From a virus (Duplodnaviria; Heunggongvirae; Uroviricota; Caudoviricetes): a stretch of 64,000 nucleotides of DNA. The notes beneath the pieces were generated by a model that was not told the origin of the DNA, did not search any database, and was given only the letters and a program-made list of their open reading frames with translations. This document shows, piece after piece, positions 1-64,000 of the stretch (positions within the stretch are counted from its first letter, which is position 1; every line of letters starts with the position of its first letter). The position numbers were made by a program, and so were the translations under genes. The stretch lies in IMG/VR virus record IMGVR_UViG_3300036790_000223; one strand, written 5' to 3'.

Positions 1-65
1 GAGGGACTCGAACCCCCAGCCGCCTGGTCCGTAGCCAGGTGCTCTATCCGTTGAGCTATGGGCGC
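1..65 (-). tRNA. tRNA-Arg(ACG); 3' acceptor end cut by window edge
   Basis: Revcomp reads GCGCCCATAGCTCAACGGATAGAGC..CTACGGA anticodon loop..GGTTCGAGTCC T-arm. Confidence 0.7.
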
Positions 66-130
66 TAGATTGGCCCCCGACCCCAGGCAGAACGCCGAGG
101 GGGTGAGGTCGGGGGCCTCTCAGGGATGGA

Positions 131-313
131 TCAGTAGCACTCGCGGTCACGCCGGGTGGTGCGGGAGGTGACGGCCTCGGAGACGAAGCTCTTGTCCTCG
201 TCGGTCGTGCCGGTCACCTTGGCGACCAGGGCGTCGGCCTCCTTCTGCGTGTCGAAGGAGCCCCGGACCTGGACCCGGACGTCGTAGCGTGCCTTGTTGC
301 TTCCCTCGGGCAT
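131..313 (-). CDS. hypothetical small protein (60 aa)
   Basis: ORF with non-repetitive composition; no recognisable motif. Confidence 0.3.
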   Translation of the reverse strand: MPEGSNKARYDVRVQVRGSFDTQKEADALVAKVTGTTDEDKSFVSEAVTSRTTRRDRECY

Positions 314-385
314 TTCCTGTTCCTCTTCCTGTTGGGGGTGAGTTGTTTCTCACGTGATACCCAACTATACCTGATTACGGGGCCG

Positions 386-400
386 ATGTAAACGGCTTAT
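386..400. promoter_or_regulatory. GTAAACGG-family motif copy (ATGTAAACGGCTTAT)
   Basis: 15-nt string identical to 10465-10479; intergenic, AT-rich for this genome. Confidence 0.4.
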
Positions 401-403
401 ATG

Positions 404-476
404 TGCCCCCACCTGGAGCCGAACCAGGGACCTCCACCGCGTCATGGTGGCGCTCTGACCACTGAGCTACGGGGGC
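404..476 (-). tRNA. tRNA-Val(GAC)
   Basis: Cloverleaf: GCCCCCG acceptor, GCTCAGTGGTCAGAGC D-arm, CCACC-ATGACGC-GGTGG anticodon arm, GGTTCGGCTCC T-arm. Confidence 0.7.
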
Positions 477-522
477 TAGATCCCCCGGGAGAGCAAACGG
501 GGAAGTCCCTCCCGGGGGACGC

Positions 523-786
523 TCATTTGCCCTTACGGGCCTTACGGGTTGCAGCGTTGGCCTTGCCCATCTCACGGCGGATCTTACGCTGTTCTTCACG
601 CTGGCGCTTCTGCGCGGCCTTCTGGTCTTTGGCTGCCTTGGCGGCGGCGGCCTTTTTCGCTGCTTGCTCCCGCTTGACCCGCTGGACCATCTTGTAGCGG
701 ATCACGTCTGCGTCGTGGGTGGCCTTGTTGCGTTGGTAGCGGGGGTCATTCAGCGCGGCACCTGGCGGCTTCGGCTTGCGGAACAT
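523..786 (-). CDS. highly basic Lys/Arg/Ala-rich small protein
   Basis: 87-aa ORF rich in K/R/A/Q; possible nucleic-acid binding. Confidence 0.45.
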   Translation of the reverse strand: MFRKPKPPGAALNDPRYQRNKATHDADVIRYKMVQRVKREQAAKKAAAAKAAKDQKAAQKRQREEQRKIRREMGKANAATRKARKGK

Positions 787-789
787 GGG

Positions 790-1134
790 CTAGAACCAGC
801 CCGACTTCTTCTTGCCCTGGCTCCGCATCCGCTTCTCGCGGTCCTTGGCTTCCTTGTCGCGCTTGGCCTTCTCCTTGCGCTCCTTGTCGGCCTTGACCTT
901 CTCCGCAGCCCGGGCGCGCTCATCCTTGATGGTCTGCACCCGGCGCTTGGCGACTTCCTTCTCGACCCGGCGGGCTTCCTTCATGTTCCACTTGTGCTGA
1001 TCGATCTCGCGCTGGTGCTTCTCGTCAGCCATGCGCTGCGCACGGGCAGCCGCGATGTCAGCCTTGCGGCCCTTCTGCTGCTTGGCCCGCTCCTTTTCCC
1101 AGGCGGCCTTGTTGTTCGGTCCCCACACTCCCAT
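790..1134 (-). CDS. charged K/E/R-rich coiled-coil-like protein
   Basis: 114-aa ORF, KERAK-type charged repeats; adjacent to the previous basic ORF. Confidence 0.5.
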   Translation of the reverse strand: MGVWGPNNKAAWEKERAKQQKGRKADIAAARAQRMADEKHQREIDQHKWNMKEARRVEKEVAKRRVQTIKDERARAAEKVKADKERKEKAKRDKEAKDREKRMRSQGKKKSGWF

Positions 1135-1165
1135 GGGGTTCTCCCTTCCTCTTCCTGTTCCTGCG

Positions 1166-1238
1166 CGGCCCTGACCGGACTTGAACCGGCACGCTCCACC
1201 TTGACAGGGTGGCGCACTACCAATTGTGCTACAGGGTC
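1166..1238 (-). tRNA. tRNA-Asp(GTC)
   Basis: Anticodon arm CCACC-CTGTCAA-GGTGG, T-arm GCCGGTTCAAGTCCGGT. Confidence 0.75.
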
Positions 1239-1343
1239 ATGTGCGTGAGGCGGCTGCCAGGGTAACCCCTCACGCTGTCCCGCTTGGTGCTCGCGGTGCG
1301 GGCAGACCGCAGGGCTCCTGCCCCTCATGCCCCTGACCCAGCG

Positions 1344-1414
1344 CTCCGGCGCGTGGAATCGAACCACGATAGCCAAGTTAACAGCCTGGTGTCCTGCCGT
1401 TGAACGACACCGGA
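1344..1414 (-). tRNA. tRNA-Asn(GTT)
   Basis: Anticodon loop CTGTTAA, T-arm CGTGGTTCGATTCCACG, acceptor pairs with one G-U. Confidence 0.6.
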
Positions 1415-1466
1415 ATGGTGACCCCTAGGGTCCGCACCCCCCGAGCGGTGCAGACCCTAGGGTCCG

Positions 1467-1540
1467 TAGCGAGGGCGGGATTTGAACCACGCGACCTCCG
1501 GGTTATGAGCCCGGCGAGCTACCGAACTGCTCCACCTCGC
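1467..1540 (-). tRNA. tRNA-Met(CAT), initiator-like anticodon stem
   Basis: GCGAGGTGGAGCAGTTCGGTAGCTCG..CCGGG-CTCATAA-CCCGG (three G-C pairs); T-stem pairing imperfect. Confidence 0.6.
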
Positions 1541-1557
1541 GTAACCAAGTATACCGT

Positions 1558-2130
1558 TTACTGCCTCTCAGCGGTAGCGGCTTTGAAACCAAACGTCATC
1601 AGCATCAGAGCCTCGGCAATAGTGCCCCCCGGGTCGCCGCTGGGCATCATGACGACCTCGCAGTCCCGCTCCTGCTCCACGTGGTAGAACCGGTCAGCGG
1701 TAGTGAAGGCCATGATGTGGCGGGCCTCGATGCGCTCCGGCTGCAGGTAGAGGTCATGCTCGGCTACGGCTCGCTTCAGCCGCTCAGCCACCGCTGGGTC
1801 GTCGTTTTGCTCAGCTGCGGTGATGTTCACGCCCCAGCCCTCAAACCGGAAGGCCATCCCGATCCAGCCGGGTGGCAGCTCGGGCACGGGGGGCTTCGGC
1901 ATCTCCAGGATCGAGTCGGGCAGGCTGTGGTAGTGCATCAGCCCCTCCCCCAGCCGCATCAGCAGCTGCGGTGGCGGGGCCAGATCCCACCACATGCTTG
2001 ACAAGCCCACGGTCACCAGGGCTGCACTGTTGTCACTCTCGGTCAGAAAGTACAGCTCGGGGTGCTCGTCCCATTCGGTGCGGGCGGTCAGCGTTGCGGT
2101 CAGCAGCGCCCCGATCGCTTCGTCGTTCAT
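1558..2130 (-). CDS. hypothetical protein
   Basis: ORF 1558-2181; internal ATG at 2130 (MNDEAIG) taken as start; no motif. Confidence 0.5.
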   Translation of the reverse strand: MNDEAIGALLTATLTARTEWDEHPELYFLTESDNSAALVTVGLSSMWWDLAPPPQLLMRLGEGLMHYHSLPDSILEMPKPPVPELPPGWIGMAFRFEGWGVNITAAEQNDDPAVAERLKRAVAEHDLYLQPERIEARHIMAFTTADRFYHVEQERDCEVVMMPSGDPGGTIAEALMLMTFGFKAATAERQ

Positions 2131-2203
2131 TCCTGTTCCTTTCCCTGCTGAGCCGCCAGCCTGTCCCCGTGACCACCTCACGGGGACAGGCTGGCGGGTC
2201 CCT

Positions 2204-3811
2204 TTAGCGACGCCGGGCGAGGCCGTTCTCGTCCACGACCTTGAACGGGGTGCCGACGCCCTCCAGCACGGTGCGCTGGTTGACCTGCTCCATCTCGGCC
2301 CGCACCTGGCGCCGCAGCAGGGCGTCGATGGTGGCGTCGTCGCTGCCTTCGGCGGCAGCTTCCATCATCTCCTTCTGACGGCGCAGACCCCGGGCTGCCT
2401 CCACCAGGTCAGCGGTGGTGACCTTGGAGGGGCGGCCCTGGTTCTTGGCGATGGAGTAGCGCACTGCCCGGCGGATGGCCTCCACGGCGAACGCTGGCAC
2501 GTAGCCATCGAACGCCTCAACCAGCTCGTCGGTGTACTCGATGTCCGGCCGCAGCGCTGCCGCAATGTGCGACTCCACCAGGTCCTTCAGCTTGGACGGG
2601 GCCACCGCACCCAGGTGGATGACGGCGTCGATCCGGCCTGGCCGCAGCATGCCCTTGTCGATCACGTCGGGGAAGTTGGTGGTGAAGCCCACCATCACCT
2701 CGGTGTTCTTGACGGCTGCGTTGTCCATCGCGTCCAGCACGGTGGAGATACGAGCCCGGGAGTGCTGGGCGTTGGCCAGGTTGTCAGCATCCTCGATCCA
2801 CACGACCGCCGGGGAGTACAGCTGGGCGGTCCTCAGTGCCTCCAGGGGGCTGTCTTCCGGCCGCACCAGGATGAAGGTCCACCCGGCGGCTACGGCGTGC
2901 TGAGCGGTCAGTGCACCGGCCTGGGTCTTGCCCGTGCCGTACGGACCCTCCAGCAGGAACGCCCGCTTGAGTGGCAGGTGGTTCATCCGCATCTGGTCGG
3001 AGTGGTCAATCACCGACCAGATGTTGGCGTGCAGGTCGACCAGGGTGTCGTCGTTGTAGACGCACCGGGTCGGGTCGACCGACTGCTCGTCCCAGAACCC
3101 GGGGTTGTCGCTCCCGTCGATGGCCCGGCCCCGGTAGATGGAGCGCTCCTTCAGCTCCTCCTCCATTGCCCGGAAGAACCCCTCGATGCGGGCCTGGTGC
3201 TTGCGGGGGGCGGTCACGGTGATGTGCGACAGGAAGCCCTTGTTCGGGTCCTTCGCCATCCCGATCTCGAAGTCCGCATCCAGCATCTCAAAGTGGATCT
3301 CGTCCCAGGGCACCTGCATGGACTCGTTCACGCCCACGGGGATGGAGATCAGCTGCGGCCGGTGCTCCTGGCCGAAGAAGTCGAACCAGCTCTTGCCGAT
3401 GCCTGCGGTGCCGAACACCCGCATCATGGCCCGGTTAAAGGCCGCTGCCCCGTCGAAGGGGCGGTAGGGGAACGTGCGGGAGAAGTCGATCTTCTTCTCC
3501 TGCTGCTCCTCGTACTGCCGCAGCGTCTTGCAGGCTCGCTCGATGCCACCGGGTCCCGCCAGGTGCGCGGGGAGACGGATCTTGTCGCCTGCGAACTCGA
3601 TGGAGTCATCCCCTACCGCTGCCCCGCCCAGCTCGCTGAGTACCTCCAGCAGCCGTGCGGTGTCCTTGTCGGCCTGGGTCATGACCCGGCCGGTCTTGGC
3701 GGTTGCGGTTGTCACTTCCTGTTCACCTTCCTGTTCCTTGCGGTCGTCGATGAGCTGGCGCATAAGGCTGTCTAGAGCCGCGCGTAGCTCGGTTTTCTGT
3801 GCGCCACTCAT
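2204..3811 (-). CDS. AAA+ ATPase
   Basis: Walker A LLEGPYGTGKT, Walker B VVWIEDADNL, sensor/Arg-finger-like region; 535 aa. Confidence 0.8.
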   Translation of the reverse strand: MSGAQKTELRAALDSLMRQLIDDRKEQEGEQEVTTATAKTGRVMTQADKDTARLLEVLSELGGAAVGDDSIEFAGDKIRLPAHLAGPGGIERACKTLRQYEEQQEKKIDFSRTFPYRPFDGAAAFNRAMMRVFGTAGIGKSWFDFFGQEHRPQLISIPVGVNESMQVPWDEIHFEMLDADFEIGMAKDPNKGFLSHITVTAPRKHQARIEGFFRAMEEELKERSIYRGRAIDGSDNPGFWDEQSVDPTRCVYNDDTLVDLHANIWSVIDHSDQMRMNHLPLKRAFLLEGPYGTGKTQAGALTAQHAVAAGWTFILVRPEDSPLEALRTAQLYSPAVVWIEDADNLANAQHSRARISTVLDAMDNAAVKNTEVMVGFTTNFPDVIDKGMLRPGRIDAVIHLGAVAPSKLKDLVESHIAAALRPDIEYTDELVEAFDGYVPAFAVEAIRRAVRYSIAKNQGRPSKVTTADLVEAARGLRRQKEMMEAAAEGSDDATIDALLRRQVRAEMEQVNQRTVLEGVGTPFKVVDENGLARRR

Positions 3812-3861
3812 GGGGCGGCTTTCCCTTCCTGAGTTCCTAACCTTACCTGCTGGTACCGCGT

Positions 3862-3932
3862 AGCCCCAACGGGATTTGAACCCGTGCTACTGCCTTGAAA
3901 GGGCGGCGTCCTGGACCGCTAGACGATGGGGC
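3862..3932 (-). tRNA. tRNA-Glu(TTC)
   Basis: Acceptor GCCCCAT, anticodon loop CTTTCAA, T-arm CGGGTTCAAATCCCG. Confidence 0.7.
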
Positions 3933-3982
3933 CTGGGGGGGTGGTGGAGCAGGAGACGAACAAAAACACACCCCACCACCCG

Positions 3983-4057
3983 TACCGGGTACCGGATTCG
4001 AACCGGCGTTACCAACTTGAGAGGCTGGCGTCCTGGGCCTGGCTGGACGAACCCGGC
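3983..4057 (-). tRNA. tRNA-Glu(CTC)
   Basis: Acceptor GCCGGGT/ACCCGGT, anticodon arm CCAGC-CTCTCAA-GTTGG, T-arm GCCGGTTCGAATCCGGT; long D-loop. Confidence 0.55.
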
Positions 4058-4061
4058 ATGC

Positions 4062-4199
4062 TCACTTCTTCTTGCGCTTCTTACGCGCTTCCTTCTCGGC
4101 CTTGCGCTGTTCCCGCTCAGCGCGAGTACAGCTAGCACATAGGCTACCCGCTATTGCGGAGTTCTTACGGCATTTCCAGCAGGTTCCCCATTCGGCCAT
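4062..4199 (-). CDS. small Zn-ribbon protein with basic tail
   Basis: MAEWGTCWKCRKN..CASC..KKRKKK; internal ATG of ORF 4062-4310. Confidence 0.4.
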   Translation of the reverse strand: MAEWGTCWKCRKNSAIAGSLCASCTRAEREQRKAEKEARKKRKKK

Positions 4200-4209
4200 T
4201 TCCTTTTTC

Positions 4210-4416
4210 CTATTCGTAGATCTTGCCGGTGCCCTTGCATCGTGGGCACTGCCCGGCGTCCTTCCAGCCACGGCCCGCTGGTACCCGGACCTGGATCTTG
4301 CCCCGGCCACCGCAGTTCGGGCATTTGGTCTTCCGCTGCACCTTCACCTTTATCTTCATGCGTGCCCCGCCAAGGTACTGACCCCTGTTCCATCGGGTAA
4401 AGGCCGACTGCATCAC
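4210..4416 (-). CDS. DnaJ-type CxxCxGxG zinc-finger minigene (paralog 1)
   Basis: CPNCGGRGK ... CPRCKGTGK; start may be ATG 4359 or 4413. Confidence 0.5.
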   Translation of the reverse strand: MMQSAFTRWNRGQYLGGARMKIKVKVQRKTKCPNCGGRGKIQVRVPAGRGWKDAGQCPRCKGTGKIYE

Positions 4417-4436
4417 CTTAATGCTTGCGGGGCTCG

Positions 4437-4510
4437 TAGGGCGACTGCGACTTGAACGCAGGACCGGCGGATTATGAGTCCGCTGCTCTGACCAGCTGAG
4501 CTACCGCCCC
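4437..4510 (-). tRNA. tRNA-Met(CAT) copy 2
   Basis: GGGGCGGTAGCTCAGCTGGTCAGAGC..GCGGA-CTCATAA-TCCGC..CTGCGTTCAAGTCGCAG. Confidence 0.7.
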
Positions 4511-4516
4511 GCGTCG

Positions 4517-4588
4517 TACCGAGAACGGGGAACGACCCCATGACCTCTGCGTTATGGGCGCAGCGCTCTGCCACTGAGCTACCTCGGC
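4517..4588 (-). tRNA. tRNA(CAT) copy 3, atypical (C33, non-canonical T-loop)
   Basis: GCCGAGGTAGCTCAGTGGCAGAGCG, CTGCG-CCCATAA-CGCAG; T-loop GTCGTTC unusual; may be Ile-lysidine type or a pseudogene. Confidence 0.4.
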
Positions 4589-4592
4589 GTGG

Positions 4593-4667
4593 TGGGCATG
4601 GGAGGAATTGAACCTCCGACCTTCTCCGTATCAGGAAGCTGCTCGAACCGGACTGAGCTGCATGCCC
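4593..4667 (-). tRNA. tRNA-Ile(GAT)
   Basis: Acceptor GGGCATG/CATGCCC, anticodon loop CTGATAC, T-arm GGAGGTTCAATTCCTCC. Confidence 0.6.
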
Positions 4668-4726
4668 CTGTGGATGGGCGCGAGCTGGGCAAGGGAGTGC
4701 AATACAAGCCTCAGCTCGCACCCGTG

Positions 4727-4813
4727 CGGCACCGGTACGATTTGAACGCACGGGACGCTTTCACGCCCTATCGTTTTCGAGACGATTGCCTTAGGCCACT
4801 CGGCCACGGTGCC
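4727..4813 (-). tRNA. tRNA-Ser(CGA), type II
   Basis: GGCACCGTGGCCGAGTGGCCTAAGGC, loop CTCGAAA, long variable arm, T-arm GTGCGTTCAAATCGTAC. Confidence 0.75.
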
Positions 4814-5049
4814 TTGAACCTGTTGTGTGGGGGGAAAATCCCCGTACCCGCCCTCACCGTTCCACGATACCTGATCAGCGTGATGGTAGTGCGCGGTAAT
4901 GCTGCCCTGTTCCATGAGTGCATCGTGCTGGGCTGCCTTGTTAACTGCTGATGCGGCCCGGCGCATCTCCTGGTGGCAGGGGTGCAAACCCTGAAGGGTA
5001 GAATCTCACGCTCGCCTCAGAACCGTGTACCACGGTTACCGACTTCCCC

Positions 5050-5529
5050 CTACGGCTTCAGTTCGCCCATCTCGGTGGCCCAGTTGGCGGCCTGAATGGT
5101 GTCGTCCAGCTGCCGGTACTCCCGGGCCAGCCGGTCAGCTTCGGCTCGCAGGACCGGCACGTCCAGCAGGGTCTCGTCCTTCAGCTCGGATCGAGCCCGG
5201 CGCCCGTACAGGCTGCGCTGGCTGGGGGTGGCGCAGTCGGCCAGGTCACTGATGAACCCGCGTTCGGCGTTCAGCTGGTCCCTCTTGGCTAGCAGCTGGG
5301 TGATGGTGCGGCCATCACTGACCGTGGTGGCCGCGTTGGTCATGTTGATCTCGGCGGCACGGGCACTCAGCCTGACCATCAATGCCCGGACCTGGGTAGC
5401 CAGCTCGTTCGGGTCCTCAACCGGCTGTTCGCCTTCCTGGTGGATGGCGTTGGCCTTAGCCCTGGCCCGCAGCTGGGCTACCTCCTTCTTCATGTCGGAA
5501 AACTCGCTGAGCGCTGTCGCCAGCTTCAT
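5050..5529 (-). CDS. coiled-coil protein of unknown function
   Basis: 159-aa ORF with heptad-like charged repeats. Confidence 0.55.
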   Translation of the reverse strand: MKLATALSEFSDMKKEVAQLRARAKANAIHQEGEQPVEDPNELATQVRALMVRLSARAAEINMTNAATTVSDGRTITQLLAKRDQLNAERGFISDLADCATPSQRSLYGRRARSELKDETLLDVPVLRAEADRLAREYRQLDDTIQAANWATEMGELKP

Positions 5530-5551
5530 CCTCTCTCTCCTTTCGTTAACG

Positions 5552-5640
5552 CGGAGCCTGAGCGATTCGAACGCTCGACAGGGTTGCCCCTGAACCGCCT
5601 TAGCAGGGCGGCGCCATAAACCGGACTAGGCGAAGGCTCC
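5552..5640 (-). tRNA. tRNA-Ser(GCT), type II
   Basis: GGAGCCT acceptor, CCGCC-CTGCTAA-GGCGG, long variable arm, TCGAGCGTTCGAATCGCTC. Confidence 0.75.
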
Positions 5641-5831
5641 ATATTTTGAAGGTGAGGTCTGCTAGGGGTCAACATGCCCGCCTCCTCCGCAGGCTCCCGG
5701 GTGCGCGCTTTTGGGATCGTCCCATTGCCCAGGGCTCGGTACCTCACCGGGGGCTGGCAGGTGCTCCCCCCGGGGGGTGGCCCCTTACGCGGCCTTGCAC
5801 AGGACGTATCGCCCATACCTGCCAGCCTTTG

Positions 5832-5916
5832 TACGCCGGGGGGGACTCGAACCCCCACGTCCTCTCGGACACCTGGGTCTGAGCCAGGCGCGTCTGCCAA
5901 TTCCAGCCACCAGCGC
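5832..5916 (-). tRNA. tRNA-Leu(CAG), type II
   Basis: D-arm TGGCTGGAATTGGCAGACGCG like E. coli Leu, CCTGG-CTCAGAC-CCAGG, variable hairpin GTCCGAGAGGAC, GGGGGTTCGAGTCCCCC. Confidence 0.75.
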
Positions 5917-5999
5917 AAGCAGTTGGGTCACGATCACCGGAATCGGCCGGTACCTTGGCGGCTAGCCGCTGCACCTTGGTTCGCATCGTGACCCAGCCG

Positions 6000-6072
6000 A
6001 GCGGATGACCGGGTTCGAACCGGCGACCTTCACCTTGGCAAGGTGACGCGCTGCCAACTGCGCCACATCCGC
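6000..6072 (-). tRNA. tRNA-Gly(GCC)
   Basis: GCGGATG acceptor, TCACC-TTGCCAA-GGTGA, GCCGGTTCGAACCCGGT. Confidence 0.75.
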
Positions 6073-6129
6073 ATGTGCCACCGCTCTTGGCGACGCGCTG
6101 TGCGCCGTCCAGCAGGAGCGCGGTGGCCA

Positions 6130-6474
6130 CTATCCTGCTGTTTCACCATCGGCTACATGAGCCTCAGGATACCGGCATGAGCGGCAGAGGGTCTTGATCC
6201 AGCCGTGTGCCTTGGTGGCCTGGCATACCCCTGGCTTGCCGCATTGCTCGCATGTCTCACCTGACCTGGCCTCAAACCGGCCCAGGACCCTGGCGATCTC
6301 GATTGGGGCGTGCTCCAGGTAGACCCGCAAGCACCCGAACTTCTCCTTGACCTGGACGGTCTGGTAGGCCGGGTTGATCGCTGACAGTGCTGTGTGCATC
6401 TCGTCCAGCAGACCGTGCCATCCAGGGCCAACATCGTTTTTGTAGTCGGTGACCGGCCCGCCCTGATTGAACAA
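6130..6474 (-). CDS. hypothetical protein with C-terminal Cys4 cluster
   Basis: 114-aa ORF; CEQCGKPG..CRSC. Confidence 0.5.
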   Translation of the reverse strand: MFNQGGPVTDYKNDVGPGWHGLLDEMHTALSAINPAYQTVQVKEKFGCLRVYLEHAPIEIARVLGRFEARSGETCEQCGKPGVCQATKAHGWIKTLCRSCRYPEAHVADGETAG

Positions 6475-6548
6475 CTCGCATCATTCCCTTCCTCGGGGCG
6501 ACCCCCAGGCAGCGCCATGGCCGTATGGGTAAAACCTGGAGGTCACCG

Positions 6549-6621
6549 AGCCCCCTTACGGAATCGAACCGTAGACCTTCTCCTTACCATGGAGACACTC
6601 TGGCCGCTGAGCTAAGGGGGC
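6549..6621 (-). tRNA. tRNA-Thr(GGT)
   Basis: GCCCCCT acceptor, TCTCC-ATGGTAA-GGAGA, TACGGTTCGATTCCGTA. Confidence 0.75.
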
Positions 6622-6646
6622 GTGCGGCCGGTTGCCCGGCCGGTGG

Positions 6647-7003
6647 TCAGGCGGACTCGTCAGCCCGCAGCTTCTCTAGCACGATGCGCACGTCGGCGTA
6701 CCGGGTGTCGGGGTGGTCGTTGAAGGCCGCAATGCCCAGCGGCGTGATGGGGCCGTCCTTCCGCCACCGGCGTTCTGGCCACTGGCTGTTCGCGACCCGC
6801 TGGAACGCCCTGGCGAACCGGTTCCGGTCCCGCTGGGGAATCCCGGCGGCGTCCATGGCTCCTAGCACGCAGTGCCGCTCCATGCCCCGGCCACCGTGGT
6901 AGGTGCTCTTGACCCAGAACCGGCGGCTGGGGATAGCCTCCAGCACCCGGGCTGCCATCTCGCTGGTCTTCATCATGTGCGCTCTTCCGCCATCCTTTCC
7001 CAT
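6647..7003 (-). CDS. hypothetical protein
   Basis: 118-aa ORF. Confidence 0.45.
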   Translation of the reverse strand: MGKDGGRAHMMKTSEMAARVLEAIPSRRFWVKSTYHGGRGMERHCVLGAMDAAGIPQRDRNRFARAFQRVANSQWPERRWRKDGPITPLGIAAFNDHPDTRYADVRIVLEKLRADESA

Positions 7004-7221
7004 TCGGCCACCGTCATGAACCGACGGTGGCGCCCGTCCACCAGGACCATCACCCGCTGGTTAACCCGGGTGGCCTCGTGGGCAGCTGCAACCTGTTCCT
7101 TGGTGCGGACCGGCTTGCTCCTGCTTGCGCCAGAGTTCCCGCCTGCCCTCGCCGGGTTGGAGCCCTTCGGCTTGGGTGCCCGGTACTTCAGCTTCAGGTT
7201 CTGGCCTGTCATCTCCTGCAT
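6973..7221 (-). CDS. hypothetical small protein
   Basis: 82-aa ORF overlapping previous by 31 nt. Confidence 0.4.
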   Translation of the reverse strand: MQEMTGQNLKLKYRAPKPKGSNPARAGGNSGASRSKPVRTKEQVAAAHEATRVNQRVMVLVDGRHRRFMTVAEWERMAEERT

Positions 7222-7244
7222 TGCACTCCCCTGCTTTCCCTTCC

Positions 7245-7394
7245 TTATCCGTACCGGGCTACCCAGCGGTCCAGGAATGCCTGGCCATTGCAGCGCAGAA
7301 TGCGCCGCTTCTTGTTAATCCTACGGTGGTTTTGTGTCCAGTACCGCTGCTTAGACGGCTTGTCCTTGTACTGCTTGCCTTTGTGGGCTCCCAT
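7245..7394 (-). CDS. possible small basic protein (49 aa)
   Basis: MGAHKGKQYKDKPSKQRYW...; below ORF-track cutoff. Confidence 0.25.
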   Translation of the reverse strand: MGAHKGKQYKDKPSKQRYWTQNHRRINKKRRILRCNGQAFLDRWVARYG

Positions 7395-7411
7395 GGTGTG
7401 CTCCCTTTCCG

Positions 7412-7486
7412 AGCCCCCCGCCGGTCTCGAACCGGCAACCTTCGGCTTACAAAGCCACTGCTCTAGTCCACTTGAGCTAGGGAGGC
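7412..7486 (-). tRNA. tRNA-Thr(TGT)
   Basis: GCCTCCC/GGGGGGC acceptor, GTGGC-TTTGTAA-GCCGA, GCCGGTTCGAGACCGGC. Confidence 0.75.
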
Positions 7487-7647
7487 TAGCCTGCGCCGAA
7501 ACTGTGCGCGATGGAGATCAGGCCGCTGGCGACCTCGTTAAAGAGGTCGTAGGCGGTGTGCAAAGCCCAGGCGACAAAAGACGGGGCCTTGATGAGCAGC
7601 CAGATAACGATGGCCCACCCCAGCAGCTTCTTCAAGAACTGAATCAT
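7486..7647 (-). CDS. small transmembrane protein (53 aa)
   Basis: MIQFLKKLLGWAIVIWLLIKAPSFVAWAL..; the longer track ORF runs over tRNAs, so the internal start is used. Confidence 0.4.
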   Translation of the reverse strand: MIQFLKKLLGWAIVIWLLIKAPSFVAWALHTAYDLFNEVASGLISIAHSFGAG

Positions 7648-7667
7648 TCCTTCTCCCTTCCCTAACG

Positions 7668-7742
7668 AGCCTGTGGGCCGGGTTGAACGGCCTGCCTCCG
7701 CTGTACGAGAGCGGCGCTCTGCCTTCCGTGAGCTACACAGGC
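7668..7742 (-). tRNA. tRNA-Thr(CGT)
   Basis: GCCTGTG/CACAGGC, CCGCT-CTCGTAC-AGCGG, GGCCGTTCAACCCGGCC. Confidence 0.75.
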
Positions 7743-7808
7743 ATTGTAGGTGGGCAGGGGGGAGGCGTCGCCCTGGGCTTGCAGCTAAGGGCACCCCCCT
7801 GCCACCCG

Positions 7809-7880
7809 CTCCCCGGCAAGGATTCGAACCTCAAATAACTGGTCCAGGGCCAGTCGTGTTGCCAGTTACACCACCAGGGA
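7809..7880 (-). tRNA. tRNA-Gln(CTG) (C at position 33)
   Basis: TCCCTGG acceptor, ACTGG-CCCTGGA-CCAGT, GAGGTTCGAATCCTTG. Confidence 0.5.
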
Positions 7881-7881
7881 G

Positions 7882-7954
7882 TGCGCCGCCAGGGCCTCGA
7901 ACCCTATATCCCCCGGTTAAGAGCCGGGTGCTTCACCTGTTTAGCTTGCGGCGC
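7882..7954 (-). tRNA. tRNA-Lys(CTT)
   Basis: GCGCCGC/GCGGCGC, CCCGG-CTCTTAA-CCGGG, TAGGGTTCGAGGCCCTG. Confidence 0.7.
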
Positions 7955-7978
7955 TAGCCCGGCCGGAGCCGGGGTTGG

Positions 7979-8074
7979 TCACTTGTCCTTCTTGTCGGTG
8001 CCGGGCTTCTCGTGCGCCCCACCTGCTCCGCCCTTGCCGGTGTTACGGCTGAGCGGCTTCTCGTGCTTTCCCAT
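7979..8074 (-). CDS. possible tiny protein (31 aa)
   Basis: MGKHEKPLSRNTGKGGAGGAHEKPGTDKKDK with GGAGAGGAGGGAACC RBS-like upstream. Confidence 0.25.
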   Translation of the reverse strand: MGKHEKPLSRNTGKGGAGGAHEKPGTDKKDK

Positions 8075-8095
8075 CTGGTTCCCTCCTCTCCTGCG

Positions 8096-8167
8096 AGCCG
8101 CGCCGGGGAGTCGAACCCCGCTTGCCTGCTTGGAAGGCAGGTGCACTAGCCGATGTGCTAGCGCGGC
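8096..8167 (-). tRNA. tRNA-Gly(TCC)
   Basis: GCCGCGC/GCGCGGC, CCTGC-CTTCCAA-GCAGG, CGGGGTTCGACTCCCCG. Confidence 0.75.
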
Positions 8168-8171
8168 ATGC

Positions 8172-8300
8172 TCACTTTCCCACCCAGCCCTTCGGCTTTG
8201 GGTGCTCGCCCTTCCCTTTGCAGTTGGGGCACTTCAGGTCGGGGCGGCCTATGCTGCCGGGGACCGTTCCCTTGCCGCCGCAGGTCTGGCACTTGATCAT
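8172..8300 (-). CDS. DnaJ-type CxxCxGxG zinc-finger minigene (paralog 2)
   Basis: MIKCQTCGGKGTVPGSIGRPDLKCPNCKGKGE..; 42 aa. Confidence 0.5.
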   Translation of the reverse strand: MIKCQTCGGKGTVPGSIGRPDLKCPNCKGKGEHPKPKGWVGK

Positions 8301-8321
8301 GTTGCCACCTTCCCCCGAAAG

Positions 8322-8393
8322 AGACCGTAACCAGGATCGAACTGGTGTGCTCCGCTTTGCAGGCGGACCCCTAAGCCACTCGGGCATACGGTC
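8322..8393 (-). tRNA. tRNA-Cys(GCA)
   Basis: GACCGTA/TACGGTC, TCCGC-CTGCAAA-GCGGA, ACCAGTTCGATCCTGGT. Confidence 0.7.
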
Positions 8394-8411
8394 TAGTGCA
8401 TAACTATGCAG

Positions 8412-8485
8412 TGCTCGCGTCCGGAGCCGAACCGGAGTCCTCCCGGGTTTCAACCGAGCGCTCATTCCAACTGAGCTACACGAGC
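8412..8485 (-). tRNA. tRNA-Phe(GAA)
   Basis: GCTCGTG/CGCGAGC, CTCGG-TTGAAAC-CCGGG, TCCGGTTCGGCTCCGGA. Confidence 0.75.
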
Positions 8486-8687
8486 AAGTTCATGGGGGGC
8501 TGGCCCGCAGCCCGCTTCGACGACCCTGTCGCCTCCGCAGATCCACTACTCGTCTGGCCTGTCGCATTGCCCCGTAAAGGGGGGATGCTGCGGCGCTCAC
8601 TTTCGCAGGTACGCCAGCCCTCCGTTGGCCGTAACTTGATCGTCCCCACGGACCCGGGGGCCTCTGCGGCTAGCGATAGCCAGCCAG

Positions 8688-8761
8688 TCGGGATGACAGG
8701 ATTTGAACCTGCGACCTTCGCGTCCCGAACGCGACGCGCTACCAAGCTGCGCCACATCCCG
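8688..8761 (-). tRNA. tRNA-Pro(CGG)
   Basis: CGGGATG/CATCCCG, TCGCG-TTCGGGA-CGCGA, GCAGGTTCAAATCCTGT. Confidence 0.75.
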
Positions 8762-8868
8762 ATTTGGGGCAGCTAAATCACCCACGTTGACGGATGGGTG
8801 GATGATCCTTCCCCCCGGCTCTGCCGTCTGTTTCTGTCCGGGAGCGCGCCTGCTGCCAAGGCGACTCG

Positions 8869-8942
8869 TCAGCGTGCCCAGATTTGAACTGGGGACTTCC
8901 TGCTCCCAAAGCAGGCGCGCTACCAAGCTGCGCCACACGCTG
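8869..8942 (-). tRNA. tRNA-Pro(TGG)
   Basis: CAGCGTG/CACGCTG, CCTGC-TTTGGGA-GCAGG, CCCAGTTCAAATCTGGG. Confidence 0.75.
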
Positions 8943-9116
8943 TTACCTCAGCCCCGCCCGCTCCGGCCCCCATGAACAAGTGGTACGGGCGAGGCTGGGT
9001 TTGCTGACCCACCACCAGGCTGACTAGCTCCGGTGCGGCTGTCTTACCACCGGAACCAGGCGGCCCTCAGTGGTGGTCAGCAGTAAAACGCCGGGCGTGC
9101 TTGCCACTTAACACCA

Positions 9117-9164
9117 CCGCCCCTTTCGGGGCGGACCGGAATCGAACCGGCGCTTCCCAGCTCG
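9117..9164 (-). pseudogene. tRNA 3'-half fragment (T-arm + acceptor-like hairpin) abutting tRNA-Ala
   Basis: CCGGTTCGATTCCGG T-arm followed by perfect hairpin CCGCCCC-TTTC-GGGGCGG; no room for a 5' half before 9165. Confidence 0.35.
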
Positions 9165-9237
9165 TGGACCGTCGCGGGCTCGAACCGCGCACCCCCTGCT
9201 TGCAAAGCAGGTGCTCTACCAGATGAGCTAACAGCCC
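9165..9237 (-). tRNA. tRNA-Ala(TGC) with G3:U70
   Basis: GGGCTGT/ACGGTCC, CCTGC-TTTGCAA-GCAGG, CGCGGTTCGAGCCCGCG. Confidence 0.75.
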
Positions 9238-9325
9238 TGGAGTGGGGGCGTTCCTGACAGCTTGCTTCCGTCAGGCGAGTGGGACTGCCCTCAGGGGCAT
9301 TTCTCCCCTTCTCCGACTCCCCACG

Positions 9326-9400
9326 TGGTCTGCCCTGGACTTGAACCAGAGAATCTTCCCCTCACGGGGCTGCTCTATGCCGTTGAGCTACTGACCGAGC
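9326..9400 (-). pseudogene. degenerate tRNA-like element
   Basis: Canonical D-arm (GCTCAACGGCATAGAGC) and T-arm (TCTGGTTCAAGTCCAGG) but anticodon arm replaced by CCCC-GTGA-GGGG tetraloop hairpin; acceptor does not pair. Confidence 0.35.
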
Positions 9401-9649
9401 GCCAGGTATCGGCAAGGGGGGCCACCCCTATCCCGCACCTGGCTACCCTCCTGCCCGTCAAGACGGGGGCTATCCCGCTACCCGGTGTGACCCGGGGCGG
9501 CCCGTCAAGGAGCAGGATGCTGGTGGACGGTCCCATTGACCCTCAGCCAGGCTGAGGCGGGTTCTTCCCCGCAGTTTCGCCCGTCGACCGTTCACCTAGG
9601 ATGTCTCCGGTCCCCGCTGCGGGTTTCCAGCCTTTCGGCTTCCGTCCCG

Positions 9650-9722
9650 TGGAGCTAGCGCGACTTGAACGCGCGGCCTCCGCCATGCCATGGCGGCGCT
9701 CTGCCAGCTGAGCTACAGCCCC
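9650..9722 (-). tRNA. tRNA-Ala(GGC) with G3:U70
   Basis: GGGGCTG TA GCTCAGCTGGCAGAGC, CCGCC-ATGGCAT-GGCGG, GCGCGTTCAAGTCGCGC, TAGCTCC 3' acceptor as in E. coli Ala. Confidence 0.75.
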
Positions 9723-9974
9723 TCGCGGTGCCGGTCGGGCCGTTGCAATTCGGTGACCGGTCACCTGCACACTTCTTCCCCCATGGGTTCATCGCCGCCG
9801 TGCGCTATGGCTGCTACCTGCTCTAACCCTCACAGGGGGGCCTTATCTCGCCGGGGGAGGCGGGCTGCTGGCCCTCCCTAGGAGGGCACTGGTGCCCGCC
9901 CGACCCCGGCGAACTTTGGTCTTCAGTTCCAGTTGTCTAGTTGCTAGCACGTCCACCCGCAGGTTGGTGCCGAG

Positions 9975-10046
9975 CACGGGGGCTAGGAGTCGAACCTAGT
10001 TCTCACCGGTTTTGGAGACCGATCGCCTAGCCGTTGGCTCCCCCGC
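9975..10046 (-). tRNA. tRNA-Trp(CCA)
   Basis: TCGGT-CTCCAAA-ACCGG, CTAGGTTCGACTCCTAG; overlaps the last ~17 codons of the HNH ORF. Confidence 0.65.
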
Positions 10047-10430
10047 TCGTCTGCGGTGCTTCCACTCACGGTTGTACTCACGTTTCCGCGCTCGGCACGG
10101 CTCGCAAGGGCAGTTCCGCTTTCCGGAAACCCCGCCACCGTGTTCGACCCCGATCTCTGAACTGGTCTTCTGTCGGTGGCAGAGTCTGCATAGAAGCTGG
10201 CACTTAGCCAGCTCTGCTGCTAGCTCCGCATCTCCCCGGTTCCACCGCACAGTGATCGTGAATTCCTTCAGCGCCCGACTGACGTGGTCGAACTGGAGAT
10301 CTTCAGTTGTGTTGCACTTTGCGCACTTACCACCCAGCAGGCCGATCAGCTTCCGCTTCGCTGCTTCGTAGCGATCCCGGTCGTATTCTGACCGGTCCCA
10401 CTCGGATGCCCACCAGTCCCTGGTTTCCAT
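9996..10430 (-). CDS. HNH endonuclease
   Basis: DHV...LLCRLCH HNH core, Cys-rich C-terminal half; 144 aa. Confidence 0.7.
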   Translation of the reverse strand: METRDWWASEWDRSEYDRDRYEAAKRKLIGLLGGKCAKCNTTEDLQFDHVSRALKEFTITVRWNRGDAELAAELAKCQLLCRLCHRQKTSSEIGVEHGGGVSGKRNCPCEPCRARKREYNREWKHRRRAGEPTARRSVSKTGEN

Positions 10431-10464
10431 CTGCCTGCTAGTAGCTTACCGGATGTGACGCCAT

Positions 10465-10479
10465 ATGTAAACGGCTTAT
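10465..10479. promoter_or_regulatory. GTAAACGG-family motif copy (ATGTAAACGGCTTAT), upstream of the leftward HNH/tRNA block
   Basis: Identical to 386-400; sits between an imperfect long hairpin (10487-10565) and the HNH start. Confidence 0.45.
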
Positions 10480-10611
10480 TTCGGAAGGGGCGGACCTCCG
10501 GCTCCAGCAGACCCCAGCAGGAGTTACTTACGGAAAGGAAAGCGCGGAGCCGGAGGCGGACCCGCCCCACAACCCGAAACCTACCTGACGCGGTCTGGCC
10601 CCGCTACCCGG

Positions 10612-11365
10612 TTAAACTTCCCAGGCCATCGTCTCGGTGTTCAGCAGCAGCAGGTTCCCCGCCATGGTGTCGCACGCTAGCCCGGTGGCCCGCAGCGGGC
10701 CGTAGCTCATGTTCACCGTCTTGTCGTAGCTCATGTGGTAGTGCCCGTGCATCAGGTAGCTGGGTGTCACCTCGCGCACCACCTCATCCAGCAGCTCGCG
10801 GTGTGCCTCGCAGGCAGGCAGCTGAGCCAGCCAGCTCCTGTCGCCCGGCACCGGCAGGTACAGCGGGACGCTGGCTGGGCAGTCGTGGGTCAGCATGATG
10901 TCGGCGTGGCCGCCAGCGATGGCAGCGTCTGCCTGGGCACGGGTGATGGCTGAACCAGTCGATCCCTTCCGTGCGCTCAGCCTTGTCGATGCTGTGGGCG
11001 CCGCCGAGGGCCAGCCAGGTGCGGTCATGCCAGGTCCAGCGGGTGCCCCGGGGCAGCCAGAAGATGTGGTTGCGGATGCGCACTGGCTTGCCCTGCTGAG
11101 CCATCAGAGAGAGCCGGTGGTGATCTTCGTGGTTGCCGTCCAGGAACCACAGCTGGACGCCGAACAGTGCCAGTGCTTCTTCTGCGGTGTCCAGGTAGTA
11201 CCGGCCGGATTTCTCGCCTGGCCAGTACCCAAAGTCACCCAGGTGCACGATGACCTTCTCGTCTTCATCCCCCAGGGCTGACGCGGCCACCTTGATGGAC
11301 TCGATTGCCCACCTGGTGTTGCCGTGCCAGTCACCCGCTATCGCGACCCGCTTGGGTCCTTCCAT
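10612..11365 (-). pseudogene. calcineurin-like metallophosphoesterase, split by a +1 frameshift near 10960
   Basis: N-half (GDWHGN, HLGDFGY, GNHE) in frame of ORF 10784-11617; C-half (GGHADIMLTHDCP, HGHYH) in ORF 10612-11028; frames switch around WFS/ITRAQ. Confidence 0.6.
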
Positions 11366-11447
11366 TTCCCTTTTCCCTTCCTGGTGGGCGCGACCGGGCT
11401 CCCCCCTTTGAAGGGAACCCGGTCGCCCACGTGGACACCCGCGTTGG

Positions 11448-11957
11448 TCAGGGGGTGTCGACTGGCTGCAGCCGGTAGTACCAGCCCGCATGCGGGACGG
11501 TGGTGCGAATCCAGATGTCACCGGCAACGTTGTCCCCGGCGGCTTCGTACCCGCTCCAGTGAACGCTGACCAGGGACCTGGTCCCGTCACCGTTGTCGAT
11601 GGTGGTCCACTGGTCACCGATCACCCCGGAGCAGGCCGTGATGATCAGTGTGAGCGAGTTGCCGGACGGGTTGGGCGAGAGGCAGCGGTTGTTGTCGGGC
11701 TTGTTGGAACCGCACAGCTGCAGTACGCCCGTGGTCCCGGCCTGAGGCGCGCACGTCGTGCGGCCCCCCACCGCCTCCGATACCGCGCTGGTGCCGAAGT
11801 TGAAGTTCGCTGTGTTGATGCACATGTGCTGGCCGTTGGCGGTGCAGATGTGGCCTGTGACCTGGGTGGCGCTGGCTGGAGAGGCGGTCGCCACCAGTGC
11901 GGCCAGAGCTGCCGCCGCCAAGATCGCAAACGCGATCCGTATGCGTGCTCGCACCAT
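11448..11957 (-). CDS. secreted protein, ricin-B-lectin-like (QxW-type repeats)
   Basis: Signal peptide MVRARIRIAFAILAAAALAALVATASPASA; Cys pairs and GDQW/LQLCG repeats. Confidence 0.55.
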   Translation of the reverse strand: MVRARIRIAFAILAAAALAALVATASPASATQVTGHICTANGQHMCINTANFNFGTSAVSEAVGGRTTCAPQAGTTGVLQLCGSNKPDNNRCLSPNPSGNSLTLIITACSGVIGDQWTTIDNGDGTRSLVSVHWSGYEAAGDNVAGDIWIRTTVPHAGWYYRLQPVDTP

Positions 11958-12289
11958 TCGTTTAGACCCTTTCGATTGGGTGTGGTTGGTGCGTGCATTC
12001 TTTCATACGGTAACCCTTCCCGTCCCTGCCCGGCGTTCCCTTCTTTCCCTGGTCTCCCGCCTACAGCGGGCACATAGGTGGCGTACCACTCCAGCACCGC
12101 ATCGAGCGGGAACTGCAACAGCCCGTCCACCCGTACCGGAGCGGGAAAGCCGTTGCTCCCCCGGCGCGTGTACCACGACCACACCTGTTGCCGGGTGAAG
12201 GGCTTGCCCCGGCGGCTGAGCCCATAGCGGCCCGCGAGGGCCAGGGCGACCTTAGTGAACCCGCCGTGGCCCGGAATCTGCTCGCTCAT
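11645..12289 (-). CDS. hypothetical protein; only the N-terminal ~110 aa look real
   Basis: 214-aa ORF whose low-complexity C-terminal half overlaps 11448-11957 in another frame; true 3' end unclear. Confidence 0.35.
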   Translation of the reverse strand: MSEQIPGHGGFTKVALALAGRYGLSRRGKPFTRQQVWSWYTRRGSNGFPAPVRVDGLLQFPLDAVLEWYATYVPAVGGRPGKEGNAGQGREGLPYERMHAPTTPNRKGLNEWCEHAYGSRLRSWRRQLWPHWWRPPLQPAPPRSQATSAPPTASTCASTQRTSTSAPARYRRRWGAARRARLRPGPRAYCSCAVPTSPTTTAASRPTRPATRSH

Positions 12290-12642
12290 CGTGCATGTCG
12301 CGTGCCGGGCAGGGCGTAGTCGTCAGTGGTGCATTGAGGCAGCGCACCATCCAGCCCAAGCACGCCCAGCATCAGCGCCAGGTAAGCGGCGTCGCGGCGG
12401 TGGTTGCGGTCCCAGCATCGAGCCCACGCCCGGCAGCCGTGCTGGTTGGCCATCCGGCGGGCCAGCATCGAGGCCAGCCGCCCGTTAGACAGGTCGACCG
12501 CATCAGGGTGGCCCATCGAGCCCGCCAGCAGGTGAGTATCGTGCAGGAACTCGCCGGTAGCTTTCGACGGCAGGCTCCCGGTGCTAAGCCGCGCGATGCG
12601 GTCAGCACCTACCTGTGCTGCTGTGACGCGATGGGCCACCAT
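12286..12642 (-). CDS. hypothetical protein
   Basis: 118-aa ORF. Confidence 0.4.
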   Translation of the reverse strand: MVAHRVTAAQVGADRIARLSTGSLPSKATGEFLHDTHLLAGSMGHPDAVDLSNGRLASMLARRMANQHGCRAWARCWDRNHRRDAAYLALMLGVLGLDGALPQCTTDDYALPGTRHAR

Positions 12643-12648
12643 GATCTC

Positions 12649-13977
12649 CTAGGTCCCTTCGAAGGCCAGCCGCACCCGCCGCAGCTGGACTGACAGTCGT
12701 GTGTTCTCTTCCTTCAGCCGGGCCACTTCGGTCTCCAGCTCGGCCACCCGCCCGGCATCTGCGCCGGTCAGGTTAGCCCGCAACCAGGTGATCACCTGGT
12801 CGGGGGTGGCCCCGATCATGGCGTCAGCCGGGACCACCACAGCCAGGTCTTCTGGCTCTGGCTCAGGCTCGGGTGCGGGGTGGAAGGCTTCATCCATGAT
12901 CTCCTGGTACAGGTCGTCGGAGGCGGGCAGTTCGTGTGACTTGTCCAGGTGCCGGGCCAGAGCTGCCTTGGAGTACCAGTGCATCTCATCCAGCGGGCAC
13001 CACCATTCGCGGTGCGGGCTTTCGGGATGCATGGTGTCCTCGTGGCGGCGGCGCTCCCCGGCGTCCATCGGCGGACGAGGGCAATCCGGCTCACGGCATG
13101 GGTACAGCTGTGGGCTGGGCTGCGGCTCACCACCGGGGGCGACCGGAGCAGCGGTGTCCGGCGGGACAGGCAGCCAGAACTTCCACTGCCCGCTGGGGGT
13201 CTCACGACCACCAGCCTCCCCTTCCTCCACCATCTCATGCAGGATGCGGCCGGTGTAGGCGGCTGAGCCGGGGTAGCCATGCTTGGTGGCTATGGCGTGG
13301 ATCTGCACGATGAACGCGGGCTCATTCAGCTCTTCCATCGCGGTAGCGATCCAGCTCTCCGCTGTGCAGTGGTCGTCGTAGACGTGCTTGTTCAGCCAGG
13401 ACTGGCTGCCCCGCCGCTCGCCACAGATCCCGCCAGGGCGACCGGGCGCTGCCCAGGTGCAGACAAACGGGGCCAGTGCCGTCTCCACCCGGGCGGGGGA
13501 GCGGTCTTCGCCCGCTTCGGCCTTGGTCAGCTTCTTCTCAGCTGGGCGCGGCGGAATTGGCTTAGGCGCGACAGCCGGGGGCACGTCATTGAAGTCCGCC
13601 CGGACGAACCAGGTGGACGGCGTGACCCGGTTGCCCTGGTTGGTGCACACCAGGTTTCCGCTGGCGCGCAGGTACCAGTTCAGCTCCCGCTTGAACGCCT
13701 TGATGGCCGGTTCCGGCTCATCGAGGGTGTTCCACATCGAGTCGATGATGTAGTTCACGCTGCCCCGCCAGCGGTAGCCACTGGCGTCGCTGTAGTCCAT
13801 CTCCTGAGGGGGCTCACGACGGGCAGCGTCAGCGTTGGTACCGGCCCGCTGCAACACCGCACGGTGCACGGCGGCAGCCGCGAGCGCCATCGTCTCTGGC
13901 ACGGATAGGTCTGGCAGGCCATCGCCTGCCAGATCGGCCAGATCGCGCCCTCCAACTATCACGCGAGGTTCTGACAT
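12649..13977 (-). CDS. large protein with classical C2H2 zinc-finger motif and C-terminal coiled coil
   Basis: YPCREPDCPRPPMDAGERRRHEDTMH fits C-x4-C-x12-H-x4-H; second HxxxxH segment; 442 aa. Confidence 0.6.
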   Translation of the reverse strand: MSEPRVIVGGRDLADLAGDGLPDLSVPETMALAAAAVHRAVLQRAGTNADAARREPPQEMDYSDASGYRWRGSVNYIIDSMWNTLDEPEPAIKAFKRELNWYLRASGNLVCTNQGNRVTPSTWFVRADFNDVPPAVAPKPIPPRPAEKKLTKAEAGEDRSPARVETALAPFVCTWAAPGRPGGICGERRGSQSWLNKHVYDDHCTAESWIATAMEELNEPAFIVQIHAIATKHGYPGSAAYTGRILHEMVEEGEAGGRETPSGQWKFWLPVPPDTAAPVAPGGEPQPSPQLYPCREPDCPRPPMDAGERRRHEDTMHPESPHREWWCPLDEMHWYSKAALARHLDKSHELPASDDLYQEIMDEAFHPAPEPEPEPEDLAVVVPADAMIGATPDQVITWLRANLTGADAGRVAELETEVARLKEENTRLSVQLRRVRLAFEGT

Positions 13978-14012
13978 AGTTTCCTGTTTCCTGTTCCCTA
14001 GTTACGGCTAAT

Positions 14013-14025
14013 CCCGTTTACGCAT
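14013..14025. promoter_or_regulatory. GTAAACGGG motif copy (minus orientation: ATGCGTAAACGGG)
   Basis: Intergenic, upstream of leftward gene starting at 13977. Confidence 0.4.
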
Positions 14026-14050
14026 TATACCTCATGAGCCCCCCTATGGG

Positions 14051-14662
14051 CTATAGCCATTCGACCACGTCGGTAGCGTCAGCGATGCCGTCATCCTTCT
14101 CAGCGGCCAGCTGCAGCAGACGCTGAGCTGGTGCGGACAGACGGTCCACCACTGCCGTGCCCGGCGTGGAGTGCGGGTCTTGCAGCTGGCTCATCACCTG
14201 ACGAGCATCAGCGCAAGCGTAGATGGTAAAGCGGTCTTCCTCCAGGTCTACCAGCTGCTCGGCCAGGTCACGCAGCGCTGGTGGGCGGCAGCGGTCACAG
14301 GGCTTAGCAGTCTCAGGCAGGTCGTCCGGGTGCTCGGGCAGCCCGGTGTTGCAACGGCTGTTATGCAGGTGGTACACCAGCGAGCGCCCGGTCAGGTGCA
14401 GCACGTACCCCTTAGGCCGCAATGGCTCCAGAGGGTCGGCTGCTCCGCCGTTCGCATCGCGGCGCACTTCCCAGTCCCGGTACAGTGCCATCTCAATCCA
14501 GCGACGACGGCGCCGTTCGGTGTCGGTGTTGACTTCTGCCAGCTTTTCCCCGTAGAAGGCTCGCTGGCCCAGCCCCGCCTGCAGCCGGATCTCGCGGACG
14601 TGGCTACTCACCACTAGCTCCCTTCCCTTTCCTTTTCCCTTACCCCCCCGGCACCCTAGCAC
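14051..14662 (-). CDS. hypothetical protein
   Basis: 203-aa ORF; start uncertain. Confidence 0.45.
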   Translation of the reverse strand: MLGCRGGKGKGKGRELVVSSHVREIRLQAGLGQRAFYGEKLAEVNTDTERRRRRWIEMALYRDWEVRRDANGGAADPLEPLRPKGYVLHLTGRSLVYHLHNSRCNTGLPEHPDDLPETAKPCDRCRPPALRDLAEQLVDLEEDRFTIYACADARQVMSQLQDPHSTPGTAVVDRLSAPAQRLLQLAAEKDDGIADATDVVEWL

Positions 14663-14722
14663 CTACCTTACCGCCCTGCGGCCTGCCAGCCAGCCGGGCG
14701 AGCAGCGGGTATTATTGCTGCT

Positions 14723-15259
14723 ATGAACGTAAAGGGTGGAACCGGGGCAGTTATTTCCCGTGACGATGTAGAGAAGGCCCTGTGGCAGGTGACCGGCTGG
14801 CAAGGCGACCAGGCCGCCATCGACGGGGTCATGGTGGTCATTGAAGCCTGGAACGCCAGTGCCACCGAGGCTCTGACGCGCTCCAGTGACAGCTTCCGCA
14901 ACGGCTATTACCACGCCCTGGTCACCATGGCCAGTGCCATTCTGGAAACCGGCGGCAAGATGCGCCTGGTGCCACCGGGGGCTGAGCCAGTGCTGCGCGC
15001 TGGTGACGTGGACGAGCTGGCAGAAGCCATCGTAGCCCGGCTGCGGCCTAATACCGCTGCAGTTGAGGCAGCGGAGCGCATCCGTGAGTTCTACGGCGGG
15101 CCAGCTCCACTGCCCGATGGGGTGGTCCCGGCAGAGAAGACCTGCACCGGGTGCGGGCGCTCTAAGCCGCTGGAAACCGGGTTCTATAAGGACGCCAAGG
15201 GTAAGTTTGGCCGTAAGGCCCGGTGCAAAGAGTGCGAAAAGGGCCGGGAGGCTGCATAA
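14723..15259 (+). CDS. hypothetical protein with C-terminal Zn ribbon
   Basis: CTGCGRSKP...CKECEKG at C-terminus. Confidence 0.5.
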   Translation: MNVKGGTGAVISRDDVEKALWQVTGWQGDQAAIDGVMVVIEAWNASATEALTRSSDSFRNGYYHALVTMASAILETGGKMRLVPPGAEPVLRAGDVDELAEAIVARLRPNTAAVEAAERIREFYGGPAPLPDGVVPAEKTCTGCGRSKPLETGFYKDAKGKFGRKARCKECEKGREAA

Positions 15260-15293
15260 CCTCCTGGCCAAGGCAGGAAAGGGAGCGACGGGA

Positions 15294-15827
15294 ATGATGA
15301 CACCAGCACAGCTGGGGTGGATGGCAGCGGTCATTGACCTCAAGGGCATGATGCTCCGCAAAAAGAACACCCAGAGAGCCACCCCCCAGCTGGTGCTGGT
15401 GGTGGAGAGCCGCAACCTGAACGTGATCCGCCGCCTGGCCGACATGACCGGGGGCAACCCGGAGGCTAAGCGGCTGGTGGACGTCAAGGAGTGGATGCGG
15501 CGGGGCTGCACCGTGCACTGCCCTGAGGCCCACGTGCACGTAGACGACAAGCACATGCCGGTGACCCAGCGCTGGACGGTGACCGGGGTGGCGGCCGGGA
15601 TCGTGTTGCATAACCTGGCGCCGTACCTGGTAGCCGACAAGCCATACCAGGAGTTCCTGGACATGGCGATAGAGAACTCGGCCATGTTTGGCCAGGGATC
15701 GGGGCTGGTGCGGTCAACGGTGACCCGGCTGGTCGTGCTGGGCTGGGGCCTGCCACCGAAGCTGGCCTCTGACCTGGTGGAGATTGCCCGGATAGCCGAG
15801 CAAGCCGCCAAGGCGGTGTCCGCGTGA
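15294..15827 (+). CDS. hypothetical protein, weak LAGLIDADG-like motif
   Basis: LGWMAAVIDLKG near N-terminus; ~177 aa; internal ATG of ORF 15063-15827. Confidence 0.45.
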   Translation: MMTPAQLGWMAAVIDLKGMMLRKKNTQRATPQLVLVVESRNLNVIRRLADMTGGNPEAKRLVDVKEWMRRGCTVHCPEAHVHVDDKHMPVTQRWTVTGVAAGIVLHNLAPYLVADKPYQEFLDMAIENSAMFGQGSGLVRSTVTRLVVLGWGLPPKLASDLVEIARIAEQAAKAVSA

Positions 15828-15867
15828 GCCCGGATAGCTACGCCATGCTGTTCAATGTCTGCCTCTG

Positions 15868-16899
15868 GTGCTTTGCTTGGCAGCTGATGAACGCAGGATG
15901 GTTCGACGGTTACTGGGAGCGGCAGTGGTGAATGAGCGAGGCCAGGCAGTGGAGCTAATGCTCCCGGGGGCAGACGTCGCCCGCCGGGAGGAGTGGCTGG
16001 CGGCTCGCCGCGCTGGCATCACTGCCTCAGAGATCGGCGTCATCCTTGGCTACTCGTCTTACACCTCTCCCTTCTCCCTGTACTGGGAGAAGAAGGGGCT
16101 GCTGGATGACGCATCACCCGACACCCGGATGGCCCTGGGCACCTACCTGGAGCCGTTCATCTGCGACCAGTTCGCTGAAAGGTACCCCGAGTATGCAGTG
16201 GTGCAGGTGGGGCTCTCGTGCCGCCGGGACCGCATGTGGCAGATGGCTACCTTCGACCGGGTAGCCATCCCCGCCGACCCCGCCAGCGATCCGCTGCTGT
16301 CTGATCCGGTGCCGGTGGAGGCTAAGACCTACTCCACCTACGAGGGCTGGGGACCGGAGGGCTCGCTGACCGTGCCCCCGGCCTACTGGTGCCAGGTGCA
16401 GTGGCAGATGGACGTGCTCGGGGCGAGCTACGGCTACCTGGTGTGCTTGTTTCTGCTCAACCAGGAGATCCGGGTCTACGAGCTGCCCCGTGACGACGAA
16501 GACCTGGAGGCCATGCGGAGCGCCGCGCTGGAGTTCCGCCGCCTGCTGGCGGACGACGAGTACCCGCCCATCGACGGCTCTGCCTCCACGGCGGCCACGC
16601 TGCGTGGGCTGTACGACCGCTCCGATGCGGGGGAAGCAACGCTTGGCCCGGCGCTGGTGCGCAGCTACTACGCTGCCCAGCGCAACTACCGGCTAGCTGA
16701 CCGGCGCAAAAAGCTGATCGACAACCGGGTGCGCGCTGCGCTCGGTGAGGCCAGGTTCGGCCGGGACCGCCGAGGCCGCAAGGTTGTCACCCGCAGCAGC
16801 TACAAGGTCGGATCTCACATGGTGAACGCCTTTGCGGTGGACAAGCTGCTGGCTTCTCGTGAGGCTGACCCGTACAGAAAGGAACAGGAAGATGGGTGA
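15868..16899 (+). CDS. YqaJ-like (RecE/lambda-Exo-type) recombination exonuclease
   Basis: GITASEIGVILGYSSYTSPFSLYWEKKG YqaJ signature; start may be internal (ATG ~15958). Confidence 0.8.
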   Translation: MLCLAADERRMVRRLLGAAVVNERGQAVELMLPGADVARREEWLAARRAGITASEIGVILGYSSYTSPFSLYWEKKGLLDDASPDTRMALGTYLEPFICDQFAERYPEYAVVQVGLSCRRDRMWQMATFDRVAIPADPASDPLLSDPVPVEAKTYSTYEGWGPEGSLTVPPAYWCQVQWQMDVLGASYGYLVCLFLLNQEIRVYELPRDDEDLEAMRSAALEFRRLLADDEYPPIDGSASTAATLRGLYDRSDAGEATLGPALVRSYYAAQRNYRLADRRKKLIDNRVRAALGEARFGRDRRGRKVVTRSSYKVGSHMVNAFAVDKLLASREADPYRKEQEDG

Positions 16900-18019
16900 G
16901 ATAGCCCGCCGGGTCTCTGAGAGGGCTGAGGCACCGGCTCAGCTGGTACGGCACTACGCCGGGAACTGGGTGATGCCCCGGCATGTCGGGCAGGAGATGT
17001 TCATCCAGCTGGCAGCGGGCATGCTGGACAACGATCCCCAGCTGGCGAACGCCGCGATGGCTAACCCAGCCTCGTTTCTGGCCGCACTGCGCGAGTGTGC
17101 CCGCCTTGGTCACATGCCCGGCACCGACGCCTACGCCATCGTCCCGTTCCGCAACGGCGGAGCGCCGGGTGGCTGGGAGATCGTCGGGATCGAGCAGTAC
17201 CAGGGCGAGATCGAGCGCATGTACCGGGCAGGCCAGGTCACCACGGTCAAGTGTGAGGTGGTGCGGGAGCACGACACCTTCGCCTGGAACCCGGGCACGA
17301 TGGTGGTGCCGCGTCACGAGTACGACGCCCTGGCTGACGTAGCCGACCGGGGTGAGCTGATAGCGGTCTACGCCTACGCCAAGTTCCGCAATGGTGAGTT
17401 CAGCCAGGTGATCGTGATGGCCAAGTCTGAGGTCATGCTGCACCGGGCTGAGGCAAAGACCAAGAAGATCTGGGACGGCCCGTTTGAGCCAGCCATGTGG
17501 CGTAAGACCGCCGTGCATGAGCTGGAGAAGTGGGTGCCGTCATCCAGTGAATGGCTGGTGCTCCCGCCTGGTTCGGTCATCACAGGCGAACCCGACTCCG
17601 CTGCCCCGAACGACATAGCCCAATCCGTCGCCCCTCCGACCACCCAGGCCAACGCACTGCAGCCCAACGCCGACAGCCCAAGCCTCCCCACTCCAGCCCG
17701 GCGCGACTGGAGCGCCTTTGCCTCCCCGGCGCAGCTCGGTGAGCTGAGCAACCTGCTGGAGGAGCTGGGTCACCCCACTAAGGCAGCCCGGCTGGACGTC
17801 TGTGAGCAGATAGCTGGTCGTGAGCTGACCGGTGAGCGTTACCCCGGGCGCAGCTCAGGTAACCTCAGCCGGGCCGAGGCAGCTACCCTTATAGCCACCC
17901 TGGCCAGCTGTGGTGGTGACCCGGCTAACCTCCGGGCACTGCCGGAGATGGGGGGTGACGATGAGCAGGCTGACGCTAGCGATCACGCTAGCGACGACGC
18001 CAGCGCTCAACCGCACTGA
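16892..18019 (+). CDS. recT: RecT-family ssDNA annealing protein
   Basis: RecT-like core (AYAIVPF..., KSEVMLHRAEAKTKKIWDGPFEPAMWRKTAVHEL); ATG overlaps YqaJ stop (ATGGGTGA). Confidence 0.85.
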   Translation: MGEIARRVSERAEAPAQLVRHYAGNWVMPRHVGQEMFIQLAAGMLDNDPQLANAAMANPASFLAALRECARLGHMPGTDAYAIVPFRNGGAPGGWEIVGIEQYQGEIERMYRAGQVTTVKCEVVREHDTFAWNPGTMVVPRHEYDALADVADRGELIAVYAYAKFRNGEFSQVIVMAKSEVMLHRAEAKTKKIWDGPFEPAMWRKTAVHELEKWVPSSSEWLVLPPGSVITGEPDSAAPNDIAQSVAPPTTQANALQPNADSPSLPTPARRDWSAFASPAQLGELSNLLEELGHPTKAARLDVCEQIAGRELTGERYPGRSSGNLSRAEAATLIATLASCGGDPANLRALPEMGGDDEQADASDHASDDASAQPH

Positions 18020-18242
18020 CGGCTGGTGCAAGGCAGCCGGACTGGCGGTGCTGGCGGCTTGCTGCCTCGGCAACGGGGTAGGTGCCCGGCATGGAATGCC
18101 CTGGTACACCCAGATGCTGATCATTGCCGGAGGGCTGCTGTTCCACACCATGGCAGCGGTCATCGGGGCCATGCTCACCGAGCTGGCCCGCATCAGTAAG
18201 GATATGGAATCAATTCCACAGGAAGGGAAAGCACACCAATGA
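17961..18242 (+). CDS. possible small membrane protein
   Basis: MSRLTLAITLATTPAL..hydrophobic segments; overlaps the RecT 3' end. Confidence 0.35.
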   Translation: MSRLTLAITLATTPALNRTDGWCKAAGLAVLAACCLGNGVGARHGMPWYTQMLIIAGGLLFHTMAAVIGAMLTELARISKDMESIPQEGKAHQ

Positions 18243-18970
18243 CCGACGACAACGAGCTGACCTCACCATTCTCCAGCTACTACGACAAAGCATGGCCGTT
18301 CCGCTACCGGGCCACGCTGCACCTGTTCACCATCGCGGGCGGCACCCCGTCCAACCCGGACGTGGCCTCGGCCTGGATTGCCTCCAAGATGGAGGTCAAA
18401 GACGACCGGCTGGCTGAGATGGTGGCCGAGGCTATGGACGCCCGGGGCATCACCCAGCAGCAAGCCGAAGAGGAAGTCGCCAAGCTGCGCCACCTCAACG
18501 GCTTCAAAAAGGACGACAACGGCCTGTACATCGAGGGGCGCCATGTCAAGGCAGCGCTCAAAGAGATGGCCAACGTCGCCGCTGCGAGCGGCAAGCTGCC
18601 GCTGCAAAAGTGGGGCAAGACCCAGAAGTTCATCCGCTCGTTTGTCGCTGAGCACATCATGGTGCCGGAGACGCGGATCTACCTGGGCACCGATGCCCCC
18701 GACCGGGTAGAGCAGTCGTTCCCGGAGAACAAGCGCGCCGGGGTGCGTGGCATCCAGCTCACCGAGATCGTGGAGGACGCTCAGGTGACCTTCGAGGTCA
18801 TCAGTGACTGGGAGTTCACCGAGGAGCAGTGGGCACTGCTGTGGCTGACCGGCGAGATGCAGGGGCTGGGTGCAGCCCGCAGCCAGGAGTATGGCCGCTA
18901 CAAGGTCATCGGCTGGGAGCGGGTGGCGACCACCGGCAAGACAGCGCCGAAGGCCGGAGGGCCGGAGTAG
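18239..18970 (+). CDS. hypothetical protein (243 aa) downstream of recT
   Basis: Complex composition, no motif recognised. Confidence 0.55.
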   Translation: MTDDNELTSPFSSYYDKAWPFRYRATLHLFTIAGGTPSNPDVASAWIASKMEVKDDRLAEMVAEAMDARGITQQQAEEEVAKLRHLNGFKKDDNGLYIEGRHVKAALKEMANVAAASGKLPLQKWGKTQKFIRSFVAEHIMVPETRIYLGTDAPDRVEQSFPENKRAGVRGIQLTEIVEDAQVTFEVISDWEFTEEQWALLWLTGEMQGLGAARSQEYGRYKVIGWERVATTGKTAPKAGGPE

Positions 18971-18980
18971 AAGCACCAAA

Positions 18981-19027
18981 GAGCCCGCCCGCACCCCCTA
19001 AGGCGGCGAAGGGGTGCGGGCGGGCTC
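18981..19027. terminator. bidirectional hairpin terminator, 17-bp perfect arms
   Basis: GAGCCCGCCCGCACCCC ... GGGGTGCGGGCGGGCTC between convergent genes. Confidence 0.5.
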
Positions 19028-19034
19028 GCTTGCG

Positions 19035-19541
19035 TTACGGGGTGCGACGGTGGTTGAGGTCGTCACGTCCCGCACTGGTGGTGGCCATGAGCTGGCAGTG
19101 CTCCGGGTCGCTCAGGATACGGTCCACCTGATACGACACCTGAGCCAGCTCACTGGCCAGGGACTGCGCCCCAGCCAGCCAGCTTTCGGCTCCCTGGGCG
19201 TGGGCTTCGGCTACTGCATGCGCCAGGGCGTTGCGGTAGTTGATCCCGCGCATGTCCGCCACAAACCCGCGCACCAACCGCAACAGCGGGTCGGTAGCAC
19301 CAGGCTCGGGCGGGGGCTGTGCCCGCCAGTCCACCGGGGCGGGCTCGTCGTCCCGCTTGGTGCGGCGGTTGAGAATCCGCCCCGGGTAGATGGTTTTCAG
19401 GTCCTCGCTCACCGTGGTGGAGCTGGCTACTCCCAGTGCCACGGCGATTTGCTTGATCGAGTACCCGTCCAGGTAGTACCGCAGCGCCGCCTCCCGGCGG
19501 CGCTGCAGCTGGGGAACGGTGGGGCGGGCGAACCCGGTCAC
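19035..19541 (-). CDS. HTH protein (sigma-70 region-4/LuxR-like helix-turn-helix)
   Basis: RRREAALRYYLDGYSIKQIAVALGVASSTTVSEDL; GTG start overlaps upstream stop (GTGA). Confidence 0.55.
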   Translation of the reverse strand: MTGFARPTVPQLQRRREAALRYYLDGYSIKQIAVALGVASSTTVSEDLKTIYPGRILNRRTKRDDEPAPVDWRAQPPPEPGATDPLLRLVRGFVADMRGINYRNALAHAVAEAHAQGAESWLAGAQSLASELAQVSYQVDRILSDPEHCQLMATTSAGRDDLNHRRTP

Positions 19542-20395
19542 GTCAGCCGGGCAGCACGCAGCGCCCGGTTGTAGTCGGCCCGGATGACCTCCTCCACCCC
19601 GCGCCAGGCGGGAGAAGCTGCCCGGCGGAACGCCAGCCACTGGGTGGCGGTGCGCTGGGACAGCTTGGAACCCAGGCGGTTGAGATTGATCTGCTGGTGG
19701 CCTGCGATCAGCGACGCGACCGCCGTGAGGATGGCCGAGTCAAACCGCCGCCCGGCGAACTGACCCTCCTCCGGCACCGAGTCCATGATCACATGCAGCG
19801 TCTTGCGCAGCAGGTCGGCACCTTCGGCTGGGGTCAGCTTGCGGGTGCCGGTGCCGTGGATGATGCGCATCAGCGTGCCCGCTGCAGCGATGGACTTGCC
19901 ACCTCGGCCCTCGGTCACGACCAGACCCATCTCATCCAGCACCTGCTCGGCGGCCAGCTCGTGCGGCAGCTGAGCCGTGACGCGCATGCGCCACTCCTGG
20001 ACCTTGTTGTGCTGGCGGCGGCCCCGGGCGATACCCAGTGCCGCTGCAGCCTCGTCGGCCATCCCGGTGATGTCGGTGGCCAGCACGGCCCACATCTCGA
20101 TGTCCGGGTCGATCTCCTGCAGCGCCAGCAGCCGGTGCTGGCCTTCGGTAGCGACCAGGGTGCCATCGGGGCGCCTGGTAAGCGTGAGCACCTCCGCCAG
20201 CATCCAGTCCCAGTCCCGGGTCAGCCGCTCGACCTTGCCAGGCTCGGTGTTGCGCTGGACCCGCTGGTCGACAACCACGTCGCCAACCCGGACCTTCCCG
20301 ACACTGCGGGGGTCTGACTTTCCGCCTGGACCAGAGATCCATTCGGTTCCCGTCATGGTGTTCCTTTCCTTCTCTGCTGTCACTCGGGGGGCCAT
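19538..20395 (-). CDS. ParB-like nuclease-domain protein
   Basis: DGTLVATEGQHRLLAL resembles the ParB N-terminal GxxR(H)R box; 285 aa. Confidence 0.6.
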   Translation of the reverse strand: MAPRVTAEKERNTMTGTEWISGPGGKSDPRSVGKVRVGDVVVDQRVQRNTEPGKVERLTRDWDWMLAEVLTLTRRPDGTLVATEGQHRLLALQEIDPDIEMWAVLATDITGMADEAAAALGIARGRRQHNKVQEWRMRVTAQLPHELAAEQVLDEMGLVVTEGRGGKSIAAAGTLMRIIHGTGTRKLTPAEGADLLRKTLHVIMDSVPEEGQFAGRRFDSAILTAVASLIAGHQQINLNRLGSKLSQRTATQWLAFRRAASPAWRGVEEVIRADYNRALRAARLT

Positions 20396-20556
20396 TAGTG
20401 CTGGCCCATTGCGATGTTCAGGTGCAGGTTGGGCTGCGGGTTGAGCCGGGCTGTGATGACCCGCCTTAGCCCGTTAGGCAGCAGCTCAGGCGCGGTGTTG
20501 CGTTCGGCCTGGCACTGCTGGTCGCCACAGCCTTCCTGTGGCTGGGGTGCTGCCAT
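20395..20556 (-). CDS. possible small protein (53 aa)
   Basis: MAAPQPQEGCGDQQCQAERNT...; stop overlaps ParB-like start (TAATG); GGAAGGGAAGGGAAACC upstream. Confidence 0.3.
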   Translation of the reverse strand: MAAPQPQEGCGDQQCQAERNTAPELLPNGLRRVITARLNPQPNLHLNIAMGQH

Positions 20557-20636
20557 TTGGTTTCCCTTCCCTTCCTTTAGGTGCCCGGGTTAAGAGGCAC
20601 ACTGCGCGGTAGTATATACGCTGCCAGCGTAAGGAG

Positions 20637-20645
20637 GTAAACGGG
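20637..20645. promoter_or_regulatory. GTAAACGGG copy embedded in RBS region (GGAGGTAAACGGGTATG)
   Basis: In the divergent intergenic region 20557-20646, which also has a TAGTATATAC box. Confidence 0.3.
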
Positions 20646-20646
20646 T

Positions 20647-20880
20647 ATGAATATTTCGTTCACCGGACTGTACGGGGGCAGTGTGCAGCCACGCCACACC
20701 ATCGAGGGCAACGTGGCCCTGAGTGTGTGGACACCGCTCGGGTTCATGGACACGACCCTGTCCCCGGCCGTAGCCCTGGCGCTGGCGGCCGAACTCACCC
20801 GTCTGGCGGGTAGCGGTAAGGAACCGGAATCGGACGGCGCAGGGACGCTCTCAGCGCCAGGGAAGGTGTGGAATGACTAA
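20647..20880 (+). CDS. hypothetical small protein
   Basis: 77-aa ORF. Confidence 0.45.
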   Translation: MNISFTGLYGGSVQPRHTIEGNVALSVWTPLGFMDTTLSPAVALALAAELTRLAGSGKEPESDGAGTLSAPGKVWND

Positions 20881-21196
20881 GTTCCCGGTCACCTGGACAG
20901 ACGGCGACGGCAACACCCAGCACGGCGAAGCTGAGATGGTCTTCTCCACCCTGGGCACCACGGCGCCGTACCTGGCGGCTGTCACCACCCATACCCAGAA
21001 TGTGCAGAACCTGGTGATGGCCGTCAAGAACCTGGAAGCACAGGTGAACCTGGCTGGGGGATGGTTCGCCCCGGCTAGCTCGCCAGCAGCGCCCGTCCCC
21101 AACGCAAACGGGAAGATCTCAGTGGGTGACGGGCTGCGTAAGGCCGCAGCTCACGCCCGGCAGATCGTTACTGACGAACCCACACCCGAGCCCTAG
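20873..21196 (+). CDS. hypothetical small protein
   Basis: 107-aa ORF overlapping previous by 8 nt. Confidence 0.45.
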   Translation: MTKFPVTWTDGDGNTQHGEAEMVFSTLGTTAPYLAAVTTHTQNVQNLVMAVKNLEAQVNLAGGWFAPASSPAAPVPNANGKISVGDGLRKAAAHARQIVTDEPTPEP

Positions 21197-21339
21197 CCCG
21201 GCACCCTGACCCAGGGTTACGCTAAGCGAATCTGAGCCAGGGCAGCGCTAAGGGGACCCGGCTCAGCCACCCACCGTTCGCCAGGCGAGGAGGCTGTTTT
21301 GTCCCATGCTGCCGTTTTGCCCCTCGCTCGGCGGGTCTT

Positions 21340-22155
21340 ATGGGGTGGGCACGTCTGGATGACGACTTCTTCTCCCACCCCAAGATCGGTGCCCTGCTAG
21401 ACGACGAGCGCGGTGCCGCAGCAGTGGGGCTGTGGACCTTGTGCCTGGCCTGGGCACACCGCCACACCCGCCAGCCCGGCAAGGTTCCGGGCGACATCCC
21501 GGCCTACCTCCCGCGCCAGTTCCTGGGACCAGCTGGTCCCGTGCTCGCTGGGCTGCTGGTGAAGGAGGGGCTGTGGGAAGCGCGCCGGGACGAGGGCGGC
21601 ACCCTGCTCACCGATGGCTGGCACATCCACGACTTCCACCTGTACCTGCCGTCTGAGGCCATGTCCCGGAGCCGTTCTGTCGCTGGCCGCAAGGGTGGTC
21701 AGGCCAGCGGCAAGGCCCGAAACGAAGCTAGTAGCTTGCAAAACGAAGCTAGTAGCTCACAAGTCGAAGCTACGGCGAAGCAAACGCGAAGCATGGCCCC
21801 GGGTACGGGTAAAGGTAGTAAGTCTGTTGACGTTGTAAGTGGTTCGGTTAGAGACGATGTCGAGCGCTTGTGCGCTCGACTAGCTGACAAGATCGAAGCC
21901 AACGGAAGCAAGCGGCCGACGATCACCCAGGGCTGGCGTGATTCCTGCCGCCTGCTGCTGGACAAGGACAAGCGCACCGAGGCTCAGGTGACCAAGGCCA
22001 TCGACTGGAGTACAAACGATAGTTTTTGGCGTGTAAACATACTAAGTATGCCTAAGCTACGCGAAAAGTACGACCAGCTCAGGCTGGCCGCCCAGCGTGA
22101 GAACGGCGCTGGCCGCCCAGCGATAGACCCGGCCGACGAGTGGAAGCGGCGCTAA
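21340..22155 (+). CDS. putative replication initiator/organiser-like DNA-binding protein
   Basis: N-terminal MGWARLDDDFFSHPKI domain; mid-gene 21-bp tandem repeats; 3' half AT-rich (lambda O-like ori-in-gene arrangement is inference). Confidence 0.45.
   Translation: MGWARLDDDFFSHPKIGALLDDERGAAAVGLWTLCLAWAHRHTRQPGKVPGDIPAYLPRQFLGPAGPVLAGLLVKEGLWEARRDEGGTLLTDGWHIHDFHLYLPSEAMSRSRSVAGRKGGQASGKARNEASSLQNEASSSQVEATAKQTRSMAPGTGKGSKSVDVVSGSVRDDVERLCARLADKIEANGSKRPTITQGWRDSCRLLLDKDKRTEAQVTKAIDWSTNDSFWRVNILSMPKLREKYDQLRLAAQRENGAGRPAIDPADEWKRR
21721..21783 (+). repeat. 21-bp tandem repeat x3 (AACGAAGCTAGTAGCTNNCAA) inside CDS
   Basis: Encodes NEASSLQ/NEASSSQ/VEATAKQ heptads; seen directly. Confidence 0.7.
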
Positions 22156-22276
22156 AAGGCGCGTGGCCTAAGTAGTATTCCCCGGGTTGACACCCAGTAA
22201 GGTTCCACGTCATACTTGCGCGTGTAAGTTAGACCCGTAAGTTACGTGTTGAACCTCCAGGTCGAAAGGAATCGAG

Positions 22277-23107
22277 TTGGAGATCACCGGAGTTCACCCG
22301 GCTGCGGACATGTTCCCGCGCCTGCCCCAGCACGAGCTGGAAGAACTCGCCAGCGACATCAAGGAGCACGGGCTACGGGAGCCGATCACTCTCACGTCTG
22401 ACGGGCTGATCCTGGACGGCATCAACCGGGAAGCGGCCTGCCAGCTGGCCGGGGTGAAGCCAGAAACGACTGTCTACGAGGGCGACCCGGCAGCGTTCGT
22501 CATCTCCCAGAACATCCGCCGCAGGCACCTGACGGTCGGTCAGCGGGCTGTAGTCGAAGCGAAACTAAAAGTTACGGCGGCGACCGCCGTAACTTTTAGT
22601 AACTGGATAGAAACAGCCGAGGAAAGGACTCAAGCTAAGGAAACGACCCTGAAGCAAGCTCTCTACGTTGTCCGTCACGCTTCTGACCTGGCAGATCAAG
22701 TCCTGGCGGGCCTTCTTGGCTTGGACACCGCCTACCAGGAAGCGCGTAAGCGCAAGCTAGCGGCGGAAGCCGAGGACGCCAAGCTGACGCGCCTTCAGCA
22801 AGCGGCCCCTGACCTCTACGACCGCGTTGTCGAAGACGACAGTCTGAACGTGGACGAAATGCTGGCCGCCGCCGCCGAGCGTGAGCGCAAGGCGAGGGAG
22901 GAGCGGCGCAGGACAACCCAGAGCATCACCGACCTGGTGGACACCACGGCCACGTACAGCGGTCACGAGGAATCCGTCTTCGAGCTGTACGACGAGAAGG
23001 AAGCCCCGCCGGGCCACGCACTGACGGTTGAGCAGATAGACCAGGCAATATCCGTACTCCAGCAGTGGAAAGAGCTGCTGCTGAGCAGCAAGGAAACGAC
23101 CACATGA
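22277..23107 (+). CDS. ParB-like nuclease-domain protein (TTG start)
   Basis: LREPITLTSDGLILDGINREAACQLAG ParB N-terminal box; GAAAGGA RBS. Confidence 0.7.
   Translation: MEITGVHPAADMFPRLPQHELEELASDIKEHGLREPITLTSDGLILDGINREAACQLAGVKPETTVYEGDPAAFVISQNIRRRHLTVGQRAVVEAKLKVTAATAVTFSNWIETAEERTQAKETTLKQALYVVRHASDLADQVLAGLLGLDTAYQEARKRKLAAEAEDAKLTRLQQAAPDLYDRVVEDDSLNVDEMLAAAAERERKAREERRRTTQSITDLVDTTATYSGHEESVFELYDEKEAPPGHALTVEQIDQAISVLQQWKELLLSSKETTT
22565..22598. repeat. palindrome with 16-bp perfect arms inside the ParB-like gene (candidate parS/operator)
   Basis: CTAAAAGTTACGGCGG cg ac CCGCCGTAACTTTTAG; GTAAGTTAC-like half-sites also at 22226-22250. Confidence 0.6.
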
Positions 23108-23646
23108 GTAAAGGCGGTGTCAACATGGCGCGTGTTCGGCTGCACGAAATCGTGGAGCAGGCGGCCCGTAACGTCACGGACGCGGACGGCCGGTTCCACA
23201 AGAAAGACCACATCGACCAGGTAAAGGGAATGCTGGCCACGGTTCAGCTATCCCCGGTCACGCAGGAAGAACTGAAGTATCGGGAGGCGCGGAAGCTGTG
23301 CGAGGATTTCGTCCGCACCCGTACCCCACGTGCGCGGGGTAGCCGCAACTCGGCCATCCCAACGCTCTACAGCGACGGGAGCCTTCTGGTGCTGACTAAC
23401 GGTGATCGCGTCTGGATGCAGGACGCCAACCGCGATGACCTCATCCAGTGGAACCGGTCTGCCTCAGAGCGGGTGCAGAACGCAATGGCCCGCCAGGATG
23501 ACCGCAGGCAGTACGTGGAGCAGCGGTTGCAGTTCTGGAAGGGGCGTGACGACATCAAGCACTTGGGTGAACTGGAGCGGCATTTCTTCAACTACACACC
23601 CGACGCCGGAGAAGAGGGCTTCGGCGAAGAGGAAGAAGACGAATAA
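23104..23646 (+). CDS. hypothetical protein, acidic C-terminus
   Basis: ATG overlaps upstream stop (ATGA); ends FGEEEEDE. Confidence 0.5.
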   Translation: MSKGGVNMARVRLHEIVEQAARNVTDADGRFHKKDHIDQVKGMLATVQLSPVTQEELKYREARKLCEDFVRTRTPRARGSRNSAIPTLYSDGSLLVLTNGDRVWMQDANRDDLIQWNRSASERVQNAMARQDDRRQYVEQRLQFWKGRDDIKHLGELERHFFNYTPDAGEEGFGEEEEDE

Positions 23647-23672
23647 CAAAGCCGGGGGGTAAGTTTGTTGCC

Positions 23673-23849
23673 GTGAGGGCTCACCGTGTGCGCCGCGTCC
23701 GCCGCCGCTTCATCTGCGCATTGTGCAGGCGCGACGTCACGGTGGGCGTGTACGCTGGCTTGCTCCTGGAGGACGGCTGGCGCAGGTGGGCACACACTTC
23801 CTGCATCGTAGAGCGGCAGCAGGAGAGCCAGCGTAGGGTACCGGCATGA
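23673..23849 (+). CDS. possible small Zn-finger protein (58 aa)
   Basis: FICALCRRDV...HTSCI; stop overlaps next ATG. Confidence 0.3.
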   Translation: MRAHRVRRVRRRFICALCRRDVTVGVYAGLLLEDGWRRWAHTSCIVERQQESQRRVPA

Positions 23850-24478
23850 TAAAGAAATTCCTGATCATGGGCGCCCTCTTGCTCGGCGCCCTCGCTTTTG
23901 CTATCCCCGCTCAGGCTGCCACGGCGTCGCCTGTCGTTTACGGATTCGGCACGACTGGTGCTGCCACCGGCTGGACGCACCCACTGACCCAGCCTCGCAT
24001 CCTGTACCTGGGCCAGGGTGGTGCCCCCATCGTCACCATCCGCAGCTGGCCTGCCGCGTGGAAGGCCGGATCACCTACAGCGACCAGCGCTGATGCGATC
24101 TGGCTCAACAGCTGTCGCCCGACCTGTGCCCAGGCACCGTATGTGCGTCACTCGGCCACGCTGCTGCTCTGGGGTCAGCTGCGGCACAACGGTCAGCCGT
24201 ACTACTCCCGGCTCAACATCCGCTGGGCGGGCGGTCGGATGCTGCTGGCGTTCGGTGTCCACGGCGGAACCGTTGCGGCCTGGTACACGCTGAGTGCGGT
24301 CGTCACCCCACCGCCGCCGCCGCCGGTTATGTGCCACCCCAAGACCCCGTCCGACGGCTGCTATGAGCCAGGGGAGTTCTGCTCCAAGGCTCAGCACAAC
24401 ACGACCGGCCTGGCTGGTGACGGCAAGACCATCGCCTGCAGGGACGACAACGGCACCTGGCGCTGGCTGGCCACGTAA
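23846..24478 (+). CDS. secreted protein (signal peptide, poly-Pro linker)
   Basis: MIKKFLIMGALLLGALAFAIPAQAATA; PPPPPP; 210 aa. Confidence 0.55.
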   Translation: MIKKFLIMGALLLGALAFAIPAQAATASPVVYGFGTTGAATGWTHPLTQPRILYLGQGGAPIVTIRSWPAAWKAGSPTATSADAIWLNSCRPTCAQAPYVRHSATLLLWGQLRHNGQPYYSRLNIRWAGGRMLLAFGVHGGTVAAWYTLSAVVTPPPPPPVMCHPKTPSDGCYEPGEFCSKAQHNTTGLAGDGKTIACRDDNGTWRWLAT

Positions 24479-24483
24479 CCCTC

Positions 24484-25719
24484 ATGGACCTGCCCCCCAA
24501 CGACCTCCAAGCCGAGCAGGCCACCCTGGGCTCGATGCTGCTGTCCGCCAACGCCCTGGAGACGGTGCGGCAGACCCTGTCCTCACCCGACTTCTTCCGC
24601 CCTGCCCACCAGATCGTGTTCGAACACATCACCGAGATGCACAAGCAGTCCATCCCGGTGGATGCGGTCACCCTGAACGAGCGGCTGGTGGCGTCGGCCC
24701 AGATCGCCAAGGTGGGCGGTGCCCCCTACCTGCACACCCTGCTCGCCAGCGTCCCGACTGCCGCCAACGCAGGCCACTACGCCCGGATTGTGCGGGCCAA
24801 GGCGGTGCGCCGCCGCCTGATCGAGGCTGGTACCCGCATTGCCCAGATCGGCCGGGAGGGTGAAGACGAAGCGCAGGGTGCGACCGAGCGTGCCCTGCGT
24901 GAGGTGGAAGCCGTCCGGGACTCCGGCCTGGGTGACGGGCTGACAGCGGTCACCTACCAGGAGTTCCTGGACGCAGGGTACGAAGGTGACCCCTACGACT
25001 GGGTGGTGCCGAACCTGCTGGAGCGGGGCGACCGGATGATCCTGACCGGCACCCCCGGCATCGGGAAGTCCACCTTGTTCCGGCAGATTGCGGTCTGTGC
25101 TGCGGCTGGCATCCACCCGTTCACCTACGAGGCCATCCCGGCGCAGCGGGTGTTCATCCTGGACTGCGAGAACGGCCCAGCCCACATCCGCCGTAAGCTG
25201 CGCCCCCTGGTGCATCAGGCTGCCGCCACCCAGAAGCCAGTGCCGGAGGCCAACTTGTGGATCGAGTCCCGCATGGACGGGATCGACCTGGCTCTGGACA
25301 AAGACGTCAGCTGGCTGCTGCGCCAGGTGGCCAGCCTGAACCCGGACATCCTGGCCATCGGCCCGCTGTACCGGCTGGCCCCCAGGGCGCTGAACGACGA
25401 CGACGACGTGGCCCCGATCCTGACCGTGCTCAACCTGATCCGGGCACGGGGGGCGTGCGTGCTGATGGAGGCCCACCACGGGCACACCTCCGACATGCGG
25501 CCCAGGGGCAGCTCGGCCTTGATGGGCTTCCCGGAGTTCGGGTTCGGGCTGCGCTGGCCCCGCGAAGACAACCCCGGAGCCCGGACGGCAGAGATTGTGC
25601 ACTGGCGAGGAGACCGGGATGAACGGCAATGGCCCCGGGCACTAATTGCCGGGGGCCGCTGGCCGTGGTCGGCATATAATGTACCCCAGAACCAACAAGG
25701 GAATGGATGGGGAACATGA
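24484..25719 (+). CDS. DnaB-like replicative helicase (DnaB N-domain + RecA-like P-loop core)
   Basis: DLQAEQATLGSMLL..FFRPAHQIVFEHI N-domain; ILTGTPGIGKST Walker A; FILDCENG. Confidence 0.8.
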   Translation: MDLPPNDLQAEQATLGSMLLSANALETVRQTLSSPDFFRPAHQIVFEHITEMHKQSIPVDAVTLNERLVASAQIAKVGGAPYLHTLLASVPTAANAGHYARIVRAKAVRRRLIEAGTRIAQIGREGEDEAQGATERALREVEAVRDSGLGDGLTAVTYQEFLDAGYEGDPYDWVVPNLLERGDRMILTGTPGIGKSTLFRQIAVCAAAGIHPFTYEAIPAQRVFILDCENGPAHIRRKLRPLVHQAAATQKPVPEANLWIESRMDGIDLALDKDVSWLLRQVASLNPDILAIGPLYRLAPRALNDDDDVAPILTVLNLIRARGACVLMEAHHGHTSDMRPRGSSALMGFPEFGFGLRWPREDNPGARTAEIVHWRGDRDERQWPRALIAGGRWPWSAYNVPQNQQGNGWGT

Positions 25720-26006
25720 ATGAGCAGCCAAAGATTCCGCCCAGTCCGCCTGAATACCGTTACGAGAATGCGCTGAAGTGGATCCACCTGGTCGCTGGCC
25801 TGCATTACTTTGGCGGAGCCTTCGACCCGGAGCACATGCGAACACTGGCGAATGTGGCCGCCGACGCGCTGGCCGGGTCGAAGGAGCTGCCCGACTTCGA
25901 CGAGTCGCAGGAGCGCAGCAGGCGGAAGGCCAGCGAGTGGGCTGAGGCTCTCGGGCTGAGTCTGGTGGACGAGGATGACGAGGCTGAGACGACCGCCGCA
26001 AGGTGA
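25707..26006 (+). CDS. hypothetical protein
   Basis: 99-aa ORF. Confidence 0.45.
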   Translation: MGNMNEQPKIPPSPPEYRYENALKWIHLVAGLHYFGGAFDPEHMRTLANVAADALAGSKELPDFDESQERSRRKASEWAEALGLSLVDEDDEAETTAAR

Positions 26007-26320
26007 GCGCAGCTGAGGAGGTCTCCCGTGCGGTAGCCCGGTTCCGGGCACAGAACAACGCTGAGCCTGGCCAGGTCTGGGACCCGGGCACTGGCCGCTA
26101 CCGCACGGGAACGCTGGAGGCATTCGCAGGCAGCGACGTCGGCACCAGCTACAAGAGCGGGATCAAGTGCCAGGCGGTAGCCTCAGCACCATACGTACCG
26201 AACGTGCGCGGGGACCAGCCACTGGCCCGTGAGGCGTGTGGTTGCCGCACATGCAGTGCCGAACTGGAGGACCTCAGTGAAAGGCGCAATCGCTTACCTC
26301 CGGCAGCTGATAGGGCGTAG
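26003..26320 (+). CDS. hypothetical protein
   Basis: 105-aa ORF. Confidence 0.45.
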   Translation: MSAAEEVSRAVARFRAQNNAEPGQVWDPGTGRYRTGTLEAFAGSDVGTSYKSGIKCQAVASAPYVPNVRGDQPLAREACGCRTCSAELEDLSERRNRLPPAADRA

Positions 26321-26357
26321 GCTAACGCCCAAACAGGAAAAGGAAGAGGAAAACGTG

Positions 26358-26918
26358 ATGGACAGAGAAAAGATGCGTCACCGTTATGTGCAGGGCGAGG
26401 GCCGCAATTGCTCCAAGTGCAACCTGGTGCACACCATCGTGCCCCGCAGCGAGGTGCTGGATGAGCTGGCGGCGGTGTGGAACGCCGGTACCCACTGGTT
26501 CACCCCGGCCACCGGGCAGATGCTGCTGACCGCTGCGGAGTACATGGAGAACGTGGCCGACATGCTTTACCTGGATGCACCGGAGAGCTGCCTGGTGATC
26601 AGCCCGCCGCTGATGGACTACTACGTCTGCCAGCTGCCCGAGGTGCTGCCGCCGGATCTGGCGTCGGGCATCTTCACCGTCCCGGTCACCACCCCGCGTG
26701 AGAAGATGGCCCTGGCCTTCCCGGGTCACTTCGGTGATGACGGGGAGGGTCTGGAGGCCATGCCTGAGGACGCCAAGGTCCTGGTGCCCATCGGGGAGGG
26801 GGAGACCAAGGCCGGGTTCTCGCCCCTGATGCTGGACGTGATGGCCTGGGCTGACCCAGGCATGGCGATGGAGGTGGCCGAGTGGCTGGCCGCCAACCGT
26901 GTGGAACCACCCGAGTAA
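26358..26918 (+). CDS. hypothetical protein
   Basis: ATG after AAAAGGAAGAGGAAAACGTG RBS-like stretch; 186 aa. Confidence 0.5.
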   Translation: MDREKMRHRYVQGEGRNCSKCNLVHTIVPRSEVLDELAAVWNAGTHWFTPATGQMLLTAAEYMENVADMLYLDAPESCLVISPPLMDYYVCQLPEVLPPDLASGIFTVPVTTPREKMALAFPGHFGDDGEGLEAMPEDAKVLVPIGEGETKAGFSPLMLDVMAWADPGMAMEVAEWLAANRVEPPE

Positions 26919-26927
26919 CCCGTTTAC
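26915..26927. promoter_or_regulatory. GTAAACGGGTTAC motif copy (minus orientation)
   Basis: Intergenic between 26918 and 26988. Confidence 0.4.
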
Positions 26928-26987
26928 AAAAGGGCGGTCAGCGAGTACGCTTACCGCAGGGAAGGGAACTACGGAAGGGAAACCACC

Positions 26988-27311
26988 ATGGCTGCTGAGC
27001 ACAAGATCCTCAACACCCAGCAGGTTCTGGAAATGGCAGCCGCTGCCATCGACCACGACTTCAACCGTCAGCTGCCCACCGAGGTCATGCTGAAGCTGGA
27101 CGTCGATAAGTACCACATCGCGGTGCCCCGGCTGTTTGACCACACCCGCAACCGCGAAGGCGACCCCATGCACCACCGGGTCGAGCTGTTGCTCGGGCTG
27201 AAGGACCGCCGCGAGCCCGCACGTGTCTACCTGGACATTGCTGACGAGGACTGGGCCGGGTTCCCCTCGGCGGAAGAGGTCCTGGAGCGTGTCCGCGCAG
27301 AGGGGACGTGA
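26988..27311 (+). CDS. hypothetical protein
   Basis: 107-aa ORF. Confidence 0.45.
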   Translation: MAAEHKILNTQQVLEMAAAAIDHDFNRQLPTEVMLKLDVDKYHIAVPRLFDHTRNREGDPMHHRVELLLGLKDRREPARVYLDIADEDWAGFPSAEEVLERVRAEGT

Positions 27312-27317
27312 ACCTCC

Positions 27318-27749
27318 GTGCGCTTTGATGACGACGAGTCCGGTGGGGTTAGCTTCACCGGAACTCAGGCAGGGATGACCAACCAGCAGCGGGCAAAGGT
27401 ACGCGAGCTGCTGGTCGGCCTCGACCCGATGTGGGTTCACGCAGGTGACTGCCTGGGGGCCGACGCCCAGTTCATCGAAATCGTGGAAGAGGCCCTGCCG
27501 TCTGCCCAGACGTGCGGTCACCCGCCAGACGACGGGTCCAAGCGCGCCTTCTGCCGGTATGACTTCACGCAGCCGGAGGCGCCGTACCTGGAGCGGAACT
27601 GGGACATCGCGGTTCACGGCCGGGTCCTTATCGCGACCCCCAAGGAGCCGCAGGAGGTTCTGCGCTCTGGAACGTGGTCCACGGTCCGCTACGCCCGCAA
27701 GCTGGGCAAGGAAATCTTCATCGTCCGCCCCGACGGGACGCTGGCATGA
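27318..27749 (+). CDS. hypothetical protein (possible SLOG/Rossmann-like)
   Basis: VHAGDCLGADAQFIEIVEE...; assignment weak. Confidence 0.4.
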   Translation: MRFDDDESGGVSFTGTQAGMTNQQRAKVRELLVGLDPMWVHAGDCLGADAQFIEIVEEALPSAQTCGHPPDDGSKRAFCRYDFTQPEAPYLERNWDIAVHGRVLIATPKEPQEVLRSGTWSTVRYARKLGKEIFIVRPDGTLA

Positions 27750-27940
27750 AGACCATGGGCAGTTCGGTCCCGGCCTTCTGGAAGGGATTCACCGAAGGCT
27801 GGGCTGGCCGCCTGAACCACGAGCAGGTGGCGGTCAACCGCCGCGACCTGGAGCTGGTGATGCACTCGGTGAGCGTGGCACCCTGGGAAGACCCAGCGCT
27901 GCGCGGTGCGGTCAGGCGACTGCGGGAGGCACTCAAATGA
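27746..27940 (+). CDS. hypothetical small protein
   Basis: ATGA-overlapped chain of small genes. Confidence 0.4.
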   Translation: MKTMGSSVPAFWKGFTEGWAGRLNHEQVAVNRRDLELVMHSVSVAPWEDPALRGAVRRLREALK

Positions 27941-28272
27941 GGGGCCACCTGGTTGACGTGGGAACCGTGTACGGCTCGGCGGAGGAAGACATGGCTTACG
28001 CAAGGATCGGCTGGGACTCTGATGTCTACGTCTTCTCCGATGGCAAGATGCTGGGCTGCTACGGCTGCTGCCTCCACGGGCAGGCCATCAACGGCTACTT
28101 CGTGGACCACGCTTACCCCGATGCTCCGGTGCTCATGGCAGCGCACCTGACCCACCACCGCGAACATGGCGACAAAGTGCCAGACCACACATTTGAACGA
28201 CTGAGCGAAGAGGCTCTCCACCCCAGACAGGAACAGGAACAGGAAGAATCGGACCATGCCAAACCAGACTGA
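27937..28272 (+). CDS. hypothetical protein
   Basis: 111 aa; ATGA overlap. Confidence 0.45.
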   Translation: MRGHLVDVGTVYGSAEEDMAYARIGWDSDVYVFSDGKMLGCYGCCLHGQAINGYFVDHAYPDAPVLMAAHLTHHREHGDKVPDHTFERLSEEALHPRQEQEQEESDHAKPD

Positions 28273-29437
28273 ATTCCAGTGGTTTCAGCCACGAGCCCCC
28301 GACGACGACCAGGAGACCCTGGTCCTGCCTAAGGGCTGGCTGGCCGCACCGCACCGCCGCATCGTAGCGCTGGTGCCTGCCCACAACGAGGCAGCAGACA
28401 TCGCCGCGACCATCGAGTCGCTGCTGCATCAGACCCGCAAGATCGACGACATCGTGGTGGTGTCGGACAACTCGACCGACGCCACGGTGGACATCGCCTG
28501 CATGTATGACGTGACCGTGCTGGAGACGGTGGACAACACCCGCCGTAAGTCTGGTGCGCTCAACTACGCCTGGCACACCCGTGCCCGTGAGGCCGACATC
28601 GTGGTCTGCATCGACGGCGACACCCAGCTGCCAAAGCACGCGGTGGCCGACTGGGAGCGCGAGTTCGCCATGAACCCGCAACTGGGTGGCTCATCCAGCC
28701 AGCCCATCATGACCGGGTACGGATTCCTGCCCCGGTTGCAGCGGTTCGAGTTCTCCAAGAGCGTGCAGATGTCCCTGGCTCGTGGCTGGTGCCGCGTGGT
28801 CTCCGGGACTGGCTGTGCCTACCGGGGTGCTGCGCTGGCCGAGGCAGCCCGGCGCCCGGGGCAAGTTGGCCCGTGGACGTATGAGTCGGTGGTGGAGGAC
28901 TACCACCTGACCTACCGCATGCGCCAGGCCGGGTGGCATTGCGAGATGTCACCCACCGTGTGGTGCTGGACCGGCTCGATGACCTCGATCAAGGCCCTGT
29001 GGTACCAGCGCATCAAGTGGCAAGCCGGTACCTGTGCTGACTTGCTCACCTTTGGCTTCAACCGGCTGAACTGGCGCGAGTGGATGCAGCAGGGGTTCAT
29101 GCTGCTGTGCATTGCGTTCTGGGTGGTGTGGCTGTCGCTCAACGGCACCCAGGTAGCGACCGGCGGCTTCCACTTCAACCCGTTCTGGCAGTGCATCCCG
29201 CTGATCTTCGCGGCTATGGAGGTGATCCACGTCCGCATGATGCCGGAGCGCGACTGGAAGGACTACCTGCTCGCTGGCTGCCTGGTGCAGATGACGGTGT
29301 ACGCGATCCTGTCGACGGCGTGGGGCTCGGCCAGCTGGGTCAAGGTGCTGCGGGCCAAGATGGGCGACCTGTGGGCGCCGCAGTACCGCGCTGAGGGCAT
29401 GGCGGCTGAGGACATGAAGATCGGGGTGGGAGCATGA
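28256..29437 (+). CDS. processive family-2 glycosyltransferase (membrane-embedded synthase type)
   Basis: LVPAHNEA..SLL; VVSDNSTD; VVCIDGDTQL (DxD); QRIKW (QxxRW variant); 4-5 C-terminal TM helices. Confidence 0.8.
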   Translation: MPNQTEFQWFQPRAPDDDQETLVLPKGWLAAPHRRIVALVPAHNEAADIAATIESLLHQTRKIDDIVVVSDNSTDATVDIACMYDVTVLETVDNTRRKSGALNYAWHTRAREADIVVCIDGDTQLPKHAVADWEREFAMNPQLGGSSSQPIMTGYGFLPRLQRFEFSKSVQMSLARGWCRVVSGTGCAYRGAALAEAARRPGQVGPWTYESVVEDYHLTYRMRQAGWHCEMSPTVWCWTGSMTSIKALWYQRIKWQAGTCADLLTFGFNRLNWREWMQQGFMLLCIAFWVVWLSLNGTQVATGGFHFNPFWQCIPLIFAAMEVIHVRMMPERDWKDYLLAGCLVQMTVYAILSTAWGSASWVKVLRAKMGDLWAPQYRAEGMAAEDMKIGVGA

Positions 29438-30507
29438 CCCCGAACGTGACCTTCCGGCGGCGCATGCTGATCGCTGCCATGGCGGCCTTCGCGGTGGTGA
29501 TGATCGGCGTGGCTGCGGCGGTAACGAGTGCGGTGATCTCACAGCGCCCGGCCCCGCTGCCCGCTGCGCACGCACTGGCCAGCTACTCCCGGGTGCCCAT
29601 GCACTACATCGCGCACGCTCCGGCTGACGCGGTGCCGGTGCTGGTCTACCACGAGATGAACAACGGCTGCGCTGCCACCGCACCCACCTGCAAGACCGCC
29701 AAGGACTACGAGACGGTCTCCACGGCGCAGTTCCGGGCTGAGATGGCCTGGATGTATGCCCACGGGTACCACACCGTCACCGTGAGCCAGTACCTGGCCT
29801 GGGTGGCTAACCGGGATACCCCGCTGCCCACCCGTCCGTTCCTGATCACGGTGGACAACGGGATTGCAAACTTCCTGGAGGGCGCACAGCCCATCTTGTG
29901 GCACTACCGCTACACCGCGACGGCGTTCTTGGTCACCGGGTTTGCCGATGCGGCCTCAGGCCAGTGCGCACCGCACATCATGGGCGTGAACGTCCAGCCT
30001 GGCTGCCCCGTATCCAGCAGTTACTGGGATGCAACCTGGCAGCAGCTGGAGGCCCTGAGCCCGGCGGTGTATAACTTCGGCATCGAGGCCGGGGCATCGG
30101 GCCACTACGTGCAGAACTACAACCACCACTGCCCGGCCTTCAACGCTTGCCTGCTGCCGGGTGAGACCTTCGCCCACTATGTGGCACGGGTCAAGCACGA
30201 GTATGCCGCTGGCATGGAGCAGATCCGCTCGCACCTGGGGAACCGCTTTGACCCGGGAGCCTGGGTGGTGCCGTACTCCGATCTCGGCTACCCCTGCCGC
30301 CCGGTTAGCTGCGCACTGGAAGCACACAACGACCATGGCTGGCTGATGGGGTTCGCGGCCCGGTGGTTCAAGGTCGCCTTTGTGCAGGACGCCTACCGCA
30401 ACGGCATCCGCCACGAGCGTTACCGCTACGAGGTGCATGCCACCACCACCTTGCGCGCATTCCGCGCAGCCCTTAACCGAGAAATGGGGGCCTTCAGATG
30501 GGCGTAA
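29434..30507 (+). CDS. polysaccharide deacetylase-like (CE4/NodB-type) with N-terminal TM anchor
   Basis: VLVYHEMNN, FLITVDNGIANFLE resembling TFDDG; His-rich; ATGA-coupled to the GT2. Confidence 0.6.
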   Translation: MTPNVTFRRRMLIAAMAAFAVVMIGVAAAVTSAVISQRPAPLPAAHALASYSRVPMHYIAHAPADAVPVLVYHEMNNGCAATAPTCKTAKDYETVSTAQFRAEMAWMYAHGYHTVTVSQYLAWVANRDTPLPTRPFLITVDNGIANFLEGAQPILWHYRYTATAFLVTGFADAASGQCAPHIMGVNVQPGCPVSSSYWDATWQQLEALSPAVYNFGIEAGASGHYVQNYNHHCPAFNACLLPGETFAHYVARVKHEYAAGMEQIRSHLGNRFDPGAWVVPYSDLGYPCRPVSCALEAHNDHGWLMGFAARWFKVAFVQDAYRNGIRHERYRYEVHATTTLRAFRAALNREMGAFRWA

Positions 30508-30691
30508 TCGAATGCGCACGCATCTTTCTGTACGCAACCACGATCCTGACGTTCGCCCTGGCGCTGACGACGATGCCCCGGCCGCGTGCACTCCGCAAGA
30601 GAAGTCGGTAGGGCGCCGCAAGGCCCTGGGCCTGTTGTTCGGGGCGGCGGCTAGTACACTGCTCGCGTCAGACACGAGAGGATTGGATTGC

Positions 30692-31498
30692 ATGGCAGCA
30701 CGTACCCGTACGGCGGCTGGCACCGCAGCAGCCGCAGCCACCCAGCCCGTTTGCAGCTGGGGGTCGCCCGCATCCACGCACCAGCCCCCGGCGGTCACTC
30801 CTCCGCCTGCCCCACCGTCTACCACGTTCACGTTCTTTGACGAGTTCAACGGTGCAGCCGGTTCACTGCCCGACGCCACTAAGTGGCTCTGGGATACCGG
30901 CCCCGGCCAGACCGTAGGCGGCAACAACGAGACCGAGGTCTACGTCAAGTCGGCCGCCAACTCCTACCTGGACGGCAACGGCCACCTGGTGATCGCGGCT
31001 ACGGCCTCAGGCACCACGCTCAACTCCGCCCGGATGAAGAGCAACTTCCATCAGCTGTTCGGCCACTGGGAGGCCAGCATCGCGGTCCCCAACGTGCCGG
31101 GCTGCTGGCCCGCGTTCTGGTTCCTGGGTCAGGGATCGTGGCCGGGCAGTGGCGAGATCGACGTGATGGAGAACTACGGCACCGGCTTCACCGAGGGCAC
31201 GATCTGGAACAGCACCGCCAGCGCCAGTAAGAGTGGCCGGGCGTCGAACCAGATGGACGGCGGGTTCCACACCTACCGGATGGACTGGGCGAAGGGGTCG
31301 GTGCAGTTGTTCTTCGACGGCACCCTCTACGCCTCAGCCACCTCCAGCAGCCTGACCCCGTGGCCGTTTGACACCAACGGGGGCAGCTACTGCCTGCTGA
31401 ACATCGCCACCAACGGCACCGGTACCGGCGGAGTGAGCCCGAATAAGGCTCTGCTGCCCGCGAAGATGCTGGTTGATTACGTGCACTGCTGGACGTAG
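30692..31498 (+). CDS. GH16-family beta-glucanase-like protein
   Basis: GSGEIDVMENYG catalytic motif (ExDxxE); start uncertain (ORF opens at 30380). Confidence 0.75.
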   Translation: MAARTRTAAGTAAAAATQPVCSWGSPASTHQPPAVTPPPAPPSTTFTFFDEFNGAAGSLPDATKWLWDTGPGQTVGGNNETEVYVKSAANSYLDGNGHLVIAATASGTTLNSARMKSNFHQLFGHWEASIAVPNVPGCWPAFWFLGQGSWPGSGEIDVMENYGTGFTEGTIWNSTASASKSGRASNQMDGGFHTYRMDWAKGSVQLFFDGTLYASATSSSLTPWPFDTNGGSYCLLNIATNGTGTGGVSPNKALLPAKMLVDYVHCWT

Positions 31499-31507
31499 AG
31501 AAAAGCG

Positions 31508-31553
31508 CCGCATAGCTTACCGCACTGCATCCCCTGCGCGGTAAGCTATGCGG
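31508..31553 (+). terminator. hairpin with 16-bp perfect arms after GH16 gene
   Basis: CCGCATAGCTTACCGC ... GCGGTAAGCTATGCGG. Confidence 0.45.
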
Positions 31554-31606
31554 GTAGGACCCCCGCCATAGGGGGAAGGAAGGGAATCAAGGGAAAGGAA
31601 GCAGGA

Positions 31607-32506
31607 ATGGTTTGGTTCGTTATTGCGATCATCCTCGCCGTGGTGGCTATCTGCGCCCTGATCTACGGGCTCGCTGCGGACGAGAAGGCCGGTGGCATTG
31701 CGCTGGCGGTCCTGTGTGGCGTCCTGGCGTTCGGGGTGTTCCTCATTTCCATTTCACGCGAGGTGCCTACCCGCTCTGTGGGTGTGCCGACCGCGTTTGG
31801 CAAGGTGGAGCCCCCGCTGCGTCCTGGTGTGCACTTTGGGGTGGCCCCGTGGACGAAGGTGAACATCCTGGATGAGACCATCCAGACCACCACGTTCGAG
31901 GGTAAGGACTGCCTGGACGTGCGCATCGGTGGCCAGCAGACCGCCTGCCTGGACGCAACCATTCAGTGGCGCGTGCTGGATTCAGGTGCCTCCGGCCTGT
32001 TCAACGACTACAACGGTGATGGCCCCTCGATCATGAGTGCCATCACCGACGCTGTGGTCATCCGGGAGCTGAAGCAGACCGTCAACAACGTTCTGGGGGA
32101 CTACAACCCCATCCAGGACGTAGCGGCCAACGCCACAGCAGGCAACAGCCAGTTCTCCACCTTTGGTCCTGTGGTCCTGCGCGACATGCGCACGGACCTG
32201 ACGGGCCGGGTGCAGGTGCTGAATGTGCTGATGCCATTGCTGCGCTACGACAACGCCACCCAGCAGCGGCTGAACCAGATTCAGCAGCAGTACGGGGAGA
32301 CGGCCATCGCCAAGCAGCAGATCATCACCAACGAGGCGCAGAACGAGGCCAACTCCAAGATCTCGGCCTCGCTGTCGCATGATCCGGGAGTGCTGCAGTA
32401 CCAGTGCCTGCAGATCGCCCAGACCGCCATCAAGGCTGGGGACAGTTCGGTGCAGCCGGGCTGGTGCTTCGGCTCCTCCGGTGTGATCGCCAACACCGGC
32501 AAGTAG
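31607..32506 (+). CDS. SPFH/band-7 (prohibitin/HflK-like) membrane protein
   Basis: N-terminal TM then SPFH core and coiled-coil tail; 299 aa. Confidence 0.75.
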   Translation: MVWFVIAIILAVVAICALIYGLAADEKAGGIALAVLCGVLAFGVFLISISREVPTRSVGVPTAFGKVEPPLRPGVHFGVAPWTKVNILDETIQTTTFEGKDCLDVRIGGQQTACLDATIQWRVLDSGASGLFNDYNGDGPSIMSAITDAVVIRELKQTVNNVLGDYNPIQDVAANATAGNSQFSTFGPVVLRDMRTDLTGRVQVLNVLMPLLRYDNATQQRLNQIQQQYGETAIAKQQIITNEAQNEANSKISASLSHDPGVLQYQCLQIAQTAIKAGDSSVQPGWCFGSSGVIANTGK

Positions 32507-32607
32507 GGCGCCACAAAGACCGCTCAGGGGGGTGGCTGGTGATCTGGAATAGGGGGGCGCCAGCCACCTCCATGAGCGTAGGATAAGGAAAAGGAAGGGA
32601 AATTGAG

Positions 32608-34029
32608 TTGAACGCCGCAGAGATCATCGCGGCCATGGGCGAGTTCGTCCCGCCAGGCCGCATCCAGCTGGACCCGTCGCAGCAGGCAGGCTTGCTGGCC
32701 TACACCGCTGACCTGTGTGATGCCAGCCCGAACGCCGAAAGTGAACGCCAGCGTTACCGCAGCGTGATCAGCCGCCAGATCCCCATGGACGAGGTCATGC
32801 TGCGGCACTGGCTGGCCGGTAAGACCATCCTGGTCACCGGGGGCACCGGCTGCATCGGTTCGGCGCTGGTGGGCCAGCTGACCCGCTATGGCGCCGCCCG
32901 GATCGTCAGCGTGAGCCGGGGGCTGACTAGCTGCTGGACCCGCTACAGCTCGGTGGATTACCTGAATGCCGACGTGCGTGACAGCAGCGGGTTGCTGCAG
33001 GTCTTCCGGAAGGTCCAGCCCGACATTGTGTTTCACCTGGCGGCTCAGCGTGAACCCGGTCTGGCCGAGCGTGAGGTGCACCGCACCGTGAGCACCAACG
33101 TGCTCGGTACGGCCAACGTGGCCGACCTGGCCGACTACTTTGGGGTGGCTGAGCTGATCCATGCCTCCACCGGCAAGGCGGTGCGCCCCTACTCCCGTGA
33201 GGTCTACACCGCGTCTAAGCGGGTAGCTGAGTGGGTCCTGGCGCAGACCGCAGCACGGTCGGAGGTGGCCATCGCCGCTGCCCGGTTCACCCACGTGGTA
33301 GACAACGCCGTGGTCTACCGCAACATCCAGCGCGCCGCTGCGGACAACACCACGCTGCGCATTCACGACCCGGGTATCGCCTTCTACGTGCAGTCCGCGC
33401 TGGAGAGCGCTCAGCTGCTGCTGCGGGCGGGGCTCGGGGCTATGTCCGGTGCGCTGAGCATCCTGGCCATCACCGACCTTGGCTGGCCGGTGAGCCTGCT
33501 GGATCTCACGCTCGGCACGCTGACCCACATGGGCACTGCGGCCCCGGTCTACTTCAGCGGGTACGACGCCGGGTATGAGGCGGTGCCGTTCCCGGGCCTG
33601 TATGACCCGCGCACCGCCGGAGACGTCAGTCCGCTGCTGAACTGCTTTGAGGCGCTGACCGTTGCTGAGTACGCCGGAGTGGACACCGCGCTGGCCCGCT
33701 ATGCAGCCTCATCAACGGAGGCAGGGGAGGCCGCCCTGCAGGAGCTGAGGGAGCTGTGTGCCGACACCGAAGACGGCCATGACCTGCGGGTCGGGCTCGA
33801 TATGCTGTTGTGGATAACCCTGGGGGCCACGCTGCGTGCAGCGCCGGAGCGGGCACTGCGGCGCGTGGAGGCCATCGCTGCACCGTTCAAGCAGACCATG
33901 AGCCGGGACTGCCGCCGGATTCTGTCGGCAGTGGAGTACTACGCGCAGAACGGAGAAGGGCGCGGTGCAGGGGCAGCAGGAGTTCACGTGGGCAGTTCCG
34001 TCGATGGAGCGGCTCGTCATCCCTACTGA
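32608..34029 (+). CDS. CapD-like NAD-dependent sugar epimerase/dehydratase (extended SDR)
   Basis: ILVTGGTGCIGSAL Rossmann motif; YTASK catalytic YxxxK; 473 aa. Confidence 0.75.
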   Translation: MNAAEIIAAMGEFVPPGRIQLDPSQQAGLLAYTADLCDASPNAESERQRYRSVISRQIPMDEVMLRHWLAGKTILVTGGTGCIGSALVGQLTRYGAARIVSVSRGLTSCWTRYSSVDYLNADVRDSSGLLQVFRKVQPDIVFHLAAQREPGLAEREVHRTVSTNVLGTANVADLADYFGVAELIHASTGKAVRPYSREVYTASKRVAEWVLAQTAARSEVAIAAARFTHVVDNAVVYRNIQRAAADNTTLRIHDPGIAFYVQSALESAQLLLRAGLGAMSGALSILAITDLGWPVSLLDLTLGTLTHMGTAAPVYFSGYDAGYEAVPFPGLYDPRTAGDVSPLLNCFEALTVAEYAGVDTALARYAASSTEAGEAALQELRELCADTEDGHDLRVGLDMLLWITLGATLRAAPERALRRVEAIAAPFKQTMSRDCRRILSAVEYYAQNGEGRGAGAAGVHVGSSVDGAARHPY

Positions 34030-34058
34030 CGTCCGGGAACCAGAAAGGAGGCAGGTCC

Positions 34059-34514
34059 GTGCGCATCGGTTCGGTGTCGTATTCCCGCGATGGCTACAGC
34101 CTGGAGGTCACCGAGATCCCGCTGCGGGTCCTGGTGATCCGCCGCCTGGGCGGCTGGGCACTGACGGCGACGGGGCACCTGTTCTGCTGCCATCTGCCTG
34201 AGTGGACCTACCGGGTTGGCTGGGGCTGGGACGCCGATTACGAGATCCTGGACCACAACCTGGGATCGTGGCTGTGGAACCGGATGACCAAGCTGGAGTG
34301 CTACGGCTACCGGCAGGAGAAGCAGCTGGCTGCTGTGCCTATCACCCGTGAGGTGGTGCTGGAGAACTTCCCCGAGTGGCGCAACAGCTGGCCGAACGAC
34401 GGTGAGGGCGACATGACCGATGAGGCTGCACCGGCCCTGCCCGATGAACCCACCCACGATGCCATGACCGTCAAGAAGAAGGACTACAGGGACCGGGACA
34501 GGCTGGTTCTGTAG
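34059..34514 (+). CDS. hypothetical protein
   Basis: GTG after AAAGGAGG RBS; 151 aa. Confidence 0.45.
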   Translation: MRIGSVSYSRDGYSLEVTEIPLRVLVIRRLGGWALTATGHLFCCHLPEWTYRVGWGWDADYEILDHNLGSWLWNRMTKLECYGYRQEKQLAAVPITREVVLENFPEWRNSWPNDGEGDMTDEAAPALPDEPTHDAMTVKKKDYRDRDRLVL

Positions 34515-34549
34515 CGGGAATATATCCAAGGGAAAGAGGGAACAGGAAA

Positions 34550-35146
34550 ATGCCAAAGGACAGATACACCGATTACGAGGGTGGCTACTCACCCACCCGC
34601 ACGGGCAACTCGGGCGCCACCATCACTGGCCGGGTTGAGCCCGATCCGCGCCCCCTGCCCGGTAACGTCACCATCATCAAGGGCCACCGCCGGGCCAGCG
34701 AGGTGTCGCGGCAGCGCTACATCTCCCACCTCAACACCCTGCATGCGCAGGGCCACATGAGCGAGCCGGAGTGGCATGCCCGGACCGACGCCGCACAGCA
34801 TGCTGAGGTCGAGGCTGACCTGGGTATGCTGCTGGGCGACCTGCCCCCGCTGCCCATGCCAGAGGAGCAGAAGGAAGCCAAGGCAAGCGCCAAGGCTGCA
34901 AAGAAAGCAGCGAAGGCATCCCTGCCCGGCCGCTGGAAGAGGTGGCCCATCTTGCGGGTGGCGGTCTACATCGCCACGATGGCGACCGGGTGGACCATCG
35001 CGTTCGGCCCGATGTCCTACATCCTCAACCTGAAGCACAACGTGCCGTGGGGGCCGGTTGTCATCACCCCGACGCTGCTCGGTGGCTGGGCCATAGCCAT
35101 CTTCGGGATTGTGCTGATCCTGCACGACTTTGGTGCGGACTGGTAA
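34550..35146 (+). CDS. DUF1707-like membrane protein
   Basis: N-terminal RASE..R..L..L....G.L...E region then 2 TM helices. Confidence 0.55.
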   Translation: MPKDRYTDYEGGYSPTRTGNSGATITGRVEPDPRPLPGNVTIIKGHRRASEVSRQRYISHLNTLHAQGHMSEPEWHARTDAAQHAEVEADLGMLLGDLPPLPMPEEQKEAKASAKAAKKAAKASLPGRWKRWPILRVAVYIATMATGWTIAFGPMSYILNLKHNVPWGPVVITPTLLGGWAIAIFGIVLILHDFGADW

Positions 35147-35158
35147 TACCGTGGCGGG

Positions 35159-35509
35159 GTGGACATCCCCGCAGCGGTGCGCCAGGCGGTCTATGAGCGC
35201 GACAACCGCCAGTGCGTCGGCTGCGGGGTGTCTATCTCGGGTGGCTGGTATTCCATCCAGCACCGGATGGCCCGGGGGACCGGTGGCACTAACGCCTTGT
35301 CCAACCTGGTGCTGCTGTGCGGCTCGGCCACCTCGCCGGGCTGCCACCGCCAGTGTGAAGACCGGCTGACTACCATGCGTGAGCGCGGACTATGGGTACC
35401 CAGCTGGGGCAATCCGGTGGAAACACCTATTACCGCCTGGGATGGGCGCGTAATATACCTCGCAGATGACGGCAGCTGGTCATTCACCATCAGGGAGGAA
35501 CAGGAATGA
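35159..35509 (+). CDS. HNH endonuclease
   Basis: CVGCGV...IQHRMARGTGGTNALSNLVLLC...CH. Confidence 0.7.
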   Translation: MDIPAAVRQAVYERDNRQCVGCGVSISGGWYSIQHRMARGTGGTNALSNLVLLCGSATSPGCHRQCEDRLTTMRERGLWVPSWGNPVETPITAWDGRVIYLADDGSWSFTIREEQE

Positions 35510-36162
35510 GCAAGAAGAAGGAGCCGCAGCCGGTACTGGTGGTGGCATTGCTGGACCGCACCGGATCAATGCAGAGCTGCAAGACCGATATCGAGGGTGC
35601 CTGGACCGCGCTGATCAATGACCAGCGTAAGGAGCCCGGCGAGCTGCGGGTCTCCTTGTATCAGTTTGATCACCACCTGGGCACGATGTGCCTGGACGTG
35701 GTGTATGAGGACAAAGACGTACACGAGGACGGCACTGAGCACCTGGTGCTTACCCCGCGTGGCATGACCCCGCTGTGGGATGCGGTAGGGGTCACCATCG
35801 CCCGCACCGATGCCATCGTGGCCAAGGCCAAGCCCAAGCCCAAAGTCGTACTCGTGGTGATGACGGACGGCCTCAACAACATGTCCCGCGAGTACACCCT
35901 GGCGCAGGTCCGCGCCCTGGTGGAGGCTCGGCAGGGGCAGGGCTGGACGGTGACCTTCTTGGCGGCTGGGCTGGGTGCGGCTGCGCAGGGCGCCGACATG
36001 GGCGTGGCTGGGGCAGCGGTGGTGGACTACGCCGAGGTCGGGCAGGCCGTGAACTCGGCGTCGGCCTACATCTCCCGGGGCCGGGCTGGAGGCCAGTCGG
36101 TGTGGGCGGCGGGCTATACAACCCAGGAGCGCGAAGCGGCGCAGGGAAAGGACGAGGAATGA
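35506..36162 (+). CDS. von Willebrand factor A (vWA) domain protein
   Basis: MIDAS DRTGS ... MTDG; 218 aa. Confidence 0.7.
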   Translation: MSKKKEPQPVLVVALLDRTGSMQSCKTDIEGAWTALINDQRKEPGELRVSLYQFDHHLGTMCLDVVYEDKDVHEDGTEHLVLTPRGMTPLWDAVGVTIARTDAIVAKAKPKPKVVLVVMTDGLNNMSREYTLAQVRALVEARQGQGWTVTFLAAGLGAAAQGADMGVAGAAVVDYAEVGQAVNSASAYISRGRAGGQSVWAAGYTTQEREAAQGKDEE

Positions 36163-36485
36163 GTGTGGAGGCCCGCTGGTTTGCGGGCGCGGTGATCGTG
36201 CGGGACAGTAAGGACCCCGCTGGCCCGCTGCTGGCGTTCAACCCGCAGGAGTGGGATGGCGGACGCGGAATGGCCTTTACCCCGGTGACTAACGTCCCGG
36301 CGAAGCTGGCCTCGGTATCGGCCCAGCGCCACCTGGATGCCTGGCAGCAGGCCGGTGAGCCCACCGCTCCCGGTGCCTGGTACGCCCTGGCCGACGACAA
36401 CAGCAATAAGCTTTACTTTGACCAGGGCGAGGTTGACGCCTTCCGTAAGGGGGTGGCGGAAGGGAAATTCCTCCTGGGCAAGTAA
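36159..36485 (+). CDS. hypothetical protein
   Basis: ATGA overlap with vWA gene; 108 aa. Confidence 0.45.
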   Translation: MSVEARWFAGAVIVRDSKDPAGPLLAFNPQEWDGGRGMAFTPVTNVPAKLASVSAQRHLDAWQQAGEPTAPGAWYALADDNSNKLYFDQGEVDAFRKGVAEGKFLLGK

Positions 36486-36578
36486 GACGAGGCAGCGCGC
36501 AGCGCACCGATACCCCTCGGCCCCCGCCTGCGCGCTGCCTCCCCCTTCCCTGAGGTGCGGCGAGGTATATTACCCCCC

Positions 36579-37232
36579 ATGGCAGACAGTTTCCATGCCC
36601 GGCTGGAGATAGCTGCGGCGGAGTTGGCAGAGCTGCTGCTGGAGTTGGAGACCGTGCTGCCGTACCGGCCGCGAGCCGGGTACCGACCCGCCGGAGCCTC
36701 AGGGAGCCAGGGCAAACCTGGTTCGGGCATGACCAGCTGGAACCCTATCGTCGCTATGGTGATCATGGACGTACACGCCGGAGCCCGTGAGCTGGAGCAG
36801 AACCTGCGCTACCGCAGCTCGGGTGTCCTGCGTACCCGAGGTGGCAGCGACGGCAACACCCACGCGGCCCTGGGTGCCATCGTGTCGCTGGCGGCGGGAG
36901 CCGGTGACGCCGAGCTGCGTGATGCCAGCCGCCAGGTACAGCGCTGGGTCTGGCGGGCACGGCTGGCCCTCGGTGAGCTAGAGCCCTGGGTCCACGTACC
37001 CCGCCTGCCGGGCCGTCCGGTGGCCCGCTGCCCCTACTGCAGCTATCAGACCCTGAGGATGAAGGCCATGTCTGGCCTGCTGCGGTGCATCAACCCGGGC
37101 TGCGCCGACGCCGATGGCCACCGGCCCCAGGGGCGCGTCATCGTTGGCCCGGCCTTTGGGGAGCCCATCCTCGCCTGGTCAGACGACACGATGGGCCTGG
37201 TATCAGAACAGGAAACGGAAGGAATCGCGTGA
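36579..37232 (+). CDS. hypothetical protein with Zn-ribbon (CPYC..C..C)
   Basis: 217 aa. Confidence 0.45.
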   Translation: MADSFHARLEIAAAELAELLLELETVLPYRPRAGYRPAGASGSQGKPGSGMTSWNPIVAMVIMDVHAGARELEQNLRYRSSGVLRTRGGSDGNTHAALGAIVSLAAGAGDAELRDASRQVQRWVWRARLALGELEPWVHVPRLPGRPVARCPYCSYQTLRMKAMSGLLRCINPGCADADGHRPQGRVIVGPAFGEPILAWSDDTMGLVSEQETEGIA

Positions 37233-37269
37233 GGGAGGAGGGTTGCCGCGCGGATGGTCATCAGCCAGC

Positions 37270-37509
37270 TTGCCCCTGCTAGGGGACGACAAACGGTTCT
37301 GGACAGCCGAGGAGGCAGCCGCCCTCCTAGGCCCACCCAACCTCAGCCCAGCCCAGGTGCGGCGGCTGGTGGCGATGGCAGGTCTGGAGGCTATCGGCCG
37401 CCGCCGGGTTAAGTATTCCGGGGCGGGGCGTGAGGCCCGCTGCTACAAGGCTATCGACCTGATACGCCTGTACGACGCGCTAGGGAAAGTGAGGGAGGAA
37501 GAAGAATGA
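37270..37509 (+). CDS. possible small HTH (MerR/excisionase-like) protein
   Basis: FWTAEEAAALLG...PAQVRRLV; start uncertain. Confidence 0.35.
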   Translation: MPLLGDDKRFWTAEEAAALLGPPNLSPAQVRRLVAMAGLEAIGRRRVKYSGAGREARCYKAIDLIRLYDALGKVREEEE

Positions 37510-37844
37510 CCAAAGACCAGATGGACAACATGCAGCTCGATGTGGCTAAATCGGCCATCATGCTGGACGAGAAGCTGCCCGGCTGGTATCGCCGGGTCAA
37601 GCTGACCACCCTGGAGATGACCAGCTGCATTACCTGCGTTCTGGGTCAGCTCAGCCCGGATACCATCCCGAACCCGTACACCTACATGCTCAGGCAGCTG
37701 GAACTGGACGAAAGCGGAGGTCGTGATTACGCCTTTGACCTGCCAACCGAACTGCAACTGAACACCCGTAGCTGGCACCAGCTCGGCGCCTACTGGAAGG
37801 CCGAGATCCGCCAGCGCAGGAGGTTTGACAATGAGCAAGCATGA
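37506..37844 (+). CDS. hypothetical protein
   Basis: 112-aa ORF. Confidence 0.5.
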   Translation: MTKDQMDNMQLDVAKSAIMLDEKLPGWYRRVKLTTLEMTSCITCVLGQLSPDTIPNPYTYMLRQLELDESGGRDYAFDLPTELQLNTRSWHQLGAYWKAEIRQRRRFDNEQA

Positions 37845-38193
37845 CATCGCCATCGGGCTGCTGGTCATCGCGGGCATCCTGGGGTTCTGGACCCTGACCG
37901 CCATCGCGCTCGGCAACCGGCGTCAGCGCACCGAGGCTGATAACGTGCGCAGCTACGGCCGCGAGCCCGACGAGAACTGGGCACGTGACCTGAAGACCGA
38001 GATGAACGAGTTCCCGGTGCTTCCGGAGTTCCAGCGCCGCGACACCGCGCCCCTGCCCGTCTTCCGGGACAGCGAAGATTCCGCTGACTGGGCAGAGACC
38101 CTGCTGATGGACTTCCGGCGGCAGATCGCACCGCTAGCCCATGAGATGTCTAACCTGCGGCGCGAGCTGGTCTACGCGCCCATCCCGGACTGA
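37831..38193 (+). CDS. membrane protein (single N-terminal TM)
   Basis: AGGAGG RBS 8 nt upstream of ATG; MSKHDIAIGLLVIAGILGFWTLTAIAL. Confidence 0.5.
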   Translation: MSKHDIAIGLLVIAGILGFWTLTAIALGNRRQRTEADNVRSYGREPDENWARDLKTEMNEFPVLPEFQRRDTAPLPVFRDSEDSADWAETLLMDFRRQIAPLAHEMSNLRRELVYAPIPD

Positions 38194-38195
38194 CG

Positions 38196-38498
38196 ATGAA
38201 CCTGGAATCGGTGGCGGAGCGGCTGCAGTTCTCGTCTGGACCGGCGGTCACCTTCACGGCTCGGGGTGGTTCCATGACCCCGCTGGTGACCGATGGCCAG
38301 GAGGTCAGCGTCTACCCCATGCCACGCCCGGAGTTCCTGGTGCCGGGTGATGTGGTGGTGGCTCGCGTGGAAGGTCGGGTGTACCTGCACAAGGTGCTCG
38401 CTGTCGATCAGGGGCGCCACCGGGTGCAGATCGGTAACAACCACGGCCGGGTCAACGGCTGGACCGGATTCGCCAAGGTCTACGGGGTGATGCGCTGA
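38196..38498 (+). CDS. hypothetical protein
   Basis: 100-aa ORF. Confidence 0.5.
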   Translation: MNLESVAERLQFSSGPAVTFTARGGSMTPLVTDGQEVSVYPMPRPEFLVPGDVVVARVEGRVYLHKVLAVDQGRHRVQIGNNHGRVNGWTGFAKVYGVMR

Positions 38499-38741
38499 CC
38501 ACGTTCCCCCTGTACACAGCAGGTTTTTACGGTATATAGTATTGAGACCAGGAGAAGTGTGCCCTGGCTCAGGCCCAGCGCCTCATGCGCGTGGAGCGGC
38601 TATCCCTGCTGATTACTCGCGGTAGCTTCAGCGCAGCCCAGACCCCGTTGCGCTGGTTCCACGTGCGTGCCTGCCCGAACGCTAAGCAGGAGACGGCGAC
38701 GAACAGCCCCTAGGGGCTGGCCCGAGAAAGCGACCTTCACC

Positions 38742-39491
38742 GTGCTCAAGACACGGACCATCCCTGCAGCCCTGGGTGGGCTGCTGGCAGCTACGGCGGG
38801 TGTTCTGCTTGCCTGGCCATCTTCCGCTGCCAATTCCGCAATCCCTGCCGCTGCTGCGGCATCCCGCTCGCAGATTGTTTGGCCTGCGGCTCCCCGGCGT
38901 GCTCTCCGCCGTCCTGCACGGCTGGTGGTTACCCGCGTGAGCGAGGTCCAAACCAAGGCGGGAGATTCCCTCTCAGCCCTCTCAGCGCGCTACCTGGGCA
39001 GTGCAAAGGACTGGCCTGCGCTGTACATGGCGAATGCCAAGGTGATCGGCCCCGACCCGGCCGCCTTGCCCAAGGGGATCACGCTGCGCATCCCGGTGCA
39101 CGTCGGGAGGTGGCTGGCTGCCTGGAAGGCGCATGAGGCCGCAGTGTTCAAGGCTGCGGCACCTGCCCCTGATCCGGCTCCGGCCGCTCCGGCTCCGGCT
39201 CCAGCCCCGGCGCAGCTGACTGCCCGGGTACTGAGTGCAGCCCAGATCGGGCAGCTGTGGCTCTCAGCGGGCGGATCGGCCGGTACTGAGCAGACCGCCA
39301 TCTGCATTGCGGAGCACGAGTCGAGCGGCAACACCCAGGCCGTCAGCCCGAGCGACGACTTCGGGGTGTGGCAGATCCACGCCGACCCGGCAGCGCTCAA
39401 CCCCATGGTGAACGCCAAGACGGCAGTGCAGATGTCGGACGACGGCACCAACTGGAGTGCCTGGACAACCGCAGGGGACTGCGGGGTGTAG
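38742..39491 (+). CDS. secreted LysM + Rpf-like lytic transglycosylase
   Basis: Signal peptide; LysM (KAGDSLSALSARYLG..ITLRIPV); Ala/Pro linker; transglycosylase core AICIAEHESSGN..GVWQI..WSAWTT. Confidence 0.75.
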   Translation: MLKTRTIPAALGGLLAATAGVLLAWPSSAANSAIPAAAAASRSQIVWPAAPRRALRRPARLVVTRVSEVQTKAGDSLSALSARYLGSAKDWPALYMANAKVIGPDPAALPKGITLRIPVHVGRWLAAWKAHEAAVFKAAAPAPDPAPAAPAPAPAPAQLTARVLSAAQIGQLWLSAGGSAGTEQTAICIAEHESSGNTQAVSPSDDFGVWQIHADPAALNPMVNAKTAVQMSDDGTNWSAWTTAGDCGV

Positions 39492-39556
39492 GTTTTCTAC
39501 AAGGCAGAAAGGGCCACTGGGTAACCGGTGGCCCTTTCTCATGCCCGGAGGCGGCA

Positions 39557-39865
39557 GTGTGGTTCACCCTGTTGCACTTGTTTGGCGTTGAGCCCCGCAA
39601 CACCTCCACCGCCTACAACTTCTGGTCAGGAATTGGCTCTGACCTGGGCGAGCTGGGCATCATTACTGGCCTGGTGACGGTGTACCGTAAGCACAACTGC
39701 CACGTGTACCGCTGCTGGCGGGTGGGCAAGATGGCAGTGCCCGGCACGCCGTACGTGGTGTGTCACCGTCACCACCCGGCGGTTGACGCCCCGATCACCA
39801 GCCAGGTCGTGCTGGACGCCCACGAAGTAGCAAGGGAGCAGGCCGATGGAGCAGAGTTCGCGTGA
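39557..39865 (+). CDS. hypothetical Cys/His-rich protein
   Basis: KHNCHVYRCWRVGK...VVCHRHHP. Confidence 0.4.
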   Translation: MWFTLLHLFGVEPRNTSTAYNFWSGIGSDLGELGIITGLVTVYRKHNCHVYRCWRVGKMAVPGTPYVVCHRHHPAVDAPITSQVVLDAHEVAREQADGAEFA

Positions 39866-40070
39866 TTACCTGGACGCGGATGCGACCGACCGCCGCGTGG
39901 CCCTGACCGAAGCGGTCGCCCTTGCCGATGCCGCGCTCGAAGCGCACAAGATGGCCCGGCCGGTGCTGGCTATTGCCGATGAGTTCTACTGGTGGCTGCG
40001 AGACCGTGACTCGCTGCGGGTATCGAAGCTGGTCATCACCCATGGCCCGGTCACCGAGCAAGGCTCCTAG
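39846..40070 (+). CDS. hypothetical small protein
   Basis: 74-aa ORF. Confidence 0.4.
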   Translation: MEQSSRDYLDADATDRRVALTEAVALADAALEAHKMARPVLAIADEFYWWLRDRDSLRVSKLVITHGPVTEQGS

Positions 40071-40131
40071 CTGCTAACCTGTCTCCCGTGCCCCCAGGTA
40101 CCGGGGGCACAACAGCGAAGGGAGACCCATC

Positions 40132-40458
40132 TTGACCACTCCAGCCCCGCCCGCCGCACTTCAGCTCACCGACAACCAGCAGGTCACCCTGTCGGTTGAG
40201 GCTGAAGACAGCAAGGGCAATGAGGTAGCCGACACGTTCACCTGGACGGTGGACAACGGCGACGTGATCGTGCTGACGGTGTCGGACGACACCATGAGCG
40301 CGCTGTGTGTGGCTGGTGCCGTGGGCGCCGCCAACGTCACCGTGACCGACTCCTCGGCTACGCCGCTGTCCGCTACTCAGAGCTTCACCGTGACCGCTGG
40401 CGAGGCCAGCCAGCTGGTGATCACTCCGGGTGCCATTGAGGCACAGCCGACTGCCTGA
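40132..40458 (+). CDS. Ig-like (Big_2-type) domain protein, virion-associated candidate
   Basis: TTG start; beta-rich VTLSVEAED..VTVTD..SFTVTAGEASQLVITPG. Confidence 0.6.
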   Translation: MTTPAPPAALQLTDNQQVTLSVEAEDSKGNEVADTFTWTVDNGDVIVLTVSDDTMSALCVAGAVGAANVTVTDSSATPLSATQSFTVTAGEASQLVITPGAIEAQPTA

Positions 40459-40545
40459 TCTACCCAGCACCACCAAAAGCCCAGTCCCATCCCGGGACTG
40501 GGCTTTTGTTATCAGTTGATCCCTTCACCAACCCGGGAGTAAGAC

Positions 40546-41034
40546 ATGGCCCTCGGCCGCACCTACAGCTCGACAACCGCACTGGTGGCCTACACTGCTA
40601 CGTCGGCCACCCCGATCATGTGGGGGGCAACCACCTCCAGCTCCACCATGGACATCCAGGCCATCCGCGTGGCCTCCTACGCCGGTTCTGGGGTGTCTTA
40701 CCCGTCCAACGGCACCGTGCTGGTGCAGCTCTCGCGGGTGACCGGTACCGCTGCTGGTGGCACGGCACTGACCCCGAGCCCGCACAACCCAGGCGACATC
40801 GCGGCAGTGTCCACCTGGAAGGACGCCTCCACTGCTGCGGTCACCTCCCTGACTCAGGGTGTGACGCTCTGGGAGCAGGCACTGCCGTTCACCGCAGGCG
40901 CGAACTGGGCCGAGTGGGTGACCCCGGGTGCTGAGTGGCGCGTCGGTGCGACCGGTACCATCGCGGTCTACCTGACTGCCAGCTCCGCAGGCACGGCTAC
41001 CGACTTCGAGGCGTCCATCGTGTTTGTTGAGTAA
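40546..41034 (+). CDS. probable tail-associated protein
   Basis: T/S/A/G-rich 162 aa. Confidence 0.5.
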   Translation: MALGRTYSSTTALVAYTATSATPIMWGATTSSSTMDIQAIRVASYAGSGVSYPSNGTVLVQLSRVTGTAAGGTALTPSPHNPGDIAAVSTWKDASTAAVTSLTQGVTLWEQALPFTAGANWAEWVTPGAEWRVGATGTIAVYLTASSAGTATDFEASIVFVE

Positions 41035-41727
41035 GTGGCGTCGCTCACCGTCACCGCCACCAGCGTCGGACCCAACACCCACGCGGGGATGTACCTGCTG
41101 GTGCGGGTGTTCACCGGGGCTACCGAAAGCGGAGGGGCGACCGCCTCCGGTACCCCGGTGGGCTCGACCGGCACCGTCAGCCTGACCCCCAACGGCACCA
41201 ACTCGCTGGTCTTTGCGTCGGTGTGCAGCGGGCTGGTCGCCGGTTCGTTCTCCGCCGCATCCAACAACACCACCTACTTCAACGTTAACGACGGCACCAA
41301 CACCGCCACCGCTAACTGGGCACACTTCACCGGGGCCGTCACCTCCGGTACCCCGGTTGCGGTCGGGGCTACGCTGGCGGGGTCGTCCACCATCGCCAAC
41401 GGTGCCTACGAGATCCTGTCCACTACCGGGTCTACGCCTTCGCTGGCTACGTCGCCCACCGGGGCTCAGTCCCCGTCCACCAACACCGTCACCTCAGCGT
41501 CGTTCACGGCTGTGCCCGGGGCGGTGCTGTGCGTGGGCGTGGGGTGCACGTCCCCGTCAGGCACTGGGGTGTCGTCGTTCACGGTGAGCGACAGCCTGGG
41601 TGTGGTCTGGACGTCACGGGTGTTCCAGACCGGGTCACCCGATGCCGCCGTGGGGGTCTTCACCGCCACCGTTCCGCCACCCCCGCCAGCGCCGACAACC
41701 TTGTACCAGATGCGGTCCTTCGGGTAA
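41035..41727 (+). CDS. probable minor tail protein
   Basis: T/S/G-rich 230 aa. Confidence 0.5.
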   Translation: MASLTVTATSVGPNTHAGMYLLVRVFTGATESGGATASGTPVGSTGTVSLTPNGTNSLVFASVCSGLVAGSFSAASNNTTYFNVNDGTNTATANWAHFTGAVTSGTPVAVGATLAGSSTIANGAYEILSTTGSTPSLATSPTGAQSPSTNTVTSASFTAVPGAVLCVGVGCTSPSGTGVSSFTVSDSLGVVWTSRVFQTGSPDAAVGVFTATVPPPPPAPTTLYQMRSFG

Positions 41728-41741
41728 AAAGGAGTTCCACT

Positions 41742-42386
41742 TTGACCCTTCCGGCCTTCGGCATTCAGATGCAACAGCAACCTGACTACCCCCTCACGCT
41801 GGACGGGGACGTGGTGAATGCCGCTCCCGCTTTCCAGGCTCCTGACGGTTACGGAATCTTGTGTTACACCTGGAGCGCCTTCTACGACAACGGATTCTTG
41901 CCTATGTCGCCGGGTGAAGGGCAACTCCAGTTCACTGGAGGCGCTAACCCGCCACAGGACCGGGCAGAAGGCCCCTACCCTTCCAAGCTGACCCTCAACT
42001 TCTGGGGACCCACCCCAGGTGACTTCAGCTACGGTTCACTTCGCGTGTGGCTCTACTTCGTCCCCGCTCAGGCGCTGGAAACGACGCCCTCTGTGGCTAA
42101 CTTCACTGCCGGGGCAACTAACGCCATCACTTTCGACTCCGACTCAGCTACCAACTCAGCGGCAGTCCACACCCTCGCAGACGGAAGCAACCTGACCAGC
42201 GTCACTCCGCTTCCCACGCTCAGCGTGGTCGAGACGCTGGCGTCGGGCGTCACCTTCACGGACAACGAAGACGGTACTGCCACGTTGGCCGGAGACATGC
42301 CAGCGGCGGGGAACTACTCGCTTACCATCCAGTCAATCAACAGCGTGGGCGAGGTGGATCAGGCGCTCACGCTCACCATTACCTGA
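41742..42386 (+). CDS. probable minor tail protein
   Basis: TTG after AAAAGGAG RBS; 214 aa. Confidence 0.5.
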   Translation: MTLPAFGIQMQQQPDYPLTLDGDVVNAAPAFQAPDGYGILCYTWSAFYDNGFLPMSPGEGQLQFTGGANPPQDRAEGPYPSKLTLNFWGPTPGDFSYGSLRVWLYFVPAQALETTPSVANFTAGATNAITFDSDSATNSAAVHTLADGSNLTSVTPLPTLSVVETLASGVTFTDNEDGTATLAGDMPAAGNYSLTIQSINSVGEVDQALTLTIT

Positions 42387-42433
42387 CTGACTCCCCTCTT
42401 CCGGGAGGTCCCCGGTTACAGGAGGCAGGTTAC

Positions 42434-45400
42434 GTGACCGTCTCCTCCAACGGCACCCCGACTGTCATCGCCGGTATCACTGGCTCAGCAAGCATCAGCG
42501 TCACTGGCCAGTGGCCGACCAACCCGACTGCCCCGGCCGCTGGAGACCTGCTGGTGGCGGTCATCGGCGGGTACGGCACCACTAGCTGCACCGTCCCTAC
42601 AGCTCCGTCTGGGTGGACGCTGTGGAACTGGTGCTACGGCATCACCGCCGGGACCGGCGCCAGGTCCCTGACCACCGTTACCGCCTACTACATCAAGAAC
42701 TCCACCGGGTCCGACACGGTCCCGACGTTTAGCGCCACAACGGCGGGCACTGCAGCCGACAACGGCCTGCGCTGCGTCATCTACGACCTGTCCGACTCCG
42801 GCGGTAGCACCCCGGTTCTGTGGACGGACGGCATCACCGCACTGCCGGTTGCCGGGACTGCGACCGTGTTCACTGGTCCGGTCCCCGCTGGTTCGCTCGG
42901 GATCGCCTCGGCCACGATCTCCCAGGGCACCACTGCAGCCACGAACACGTGGACCACGCCGTCCGGCTTCACCGCAGCCACCGGTAACGAAACCGCGTCG
43001 CTGCGGTCCCAGTTCGGCTCGTTCTATACCTCTTCCGCACCGACCACCGGCAACGGCATGTCTGTGGCCATCGTGCACTCCCGGACTTCCACCGAGCAGC
43101 CCGCGATTGCGCTGGTGGCGGCACCGCCGTCCTCTTCGGGGGTCAGGCGGTTTCAGGCGTCGCCGTACCAGGCACCCACCACCGCCGCTGCAGTGCTCAC
43201 CAGCCATACGTTCGCCGCACAGCCCGACGAGCTGATCGTCGCCTCGGCAGGCGTAGGCAATGGCGTTGGCACCGCGCCGACCAGCCTGGTTGCCGTCGAC
43301 AACACCAGCGCCACCCTGACGGCGCTGGTCACCGAGCTAGCTGGCGCCGACTTCGGCCTGGCGGGGGTCTTCGCCGAAGACGCAGGTGCCACCCCGGCTG
43401 TGACGTCGGTCACGGTTACCGCCGCCCCGTCCACGGTGCACGACCCGTGCCTGGTGGTATACCGGTTCGCCGGGGCGGCGGTAACTGCAGACCAGACCGG
43501 CACCACCGCCCACGGCACCACTGCCACTTTGTCGATTACCCCGGCCCAGACCGGCTCGGTGATCGTCGGTGCGTCCGGTGACGACGGCTCCACGGCACTG
43601 ACCCCGAACGCCAGCAGCCTCGGCTACACCTCCACCACTGGTGGCGCCGGGGACCGCATCAACGCCTACATGGGCCTGGCCTACACCACGGCCTCCAGTG
43701 CGGTCACGGTCGGCTGGTCTACCGCTCCTACCGCGCTCGGCAATGCAGCGGCGGAGATCATCCCCGCTCCTCCCGCAGCTAACCCGGCACCGCTGTACCC
43801 ATTGCGGAGGCCGGTCCGGGCGCAGGCTTTGCCCCGGCGGGGCGGCCGGGTCTACCGGAGCGGTCTGCCTAACCGGATTCTCACCAACAACTTTGAGGGT
43901 GGGTCCTCCGGCACCACCATCACCACCACTAACTCCAACGGGATTAGTGGCGCTGCGTTCGACGTGGTGTCCATCGGCACCAGCGCCACCCTGGCGTTCG
44001 ACAACACTGAGGCTGCGCACGGCCTGCTGTCGATGAAGGTGGCCACGGGCGGCACCTCCACCACGTCCCTGGCTGAGTGGACCTTCTCCGAAGGTCCCCA
44101 GCTGACGATCTACTTCCGGCTGTACCTGTTCCTGTCCGCCACACCGACAGCGGCCATCAGCCCGTTCATGGTCCGCTCCGGCGCGTCTGTGGCAGCCTCG
44201 CTGCTGCTGACCACGCCGGGCACCCTCCAGCTGCGCGACGGCACCAACACCACCCAGGTGACCTTCACCACCCACCCGCCAACTGGGTCCTGGTACCGGA
44301 TCGAGGGTTACGTCACTGGTGCCAGTGGCACTGGTGGCGCGATCTCGGCCAGCCTGTACTCGCCGCTGGACTCGCTGACCCCGGTTGAGACCCACACCGT
44401 CACCGGGATCAACACCACCGGGGCGATCAGCGCCTACTGGTTCGGCCAGGCCAACACCGTCGCCAGCAGTGGTCCGTTCTGGATCGACGACATCGGGATC
44501 TCCCCGGTCGGGTTCCTCGGCCCGGCGGCGTTCCCGCCCGTCACCTCCGGGCCACCGCTGACCGCACTGGACGGTCCGGTCCGCGCACCTGTCCCGGCCC
44601 GCCGTAAGGGTGGCATCGCACGGGCCATGAGCCCGCTGGCGATCTCCTACGCCGGGCCACCGCTGACCGCACTGGCCAGCCCGGTCCAGGGACGCCGCAG
44701 GCCCACCCCACGCGGCCGGGTCTATGGCATCAGCCGCCCCGCAGTCACCGTCGCGCCACCGACCCCAGCGCCGCTGTACCCACTGAGCAAGCCGGTCCGT
44801 GCGGTCATCCCAGCCCGCACCCGGGGTGGCCGGGTCTACCAGACGACAGCCCCTACGGTCCCCGCCATCCAGACCGGCGCAGCGCCGTGGTACCTGTTCC
44901 CCACGTTCCCGCAGTGGACGGTGCTGGAGTCGTCTACCGGGCTGCTGCCTGCCGTAGCCATCATGAACAACGGCAACGGCGACGTTGTCTGGGATTCGAC
45001 CTGGGGTGCTCTCGCTACTGCCCTGCATGCCAAGGGCATCAAGCTCCTCGGTTACGTCTACACGCAGTTCGGCACCCGGCCCGAGGGTGACGTTGAGACC
45101 GCCATCGGCAACTACCTCCAGCCTGGGTTCACCCCTGGCCTGGACACCGTTGACGGTATCTTCTTTGACCAGTTCAACAACCTGACCGGCAGCGAGTCCT
45201 ACTACAACGACCTCTGCATCTCGGTCAAGAGCCAGTTCGAGGCGGTCGGCTCCGGCGCGAACAGCCCTCTGATCTGGGGCAACCCGGGCACGGCTATCGC
45301 TGCGTCCTACCTGACGCTGCCCATCGACGTGTTTGTCACGTTCGAGGGTCCGATCACCGCCTACCAGAACTTCACCCCGTTCAACGTCAACGCCTCGGGG

Positions 45401-47068
45401 TTCATCTCTGGCGCTGGGCAATGGCCCCGGCAGCGGTTCGCGCACATCGTCTTCGAGGTCGTTCGCGACCAGGTGGACGGGGTCGTAGACCGGGCCTGGC
45501 TCAACTACGCCGGTTGGGTCTACACCACCAACGGACCCGGCGACACCAACCCGTACGCCTTCATCCCCGGCAACGACTACCTGAACGACCTGGTAGCCCG
45601 GGGAGCCAGCGAGCCTCCGCTGCTGCCGCAGGGCATCCCGCCCTGGATCTACCCGCAGACCTCACCGGTCAGCGCACCGAAGCAGCGCCCCGCCCGGGGT
45701 GGGCGCGTCTACAGCCGCAGCGGTTCTCACGGTGGACTCGGCCCGGCCCTCACCGCATTGCGCGGCCCGGTTGCAGCTGCCCGGCGCAAGCTGCCACCCC
45801 GGGGCAGGGTCTACTCGGCCCGGGGCACGTTCTCCGGCAGCGGACCCGTGCTCAAGGCGCTGGCCAAGCCGCTGGCTGCCGCCCTGCGCATCCTGCCGCC
45901 GCAGGGGCGGGCACTGTCTCGCCGGGGTTTGCTCAGCGGCACTGGAGCGGTTCTCAAGGCGCTAAGTGCCCCGGTCCGTGCCCGGCCTAAGCTGCCACCC
46001 CGTGGGCAGGTAACCTCCCGGGCGGGCATCCCGTTCACCGGGTTCGGCCCGCCGCTCACCCTGCTGCGCTCCCCGGTCAAAGCAGCGCCGAAGCTCCCAC
46101 CACGGGGCAGGTCCGCAGCGAACACCGGCACGTTCGGTGGTCAGGGTGCAGCGGTCTACCCGATCCACCAGCCGGTCTCGGTTCACCATCCGCTGCCGCC
46201 ACGTGGACGCGTCTACAGCAACCCCGGTGGCCCGGTTGTTGCTCCGCCGCCACCGGGGTTCGGTCCTGCGCTCACGCCGCTGCACATGCCGGTGCGTGCC
46301 AGCTGGCCTAAGCAGGTCAGTGGTGGCACTGGCCATGGACTGCGCGGTACCCGCAATGGCGTTGGCCCGGCGCTCTACCCGCTGCACCTGCCGGTCAAGG
46401 CGGCACCGAAGCTACCACCCCGGGGCCGGGTCTACCTGCTGCCGGTGCGGGCGGTGCAGAGCCCAGCGGCACCTCCGCTGCATGTTCCAGTCCGGGCGGC
46501 CTGGCCTCAGCGCATCAGCGGTGGCACTGCTCACGGCTTGCGAGGCTTCCGTGGCGGCGCAGGACCAGCACTGGTTCCGCTGCGCACCCCGGTCAAGGCT
46601 GTTCCTAAGCTGCCGCCACGTGGCCGGATCTTCCAGTTCCTGACTCGGGCGTTCCAGTCACCACCGGTTCCTCCGCTGCATGCTCCAGTGCGGGCAGCAC
46701 CGCACAAGGCACCTGCCCGGGGCCGGATCATCACCAGCGCCGTGCGGCTGGTCCCGTTCATTCCCACGTCGGGACCGGCACTCACCCCGCTGCGGATGCC
46801 AGTCCGTGCCCGGCCGAAGCTCCCGCCGCGAGGCTGGTGCTACACCACCCCGCCGTACGTGGCACCGGGTCCGCCATCGGGTCACGCCACCGGCTGGAGC
46901 GTGGGCACCCCGCAGTCTGCCTGGATCACTGGCCTGCTGCAGGGTGCCTGGGAAAGCGGCCTGCCCGCTAGCCCCATTGCCTGGAACCCGAGCGGCCCGC
47001 AGGCCGCATGGCAGAGTGGCCCGCTGACTTCTGCCTGGGAAAACGTGTCGCCAATGACCGGAGGGTGA
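42434..47068 (+). CDS. giant tail fibre / receptor-binding protein (1544 aa) with central glycosidase-like domain and C-terminal Arg-rich modular repeats
   Basis: Long T/S/G/A-rich N-part; central W/aromatic-rich domain (IDVFVTFEG, GIFFDQF); ~20 copies of P-V-R-A-x-P-K-L-P-P-R-G-R-V-Y. Confidence 0.8.
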   Translation: MTVSSNGTPTVIAGITGSASISVTGQWPTNPTAPAAGDLLVAVIGGYGTTSCTVPTAPSGWTLWNWCYGITAGTGARSLTTVTAYYIKNSTGSDTVPTFSATTAGTAADNGLRCVIYDLSDSGGSTPVLWTDGITALPVAGTATVFTGPVPAGSLGIASATISQGTTAATNTWTTPSGFTAATGNETASLRSQFGSFYTSSAPTTGNGMSVAIVHSRTSTEQPAIALVAAPPSSSGVRRFQASPYQAPTTAAAVLTSHTFAAQPDELIVASAGVGNGVGTAPTSLVAVDNTSATLTALVTELAGADFGLAGVFAEDAGATPAVTSVTVTAAPSTVHDPCLVVYRFAGAAVTADQTGTTAHGTTATLSITPAQTGSVIVGASGDDGSTALTPNASSLGYTSTTGGAGDRINAYMGLAYTTASSAVTVGWSTAPTALGNAAAEIIPAPPAANPAPLYPLRRPVRAQALPRRGGRVYRSGLPNRILTNNFEGGSSGTTITTTNSNGISGAAFDVVSIGTSATLAFDNTEAAHGLLSMKVATGGTSTTSLAEWTFSEGPQLTIYFRLYLFLSATPTAAISPFMVRSGASVAASLLLTTPGTLQLRDGTNTTQVTFTTHPPTGSWYRIEGYVTGASGTGGAISASLYSPLDSLTPVETHTVTGINTTGAISAYWFGQANTVASSGPFWIDDIGISPVGFLGPAAFPPVTSGPPLTALDGPVRAPVPARRKGGIARAMSPLAISYAGPPLTALASPVQGRRRPTPRGRVYGISRPAVTVAPPTPAPLYPLSKPVRAVIPARTRGGRVYQTTAPTVPAIQTGAAPWYLFPTFPQWTVLESSTGLLPAVAIMNNGNGDVVWDSTWGALATALHAKGIKLLGYVYTQFGTRPEGDVETAIGNYLQPGFTPGLDTVDGIFFDQFNNLTGSESYYNDLCISVKSQFEAVGSGANSPLIWGNPGTAIAASYLTLPIDVFVTFEGPITAYQNFTPFNVNASGFISGAGQWPRQRFAHIVFEVVRDQVDGVVDRAWLNYAGWVYTTNGPGDTNPYAFIPGNDYLNDLVARGASEPPLLPQGIPPWIYPQTSPVSAPKQRPARGGRVYSRSGSHGGLGPALTALRGPVAAARRKLPPRGRVYSARGTFSGSGPVLKALAKPLAAALRILPPQGRALSRRGLLSGTGAVLKALSAPVRARPKLPPRGQVTSRAGIPFTGFGPPLTLLRSPVKAAPKLPPRGRSAANTGTFGGQGAAVYPIHQPVSVHHPLPPRGRVYSNPGGPVVAPPPPGFGPALTPLHMPVRASWPKQVSGGTGHGLRGTRNGVGPALYPLHLPVKAAPKLPPRGRVYLLPVRAVQSPAAPPLHVPVRAAWPQRISGGTAHGLRGFRGGAGPALVPLRTPVKAVPKLPPRGRIFQFLTRAFQSPPVPPLHAPVRAAPHKAPARGRIITSAVRLVPFIPTSGPALTPLRMPVRARPKLPPRGWCYTTPPYVAPGPPSGHATGWSVGTPQSAWITGLLQGAWESGLPASPIAWNPSGPQAAWQSGPLTSAWENVSPMTGG
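45650..46900 (+). repeat. intragenic array of ~26-34-aa modules (GPALTxLxxPVRAxPKLPPRGRVY)
   Basis: At least 14 consecutive modules here; further copies near 43790, 44560-44830. Confidence 0.7.
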
Positions 47069-47069
47069 G

Positions 47070-47387
47070 ATGCCTGCAGACCTGACCCTGCCGTCGCTGA
47101 CCACCCAGCTGGTCCAGGTCCCCATCCAGGTCACCTTTGAAGGTGCCCCGTATGACCCCACCGCTGACGTGGTGGCCTTCGCCTTCGTGAACGGCAACGC
47201 CTACCCGGCGACCTGGTACACCGGCAGCTGGCAGACCACAGTCCAGGGCAACTACCTCGCTCAGTGCCTGATCGGGCCGGTGGGCGGGGTGGTCGCCCTG
47301 GCTCCGGCGACCTACACCGTCTGGGTCAAGATCACCGACGACCCCGAGGTGCCCGTCCTGTCCACCGGAAGCCTGCAGATCACATGA
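47070..47387 (+). CDS. hypothetical tail-associated protein
   Basis: 105-aa ORF right after fibre gene. Confidence 0.5.
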   Translation: MPADLTLPSLTTQLVQVPIQVTFEGAPYDPTADVVAFAFVNGNAYPATWYTGSWQTTVQGNYLAQCLIGPVGGVVALAPATYTVWVKITDDPEVPVLSTGSLQIT

Positions 47388-47398
47388 CGGAGACCTAG

Positions 47399-48040
47399 AT
47401 GGCGCTGCCGGTTGACCTGACCACCATCGAGGTGACGGGCTCCTTTGACGACGCCTCCGGCGCAGCGCAATCTGGTGCGGTGCTGTTCACCCCGACCACC
47501 CCGCTGGTCGACTCCACGGGCCAGGTCGTCGTGACGCAGACCGCCATGACCCGAGCCGTAACCAGCGGCACCATGGCCGCGATCACCCTGGCCACCACCG
47601 ACAACGCCAACCTGTTCCCGCAGAGCGCCGGATCGAGCTGGGCCTACACCGTCACCATTGCGGTGCCTGGTGCGATGGCTACGTTTGACACCTACCTGCC
47701 GTCTGGCTACGGCTCCACGGTGGACTTGACCCAGCTGATCCCGGCGGCTACCCCACCTGCGCTGAGCGGCCCCTACGTCCAGTCCATCAACGGCATGAGC
47801 GGCACGGTGGTGCTCGCTGGCACCATCCTCGCGTCGGGGACGGCTACCTTGATCAGCCCGGGCACCGTCATCATCACCGACATTGCCATCCCTGCCAGCG
47901 CGATCCCCTACGCCATCGCCAGCACGGTGCACGGCACGCAGGGCATCTTGTCCGCTACGGCCTCGGCTGGTTCGATCACGGTCACCTCGTCAAACTCCGG
48001 CGACACCTCCGCTATCTACTGGGCGGCTTTCGCCGCCTGA
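47399..48040 (+). CDS. hypothetical tail-associated protein
   Basis: A/T/S/G-rich 213 aa. Confidence 0.5.
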   Translation: MALPVDLTTIEVTGSFDDASGAAQSGAVLFTPTTPLVDSTGQVVVTQTAMTRAVTSGTMAAITLATTDNANLFPQSAGSSWAYTVTIAVPGAMATFDTYLPSGYGSTVDLTQLIPAATPPALSGPYVQSINGMSGTVVLAGTILASGTATLISPGTVIITDIAIPASAIPYAIASTVHGTQGILSATASAGSITVTSSNSGDTSAIYWAAFAA

Positions 48041-48052
48041 GAGGAACCACCC

Positions 48053-48331
48053 ATGCTGGCGATGTACCAGGTGGTATCCGGCACCACGGCTACGATGGTG
48101 GGCGTGGTGCCTCCGGGGGGCGCTGCGGTCTTTCAGCCACCGCCGAGCGGAAGCTCAGCGGTGGCCATCGGCGTAGGCACCCTGGTGACCACCACCAACG
48201 GGTTCCCGCTGTACGCGGGGGGTGCTCCGGTCTTCATCAACATGCCAATCACCTCCGCACCAGCGACGATCTATGCCATCTCGACATCAACCACAGCGGC
48301 CATCGGGGTGGCGTTCATCAACGGTTCGTAG
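48053..48331 (+). CDS. hypothetical protein
   Basis: 92-aa G/A/V-rich ORF. Confidence 0.45.
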   Translation: MLAMYQVVSGTTATMVGVVPPGGAAVFQPPPSGSSAVAIGVGTLVTTTNGFPLYAGGAPVFINMPITSAPATIYAISTSTTAAIGVAFINGS

Positions 48332-48399
48332 GTAGGCTGAACAAGCGAAAGGCCCCCGTGCCTGCTTGCGCCGGGGGCTGGGATGTGGTTGGGGTGATG

Positions 48400-48433
48400 C
48401 CCTGCCCCGGCGGGTTGCAGCGCCGGGGCAGGG
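48400..48433. terminator. hairpin, 13-bp perfect arms, between convergent blocks (a second hairpin lies at 48351-48379)
   Basis: CCCTGCCCCGGCG ggttgcag CGCCGGGGCAGGG. Confidence 0.45.
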
Positions 48434-48462
48434 GTGTCACCTGGTGATATCGCGCAGTTCCC

Positions 48463-49074
48463 TCACTCGCCCAGCTCCTTGAGGATGCGCTCGGCCAGTG
48501 CGACCGACTCCGACCGGACCTTCTCCAGCATCCGGTCGCTGCCACCACCCCAGTTGCGCAGGTAGGTGGTGGTGTAGCGGCCATCGGTGCAGCCCAGTGC
48601 CGCAGTCACCAGCCCGGCCGTGGACTCCGCGATCAGCTCCTCCTGCGGAGGCGTCCGGCCCATGAACGCCGCTGTCATTGCGAACATCATGGTGTCTTGC
48701 GGGGTGCGCTCGATGGCACGGATGGCGTGTGCCACCTCGTGACACATGGTCCGGAAGGTGGACGCCGGGCTCATGTTCTGGACGTGGATCTTGCGCCCGT
48801 TCGTTTCCAGCTCGATGGTTTCCTTGTTGAGGGGGGCTTCGGTCTCCCCCAGCACCATGGGCTTGTCCGGGTAGCTGGGCAGAGTGGGCATCGGGTGCAA
48901 CAGCACCGCGAAGCCCAGCCGCCCGGCCAGTGCCTGCAGTGCAGGCAGCAGGTGCGCAGCCACCGGGGTGGGGTCGTCCTTTGCCCCGTCAGCGTGATCT
49001 TCCGGCGTCTCGCTGAGGGTGCTGGCGATGGCACACATCCCCTCGTGGGCACGGGTTAGTTCCTGGGTGTCCAT
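48463..49074 (-). CDS. HExxH metallopeptidase-like protein (ImmA/ArdC-C-like)
   Basis: MCHEVAHAI motif; 203 aa. Confidence 0.55.
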   Translation of the reverse strand: MDTQELTRAHEGMCAIASTLSETPEDHADGAKDDPTPVAAHLLPALQALAGRLGFAVLLHPMPTLPSYPDKPMVLGETEAPLNKETIELETNGRKIHVQNMSPASTFRTMCHEVAHAIRAIERTPQDTMMFAMTAAFMGRTPPQEELIAESTAGLVTAALGCTDGRYTTTYLRNWGGGSDRMLEKVRSESVALAERILKELGE

Positions 49075-49157
49075 TCTTCTCCCTTTTTCCTGTTTCCCTA
49101 CGATTGGGCTGAGCAGCCCCGGCCGTCCCCAGGTGAACTGGGGACGACGGCGGCGGC

Positions 49158-50198
49158 TCAGACCGTGGCGACCTCCTGCGCCAGCTTGAACGCACGAGCC
49201 TTCTGGGCCTCAGGCGTGAGCAGGGTGCGGTTGAGGTAGGTCTCCTCGCTGCGGTAGGCCCGCACGTGGTCCAGGTACTCACCCGCGCACTGCACCAGCC
49301 CGTAGGCGGTGCCCTTCACGTGAGCGCCCGTGGGCGAGGCGAACAGCGCCTTCAGCTTGCCGCGAGCCTCGCTGACGTTGTTCATCACGCGCTCGCTGGC
49401 CATGCCAACTGGCGGCTCGGGCAGGAACTGGTCGATGAACAACTGCCGCTGCTTCGCGGTCACCTTGATCTTCATCAGTGTCTCCATCAGCTCCAGGTAG
49501 TGCGCGAACTCCTGGCGCGTCGCGGTCACCGCAGCCTTCGCGTCTTCGACCCGGTCACGCCAGTCGCCCTTGTGGACGAACCGGTAGGTCGCTCCGGTGC
49601 GGTCGCCTTCCAGCTCCGCAGCGCGGAAGGTGTTGGCGCAGACGATCCGCACGGCGGTGGCGCGAGCGGCGCACGCCGCGTAGCCATCGTGACGGTTGGT
49701 CAGGCCCAGGTAGGGCATCGTGTAGGTGCCCTTGTCACCGGGGATGGTAACCGGCTCATCGAGGCGGGCCAGTGCCCAGACCGCCCGGCCGCCTTCGAGG
49801 CTTCCGGCGGTCTCGTAACGGACACCCTTCTCCTGGTCCAGGATGGCCTCCATGATCTCGCCCATCTCGGTGTTGGTGATCAGCGAGTAGGTCCCCTGGT
49901 CCTTGTGGTACAGGGTGGTGTTGTTGTCGCTGCGGACGATGCGCCCCCAGTTGTCGTCGGGCTCGAACTGGCCCTCGATCACATGGCCGTCGCTGTCGCG
50001 CACCTTGCGGTAGCTGGCCTCGTACTCCGGGTCCCAGTCCAGGCCAGCGAGAACGCGGGCCTCTTCCCATCCACCTTCGGGATAGTCGTCCAGGACCTTG
50101 CCTTCGCGGTGCCAGGGCACCTCGCGGACGCTGAACATGTCGTCAACGTTGGCTGGCATGGGTGATGTGCCTTCCTTTCCTGTTCCTATTGGGCTCAT
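49158..50198 (-). CDS. DUF932 phage/plasmid-related protein
   Basis: Length and conserved blocks (TNRHDGYAA..., GLVQCAGEYLDH) typical of the DUF932/TIGR03299 family. Confidence 0.65.
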   Translation of the reverse strand: MSPIGTGKEGTSPMPANVDDMFSVREVPWHREGKVLDDYPEGGWEEARVLAGLDWDPEYEASYRKVRDSDGHVIEGQFEPDDNWGRIVRSDNNTTLYHKDQGTYSLITNTEMGEIMEAILDQEKGVRYETAGSLEGGRAVWALARLDEPVTIPGDKGTYTMPYLGLTNRHDGYAACAARATAVRIVCANTFRAAELEGDRTGATYRFVHKGDWRDRVEDAKAAVTATRQEFAHYLELMETLMKIKVTAKQRQLFIDQFLPEPPVGMASERVMNNVSEARGKLKALFASPTGAHVKGTAYGLVQCAGEYLDHVRAYRSEETYLNRTLLTPEAQKARAFKLAQEVATV

Positions 50199-50433
50199 CA
50201 GTGCGGGATCTGCCCGCAGACCCGGTTGCCCGGGTTTCGCCCTTTACTTCCCCATTGCCCACGGGCATGGGGGGCGGTGTGCCTCACCGGCTGGCTGGCA
50301 GATGCACCCGGTGAGCCGGGGCCGCAGGTCAAACCTGCGGTCCAGCTCTGCGTGCAGCTGGGCTTCCATCGTGAGCCACTGGGGGACGCTGATGTTCACT
50401 GGTTTCCTTTCCGTTTCCCGTCCTGTAGTAGTG

Positions 50434-50464
50434 TAAACGGGTTTACCCTGTGCTTTATTTCCCC
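50434..50464. repeat. 31-bp direct repeat copy A (GTAAACGGGTTTACCCTGTGCTTTATTTCCC); contains palindrome GTAAAC-GG-GTTTAC
   Basis: Identical to 51793-51823; intergenic. Confidence 0.8.
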
Positions 50465-50465
50465 C

Positions 50466-50825
50466 TCAGGTACCCAGAACCCGGCAGTTCGGGTGACCGC
50501 AGCGCTTGAGGCAGCTGCAGATCCTGAACTGGCCGCCACCTGAGCAGCGGGGGCAGTCCTGACGGGGCACCCGGGGGGTCTCCTCACGCCGGTTCCGGTG
50601 CACCATCAGGTCCTCCTCCACAGCGACGGTCACCTTCACGTGGCGGCCATCCCCGGTGGTCATGCGGAACACCGACTCGCCTGGTTCCACGGTGGGGGCT
50701 ACTCCGCCTTCCACCATGAACTCAGCCGCATCAAAGCCGTCCCTTTCGTAGGCCCACCCGTCCAGCGCGAGCACCATGCGCTCGGCTATCTCCCGGGCGT
50801 CGTCGTCCGTGTCGTGCATGTTCAT
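50466..50825 (-). CDS. hypothetical protein with C-terminal Cys cluster
   Basis: MNMHDTDDDAREIAER...CPRCSGGGQFRICSCLKRCGHPNC. Confidence 0.45.
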   Translation of the reverse strand: MNMHDTDDDAREIAERMVLALDGWAYERDGFDAAEFMVEGGVAPTVEPGESVFRMTTGDGRHVKVTVAVEEDLMVHRNRREETPRVPRQDCPRCSGGGQFRICSCLKRCGHPNCRVLGT

Positions 50826-51028
50826 GACTCCTCGTGTTCGATGCGATCTAGCGAGTTGGTGGCCCCGCTCTTGGCAACGAGCCGCTTGTGCTTGCGAATG
50901 ATCCGCTGAGCCCCCCAGCGCGTCCGTGCTATGCCGAGACCCTCTCCCCAGGGGGAGGGCCGCCCGTAGCTGACTGAGCGGTACCGGTCCAGCGGGTGAT
51001 AGGTCACCTGGTAGTAGGTGGGGTTCAC
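50822..51028 (-). CDS. hypothetical small protein
   Basis: 68-aa ORF, overlap-coupled. Confidence 0.4.
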   Translation of the reverse strand: MNPTYYQVTYHPLDRYRSVSYGRPSPWGEGLGIARTRWGAQRIIRKHKRLVAKSGATNSLDRIEHEES

Positions 51029-51372
51029 GGTGCCATCTCCTCTTCCAGCGCGCCCTGTGCACCATTCACCAGGGCGTGCAGCGCGGCCTCGCGGTAGACA
51101 TCCTGCAGGTGCTGCGGGACTCCAGTCCGTGCGCGGTGGTCAATCTGGCGCTTGAAGGTATCCAGCGCCATAGCTACTGCACCGTCCAGGGATTCGAGCG
51201 CCTGGGCGTCCAGCTGCTGGGGCTCTGCAGCGTCCTCGTTGTAGCCCTCCGCAAAGGCGGCAGCTAGCGGCCACTGGTCTGGCCCGTAGGTCTTCACGGT
51301 GCCGTAACCGGGGACGATGACGTGCTGCTGGCCGGTCACGGTGTTGCGGTAGACGTAGGCTCTCTTACTCAT
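51025..51372 (-). CDS. hypothetical protein
   Basis: 115-aa ORF. Confidence 0.45.
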   Translation of the reverse strand: MSKRAYVYRNTVTGQQHVIVPGYGTVKTYGPDQWPLAAAFAEGYNEDAAEPQQLDAQALESLDGAVAMALDTFKRQIDHRARTGVPQHLQDVYREAALHALVNGAQGALEEEMAP

Positions 51373-51385
51373 GCTTTTCCCTTCC

Positions 51386-51754
51386 TTAGAAATACTCGGC
51401 GTAGCGCTTGCTGCTGATGAAGGTGGTCTTGGAGCGGGTACCGGCGCGCTGCTCGTAGCGCTCCAGCTCGCGCTCCAGTTCCTGCTCGTAGGTCAGCGCA
51501 CCAATCTTCCGGGGGTGCTCCCCGGCGTCGGTGTCGCATTCCTTCCAGGTCTTGTCCCAGATCGGGGCGGTCAGGCCACCCCGGGCCTCGGCATCGGCCC
51601 AGTAGTCAAGGATTCGCTGCTGCGTCTCCTCGTCTGCCGGGAGGTACTCGATGATCCAGGTGCCGGGCTCGCCCTTGACCTTCTCGATCAGCTTGTACTG
51701 ACCGCCGTAGATGTCCGACTGAAAGTCGCTACGGTAGACGTCGCCTGCCTTCAA
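51386..51754 (-). CDS. hypothetical protein (TTG start)
   Basis: 122-aa ORF. Confidence 0.5.
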   Translation of the reverse strand: MKAGDVYRSDFQSDIYGGQYKLIEKVKGEPGTWIIEYLPADEETQQRILDYWADAEARGGLTAPIWDKTWKECDTDAGEHPRKIGALTYEQELERELERYEQRAGTRSKTTFISSKRYAEYF

Positions 51755-51792
51755 CTTCCTGTTCCTTTCCTAGTCCTTACCCTTGCACTATC

Positions 51793-51823
51793 GTAAACGG
51801 GTTTACCCTGTGCTTTATTTCCC
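51793..51823. repeat. 31-bp direct repeat copy B
   Basis: Identical to 50434-50464; in the divergent region between the 51754 (-) and 51838 (+) gene starts. Confidence 0.8.
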
Positions 51824-51837
51824 TGGGGGGAATCAAG

Positions 51838-52512
51838 TTGGAAACCGAGATGGTCGGTCTTGACCAGCTGACGTTGCACCCGGAGAACCCACGTCGCTCC
51901 AGTGTGTTTGAGCTGGAGAGCGGGATCACCCGGTGGGGTCAGTACCGGCCGGTGGTGGTGCAGCGCTCCACCGGCTACATCGCAGTCGGCAACCACATGG
52001 TCCAGGCCATGCGCAACCTGGGCTGGGCTAAGGCTGCCGTGCACTGGATGGACCTGAGCGACGACGACACCCGGCGGCTGCTGCTGTGGGACAACAAGAG
52101 CACCGACAGCTCTGCCTACGACGAGGAAGCCCTGGCGGAGCTGCTGGCTTCCATCGACGACCTCGAAGGCACCGGCTACACCCCTGACGACGTGGACGAC
52201 TTCCTCGCTGCTGGTGGTGGGCTGCCGATCCTGGACCCAGAGGACACCGGAGCGGCCTACGGGGAGAGCGCCGAGCAGACCCAGGCCCGGCGGGATTACT
52301 TTGCTGATGCTGCGCCCCGGGGCAGCGGTGGCGTGCGGGAGGCCATTCTGGTCCTGTCCCAGGAGGGCTTTGATGAGTACCAGCGTGGCATCAACGCGCT
52401 GCGCGCTGGCCGGGAGATGACCGGTGGTGAGGTGGGACTGCTGGCGGTGCAGGTGGCCCTGCGGGCACAGGCCCGCTGCAACGGCAGTGATGGGTGCGCC
52501 TGGTGCGGGTAG
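51838..52512 (+). CDS. ParB-like nuclease-domain protein (third in window), first gene of modification cluster
   Basis: LTLHPENPRR...STGYIAVGNHMVQAMRNLGW (ParB/Srx-like GxxR box); TTG start. Confidence 0.6.
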   Translation: METEMVGLDQLTLHPENPRRSSVFELESGITRWGQYRPVVVQRSTGYIAVGNHMVQAMRNLGWAKAAVHWMDLSDDDTRRLLLWDNKSTDSSAYDEEALAELLASIDDLEGTGYTPDDVDDFLAAGGGLPILDPEDTGAAYGESAEQTQARRDYFADAAPRGSGGVREAILVLSQEGFDEYQRGINALRAGREMTGGEVGLLAVQVALRAQARCNGSDGCAWCG

Positions 52513-52523
52513 GCTTACCTGGC

Positions 52524-52661
52524 ATGGCGGAAAAGGTAAAGGAAACGTGCACCCGGTGCGAGGGGATGGGCATTCTCCAGAAGCCCGGTAGCAAGAAGAT
52601 TGTCCCGTGCCCTAAGTGCAGTGGCATGGGTTACCGGTGGGTTCCCCGTCGTGGGTTGTGA
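52524..52661 (+). CDS. DnaJ-type CxxCxGxG zinc-finger minigene (paralog 3)
   Basis: MAEKVKETCTRCEGMGILQKPGSKKIVPCPKCSGMGYRWV; below ORF-track cutoff. Confidence 0.45.
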   Translation: MAEKVKETCTRCEGMGILQKPGSKKIVPCPKCSGMGYRWVPRRGL

Positions 52662-53721
52662 CTGGCGTCTGCCGGATAACCGGCGTGAGGCATTCCAGCG
52701 GGCATACTCATTCATGCTCCGGTACAGAAATGCGCCTGGCTGTGTCTACTTCGCCTTGCCTTACCTGGCGCACGAGCTGGACTGGGACACCGAGGAGCGG
52801 TACTGGGCAGCCTGGCTGAACGCCAACACCCAGAACCCAGTCACCACGATGCTGCTGATGGAGGCCGGAAGCGTTCCCGGCTACCACGAGCGCGTGGCCC
52901 GCTACCAGGAGCGCAACTGGAAAACCCTGCAGTGGGACTCCGACAGAAAGTGGCAGAAGAGCAGCGAGGTGTTTGGCCGGGCACTGCGCGGATACGCCGA
53001 ACTCATGGAGCAGGCAGGCAGCCAGAGCGCCTACTGGGCCGGTGTGGCTGACTGGGACGATGCCTGGCGCAGGATGACCGCCTTGCCCTACATGGGACGG
53101 CTGAGTGCCTGGAGCGGGCTGGAGTACATGCGGCTGCTCGGTGATCAGCCCATCCCCGACGCGGAGACCTTGCTGCTGGGTGACGCATCCGGGTCCCGCA
53201 GCCACCGTAACGGGCTGGCCCTGGTGACGGGGCACGACGACCTGCTGCAGGACCGGCAGCTGAACCCCGGTGGCTACACCACCAAGTGGGAGCCAGACTT
53301 CCTCACCGAGATGGAGACCGAGGGTTACTGGCTGCTAGCGCAGGCCCGGGAGCGCAATCCTGGCGAGCCAGACGTCGGGTACCTGACCCTGGAGTCGTGC
53401 TTGTGCAACTGGAAGAGCTGGCACAAGCGCAACCGCCGCTACCCGAACGTGTACGCCGACATGCTGCATGAGCGCATCCGCTGGGCTGAGGCACGGCATG
53501 GACTGCGGTTCGGTGTGCTGTGGGACGCCCGCAAGGCCGCCTTGCCGGATTACCTGCGGCTGGAAGACACCACCGGTGACCCGGGGCTGTGTGGCGTGAA
53601 GCAGAACCACTACAACGAGACCGGCGAGGTCATCTTGCTGGGGCACGAACCGGAATGGAAAGACATGTGGTCGGCGTTCGATACCGGCGTTGCCGACCGG
53701 AGATACGGGGTGTGCAGGTGA
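52651..53721 (+). CDS. large conserved-looking protein of unknown function; candidate base-modifying transferase (aGPT-pyrophosphorylase-like role is inference)
   Basis: ~357 aa, Trp/Tyr-rich, no P-loop or common cofactor motif recognised; sits between ParB-like gene and PLP enzyme; start may be TTG 52600 or ATG 52714. Confidence 0.5.
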   Translation: MGCDWRLPDNRREAFQRAYSFMLRYRNAPGCVYFALPYLAHELDWDTEERYWAAWLNANTQNPVTTMLLMEAGSVPGYHERVARYQERNWKTLQWDSDRKWQKSSEVFGRALRGYAELMEQAGSQSAYWAGVADWDDAWRRMTALPYMGRLSAWSGLEYMRLLGDQPIPDAETLLLGDASGSRSHRNGLALVTGHDDLLQDRQLNPGGYTTKWEPDFLTEMETEGYWLLAQARERNPGEPDVGYLTLESCLCNWKSWHKRNRRYPNVYADMLHERIRWAEARHGLRFGVLWDARKAALPDYLRLEDTTGDPGLCGVKQNHYNETGEVILLGHEPEWKDMWSAFDTGVADRRYGVCR

Positions 53722-53822
53722 AGCTGAGGGATGCGGAGTTCCGCCAGAGCCTGGCGATGGGTGCGGTCGTGGTGGCTGCGCTGGCCTTGCTGATTGTGTT
53801 GCTGGCTAAGGGGATCAAGTGA
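53712..53822 (+). CDS. possible 36-aa transmembrane peptide
   Basis: VQVKLRDAEFRQSLAMGAVVVAALALLIVLLAKGIK; GTGA-coupled to next gene. Confidence 0.25.
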   Translation: MQVKLRDAEFRQSLAMGAVVVAALALLIVLLAKGIK

Positions 53823-54280
53823 CTGACGAACGCTTCTACGCTGACCCGGTGGCTAACCGGCTAGCCCTGCACAAACGGTTCAACCCGGCAGAGCTGCGTG
53901 GCGGACATGGGCAGTGGATTGCTGGTTTGGGGTCCCTGGGTGACAAGCTGAACGACGCCGGGTACAACATGGCAGCCGGTGCCGTGGGCAGGGCAGCGCA
54001 GCATGCCAGCGCCGGGGACATGGAAGCAGCGCACCGGTCGCTGGATCACGCCCGTGATGCCGTGCGCGGCAAGCACCAGGAGATGGCCCGCAGTGCCCCC
54101 AGGGCTGGTGAGGTGCGCCCGGATGCTTACGCCCGTGATGATGCGCTGCGCTCCATCGAACAAGCACGCAGCAGCCAGCCTGACCCGGCCACCAGCCGCA
54201 CCACCTTCGGCAGTAACTTCCGTTACGGTGCCGCGATCTCACCCCAGAGCGATGTGGAGCCGAGGCGCAACACCGGATGA
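53819..54280 (+). CDS. hypothetical protein (Ala/Arg-rich, 153 aa)
   Basis: Overlap-coupled within cluster. Confidence 0.5.
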   Translation: MTDERFYADPVANRLALHKRFNPAELRGGHGQWIAGLGSLGDKLNDAGYNMAAGAVGRAAQHASAGDMEAAHRSLDHARDAVRGKHQEMARSAPRAGEVRPDAYARDDALRSIEQARSSQPDPATSRTTFGSNFRYGAAISPQSDVEPRRNTG

Positions 54281-55125
54281 GCCTGACCCCGGTTGAGCGC
54301 CACGATGGCCTCTGGCTCAAGCTGGAGGAGCGTCACCGGCTGCCCAGCGGGGTCAACGGCTCCAAGCTGCGTGCCTGTCAGTACCTGATCGGGGCAGCGA
54401 AGGCCGCCGGTAAGACCCGGGTGATCTCAGCTGCGTCGGTGCTGAGCCCGCAGAACGCCATGGCCGCGAACGTAGCAGCGGACCTGGGCATGGAGTGCAC
54501 CGTCATCCTCGGTGGCACTAAGCCATCCACTGCCGGGCGCCACCGCGCGGTGCAGATCGCCAGCGACTACGGTGCTGACTTCCGGTATATCCCGGTTGGC
54601 TACAACCCGGCCCTCCAGCGCGCCGCCCGCGCCGAAGCCACCGATCCGGCCGCTTACCACCTGCAGTACGGCATCACCACCCCGCCCGATGCCAGCGCAG
54701 TGGAGTTGCGCGCGTTCCATAACGTAGGCGCAGACCAGGTGGCCAACCTGCCTGCTGAGGTGAAGACCCTGGTGATCCCGTTCGGATCCGGCAACACTGC
54801 CGCTGGAGTACTCCTGGGGCTCAGCCAGCAGCCCCCTGAGGCCCTGGAGCGGGTCATCCTCATGGGTATCGGGCCAGACCGTCAAGAATGGCTCTGGAGC
54901 CGTCTGGCCGTCCTGGACGCTAAGGTTCCGGTGCCGGTGACCCACATCGCCTTGCACCCGGACTTTGCCACCTACGGGGACAAGATGAAGGCGTCCATCG
55001 GCCCCATCACGATGCACCCGACCTACGAGGGCAAGATCGTCCGGTGGGCAGATGAGAACCGTCCCCCCTGGTGGACCAGGAGGGACGGTTCAACGGCGAT
55101 GTGGATCGTTGGCGGGCCGATCTAG
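54277..55125 (+). CDS. PLP-dependent enzyme of the ACC-deaminase/D-cysteine-desulfhydrase (Trp-synthase-beta fold) family
   Basis: NGSKLRA matches the PLP-lysine N-K-x-R-K box; Gly-rich FGSGNTAAG loop; 282 aa. Confidence 0.65.
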   Translation: MSLTPVERHDGLWLKLEERHRLPSGVNGSKLRACQYLIGAAKAAGKTRVISAASVLSPQNAMAANVAADLGMECTVILGGTKPSTAGRHRAVQIASDYGADFRYIPVGYNPALQRAARAEATDPAAYHLQYGITTPPDASAVELRAFHNVGADQVANLPAEVKTLVIPFGSGNTAAGVLLGLSQQPPEALERVILMGIGPDRQEWLWSRLAVLDAKVPVPVTHIALHPDFATYGDKMKASIGPITMHPTYEGKIVRWADENRPPWWTRRDGSTAMWIVGGPI

Positions 55126-55643
55126 GCGGCGACCTCCCACCGCAGCTGGTAAGCGGAGGTGACCAGCAGGTGCGCCTCAGCAGCGGCGCCGCACTCAATG
55201 CGGCATTCGCCGCACTCAATGCGGCATTCGCCGCAGTCGATGACCGCATGTAGCCATGCAATTAGGCCACTGCCGGGCCAGAACCATTCCTGGCCAATGC
55301 GGTAGGGCGCGAACATCTTCTGCAGGCGCCGCTCCTGCAACTCCTCGCCGGGGACAGAGAGGATCATCTTCACCCTCAGCTCACCCCCACGCCGCCGCGT
55401 GTTGGCCGAGGTGCCGATCTTCAGATGTGCGCCCCCATCCCAGGCCACGTAAACTCGTTGACCGCTGGCTGCAGTGCGGGTGCGAACGATGGGCGCGACG
55501 CGGGGGACTAGCCTCCGCGCTTCTGTTGTAGTACCATTGTGCACAGAAGTAGTCACCGTTTCTGGTCCTCTTTCCGTTACGGTTTTTACAGATGAAGCTT
55601 GGGCAGCCACCCAAGCTTCATCGCTTTTCCCTGAGAATACCAC
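55122..55643 (-). CDS. T5orf172/GIY-YIG-like domain protein (homing-endonuclease-like), antisense insertion in cluster
   Basis: VYVAWDGGAHLKIGTSANTRRRGGEL ... RIGQEWF core; C-terminal ECGECRI repeats. Confidence 0.65.
   Translation of the reverse strand: MVFSGKSDEAWVAAQASSVKTVTERGPETVTTSVHNGTTTEARRLVPRVAPIVRTRTAASGQRVYVAWDGGAHLKIGTSANTRRRGGELRVKMILSVPGEELQERRLQKMFAPYRIGQEWFWPGSGLIAWLHAVIDCGECRIECGECRIECGAAAEAHLLVTSAYQLRWEVAA
55189..55242. repeat. 21-bp tandem repeat x2.6 (CCGCACTCAATGCGGCATTCG)
   Basis: Two perfect copies plus diverged partial; in-frame within T5orf172 gene. Confidence 0.8.
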
Positions 55644-55864
55644 CAGACGCGCCCACGATCAAGCCTGCGTGCGATGGGTACCGCCCACCCCCGTCAGGCC
55701 CTCGCGGGCCGTCACGGGCCAGCTCAGCGCCAGGTGTAGCACGCTGTAGCTTGCCCAAGCGCTAAGCAAACGGCAGCGTGGCGCAGGTTGGCGCAAATTG
55801 ATGCAGGCTGAGCTGTCGGCGCCGATGGAAAGGGCGTTAAGCCCGGCGTTTAGGCTAGGCGGTC

Positions 55865-56452
55865 ATGGACCTCATCTACATCACCGGAGCCCCGGCCACT
55901 GGCAAGTCAACCCTGATGGCGCAGATTACTAAGGGATGCGAGCGCCAGCCCCGCAGCGGTCCGCCTGCTCACGATGTACTGACCACCCACGGCGGGATCG
56001 TTGGCGCTGAGCTAGGGGTCCGACGTGAGCGTTACAGCGGGACCGACGCCCTGCCACTGAACATCCAGCCTCGCGCGCTCACCTGGCTAGCTCAGATGCC
56101 CTACCGCGTCGTGCTGGGTGAAGGCCAGCGCCTGGGCAACTACGGCTTTCTGTCCGAAGCCATGAACACTGGCTACCGCGTCACCTTGATCCACCTGGTT
56201 GCTGATGAGGTCACGCTCGATGCCCGCCGGGCGGAGCGGGGCAGTGCTCAAGATCCCCGCTGGATGAAAGGCGCGAGCACCCAAGCAGCCAACCTGGCCC
56301 GCCAGTGCAGCGGGGACGGCCGGATCACGGTGGTGGAGCTGGACGCGGCACTGCCGCTGGAGACACTGCTGGAGCAGCTGAACGTCTACCTGCCTGTGCT
56401 GGCGAAACTGGGGGATCATGAAACTTACGGCAGCAGCTCCGGTGCGGCATAA
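55865..56452 (+). CDS. small P-loop kinase (candidate DNA 5-hmU/nucleotide kinase)
   Basis: ITGAPATGKSTL Walker A; 195 aa, size of nucleoside/nucleotide kinases. Confidence 0.65.
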   Translation: MDLIYITGAPATGKSTLMAQITKGCERQPRSGPPAHDVLTTHGGIVGAELGVRRERYSGTDALPLNIQPRALTWLAQMPYRVVLGEGQRLGNYGFLSEAMNTGYRVTLIHLVADEVTLDARRAERGSAQDPRWMKGASTQAANLARQCSGDGRITVVELDAALPLETLLEQLNVYLPVLAKLGDHETYGSSSGAA

Positions 56453-56609
56453 GTGCTGGATTTGCGATGGCACCGGCAGCCGTCAAGCCTATGTCGAAGG
56501 CAACAACAAGTTCCGGATCATCCAGTGTGCGGCCTGCGTCGGGAAGGGGTGGCGCGTCTACCATGACTGGTGCGATGTGGGAATACCGCATCCGGGCAGC
56601 ACGAGCTGA
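56418..56609 (+). CDS. DnaJ-type CxxCxGxG zinc-finger minigene (paralog 4)
   Basis: CWICDGTGS ... CAACVGKGW. Confidence 0.45.
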   Translation: MKLTAAAPVRHKCWICDGTGSRQAYVEGNNKFRIIQCAACVGKGWRVYHDWCDVGIPHPGSTS

Positions 56610-57690
56610 AGCTCAGTTCCGCAACCCGGCCTGCAAGGATGAAGATCACGTAGCGTGCGGCTGCATGTGGGGCAAGAACGTCCCGCAGACCTTCCGTGGT
56701 ATCACCATCGGCCCGCAGGCCGTCAAGCTGCTGAAGCCCAGCGGCAAGCCGCTGGCGATCTACCTGCCTGGCTACATGGCACGGCACACCAGTGACGAAG
56801 CCACCTACGCCATCCTCGACGCGATGGGGCGTACCGGTAAGACCGGCAACCGGGGAGCAGCCGGAGCCACCCCGCAGCTACCCCGAGGCAAGCAGCTGCG
56901 CAGCTACGCGGTACCTATCCACTCCAACATCATGGGTGCGTTCGAGCCGAGCGGGCTGTACAAGACCTGCCGCCTGACCGTCTACACCGCAGCCCACATG
57001 GAAGACTGGAAGGCCCTGGAGCCTGCCCTGCAGGACGTCGCAGCCGCCCTGCAGGAGCACGTGCCGGATCGTTACGCTAAGCAGGCCGAGCAGGCTGCCC
57101 GTACGCTACCGGAGTGGGTGATCCCCGGTACCCCGTTCACCACCGTGACGGTGAACCACTCCTACCCCACCGGAGTCCACACCGACAAAGGTGACCTTGA
57201 TGCTGGGTTCAGCGCTATCTTCGCCGCCCGGCGTGGTCACTACACCGGAGGCGAGCTGTGCTTCCCGCAATACGGGGTGGCGGTAGACCTGCAAGACGGT
57301 GACCTGATCCTGATGGACGCCCACGACTACCACGGCAACACCGCCATGACCTGCGCGTGTGGTAACGACATCCGCAAGCCGTGCAAAGTCTGCGGAGCTG
57401 GCCGGGTCTCGGTGGTCACGTACTTCCGCACTAAGATGCCTGAATGTGGCAGTGCCGAGGCTGAAGTAGCTAAGGCCGCTGCCCGGGCAGAGCGCCGGAT
57501 GCTCACCGATGCACAGCTGCTCGCAGAGCTGAACGGAGCCCCGCTCACGGTGAACGCTATTCAGCGCACCCTGAAGCTAGGTGACCTGCGTGCCGCGCGG
57601 GTGCTGCAGCTGGCAGCGGAGACCGGCCGTGAGGTAGCACCTGAAGAACTAGCCAAGGCCCACGCCATCTGGGCTAAGAACGCGGGGTAG
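56563..57690 (+). CDS. 2OG-Fe(II) dioxygenase (candidate TET/JBP-like thymine hydroxylase) with Zn-ribbon and C-terminal winged-helix-like tail
   Basis: HTD (HxD) ... DAHDYHGN distal His ... RVSVVTYFR; CACGN..CKVCG; start could be a few codons later. Confidence 0.6.
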   Translation: MTGAMWEYRIRAARAEAQFRNPACKDEDHVACGCMWGKNVPQTFRGITIGPQAVKLLKPSGKPLAIYLPGYMARHTSDEATYAILDAMGRTGKTGNRGAAGATPQLPRGKQLRSYAVPIHSNIMGAFEPSGLYKTCRLTVYTAAHMEDWKALEPALQDVAAALQEHVPDRYAKQAEQAARTLPEWVIPGTPFTTVTVNHSYPTGVHTDKGDLDAGFSAIFAARRGHYTGGELCFPQYGVAVDLQDGDLILMDAHDYHGNTAMTCACGNDIRKPCKVCGAGRVSVVTYFRTKMPECGSAEAEVAKAAARAERRMLTDAQLLAELNGAPLTVNAIQRTLKLGDLRAARVLQLAAETGREVAPEELAKAHAIWAKNAG

Positions 57691-57694
57691 AGAA

Positions 57695-57841
57695 ATGGCC
57701 CGGACCTCCTACACCAAGCCCCGCACCTGCCCAGCGTGCAAAGGTGCAGGCCGCTACATCAGCTACAAAGACGTCCGTGGTGTCCCGAAGCGGGAGACTA
57801 AGGCGTGCAAACGCTGCAAAGGCACCGGCAAGGTAAGCTAG
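57695..57841 (+). CDS. DnaJ-type CxxCxGxG zinc-finger minigene (paralog 5)
   Basis: CPACKGAGR ... CKRCKGTGK. Confidence 0.45.
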   Translation: MARTSYTKPRTCPACKGAGRYISYKDVRGVPKRETKACKRCKGTGKVS

Positions 57842-58607
57842 GTGATCACCCAGGGTCCTGGCTACGGCTGGTTGCAGCACCGGGTCTGACTACTCCCACT
57901 ATCCCGACTTCCCGTGGTTTCGCGCTCCTTCTCCGCGCGACAATCCTGCGCTCCCCCGACATCCCAGCCCAGCGCCGCACCACGCATTGCTGACTACCCA
58001 GCCCAGCACCGCGCCAGCCGACTATCCATCCAGCTCCCGCCCGGTGCAGCCGACTATCCAGCACCCGCCCGTGCCAGACCCGACAAACCGAGCCACCGCT
58101 GGACCCGTCCGACTCACCTAGTCAGGTCTACTCGTTTGCCGACAAGCCGAGCCAGTTCACTGCTGCCCCACCGCACCGCGACATGCCATGTCGCGCCCAA
58201 GCCTGCCTGACGTGCCTATCCGCTGCCGCTCCTCCTCTGACCTAGCCGGTCCTTTCTGACACACCTGTCCGACTCCGACATGCCGACCCGGCGCGTGTTC
58301 CTGACATGCCGCTTCGTTGCGCACCCGACATGCCTCGCCGTCCCCAGTCTTTTCCGACGACCCTGCCCTGCACACCACCCGGCCCATCCGACATAGCTAA
58401 CCAGTCCCTGCTCCGACATCCCTGTCCGACCTAGCCCATGGCATGCCCTGACTAACCCATCCGGACCAGCCTCCGACTTGCCTGGCCGAGCCAAACCCGA
58501 CATCCCATGCCGCCTCATACCACCGCGACAAGTCCAGCCGTGTCTGTCCGCAGCGAATCCAAATCCGACATTCCGGGCCAGAACCTTCTTGCGCTATCCT
58601 GACCCAC
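57842..58607. repeat. C-rich, G-poor non-coding region with at least 10 same-orientation CCGACAT(G/C)C repeats and a CGACATG-C-CATGTCG palindrome
   Basis: Seen directly; ORF-track ORFs here are all short, overlapping and on the G-rich strand. Confidence 0.7.
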
Positions 58608-58859
58608 ATGACAGCCCGTACCAACGCTGAGTTCGCCATCGCACTGATCAAGGCCCGGCGTGAGCAGAACGTGAAGGCAGGACTGTGTCCACGCTGTGGC
58701 AGCGCGATGGTGGGCGGGGACTACATCCGCTTTGCCTGGCGCTGTGTAGCCTGTGAGCAGGACCGGAAGAAAGCAGAAAACGCCCGGCAGATGTTCGCTC
58801 AGCTCCAGGCCCTCGATGGAACGCACCAGCCAAACGCTGTTCGCAAGCCGGGTGCTTGA
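58608..58859 (+). CDS. small Zn-ribbon protein
   Basis: CPRCGSAMVGG...CVACEQ; 83 aa. Confidence 0.45.
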   Translation: MTARTNAEFAIALIKARREQNVKAGLCPRCGSAMVGGDYIRFAWRCVACEQDRKKAENARQMFAQLQALDGTHQPNAVRKPGA

Positions 58860-58875
58860 CAGCGGGTCACGGCGG

Positions 58876-58936
58876 GTTTAAAACTTGAACTGGCTTCAGT
58901 TAATCCTCTCACCAGGGGAAACTTAAAAAATGTGTC
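58876..58936. promoter_or_regulatory. AT-rich island (GGTTTAAAACTTGAACTGGCTTCAGTTAATCC..AAACTTAAAAAATG) upstream of terS
   Basis: Strong local GC drop with TTGAAC and TTAATC boxes. Confidence 0.35.
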
Positions 58937-58952
58937 CGGGGGGAGGGTTTAG

Positions 58953-59504
58953 GTGGTCAGTCGGAGGAGCGCAGAGACCCGAACCCGGGATGCGTACTGC
59001 TACAAGTTGCGCCAGCAGGGGTTCGGCTATCAGCAGATAGCTGACCAGATTCAGCGGGGCTTCAATGAGGCAGCCGCCCTGACCGGCGGCACTCCCCGCA
59101 CGTATTCGTCCATGGCCGCCTGGAAGGCTGTTCAGCGGCACCAGGCAGAGATGCCAGTCGAAGACCGGCAGATGCAGCGCCAGCTCGGCGCAGACCGACT
59201 CGAAGAGCTGTATCAGGCCGCCAAGCGCATCTACGTGTCCCGGCACTACGTGGTCTCCACGACCGGCCGGGTGGTCACTGGTCCTGACGGCACCACCCCG
59301 CTAGAAGACCACGGACCCAAGCTGGCAGCTGTGCGTGAGATGCGGGCACTCGAAGAGTCCCGTCGTAAGCTGTTTGCGCTGGACGCCAAGCCGTCCCTCA
59401 ACACCTTCAGCGAGGACGACGCCGATACGCTGCTGGCTGCCCTGCAGCAGGCAGATGCCACGGTCCTGGAGATAGCCGATGCCGACGAAGACGCCACCGT
59501 CTGA
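58953..59504 (+). CDS. terS: terminase small subunit (N-terminal HTH)
   Basis: RTRDAYCYKLRQQGFGYQQIADQIQRGF HTH; directly upstream of and overlapping terL. Confidence 0.6.
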   Translation: MVSRRSAETRTRDAYCYKLRQQGFGYQQIADQIQRGFNEAAALTGGTPRTYSSMAAWKAVQRHQAEMPVEDRQMQRQLGADRLEELYQAAKRIYVSRHYVVSTTGRVVTGPDGTTPLEDHGPKLAAVREMRALEESRRKLFALDAKPSLNTFSEDDADTLLAALQQADATVLEIADADEDATV

Positions 59505-61023
59505 GCTGGTTCTCGACCTCTCCCCAGCCAAGCGTGCTGCCCTCACCGCCGCTCTGCAACGGCATAAGGCCCGCCAGGCACAAGCAGCAGCGCAGCGGCT
59601 GGCTAACCGTGAGTGGCTGACCATGGCCCGGCCTAAGCAGCTGCCCCCGCACAACCCACGTCACCACTTGCCAGATGAGAACGGCAACGTCTGCGGCTGT
59701 GATGGCGTGGACACCGACTACGAAGTGTGGATGATGTGCGCCGGGCGCGGCCTGGGCAAGACCATGGCCGGAGCCAGCAACCTGGTTATTGATGCCCTGG
59801 CGGGCTGCACGGTCAACCCAGGTGGACACTGCAGGCAGTGTCCGCACACCTGGGGAGTGATCGGGCCAACCCGTGAGGCTGTCCAGGAGATTTGCTTCCA
59901 GGGCGTCAGCGGCATCCTGGCTGCGCTGGAGCCCGAGGAGATTGCCAGCTACAACAAGTCCCTGCTGATGGTGACACTGACCAACGGCAACCAGATCCGG
60001 GGCTTCTCGGCTCAGATTGGCGACCGCCAGCGTGGGCTGAACCTGTCTGGTGTGTGGGTGGACGAGCTGGCGAACTTCCAGTACGAGGACGTCTGGCACC
60101 AGATGCGGTTTGCGCTGCGGATTGGCAAGAACCCGCGCATCTACGTGACCACCACCCCGTACTCCACCCGCTTGATGCGCCAGCTGTTCAAGGATGCGGC
60201 TGAGACCGGCAAGGTGCACATCACCACCGGGCACACCTTCGAGAACAAGGCCAACCTGGGTGCCTCGGCCCTGGAGGCGCTGGAGAAGCGCTACGGCGGC
60301 ACCCGGATGGGACGCCAGGAGCTGGCCGGGGAGCTGCTGGAGGACGTTGAGGGTGCGCTGTGGTGGCGTGCGCTGTTTGACGATCACCGGGTCAAAGCAC
60401 CACCCCGGACCCTGAAGCGCTGCGTGGTGGCGGTGGACCCCGCCATGACCAGCGGCGAGAACAGCGACGAGACCGGGATCATCGTGGCTGGCGTCGGTGA
60501 CGACGACGAAGCGTACGTGCTGGCTGACTTGTCCGGCCGGTTCAGCCCTGGTGAGGGCATGGAGCGCGTGGTCAGGGCGTTCAACGACTTTGAGGCTGAC
60601 TGCATCGTCGCTGAGCAGAACAACGGTGGCGACTTTGTCCGGGACTTGGTGCATACTGTCGACCCGAACGTGCCCTACCGCCAGGTCTACGCCAGCCGGG
60701 GTAAGGCCACCCGTGCTCAGCCTGTCTCAGCGCTGTATGAACAGGGCCGCGTTCACCACGTCGGTACCTTCGCTGAGCTGGAAGACCAGTGCTGCATGTG
60801 GATGCAGGACGACCTCAACTCACCTGACCGGATGGACGCCCTGGTCTGGGCCATCATCTGGCTGCGGGACCTGTATGCCGGGTCGATCACGGGCGCCTAC
60901 GGCTACGGGCACTGCCCGCATTGCGAGTCGTTCATCCGCATGGAGGGCATGAGTTCCTGCGACAAGTGTGGCTCGCCGCTGCGGCTGAGCACCACCAACG
61001 GCAAGAACCCAGCCCTGGTCTAG
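59479..61023 (+). CDS. terL: terminase large subunit
   Basis: ATPase core (MCAGRGLGKT Walker A, VWVDELANF Walker B), RNaseH-like nuclease half (VVAVDPAM...GIIVAG), C-terminal Zn ribbon. Confidence 0.9.
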   Translation: MPTKTPPSELVLDLSPAKRAALTAALQRHKARQAQAAAQRLANREWLTMARPKQLPPHNPRHHLPDENGNVCGCDGVDTDYEVWMMCAGRGLGKTMAGASNLVIDALAGCTVNPGGHCRQCPHTWGVIGPTREAVQEICFQGVSGILAALEPEEIASYNKSLLMVTLTNGNQIRGFSAQIGDRQRGLNLSGVWVDELANFQYEDVWHQMRFALRIGKNPRIYVTTTPYSTRLMRQLFKDAAETGKVHITTGHTFENKANLGASALEALEKRYGGTRMGRQELAGELLEDVEGALWWRALFDDHRVKAPPRTLKRCVVAVDPAMTSGENSDETGIIVAGVGDDDEAYVLADLSGRFSPGEGMERVVRAFNDFEADCIVAEQNNGGDFVRDLVHTVDPNVPYRQVYASRGKATRAQPVSALYEQGRVHHVGTFAELEDQCCMWMQDDLNSPDRMDALVWAIIWLRDLYAGSITGAYGYGHCPHCESFIRMEGMSSCDKCGSPLRLSTTNGKNPALV

Positions 61024-61280
61024 ACCGCGTACTGCAGCCGGAACTGCTCATCAGAGCAGGTGAAGACCAACCCGCCGCGCACGTACAGCCAGCTGCCGTT
61101 CGGGACACCAATCAGCACCCCAGGCACCAGGGCACTGAGTTCGGCGTCGTTGGTGCCGTCGTAGCGGACCGCCGAGCAGGACCCGGCAATGGTGTTGTAG
61201 CTGGTCACCTGATTTTCCATGCCGCCATTCTGCCCTGAGTCGAGGTCCCCCATGCGCAAGATGCTGCTGCTGGTGGGCAC
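61020..61280 (-). CDS. hypothetical protein
   Basis: 86-aa ORF. Confidence 0.4.
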   Translation of the reverse strand: MPTSSSILRMGDLDSGQNGGMENQVTSYNTIAGSCSAVRYDGTNDAELSALVPGVLIGVPNGSWLYVRGGLVFTCSDEQFRLQYAV

Positions 61281-61364
61281 GGGGTTCGTGGCCGGGTGGA
61301 GCGCGAAGATCCTGGCCGAGTACGGGCTGAAGACCGCGCTGGTGCGTACTGGCGAGCGGATGGC

Positions 61365-61682
61365 TCAGGACTGCCCGGTGTGCCCGCCACCTTGAGTCCG
61401 CTGGACCTGCTCGGCGGCAGCGTCCTGCATGGAGTGCAGAAAGTCCTCCATCGGGCCGGGGAAGACAAAGTCGCCCAGGCCAGCCACGATCTGCTGCTTC
61501 ACCTCGGCGGCGCTGTGCTCCGGGTTGTCAGTGACGAACACCTTGAGGGTGCGGCCTTCGTCTTGCTTGCTCAGCATGACCGACACCCCGTACAGGGTGA
61601 GGACCTTGCCCCGTACGTTGCCGTCCTCTAGCTTCCGGTGGTCGATGACCTCAAACCGGGTGACTTTCTCCGTCCCGTCCAT
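61365..61682 (-). CDS. hypothetical protein
   Basis: 105-aa ORF. Confidence 0.45.
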   Translation of the reverse strand: MDGTEKVTRFEVIDHRKLEDGNVRGKVLTLYGVSVMLSKQDEGRTLKVFVTDNPEHSAAEVKQQIVAGLGDFVFPGPMEDFLHSMQDAAAEQVQRTQGGGHTGQS

Positions 61683-61780
61683 GGGCCAACCTTACCCTGT
61701 GTAGCCACAGGAAGATCATTCTTGCCTGATCCACCGGGCTGGTACCCGTACTCACCGGTAACCTACTACTCTGAGTAACC

Positions 61781-61966
61781 ATGCCACGAAAGCCGTCACC
61801 CCACGCAGGCCACGATGTCCACCCGCACACCCACGTGAAGGGCGACGGAGGCAAGCGGAAGCCCTGCAGCGGCCGGTACTGGTGTTGCGGTTGCGGCGAG
61901 TGGTTTGGTGCTCCGCCGTGCCACGGCACCGTGCCTGCACTGGTTAAACCTGTTGCCCGAGGGTAG
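61781..61966 (+). CDS. small Cys/His-rich protein
   Basis: CSGRYWCCGCGEWFGAPPCHG. Confidence 0.35.
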   Translation: MPRKPSPHAGHDVHPHTHVKGDGGKRKPCSGRYWCCGCGEWFGAPPCHGTVPALVKPVARG

Positions 61967-61975
61967 GTGGTCGCT

Positions 61976-62107
61976 ATGGTCCCCGCGCTGTGGGTCTTGG
62001 TTAGTGCTGCTTTCGTCCTTCTAGCGGGGTTCCTGCTCTGGCTGCTGCGAGCTACCGGAGCTGTCATGTCAGATAACCGCCGCTTTGAGCGGCGGCGCCG
62101 GAGGTGA
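61976..62107 (+). CDS. 43-aa transmembrane peptide
   Basis: MVPALWVLVSAAFVLLAGFLLWLLRA...RRRRR. Confidence 0.3.
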   Translation: MVPALWVLVSAAFVLLAGFLLWLLRATGAVMSDNRRFERRRRR

Positions 62108-62110
62108 GCC

Positions 62111-62281
62111 GTGTTCGGTGTCCTGGCTATCGTCGCGTTCATCATCGCTGAGGTCTTTCACCGGGCAGGTGGAAGCGTCACGCAGTATCAGTGGGACGCA
62201 GTATTCTTCGGCTTTATCTTCCTGGCTATCCACCTGGCCTGGCCGTGGTATCCATGGCGCGGTGCCCCTCCCCCGCCCTAA
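62111..62281 (+). CDS. 56-aa two-TM protein
   Basis: VFGVLAIVAFIIAEVF...FFGFIFLAIHLAWPWYPW. Confidence 0.3.
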   Translation: MFGVLAIVAFIIAEVFHRAGGSVTQYQWDAVFFGFIFLAIHLAWPWYPWRGAPPPP

Positions 62282-62290
62282 ACTTCTAGC

Positions 62291-62331
62291 GAATGCAGCC
62301 CCCCTGAAGTGGAAGCAGGGGGGCTGCATTC
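62291..62331 (+). terminator. hairpin with 16-bp perfect arms (GAATGCAGCCCCCCTG)
   Basis: Immediately after the small TM genes. Confidence 0.5.
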
Positions 62332-62438
62332 ATGTCGGGCCATCGTTGTGGGTAAGGATCTGTATTGCCGCATTGGGCAATGTGCTAAGTGCCCAAACCG
62401 GGGGTGCTCGTGCTGGTGCCATACGATCCGTAAGGCAC

Positions 62439-62738
62439 TCAGTGGGCCAGCCAGGCGGCGTAAGCGCGCCAGCTCCTAGCGGCTGCGTCTTCTGGAGTGG
62501 CCACCCATCCGGGTGGCAGGGCCGGGTGAGCGCGAGCCTTTTTCAGCTTCGCCCACGTTCTGGCGTTCTTGCGGGTGGTGGTGTTCTGCGGTGTGTCGTT
62601 CCACATGGCCTGCCACAGTCGCTGTTCGTCAGCGACCCATCCTGGCGGCCTCAACGCTCCCAAATGGTAGACATGGGGTCTTAGCGTAGCTGACCGCTTA
62701 GGCTGGCCAGTATGACGGTTGAGGAGATGGCCGCTCAC
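62439..62738 (-). CDS. hypothetical protein
   Basis: 99-aa ORF. Confidence 0.35.
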   Translation of the reverse strand: MSGHLLNRHTGQPKRSATLRPHVYHLGALRPPGWVADEQRLWQAMWNDTPQNTTTRKNARTWAKLKKARAHPALPPGWVATPEDAAARSWRAYAAWLAH

Positions 62739-63212
62739 CTGGTGCGGCTGAGTGCGACCAACTCAGGCTCAGGCAAGACCCTGGAGACGGTGTTCCGCGA
62801 GGAGCTGGCGGCCTGGAAGCCAGTGTTCGGGCCTCAGATCTCCTACGGCACCACGACGAGCAACAGCTGGCCGACTACCTGGACCACGAGCCCTCCGCCC
62901 GTCGTGGAGCCGCTGAGCGCTGAGGAGCGGGCAGGCTACCGAGAGCAGTTTGAGGCCAAGGCGCAGTGCATCCACTGCGGTGGGCTGCACCTGCGGGCGT
63001 GCCCCCGGGTCAAGCGGATCGTCATGCGCAACTCGGAGGAGATCTCCGAGGTGGAGTTCTGGCCGAGCTGGCCTACCGAGCACATCATTTTCCCCGAAGA
63101 CGTGTACGAGGAGGCAGCCGATGGCACGGAAGATGCGCCCGGCCGACCGGCGGGGGATGGGCAAGGACCTCACGACCGAGTGGCTGAAGAACCGCCGTCA
63201 GGGCTGGCGTGA
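62712..63212 (+). CDS. hypothetical protein with CxxC..C
   Basis: 166-aa ORF. Confidence 0.45.
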   Translation: MTVEEMAAHLVRLSATNSGSGKTLETVFREELAAWKPVFGPQISYGTTTSNSWPTTWTTSPPPVVEPLSAEERAGYREQFEAKAQCIHCGGLHLRACPRVKRIVMRNSEEISEVEFWPSWPTEHIIFPEDVYEEAADGTEDAPGRPAGDGQGPHDRVAEEPPSGLA

Positions 63213-63912
63213 TCACCACACCGCCCTAGACGAAGACAAAGCCATCCGCCAGGTTGCCTACGACAAGCACGTCCAGGCCCGGGAAGCCGAATACTCCGAC
63301 TGGCACGCGGACGAGGCGCACCGGGTTGCCATCCGGGACATGTTCCCCAGTGGGCTCGACATGGCCAAGGAGGGCCGGACTCGCGCCTCTGAAGACCGCC
63401 AGCTGCAGATGGAAGACCGTGAGCGCGGCCTGCTAGAGCACAACCAGGATCGGGGCCTGGCACTGGAAGATCGCGACCGGGCGATGAGCGAACAAGGTGA
63501 AGACCGCGATGTGGGCCAGGCGGATCACGATGAAGATCGTCAGGTAGCTCGTGAAGACCGGGCCATCGCTACCGGTGCCTACCGGGAGCAGGTTCTGGAC
63601 GAGGCATCCCACCCTAAGCGGCTGCAGAAGCCGAAGAAGGCCGACAAGGGTATGGCCTGGACCCATGAGGTCCGTGATCCGCACGGCGAGTGGAGTCCCA
63701 CCTCGCTGGGCAACTGGATGCGGGCCATCCCAGCGGACTGGGAGCGACAGCAGCGCGCCTCCGGCATTTGGGGAGGCCACACCTACGAAGAACACTCTGA
63801 TGCTGTGGCACGGCTCGACCATGACGGTCAGCAGCGCTATGTGCAGGCCACCATAGCCGGGATGTCACCCGGGGATGCACTCGCCCATGCGAAGGGAACC
63901 CCCCGTGCCTGA
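63121..63912 (+). CDS. hypothetical protein with ExDR heptad-like repeats
   Basis: MEDRERGLLEHNQDRGLALEDRDRAMSEQGEDRD...; 263 aa. Confidence 0.45.
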   Translation: MARKMRPADRRGMGKDLTTEWLKNRRQGWRDHHTALDEDKAIRQVAYDKHVQAREAEYSDWHADEAHRVAIRDMFPSGLDMAKEGRTRASEDRQLQMEDRERGLLEHNQDRGLALEDRDRAMSEQGEDRDVGQADHDEDRQVAREDRAIATGAYREQVLDEASHPKRLQKPKKADKGMAWTHEVRDPHGEWSPTSLGNWMRAIPADWERQQRASGIWGGHTYEEHSDAVARLDHDGQQRYVQATIAGMSPGDALAHAKGTPRA

Positions 63913-64000
63913 CTTCTACGCTGATGAAGTCTGCCGCAGGCTGAACAAGGAGCTAGCCGAGCAGGCGTTCAAGTGGGGCGACAGCTGGATGCACCAGCCC

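What the first reader, a model, noticed from the sequence alone, without database searches (positions are those of the whole stretch)
1..10050. 27-tRNA array with anomalies: C33 tRNAs, a non-canonical T-loop CAT species, a tRNA 3' fragment and a degenerate tRNA-like element
All tRNAs are on the minus strand and interleaved with small genes. Three CAT species appear to be present (initiator-like 1467-1540, elongator-like 4437-4510, atypical 4517-4588 with C33 and GTCGTTC T-loop, possibly a lysidine-type Ile2 or a pseudogene). Element 9326-9400 keeps perfect D- and T-arms but has a tetraloop hairpin in place of the anticodon arm. 9117-9164 is a T-arm/acceptor-like fragment abutting tRNA-Ala, reminiscent of attP cores or array-shuffling scars. 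Both Ala tRNAs keep G3:U70.
Basis: seen in the sequence. Interest (0 to 1): 0.55.

Follow-up and report, generated by a model that had tools for sequence, protein, structure and literature searches.

The report
Phage tRNA array with tRNA-derived oddities
This is most of a 32-gene transfer-RNA cluster carried by a previously unseen high-GC phage; the cluster itself is an ordinary kind of thing, but it also holds two tRNA-derived elements, one of which is a tRNA with its two halves in swapped order, the same layout as the tRNA-like part of bacterial Y RNAs.

Summary
ARAGORN finds 26 tRNA genes and Rfam adds one cut by the window edge, all on the minus strand and interleaved with small ORFs. A 99.8%-identical contig shows that the full array has 32 tRNAs covering all 20 amino acids.

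- **C33:** present in CAT 4516-4588 and in Gln-CTG 7808-7880.
- **CAT 4516-4588:** it has a GTCGTTC T-loop but still scores 52.9 bits as a tRNA.
- **Known range:** C33, odd T-loops and an encoded C74 without CCA all recur in mycobacteriophage Erdmann, so they are not novel.
- **Element 9326-9396:** a tRNA-derived cloverleaf whose anticodon loop is a GUGA tetraloop. It scores 20.6 bits, below Rfam's cut-off of 29.
- **The "3' fragment":** it is half of a 70-nt unit (9091-9160). The unit reads tRNA 3' half, GAAA, matching 5' half. Rejoined in normal order it gives a perfect cloverleaf.

That order, T arm, closed acceptor stem, then D arm, is the layout of the tRNA-like module of YrlA Y RNAs. No Ro60 gene or Ro-binding motif accompanies it, and no diverged relative exists to test conservation. 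I judge relics of array turnover most likely (about 0.55) and functional tRNA mimics less likely (about 0.3). An attP core and a tmRNA are not supported.

The parts
1..65 (-). tRNA-Arg(ACG), 3' end cut by the window edge
   Evidence: Rfam 47.3 bits, truncated; complete in L001 13747-13820
403..476 (-). tRNA-Val(GAC); G37 here, A37 in the second strain
1165..1238 (-). tRNA-Asp(GTC)
1343..1414 (-). tRNA-Asn(GTT)
1466..1541 (-). initiator-like tRNA(CAT): C1xU72, three G:C pairs in the anticodon stem, A11:U24, bulged T in the T stem
   Evidence: (58.8 bits)
3860..3933 (-). tRNA-Glu(TTC)
3982..4057 (-). tRNA-Glu(CTC)
4436..4510 (-). canonical elongator-type tRNA(CAT); Met or Ile2
   Evidence: (64 bits)
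4516..4588 (-). atypical tRNA(CAT): C32 C33, T-loop GTCGTTC (G54, T58); Met or Ile2
   Evidence: (52.9 bits)
4590..4667 (-). tRNA-Ile(GAT), the only gene with an encoded CCA
4726..4813 (-). tRNA-Ser(CGA)
5551..5640 (-). tRNA-Ser(GCT)
5831..5916 (-). tRNA-Leu(CAG)
5999..6072 (-). tRNA-Gly(GCC)
6548..6621 (-). tRNA-Thr(GGT)
7411..7486 (-). tRNA-Thr(TGT)
7667..7742 (-). tRNA-Thr(CGT)
7808..7880 (-). tRNA-Gln(CTG) with C33 and G37 (loop CCCTGGA); abuts tRNA-Lys with no spacer
7881..7954 (-). tRNA-Lys(CTT)
8095..8167 (-). tRNA-Gly(TCC)
8321..8393 (-). tRNA-Cys(GCA)
8411..8485 (-). tRNA-Phe(GAA)
8687..8761 (-). tRNA-Pro(CGG)
8868..8942 (-). tRNA-Pro(TGG)
8945..9082 (-). two long hairpins (9003-9082 and 8945-9001) that fill the rest of the Ala-Pro spacer
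   Evidence: RNAfold of 8943-9163: -126.6 kcal/mol, z = -5.7
9091..9160 (-). circularly permuted tRNA body (T-AS-D module). In minus-strand order: CTGGG (9160-9156, equivalent to the anticodon-stem 3' strand), AAGC, T arm (9151-9135), CCGCCCC-GAAA-GGGGCGG closed acceptor stem (9134-9117), TG, D arm (9114-9097), G, CCCGG (9095-9091)
9164..9237 (-). tRNA-Ala(TGC), G3:U70
9326..9396 (-). anticodon-less tRNA-like cloverleaf: D arm 9388-9372, CCCC-GUGA-GGGG 9369-9358, T arm 9350-9334. The acceptor has an AxA mismatch and a 1-nt deletion. The 3' end reads A73-C74-G75
   Evidence: RF00005 20.6 bits against a cut-off of 29; the cloverleaf is essentially the MFE structure
9649..9722 (-). tRNA-Ala(GGC), G3:U70
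9974..10046 (-). tRNA-Trp(CCA), the lowest-scoring tRNA (35.1 bits); overlapped by the 3' end of an HNH-like ORF
9996..10430 (-). HNH-endonuclease-like ORF (144 aa), not called by JGI
   Evidence: Pfam HNH E = 0.0027; no gene called there
2204..3811 (-). AAA ATPase gene inside the array
5050..5529 (-). DUF6847 gene inside the array
4210..4358 (-). 49-aa CxxCxGxG zinc-ribbon ORF, one of several tiny zinc-ribbon genes between the tRNAs (another at 8172-8300)
   Evidence: JGI calls with weak DnaJ_CXXCXGXG and Anti-TRAP hits; repeat family D9

Best explanation
Window 1-10050 is the larger part of a 32-gene tRNA array, covering all 20 amino acids, in a new 65%-GC phage. The host is probably an actinobacterium; that is inferred.

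**How the array works.** The genes sit on one strand between small ORFs and long hairpin spacers, so they are probably made as polycistronic precursors. Host RNase P and 3' nucleases would cut these. Because 31 of 32 genes encode only C74, the host CCA-adding enzyme would have to complete the 3' ends. All of this processing is inferred. The set can read about 91% of the phage's codons. That fits the current view that such arrays keep phage translation running when host tRNAs are limiting or are cleaved by anticodon nucleases. The off-consensus features (C33 in two tRNAs, G54/U58 in one T-loop, a bulged T stem in the initiator) lie within the range seen in known actinophage tRNAs, and these genes are most likely functional.

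**The two extra elements.** Both are tRNA-derived. 9326-9396 is a tRNA that lost three loop bases and one junction base and gained an acceptor mismatch. 9091-9160 is what remains of a tandem dimer of one tRNA, of Glu/Gln type: the 3' half of the first copy and the 5' half of the second. I consider both most likely by-products of recombination-driven turnover of the array, which now serve at most as structured spacer RNA.

**Shown:** the genes, their structures and the permuted architecture. **Inferred:** transcription, processing, and that the two elements are non-functional.
For: - **Array:**. All 27 score 35-68 bits.
- **Lineage-specific expansion:** the nearest relatives by ATPase (57-62% identity) have only 1-3 tRNAs at the syntenic place.
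- **Codon coverage:** 91% over 13 ORFs. AAA, CAA and ATA are rare (9, 17 and 13 of 6139 codons), so loss of a UUU- or UUG-type tRNA would cost little.
- **Anomalies are shared:** Erdmann has C33 in Val-CAC and Val-GAC, ATCGTAA T-loops, and C74 in 24 of 26 genes. It also has three unannotated orphan T-arm elements inside its array, so tRNA debris occurs in known arrays.
- **Literature:** tRNA clusters in viruses (PMC6409571); anticodon-loop changes in phage tRNAs as escape from anticodon nucleases (PMC10264068).
- **Element 9326-9396:** three independent defects and a score below the curated cut-off.
- **Permuted unit:** closely spaced tRNA pairs (0-5 nt) are common in this array, so a tandem dimer with a 3-nt spacer is a natural precursor. 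After the 5' half come CGTTTTA and then CTG, the first three bases of the expected anticodon-stem 3' strand, as if copy 2 ran on to position 41 (sequence). The 3' side lacks the C74 that all 32 real tRNAs have.
- **Recombination machinery nearby:** RecE/RecT at 15868-18019 and an HNH-like ORF at the array edge.
- **Against a functional Y RNA:** no Ro60 gene and no Ro-binding motif.
Against: - **The permuted unit is suspiciously intact.** All 21 base pairs of its four helices are standard pairs. U8, G18G19, T54-T55-C56, A58 and C61 are kept.
- **Both breakpoints fall in the anticodon loop**, so the closing helix survives. I estimate this as about a 1% coincidence for two independent deletions.
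- **The spacer between the acceptor strands forms a GNRA tetraloop.**
- **It is not a recent copy** of any extant array tRNA; the best match is about 69%. If it is old, decay would be expected.
- **The same architecture is a proven functional RNA** in actinobacteria and mycobacteriophages: YrlA (PMC4201824).
- **Element 9326-9396 keeps the array's A73-C74-G75 3' signature**, and the cloverleaf is its minimum-free-energy fold.
- **No expression data and no diverged relative are available**, so neutrality is not shown.
Confidence: 0.55

Rival explanations
1. The two odd elements are functional tRNA mimics. 9091-9160 would be a YrlA-like module (closing helix, T arm, closed 7-bp acceptor stem, D arm). 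It would be released from the spacer and perhaps cut in the GAAA loop by RNase P and given a CCA end, as happens to M. smegmatis YrlA. It could then bind host tRNA-handling proteins or host Ro60 (Rsr), or act as a decoy for tRNA-targeting defences. 9326-9396 would be an anticodon-less mimic in the normal arm order, as in D. radiodurans Yrn1.
For: - The Rfam YrlA model aligns T arm, stem-loop, GU and D arm in the same order.
- The genuine YrlA next to the Ro gene of mycobacteriophage Erdmann has the same layout and also scores far below the family cut-off (36.1 against 69 bits).
- Rejoined in normal order, the unit gives a perfect 74-nt cloverleaf.
- Only 3 other positions in 128 kb could supply a partner with 7/7 acceptor pairs, 5/5 closing-helix pairs and at least 3 of 4 D-stem pairs.
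- Real adjacent tRNA pairs spaced 25 nt or less show only 2-5 of 7 complementary acceptor positions.
- The T-AS-D fold is within 2.7 kcal/mol of the MFE.
- PMC4201824 reports that the YrlA of M. smegmatis has a 7-bp acceptor-like stem, is cleaved by RNase P and gains CA in vivo.
Against: - The score is only 14.8 bits. That is lower than the 20.1 bits given to an ordinary tRNA dimer in this same array (Ile/CAT junction at 4565-4621), which is the false-positive type the YrlA authors warn about.
- There is no Ro60/TROVE gene in about 88 kb of this genome (Pfam; JGI Pfam), whereas YrlA genes lie within 4 kb of Ro60.
- There is no GNCGAAN0-1G motif beside it; its 5' flank is tRNA-Ala.
- A GAAA tetraloop leaves only a 3-nt leader for RNase P, and there is no C74.
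- The D loop starts with U rather than A14.
- 9326-9396 has a mismatched, shortened acceptor stem.
- There is no conservation evidence.
Confidence: 0.3
2. The T-arm/acceptor fragment at 9117-9163 is the core of a phage attachment site (attP) that matches the 3' end of a host tRNA gene.
For: Many integrases use the 3' part of a tRNA gene as their core. The fragment runs from the anticodon-stem 3' strand to the discriminator, which is the usual extent of such cores (general knowledge).
Against: - No integrase was found in the PHROG or Pfam scans or in the JGI Pfam annotations around the array.
- The fragment is followed by its complementary 5' half, which an attP does not need.
- The phage is large and tRNA-rich, with a RecET and replication module and no lysogeny genes seen.
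- A genome-wide scan for an intact tRNA with this D arm and T loop found no plausible host gene. The 3' half alone was not scanned.
Confidence: 0.03
3. The region around 9100-9500 encodes a two-piece (permuted) tmRNA.
For: A partial Rfam cyano_tmRNA match (18.3 bits, T arm plus closed acceptor stem). ARAGORN with lowered thresholds reports a permuted tmRNA at 9164-9503.
Against: - ARAGORN at default thresholds finds none.
- At the lowered threshold it makes about 117 tRNA calls in 53.5 kb of non-array DNA, so such calls are noise.
- The proposed tag (VAPLADTWRSVSSSTA) lacks the usual C-terminal hydrophobic Ala-Ala end.
- The acceptor stem of 9091-9160 has G3:C70, not the G3:U70 alanine identity pair.
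- The Rfam match covers 49 of 288 model positions.
Confidence: 0.02

Closest known systems
tRNA gene arrays of large actinophages, e.g. cluster C1 mycobacteriophages (Bixzunavirus; Erdmann KX721256)
   Same: About 30 tRNAs interleaved with small ORFs. C74 is encoded without CCA in nearly all genes. Some tRNAs have C33 and non-canonical T-loops. A CAT tRNA lies next to Ile-GAT. Unannotated orphan T-arm elements sit inside the array.
   Different: There is no DNA similarity beyond single tRNAs and the gene order differs. This array has no tmRNA, no peptidyl-tRNA hydrolase and no Ro/YrlA locus. The spacers here are mostly long, near-perfect hairpins. The nearest relatives by protein have only 1-3 tRNAs.
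tRNA-like module of YrlA Y RNAs (Rfam RF02553; Chen et al. 2014, PMC4201824), including those of M. smegmatis and mycobacteriophages
   Same: The order is closing helix, linker, T arm, closed acceptor-like stem-loop, U-purine, D arm, closing helix. The acceptor-like stem is 7 bp, as in M. smegmatis. T-loop and D-loop signature bases are kept.
   Different: There is no Ro60 gene nearby, no GNCGAA Ro-binding motif and no V stem-loop. The score is 14.8 bits against a cut-off of 69. The loop is a 4-nt GAAA rather than 3-18 nt of other sequence. The element sits inside a tRNA array directly after a tRNA.
Circularly permuted tRNA genes of Cyanidioschyzon merolae and some archaea
   Same: The 3' half is encoded upstream of the 5' half, and the acceptor strands are joined by a short intervening sequence.
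   Different: Those genes encode a complete anticodon loop split at a bulge-helix-bulge junction. They need the archaeal/eukaryal splicing endonuclease and a ligase. Here the anticodon loop is not reconstituted and bacteria lack that pathway (general knowledge).
Stable non-tRNA RNAs and pseudo-tRNAs co-encoded in phage tRNA clusters (e.g. T4 species 1 and 2 RNAs; recalled, not tested)
   Same: Structured RNAs of unknown function lie between tRNA genes and would be released by the tRNA processing enzymes.
   Different: No sequence relation was tested. The elements here are clearly tRNA-derived.

Membership tests
Phage tRNA gene array | Many tRNA genes clustered on one strand of a phage genome, each passing a tRNA covariance model | tested here: met
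   27 in the window and 32 in all, at 35-68 bits. Phage genes present: terminase, DnaB, RecE/RecT.
Canonical tRNA (Rfam RF00005) | Atypical CAT species 4516-4588 reaches the gathering score (29 bits) | tested here: met
   52.9 bits
Canonical tRNA (Rfam RF00005) | Element 9326-9396 reaches the gathering score and has a 7-nt anticodon loop | tested here: not met
   20.6 bits; 4-nt loop; acceptor mismatch and 1-nt deletion
Canonical tRNA (Rfam RF00005) | Element 9091-9160 is colinear with the tRNA model | tested here: not met
   No RF00005 match. It is called as a tRNA only after its halves are rejoined in normal order.
Bacterial initiator tRNA | Mismatch at 1:72, three G:C pairs at 29-31:39-41, A11:U24 | tested here: met
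   1466-1541 has C1xU72 (the usual pair is C1xA72), GGG/CCC and A11:T24. Formylation was not tested.
tRNA-Ile2 (lysidine, CAU) | Isotype-specific model or TilS/IleRS identity elements that separate it from tRNA-Met | not testable with these tools
   No isotype models were available. 4516-4588 has almost no relatives among 50,697 phage records, while 4436-4510 resembles many Met and Lys tRNAs. ATA codons exist but are rare (13 of 6139).
YrlA Y RNA (RF02553) | T arm, closed acceptor-like stem and D arm in that order, inside a closing helix | tested here: met
YrlA Y RNA (RF02553) | Reaches the Rfam gathering score (69 bits) | tested here: not met
   14.8 bits over model positions 30-81. A genuine phage YrlA also falls short at 36.1 bits.
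YrlA Y RNA (RF02553) | Encoded within about 4 kb of a Ro60/TROVE gene on the same strand | tested here: not met
   tblastn with the Erdmann Ro protein gives no hit at E<=10 in the window plus flanks, about 88 kb. No TROVE domain in the Pfam scans or JGI annotations. About 29 kb of the genome was not seen.
YrlA Y RNA (RF02553) | GNCGAAN0-1G motif near the 5' end | tested here: not met
   The 5' flank is tRNA-Ala(TGC), which has no such motif. The nearest match (GCCGAAAG) is about 480 nt upstream at about 9630-9637 (sequence).
Permuted tRNA gene (C. merolae type) | The halves reconstitute a full tRNA, including the anticodon loop, through a bulge-helix-bulge junction | tested here: not met
   The termini are CGAG on the 5' side and CGUUUUACUG on the 3' side. 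There is no complete loop and no BHB.
Two-piece tmRNA | G3:U70 acceptor, tag reading frame, pseudoknots, detection by ARAGORN or Rfam | tested here: not met
attP core in a tRNA 3' end | An integrase gene, and identity to the 3' end of a host tRNA gene | tested here: inconclusive
   No integrase was seen in the parts scanned. The 3' half alone was not scanned.

The most novel reading that the evidence does not exclude
A phage tRNA array has produced its own Ro-independent tRNA mimics. One is a YrlA-type module (T arm, closed acceptor stem, D arm) born from a tandem tRNA dimer. The other is an anticodon-less cloverleaf. Both would be released by the tRNA-processing machinery and used during infection, for example as decoys for tRNA-targeting defence nucleases or as ligands for host Rsr or tRNA enzymes. 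This would also be a caught-in-the-act example of how Y-RNA tRNA-like domains arise from tRNA dimers.
Probability: 0.3. Interest if true: 0.65.

Novelty: new member of a known kind. Interest (0 to 1): 0.42.

Why it matters
Large tRNA arrays in phages are well known, so the array adds one more example, from a lineage whose nearest relatives carry only one to three tRNAs. That makes it a recent expansion worth comparing.

The more useful result concerns the 'debris' in the array. One piece has exactly the architecture of the tRNA-like domain of YrlA Y RNAs, whose origin and function are still unknown.
- If it is expressed, it would be a Y-RNA-like tRNA mimic without Ro60, in a phage.
- If it is a relic, it still shows a simple route, a tandem tRNA dimer trimmed at both anticodon loops, by which such domains can arise.

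The comparison with Erdmann also warns annotators that C33, odd T-loops and C74-only 3' ends are normal for actinophage tRNAs and are not signs of pseudogenes.

Tried and rejected
**Searches for diverged relatives, all without result**
- Megablast and blastn of the array and of each odd element against 50,697 phage records gave only generic tRNA matches.
- IMG/VR scans with the ATPase, the DUF6847 protein and two DNA patterns returned only the same 99.8%-identical contig.
- A metagenome scan for the D arm of the permuted unit gave zero hits, not even the window itself.
- A genome scan for an intact version of that tRNA gave two irrelevant hits.
- Exact-protein look-ups showed that only two strains exist. 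The window type matches SRR11833918; the 99.7-99.8% variant matches 3300037258 and SRR11832711.
- ATPase homologues at 57-62% identity lack the array.
- Covariation could therefore not be tested.

**Readings rejected**
- tmRNA and low-threshold ARAGORN calls are noise: about 117 calls in 53.5 kb of control DNA.
- The attP reading has no integrase to support it.
- An assembly artefact is excluded because two independent assemblies agree.
- RNA-repair enzymes near the array were looked for and not found. The metallophosphoesterase at 10784-11617 is the only candidate, and its neighbours have no Pfam or PHROG hits.
- GNRA-capped hairpins are only mildly enriched on the transcribed strand of the array (8 against about 3 expected), and two of them are class II variable arms. 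I do not use this as evidence.

**Left unresolved**
- Assigning the two non-initiator CAT tRNAs to Met or Ile2 by similarity was inconclusive.

Full report
**1. The observation**

ARAGORN finds 26 tRNA genes between 403 and 10046, all on the minus strand. Rfam's tRNA model finds the same genes plus a 27th at 1-65 that is cut by the window edge. With permissive filters all 27 score 35.1-68.5 bits against a gathering score of 29.

From ARAGORN's structures I tabulated the loops.
- C33 is present in two genes. One is the CAT species at 4516-4588 (loop CCCATAA). The other is Gln-CTG at 7808-7880 (loop CCCTGGA, also G37).
- The CAT species at 4516-4588 also has the T-loop GTCGTTC (G54, T58). This could instead be drawn as a 6-bp stem with a 5-nt loop.
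- The CAT species at 1466-1541 has the initiator hallmarks: a mismatch at 1:72 (here C1xU72), G29-31:C39-41 and A11:U24. It also has a bulged T in its T stem.
- Both Ala tRNAs carry G3:U70.
- Only Ile-GAT encodes CCA. Every other gene has C at position 74 followed by a non-CCA sequence.

Small ORFs between the tRNAs are called as genes by JGI on a near-identical contig. Several of them are tiny CxxC zinc-ribbon proteins.

**2. What the window is**

The DNA is 65% G+C. It carries a large terminase, DnaB, RecE/RecT and a replication initiator. It has no close DNA relative among 50,697 phage records. The AAA ATPase inside the array is 37% identical to ATPases of Gordonia phages and Mycobacteroides prophages. 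DUF6847 and DUF6197 genes are present. I infer an actinobacterial host.

One IMG/VR contig (3300037258, 42.8 kb) is 99.77% identical over window 1-13802 and runs past the window start. It shows that the array continues with Arg-ACG (complete), Val-CAC, His-GTG, Tyr-GTA, Arg-CCG and Arg-CCT. That makes 32 tRNAs covering all 20 amino acids.

The two strains differ at 24 sites. Only one of these lies in a tRNA: position 37 of Val-GAC is G in the window and A in the contig. Neither odd element differs.

The 30 distinct anticodons can read 91% of the codons of 13 phage ORFs under standard wobble.

The closest other relatives have ATPases 57-62% identical. They carry only 1-3 tRNAs at the syntenic place. 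The array is therefore a lineage-specific expansion.

**3. Are the 'anomalies' anomalous?**

I applied the same tabulation to the array of mycobacteriophage Erdmann, cluster C1.
- It has C33 in both of its Val tRNAs.
- It has ATCGTAA T-loops in Gly-GCC and Asp-GTC.
- It has C74 after the discriminator in 24 of 26 genes, mostly as ACG, the same signature as here.

C33, odd T-loops and C74-only 3' ends are therefore within the known range of actinophage tRNAs. They do not mark pseudogenes. The atypical CAT species passes the covariance model at 52.9 bits.

Anticodon-loop changes in phage tRNAs have been proposed to give resistance to host anticodon nucleases (PMC10264068). The C33 genes and the position-37 polymorphism fit that idea but do not test it.

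I could not decide which of the two non-initiator CAT genes is Met and which, if either, is the lysidine-type Ile2. No isotype models were available, and similarity searches were uninformative. ATA codons exist but are rare, 13 of 6139.

**4. Element 9326-9396**

Rfam aligns it end to end with the tRNA model at 20.6 bits, below the cut-off of 29. Three points show it is tRNA-derived rather than a chance match.
- The E-value of 2.3 is multiplied by 4227 families. For the tRNA model alone it is about 5e-4.
- No sub-threshold tRNA match occurs in the other 53.5 kb of the window.
- The cloverleaf is essentially its minimum-free-energy fold.

It has perfect D and T arms. It also has three defects.
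- The anticodon loop is a GUGA tetraloop on a 4-bp stem.
- Position 5:68 is AxA.
- One base is missing at the acceptor/D junction.

It keeps the A73-C74-G75 3' signature of the real genes.

**5. The '3' fragment' is half of a permuted tRNA**

Directly after tRNA-Ala(TGC) the minus strand reads as follows:
- CTGGG, then AAGC;
- the T arm GCCGG-TTCGATT-CCGGT;
- CCGCCCC-GAAA-GGGGCGG;
- TG;
- the D arm GTGT-TAAGTGGCAA-GCAC;
- G, then CCCGG.

This occupies 9160-9091. It is a tRNA 3' half, from the anticodon-stem 3' strand to the discriminator, followed after AAA by a 5' half, from the acceptor 5' strand to the anticodon-stem 5' strand.

The evidence that the two halves belong together:
- The two acceptor strands pair 7/7. 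The two anticodon-stem strands pair 5/5, with one G:U.
- Rejoined in normal order with any 7-nt loop, ARAGORN calls a 74-nt tRNA with all four stems intact.
- RNAfold of the whole Ala-Pro spacer closes both helices (z = -5.7).
- The tRNA-like fold of the 70-mer is within 2.7 kcal/mol of its MFE.
- Only three other positions in 128 kb of window sequence could supply a partner with 7/7, 5/5 and at least 3 of 4 D-stem pairs.
- Real tRNA pairs spaced 25 nt or less in this array and in Erdmann show only 2-5 complementary positions out of 7.

The body is of Glu/Gln type, but it is at most about 69% identical to any tRNA I hold.

**6. Comparison with known RNAs**

The order 'T arm, closed acceptor stem, D arm, inside a closing helix' defines the tRNA-like module of YrlA Y RNAs. 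The Rfam YrlA model aligns to the element over exactly these parts (14.8 bits, model positions 30-81).

The YrlA next to the Ro gene of mycobacteriophage Erdmann has the same layout and itself reaches only 36.1 bits against a cut-off of 69.

Chen et al. 2014 (PMC4201824) report the following.
- YrlA occurs in more than 250 bacteria and 22 mycobacteriophages, nearly always within 4 kb of Ro60.
- It has a GNCGAAN0-1G motif near the 5' end.
- In M. smegmatis it has a 7-bp acceptor-like stem that is cleaved by RNase P, and it gains CA in vivo.
- Dimeric tRNAs are a source of false positives.

Here the other family features are absent.
- There is no Ro60 homologue in the window plus flanks, about 88 kb (Pfam). 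The unseen part of the genome is probably the structural module between portal and tape measure.
- There is no Ro-binding motif beside the element.
- There is no C74.
- An ordinary tRNA dimer in this same array (the Ile/CAT junction) scores higher on the YrlA model, at 20.1 bits.

The element therefore has the architecture of a YrlA module but is not a member of that family by the family's own criteria.

It is also not a C. merolae-type permuted tRNA gene, because there is no complete anticodon loop and no splicing junction. It is not a tmRNA. An attP core has no integrase to go with it and would not need the 5' half.

**7. Explanation and weights**

The array itself is a working tRNA supply of a known kind. 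Its precursors would be processed by host RNase P and 3' nucleases and completed by the CCA-adding enzyme. This processing is inferred.

For the two odd elements I weigh two readings.

*Relics, about 0.55.*
- tRNAs 0-5 nt apart are common here, so a tandem dimer of one tRNA is a natural precursor. In such a dimer the two acceptor strands and the two anticodon-stem strands are complementary for free.
- The 5' half runs on through CGTTTTA-CTG, as a trimmed second copy would.
- RecET and an HNH-like ORF are at hand.
- Erdmann's array also holds orphan T-arm elements.
- The cloverleaf at 9326-9396 has three independent defects.

*Functional tRNA mimics, about 0.3.*
- The permuted unit shows no decay in 21 base pairs.
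- It keeps the tertiary-interaction bases.
- Both of its breakpoints lie in the anticodon loop, so the closing helix survives.
- It is capped by a GNRA tetraloop.
- It copies an architecture known to be expressed and processed in actinobacteria.

No diverged relative exists in any collection I could search. Covariation could therefore not be tested, and the question is open until expression or comparative data are available.

**8. Verdict**

The array is a new member of a well-known kind, and most of its 'anomalies' are ordinary for actinophage tRNAs. The new point is that the tRNA fragment is one half of a circularly permuted, YrlA-like tRNA body. Interest is moderate. It would rise if either element proves to be expressed.

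Noticed in passing
window 50187-50242 (-): Type II hammerhead ribozyme candidate. Rfam RF02276 gives 33.6 bits (cut-off 37) over the full model. The conserved core is intact (CGAAAC, GUC, CUGAUGAG). It lies between two minus-strand ORFs: the DUF932 gene 49158-50198, whose 5' end it overlaps by 12 nt, and 50466-51065.
   Followed up: partly
window 52600-57690 (+): Probable DNA-hypermodification gene cluster: amino acid:DNA transferase (ADDT, 52600-53721), PLP-dependent enzyme (54277-55125), P-loop nucleotide kinase 3 (55865-56452) and a TET/JBP dioxygenase (56467-57690), just upstream of the terminase.
   Followed up: no
window 66-130, 477-522, 1415-1465, 2132-2203, 3934-3981, 4668-4725, 5917-5998, 6073-6129, 6485-6547, 7743-7807, 8945-9082 (-): Most spacers between the tRNA genes are single long, near-perfect hairpins whose ends pair with each other (z-scores -2.2 to -6.8; only 5917-5998 is weaker than -2.7). 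This brings the 3' end of one tRNA next to the 5' end of the following one. They may be processing or insulating structures. None has a U-tract terminator tail.
   Followed up: partly
all 32 tRNA genes (window 1-10046 and L001 13747-15323): Every gene has C at position 74 after the discriminator, but only Ile-GAT encodes CCA. 'ACG' is the commonest 3' context. Mycobacteriophage Erdmann shows the same pattern in 24 of 26 genes. The M. smegmatis YrlA 5' fragment, too, gains only CA in vivo.
   Followed up: partly
window 440 (tRNA-Val(GAC), position 37): The only difference between the two strains inside a tRNA is at anticodon-loop position 37: G in the window and A in the IMG/VR contig.
   Followed up: no
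window 9996-10430 (-): An HNH-endonuclease-like ORF (CxxC...DH...CxxCH) ends inside tRNA-Trp, overlapping about 50 nt of it. JGI's gene caller did not call it. tRNA-Trp is the weakest-scoring tRNA of the array.
   Followed up: partly
window 8172-8300, 4210-4358, 4062-4203 (-); L011 14866-15042; L015/L016 13459-16733: A family of very small (42-60 aa) CxxC/CxxCxGxG zinc-ribbon proteins, with weak DnaJ zinc-finger and Anti-TRAP matches, is scattered through the tRNA array and again downstream of the terminase.
   Followed up: no
L012 18561-18772 (Mycobacterium phage Erdmann KX721256, record 93560-93771): Three unannotated orphan T-arm elements lie between the peptidyl-tRNA hydrolase gene and tRNA(CTA). 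Two of them form acceptor/T-arm minihelices ending in an encoded ACCA, although most real tRNAs of that array lack CCA. None reaches a tRNA or YrlA match in Rfam.
   Followed up: partly
window 42434-47068 (+) and L013 3329-8854 (+): Two giant proteins (1544 and 1841 aa) each carry a Spherulin4 domain. The second follows a tape-measure-like gene, so they are probably tail fibre or host-recognition proteins.
   Followed up: no
window 9619-9640 (-): The hairpin AGCC-GAAA-GGCU, about 10 nt after the 3' end of tRNA-Ala(GGC), contains GCCGAAAG. This matches the GNCGAAN0-1G Ro-binding motif described for Y RNAs, and it lies about 240 nt upstream of the anticodon-less tRNA-like element. It is probably coincidence.
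   Followed up: no

Follow-up and report, generated by a model that had tools for sequence, protein, structure and literature searches.

Housekeeping promoters of the sigma-70/sigmaA type have the consensus -35 TTGACA and -10 TATAAT, with a -10 of the form TAnnnT in actinobacteria, and the -35 box of the lac promoter is TTTACA. In cluster A mycobacteriophages, stoperators are 13-bp asymmetric repressor sites with a -35-like TTGACA that are scattered in intergenic gaps. In T4-type phages, Arbiol et al. are said to have described in 2010 PeSL cassettes, repeated units of an early promoter and a stem-loop that border shuffled gene modules. Promoters of the actinobacterial ECF factors sigmaH, sigmaR and sigmaE have the form GGAA(T/C)-N18-19-(c)GTT; those of C. 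glutamicum sigmaH carry a -35 gGGAAta and a -10 (t/c)GTTgaa with the core GGAAt-N18-19-GTT, and any base is tolerated at -31 (PMC10012870, PMC6338062).

We analyzed a 64,000-nt stretch of DNA (the window) that is part of an uncultured, tRNA-rich phage of about 117 kb and 65% GC, of which 71 kb was available. The host is probably an actinobacterium, based on TAnnnT -10 boxes, leaderless -10-only promoters, DUF1707 and, in the relative L005, a sigma factor of the actinobacterial SigE family. The motif GTAAACGG, the reverse complement of CCGTTTAC, recurs in this DNA. From sequence comparison it is likely that the CCGTTTAC hexamer is used in two promoter architectures (classes 1 and 2), that the identity of two 31-mers arose by duplication or gene conversion, and that the copies at 1554 and 14014 lie beside -10-only promoters.

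Eight exact matches to GTAAACGG were found in the window, at 388 (+), 1554 (-), 10467 (+), 14014 (-), 20637 (+), 26920 (-), 50433 (+) and 51793 (+). The recurrence noted in the sequence-only reading is thus real, but its count of seven overlooked the copy at 1554; its positions 386, 10465, 14013 and 26915 are correct as the starts of the longer strings described there. By dinucleotide shuffling, 0.62 copies were expected in the window (sd 0.76, maximum 3) and none of 100 shuffles reached 8; the whole available 71 kb held 10 copies versus 0.75 expected, two of which (L002:14979 and L002:17060) belong to this phage but fall just past the window. The frequency in the available DNA is far above that expected from composition. 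Intergenic DNA accounts for 15.5% by our gene calls, and seven of the eight copies lie wholly within it; the copy at 1554-1561 overlaps by 4 nt the stop codon of ORF 1558-2130. Both pairs of longer repeats are genuinely identical: the 15-mer ATGTAAACGGCTTAT at 386-400 and 10465-10479, and the 31-mer GTAAACGGGTTTACCCTGTGCTTTATTTCCC at 50433-50463 and 51793-51823, the latter within a 40-nt repeat of 90% identity. The palindrome GTAAAC-GG-GTTTAC is confined to the two 31-mers; the copy at 26920 has GTAAACGGGTTAC, and the remaining copies are non-palindromic. Nor do the copies appear to be one kind of site, as four in the window would serve as a -35 box, the two 31-mers would contribute the downstream block of a bipartite promoter, and two fit neither class.

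Class 1 is best modeled as promoters of the sigma-70/sigmaA type, composed of CCGTTTAC(A), a spacer of 17-19 nt and (GG)TAnnnT, with GTTTACA as the putative -35 box. The form CCGTTTACA, 17-19 nt, TAnnnT was found at 388, 10467, 20637 and 26920. GTTTAC followed by TAnnnT at 16-19 nt occurred 6 times in the 71 kb compared to 0.09 expected, a number reached in none of 300 shuffles; by contrast, the canonical TTGAC version with TAnnnT occurred once versus 1.28 expected. All six class-1 sites (four in the window and two just outside) are aimed at the downstream gene, as are all eight YYGTTTACA-N17-TAnnnT sites upstream of genes in L005, a relative with a large-terminase protein 60% identical to that of the window phage. 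Further examples were detected in the relatives L007 and L141. Like sigma-70/sigmaA promoters, these sites have hexamers 17-19 nt apart, a TTTACA with a single mismatch to the six-base -35 consensus and a -10 TAnnnT often preceded by G or GG, and they stand at operon heads oriented to the next gene. The phage family departs from the housekeeping consensus in relying nearly always on GTTTACA, with no TTGACA paired to a proper -10, and in a conserved stretch that reaches 2-6 nt further upstream (CC, then TAW).

When a two-block matrix was trained on L005 and L007 only, its top five sites in the window phage were 10467, 388, 26920 and the two sites outside the window. The best match (score 23.3), at 10443..10474 (-), consists of CCG-TTTACA (10471->10466), 17 nt and GG-TAAGCT (10448->10443); it heads an HNH endonuclease gene (9996-10430, -; PHROG 4234, E=4e-31) and a 26-gene tRNA array. 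The second-best (22.3), at 364..395 (-), has CCG-TTTACA (392->387), 17 nt and GG-TATAGT (369->364), lies 3' of tRNA-Val and would drive ORF 131-313 (-) and the tRNA at 1-65; an independent consensus scan returned it as TTTACA-17-TATAGT with 10/12 matches. Since one promoter precedes the HNH gene with its tRNA array and another comes just after tRNA-Val, the 15-mers do bracket the array, as had been observed. The site at 26920..26951 (+; score 21.1), CCCG-TTTACA (26923-26928), 17 nt and TACGCT (26946-26951), is inside the rightward replication operon and may drive ORF 26988-27311 (+). A weaker score (14.7) was obtained for 20611..20644 (-), in which CCCG-TTTACC is followed after 17 nt by TATATA or after 19 nt by TATACT; this promoter would drive a leftward operon of ORF 20395-20556, a ParB-like gene (19538-20356) and an HTH protein gene (19035-19541), and on the + strand it shares bases with the ribosome-binding site that precedes ORF 20647-20880.

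Class 2 has the form GGGAAATAA-N16-GTTTAC, with GTTTAC as the downstream, -10-like block, and includes both 31-mers in full, in which no -10 (TAnnnT sought at 16-19 nt) follows GTTTAC. The string TTATTTCC occurs four times in 71 kb, all on one strand, and GTAAA[C/G] is exactly 16 nt upstream in 4/4 (expected 0.21); none of 300 shuffles contained as many two-block co-occurrences. With a matrix trained on relatives alone, three sites of the window phage scored 25-35, compared to a shuffle maximum of 19.1 and a median of shuffle maxima of 12.2. Additional sites were found in contigs L141, L153 and L223. At every class-2 site, GTTTAC is succeeded at 25-73 nt by a ribosome-binding site and start codon on the same strand; as these can be as near as 25-33 nt, transcription must begin within about 10 nt after GTTTAC. 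The sites L052:5421, L052:5723 and window 50433 are between co-directional leftward genes or just past a terminator hairpin. These two-block statistics and the conservation in relatives argue for the conserved promoter element that had been offered as one explanation of the motif.

The placement of both 31-mers at the heads of leftward operons also holds. Copy A, at 50433..50463 (-; score 28.4), has GGGAAATAA (50463->50455), 16 nt and GTTTAC (50438->50433), and leads into a 51-aa ORF (50244-50399) with its ribosome-binding site and GTG 33 nt past GTTTAC, then into a type II hammerhead (50187-50242) and a DUF932 gene (49158-50159). Copy B, at 51793..51823 (-; score 25.5), lies where ORF 51386-51754 (-) and a ParB-like gene (51850-52512, +) diverge, with the start codon of a 122-aa ORF 41 nt past GTTTAC; its blocks and spacing are kept at the orthologous sites L007:4380 and L141:3922. 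A possible weak site, GGGAAATAA-N16-CTTTAC at 14729..14758 (-), is within the 5' end of the rightward ORF 14723-15259 and about 105 nt upstream of the leftward ORF 14051-14614; its score of 13.6, near the median of shuffle maxima, is not significant alone.

In both its blocks and their spacing, class 2 agrees with the GGAAN-N18-19-GTT pattern of actinobacterial ECF sigmaH/sigmaE promoters. The candidate -35, gGGAAa-TAA, resembles gGGAAta and also the GGAATAA of PtrxB1, a strong sigmaH promoter; the downstream block has (c)GTT at a distance from GGAA equal to GGAAN-N19-GTT, and the predicted start is a few nt past the GTT block. The differences are an extra A in the -35, GTTTAC instead of GTTgaa and a viral setting, and ECF dependence is putative. 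We infer that these promoters are read by a sigma factor of the ECF type, either from the host or encoded by the phage but unrecognised. No sigma gene was found in the available 71 kb or in the relatives' partial loci with class-2 sites. The sigma factor of L005 resembles an isolated host acquisition, and the 21 kb of L005 contain no class-2 site.

The two 31-mers enclose an inserted or duplicated cassette (50464..51792, -) of four small genes (119, 68, 115 and 122 aa). In L141, which is 70-76% identical to the window phage in nucleotide sequence across DUF932, ParB-like and ADDT, only 112 nt with a single class-2 promoter and no genes separate DUF932 from the ParB-like gene; L007 has three different genes at this position. 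Because L141 has one class-2 promoter without the four-gene block, copying of the 31-mer is read as duplication. Thus, the perfect identity, spacer included, would reflect duplication or gene conversion at the borders of a 1.36-kb four-gene cassette and not selection for a palindrome. As in PeSL cassettes, near-identical promoters flank a small early-type gene block that is absent or different in close relatives; the window phage differs in having no conserved stem-loop, and in promoter type, phage group and host group.

The two copies outside both classes appear to adjoin -10-only promoters. At 1548..1561 (-), GTAAACGG adjoins a GG-extended -10, GGTATACT (1555->1548), which sits 7 nt before tRNA-Met (1466-1541, -); neither a matching -35 nor a GGAAATAA block in either orientation was detected there. 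The string GTAAACGGGTATACTT of this copy (15/16 nt) is also in the strain variants L001:6357 and L003:3684. At 14014..14031 (-), GGTATAAT (-10, 14031->14024) is followed by gc and GTAAACGG (14021->14014), which spans the position at which transcription of ORF 12649-13977 (-) would be expected to start.

The sites could instead be operators at which a dimeric phage protein binds the dyad GTAAAC-NN-GTTTAC and switches the overlapped promoters, for example in early-gene shut-off. Perfect 6-2-6 dyads at 50433 and 51793, near-dyads at 26920, L002:14979 and L002:17060, the overlap or adjacency of every copy (1554 and 14014 included) to a core promoter element, and the HTH protein (19035-19541) encoded downstream of one site are consistent with this proposal, as is a 5' extension, TAWNCC, common to both promoter classes in the window phage. 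In the high-GC clade, (T)AA(A)CC(C) is directly 5' of GTTTAC in both classes, which would not be expected of a hexamer read by two different sigma domains and counts against the two-class reading, as does the presence of all three blocks at L002:17060 and L141:3922. However, the spacing of the arms is inconstant (6-2-6, 6-1-6, or with one arm of 5 nt), something that dimeric binders seldom tolerate, the L005 class-1 promoters have no dyad, and no binding protein was identified. The homologous class-2 sites do not support the palindromic operator for a phage regulator that had been suggested: 13 of them, on about nine related phage contigs, have only GGGAAATAA, GTTTAC and their spacing as invariant features, while the second arm falls in the variable spacer and is not conserved in orthologous or paralogous sites; an alignment of 11 sites from six phages similarly revealed GGAAATAA and TTTAC as invariant. 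The identical 15-mer and 31-mer pairs are promoters spread by copying, which explains shared flanks without selection. We therefore consider the operator improbable. Stoperators are likewise short motifs with a -35-like hexamer in short intergenic gaps, oriented with transcription; by contrast to these, a second promoter block at the proper spacing accompanies most copies in the window phage, the copies are far fewer, and neither an immunity repressor nor an integrase was seen in the 71 kb.

It is also unlikely that the bipartite element acts on the other strand or on both, so that a phage-specific factor would recognise GTAAAC as a -35-like and TTATTTCC as a -10-like box and express the rightward ParB-like/DNA-modification/terminase, portal and possibly replication operons. 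Three of the four TTATTTCC sites (14751, 51815 and L002:17082) head rightward operons, and GTAAAC resembles some ECF -35 boxes, such as GTAAC(A/G) of C. glutamicum sigmaD (PMC6338062). At 8/14 class-2 sites the ribosome-binding site of the divergent gene starts 2-27 nt past the GGGAAATAA block (after TTATTTCCC, as read rightward), so near that an opposite promoter must overlap the element, which could act in both directions or for the opposite strand. Yet window 50433, L052:5421 and L052:5723 have no rightward gene but a leftward stop codon or terminator, and 13-14 of 14 sites have a leftward ribosome-binding site and start after GTTTAC. Moreover, TTATTT has neither the G/C-containing ECF -10 core nor the sigmaA A-11/T-7 pattern, and a start 7 nt after TATTTC would cut off the Shine-Dalgarno sequence in the L002 portal gene, L141 and L086.

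A role of the 31-mer as a hairpin in RNA or DNA, either an intrinsic terminator or a processing site, is very unlikely: a simple scan called ACGGGTTTACCCTGT and GCTTTATTTC terminator-like on the + strand of both copies, but neither strand folds with a better energy than shuffled sequences (z -0.76 to +0.97), the stem has 5 pairs with G-T included, the + strand has no gene ending upstream of 50433, relatives do not conserve the stem bases, and the 31-mer has no Rfam match. Composition or chance has a negligible likelihood, as it would suit the copies at 1554 and 14014 alone (P of at least 2 about 0.13 at 0.62 expected) but is refuted for the whole set by the window count, the two-block pairs and the conservation of blocks across relatives.

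Taken together, the element is not a new kind, as both promoter classes are already known; the promoter assignment is useful for annotating this phage family.

The motif GTAAACGG was found in eight copies in the window compared to 0.62 expected, a number reached by no shuffle, and its recurrence beyond base composition, as proposed by the sequence-only reading, was thereby borne out. That reading had listed seven sites, missing the copy at 1554 on the minus strand, and had placed all of them between genes, which holds for seven copies but not for one that overlaps a stop codon by 4 nt according to our gene calls. Two further copies were detected just outside the window on an overlapping contig of the same phage (L002:14979 and L002:17060), and one more in a segment specific to a strain variant (L001:6357). 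The exact repeats were confirmed, with the 15-mer pair (386 and 10465) and the 31-mer pair (50433 and 51793) each identical and both 31-mers lying within a 40-nt repeat of 90% identity (50424-50463 and 51784-51823). The suggestion of a conserved promoter element was right in kind, but it had merged into one element two promoter architectures with a common hexamer, GTTTAC. The finding is real, and the promoters, from a phage family not described before, belong as new members to classes already known.

The window has a GC content of 65% and carries 26 tRNA genes (403-10046, minus strand) plus one incomplete tRNA (1-65), a gene for the large terminase subunit (59479-61023), and genes for a DnaB-type helicase, RecT, a YqaJ-type exonuclease, DUF932 and a ParB-like protein. 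A DNA-hypermodification cluster (51850-57690, plus strand) encodes, together with the ParB-like protein, an amino-acid:DNA transferase (PF18724), a PLP-dependent enzyme (PF00291), P-loop nucleotide kinase 3 (PF18751) and a Tet/JBP dioxygenase (PF12851). This cluster is kept in the related contigs L007 and L141, and the DNA of the phage is probably hypermodified. Nucleotide searches of the reference phage collection with the window gave no match, nor did searches of IMG/VR with a 21-mer of the repeat and with a back-translation of the large terminase, and a first metagenome scan for relatives gave no usable match. L002 was found to be 100% identical to window positions 52209-64000 and to extend 7 kb beyond; the two were joined into a 71-kb sequence used for this phage's counts. 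Metagenome assemblies provided two variants of 99.6% identity (L001 and L003), a 116,795-nt contig on record carries an identical large-terminase protein, and the large-terminase protein of a 113-kb contig (L005) is 60% identical. The family is uncultured and undescribed, of about 110-117 kb, high in GC and rich in tRNA genes, and is without a close relative in the reference phage collection.

On its opposite strand the motif reads CCGTTTAC, and at six sites (388, 10467, 20637, 26920, L002:14979 and L002:17060) this strand presents a -35 hexamer of TTTACA, TTTACC or TTTACG, matching TTGACA at 4-5 of 6 positions, followed 16-19 nt downstream by a TAnnnT -10 box (A at position 2, T at position 6). 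A gap of exactly 17 nt separates TTTACA from TATAGT at 388, from TAAGCT at 10467 and from TACGCT at 26920; site 20637 has TATATA at 17 nt or TATACT at 19 nt, and the two copies outside the window have TATCCT (L002:14979) and TAGGGT (L002:17060) at 18 nt. GTTTAC with TAnnnT at this distance was observed six times compared to 0.09 expected, with none of 300 shuffles reaching six; the canonical TTGAC version with TAnnnT was observed once compared to 1.28 expected. All six sites lie upstream of the next gene or operon and are directed toward it, and site 388 was also reported independently by a built-in consensus scan. L005 has eight YYGTTTACA-N17-TAnnnT sites, all upstream of a ribosome-binding site and gene, and more sites of this type were found in L007 and L141. 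When a two-block matrix trained on L005 and L007 only was applied to this phage, the top five sites were 10467, 388, 26920 and the two outside the window. These class-1 sites are putative sigma-70/sigmaA-type promoters with the GTTTACA box as -35. A SigF/sigmaB-type reading (GTTT-N15-17-GGGTA) was rejected, as the spacing exceeds that of this pattern by 2 nt and GGGTA is absent from the L005 promoters.

The class-1 promoters also account for the 15-mers described as bracketing the tRNA array, because the promoter at 10467 lies at the array head, with 36 nt between it and the downstream gene for an HNH endonuclease (9996-10430, minus strand; PHROG 4234, E=4e-31), and the promoter at 388 follows tRNA-Val. 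The HNH open reading frame overlaps the 3' 50 nt of tRNA-Trp (9974-10046). GG precedes many of the -10 boxes. On the plus strand, two predicted promoters consist of a -10 only, with an ATG 7 nt further on in both cases (14707-14725, GGGTATTAT-tgctgct-ATG; 36564-36581, GGTATATT-accccccATG); they would give leaderless mRNAs, an arrangement common in Actinobacteria.

No TAnnnT was found 16-19 nt after GTTTAC at 50433, 51793, 1554 or 14014. The sequence TTATTTCC occurs four times in the 71 kb, always on the plus strand and with GTAAA(C/G) exactly 16 nt upstream; read on the minus strand, the pair is GGGAAATAA-N16-GTTTAC. Relatives were recovered by scanning IMG/VR and a metagenome collection with this pattern, namely L010/L052 (portal gene of 75% nucleotide identity), L057, L086, L141 (syntenic, 70-76% identity), L153 and L223, and the element was also found in L007 at the orthologous divergent region. 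Across 11 aligned sites, neither GGAAATAA nor TTTAC shows any change, a spacing of 16 is kept throughout, and the spacer sequence differs from site to site; G directly precedes GGAAATAA in 10 of 11 sites, and GTTTAC is likewise present in 10, with CTTTAC in the doubtful site at 14758. The distance from GGAAA to GTT is exactly 19 nt at every class-2 site. By a matrix built from relatives only, the three class-2 sites of this phage scored 25-35 compared to a shuffle maximum of 19, and the score of the 14758 site was not significant.

Every class-2 site is followed on the same strand, 25-73 nt after GTTTAC, by a ribosome-binding site and start codon (33 nt at 50433 and 41 nt at 51793), and some of the sites lie between co-directional genes or directly after a terminator hairpin. 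With start codons this close, transcription would have to start within about 10 nt of GTTTAC, which makes this hexamer the probable -10-like block.

Other assignments of the blocks were considered. That GGGAAATAA is an UP element is possible at the two sites with a downstream TAGGGT, L002:17060 and L141:3922, where all three blocks (GGAAATAA, GTTTAC and TAGGGT) are present and which may be tandem promoters; elsewhere its strict 9-nt invariance and the absence of a -10 speak against this role. In 8 of 14 class-2 sites the ribosome-binding site of the divergent gene begins 2-27 nt beyond GGGAAATAA, so that an other-strand promoter must overlap the element; none was recognized at these eight sites. 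An ECF promoter on the GTAAAC strand, with GTAAAC as -35 and a CGT-type -10 about 16 nt downstream, was rejected since this -10 was absent at all sites when inspected by eye. A reading of TACACT or TACGAT as -10 boxes of the 31-mers was rejected, as relatives differ at this position (TACCTG, TACATG and TACGTA). GTTTAC cannot be the -35 in the 31-mers, because they have no TAnnnT and the start codon is only 33 or 41 nt away (25-27 nt in L010 and L052:5723). An operator with palindromic half-sites for a dimeric regulator, for which a helix-turn-helix protein (19035-19541) is a candidate, found no support: the arms of the dyad GTAAAC-GG-GTTTAC are 2 nt apart at 50433 and 51793 and 1 nt apart at L002:14979, one arm is only 5 nt at 26920 and L002:17060, and the second arm is absent at 388, 10467 and 14014. 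At homologous sites of relatives only GTTTAC is kept, the other arm falling in the variable spacer, where it is absent or altered; the dyad arises only because the spacer of the 31-mer promoter ends in GTAAACCC. An intrinsic terminator or hairpin was dismissed, as folding of the palindrome gave nothing above shuffles (z-scores of about 0), no upstream plus-strand gene ends at 50433, and no Rfam family was found over the motif.

Three sites fit neither class. Sites 1554 and L001:6357 both read GTAAACGG(G)TATACTT, where a -10 with a GG extension directly adjoins the motif, and one of the pair lies 7 nt before tRNA-Met; site 14014 reads GGTATAAT-gc-GTAAACGG. A strain polymorphism was observed among the 99.6%-identical genomes, in which a 739-nt window segment with a 108-aa open reading frame (55126-55864) corresponds to a different segment of about 380 nt in the variants (L001:6005-6385 and L003:3333-3712) with its own small open reading frame and an GTAAACGGGTATACT site.

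We next consider which sigma factor reads class 2. The corynebacterial and mycobacterial sigmaH/sigmaE factors recognize a -35 of gGGAAta and a -10 of (t/c)GTTgaa, with a core of GGAAt-N18-19-GTT (PMC10012870); sigmaH accepts any base at -31, and the strong PtrxB1 promoter has GGAATAA. Class 2 has the GGAA(T/C/N) block, the GTT trimer and the 18-19 nt spacer of these promoters, and GGAAA-N19-GTT of this phage falls inside the published pattern, a likeness in sequence alone. Neither the 71 kb nor the partial loci of relatives yielded an open reading frame of the sigma-70 family, whether by a three-sequence ECF profile run over all open reading frames of at least 60 aa or by Pfam/NCBIfam scans of about 50 proteins of the window. 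The relative L005 has a gene for an ECF sigma factor of the SigE family (L005:3268-3726; TIGR02983, E=3e-32). The nearest homologues of this factor come from Actinobacteria (Phytohabitans, Jatrophihabitans, Pseudonocardiales), share 40-50% identity with it and include Micromonosporaceae, which supports a putative actinobacterial host. The 116,795-nt contig of the window phage was absent among the best 120 hits of this sigma factor, an IMG/VR scan with it returned one unrelated locus, and no class-2 site was found in 21 kb of L005; the L005 sigma factor does not account for class 2. The reader of class 2 is possibly a host ECF sigma factor or an unrecognized phage factor. Class-1 and class-2 promoters of the high-GC clade have the same bases, (T)AA(A)CC(C/T), on the 5' side of GTTTAC, a likeness that may stem from descent by copy-paste or from a reader common to both.

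The 31-mers mark a locus that differs among relatives. In L141 the genes for DUF932 and the ParB-like protein are divergent neighbours, only 112 nt and one class-2 promoter lie between them, and the four small genes that separate the two 31-mers in the window (50466-51754) are absent; L007 has three different genes at this locus and, where the window has the 50433 copy, a class-1 promoter. Given the single promoter in L141 and the cassette in the window, the identity of the 31-mers, spacer included, finds its best explanation in a recent duplication or gene conversion at the edge of the cassette. The arrangement resembles PeSL-like cassettes in that 40-nt promoter repeats border a four-gene block missing in L141, but differs in that no conserved stem-loop is associated with it. 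Full-length matches to the type II hammerhead ribozyme (RF02276) were detected nearby at 50187-50242 (minus strand) and at L007:3192-3246 (minus strand), with 33.6 and 35.7 bits, just below the gathering score of 37. Their core motifs are complete (CUGAUGAG, GAAAC and GUC), and they lie in the leader between a 51-aa open reading frame and DUF932, at the same place in the related phage with different stem sequences; the predicted ribozyme would cut the transcript from the 50433 promoter.

Other features were observed in these genomes. A non-coding stretch of about 720 nt (57880-58600, plus strand) directly precedes the genes for the putative small and large terminase subunits and contains C(C/T)GAC(A/T)(T/A)nCC 20 times on the same strand, at intervals of about 25-35 nt. 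It may be an array of packaging or terminase-binding sites, or an origin. At L005:6782-6920 a 32-nt repeat (CGTTAGTTACGGATCCCCCGGTTCGGGCCAAG) occurs four times in tandem and resembles iterons. Ribosome-binding regions upstream of most genes are long purine tracts like GGAAAGGAAAC (e.g., 314-340, 26325-26354 and 31570-31606), a style common to all relatives, with AACAGGAA present in 18 and AAGGGAAA in 13 copies compared to fewer than one expected. A 1544-aa open reading frame (42434-47068, plus strand) contains several repeats 60-70 nt in length (families D1-D3, 100-320 nt apart), an atypical codon-position GC content (GC1 about equal to GC2) and a strongly negative GC skew; it could encode a repeat-rich structural protein or be the shadow of minus-strand genes. 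Strong hairpins at operon ends, at 31499-31560 after the open reading frame 30692-31498 (CCGCATAGCTTACCGC...GCGGTAAGCTATGCGG) and as two G+C-rich hairpins at 48345-48450 between convergent genes at 48.3-48.5 kb, are likely terminators.

Taken together, these results provide two promoter models usable for annotation, CCGTTTACA-N17-19-TAnnnT and GGGAAATAA-N16-GTTTAC, which flag operon heads including the promoter of the 26-gene tRNA array. The promoter copies bordering the inserted cassette are a concrete case of remodelling of the variable early region in these phages. We regard it as rather doubtful, as a joint reading, that ECF sigmaH/sigmaE-like promoters drive conserved small early-type genes in high-GC, tRNA-rich phages with a thymidine-hypermodification cluster. 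Such an arrangement would mean that the phages exploit a host stress sigma factor or carry an unrecognized sigma or sigma-appropriating factor; since the extended box AACCCGTTTAC is also the -35 of the housekeeping-type promoters, both sets could then be under one factor or under a switch of sigma factors, and the promoter copies would serve as recombination joints for gene cassettes. Should the ECF-type assignment, which we infer, be true, this family would be a tractable example of how a phage depends on, or imitates, the stress-sigma regulon of its host.
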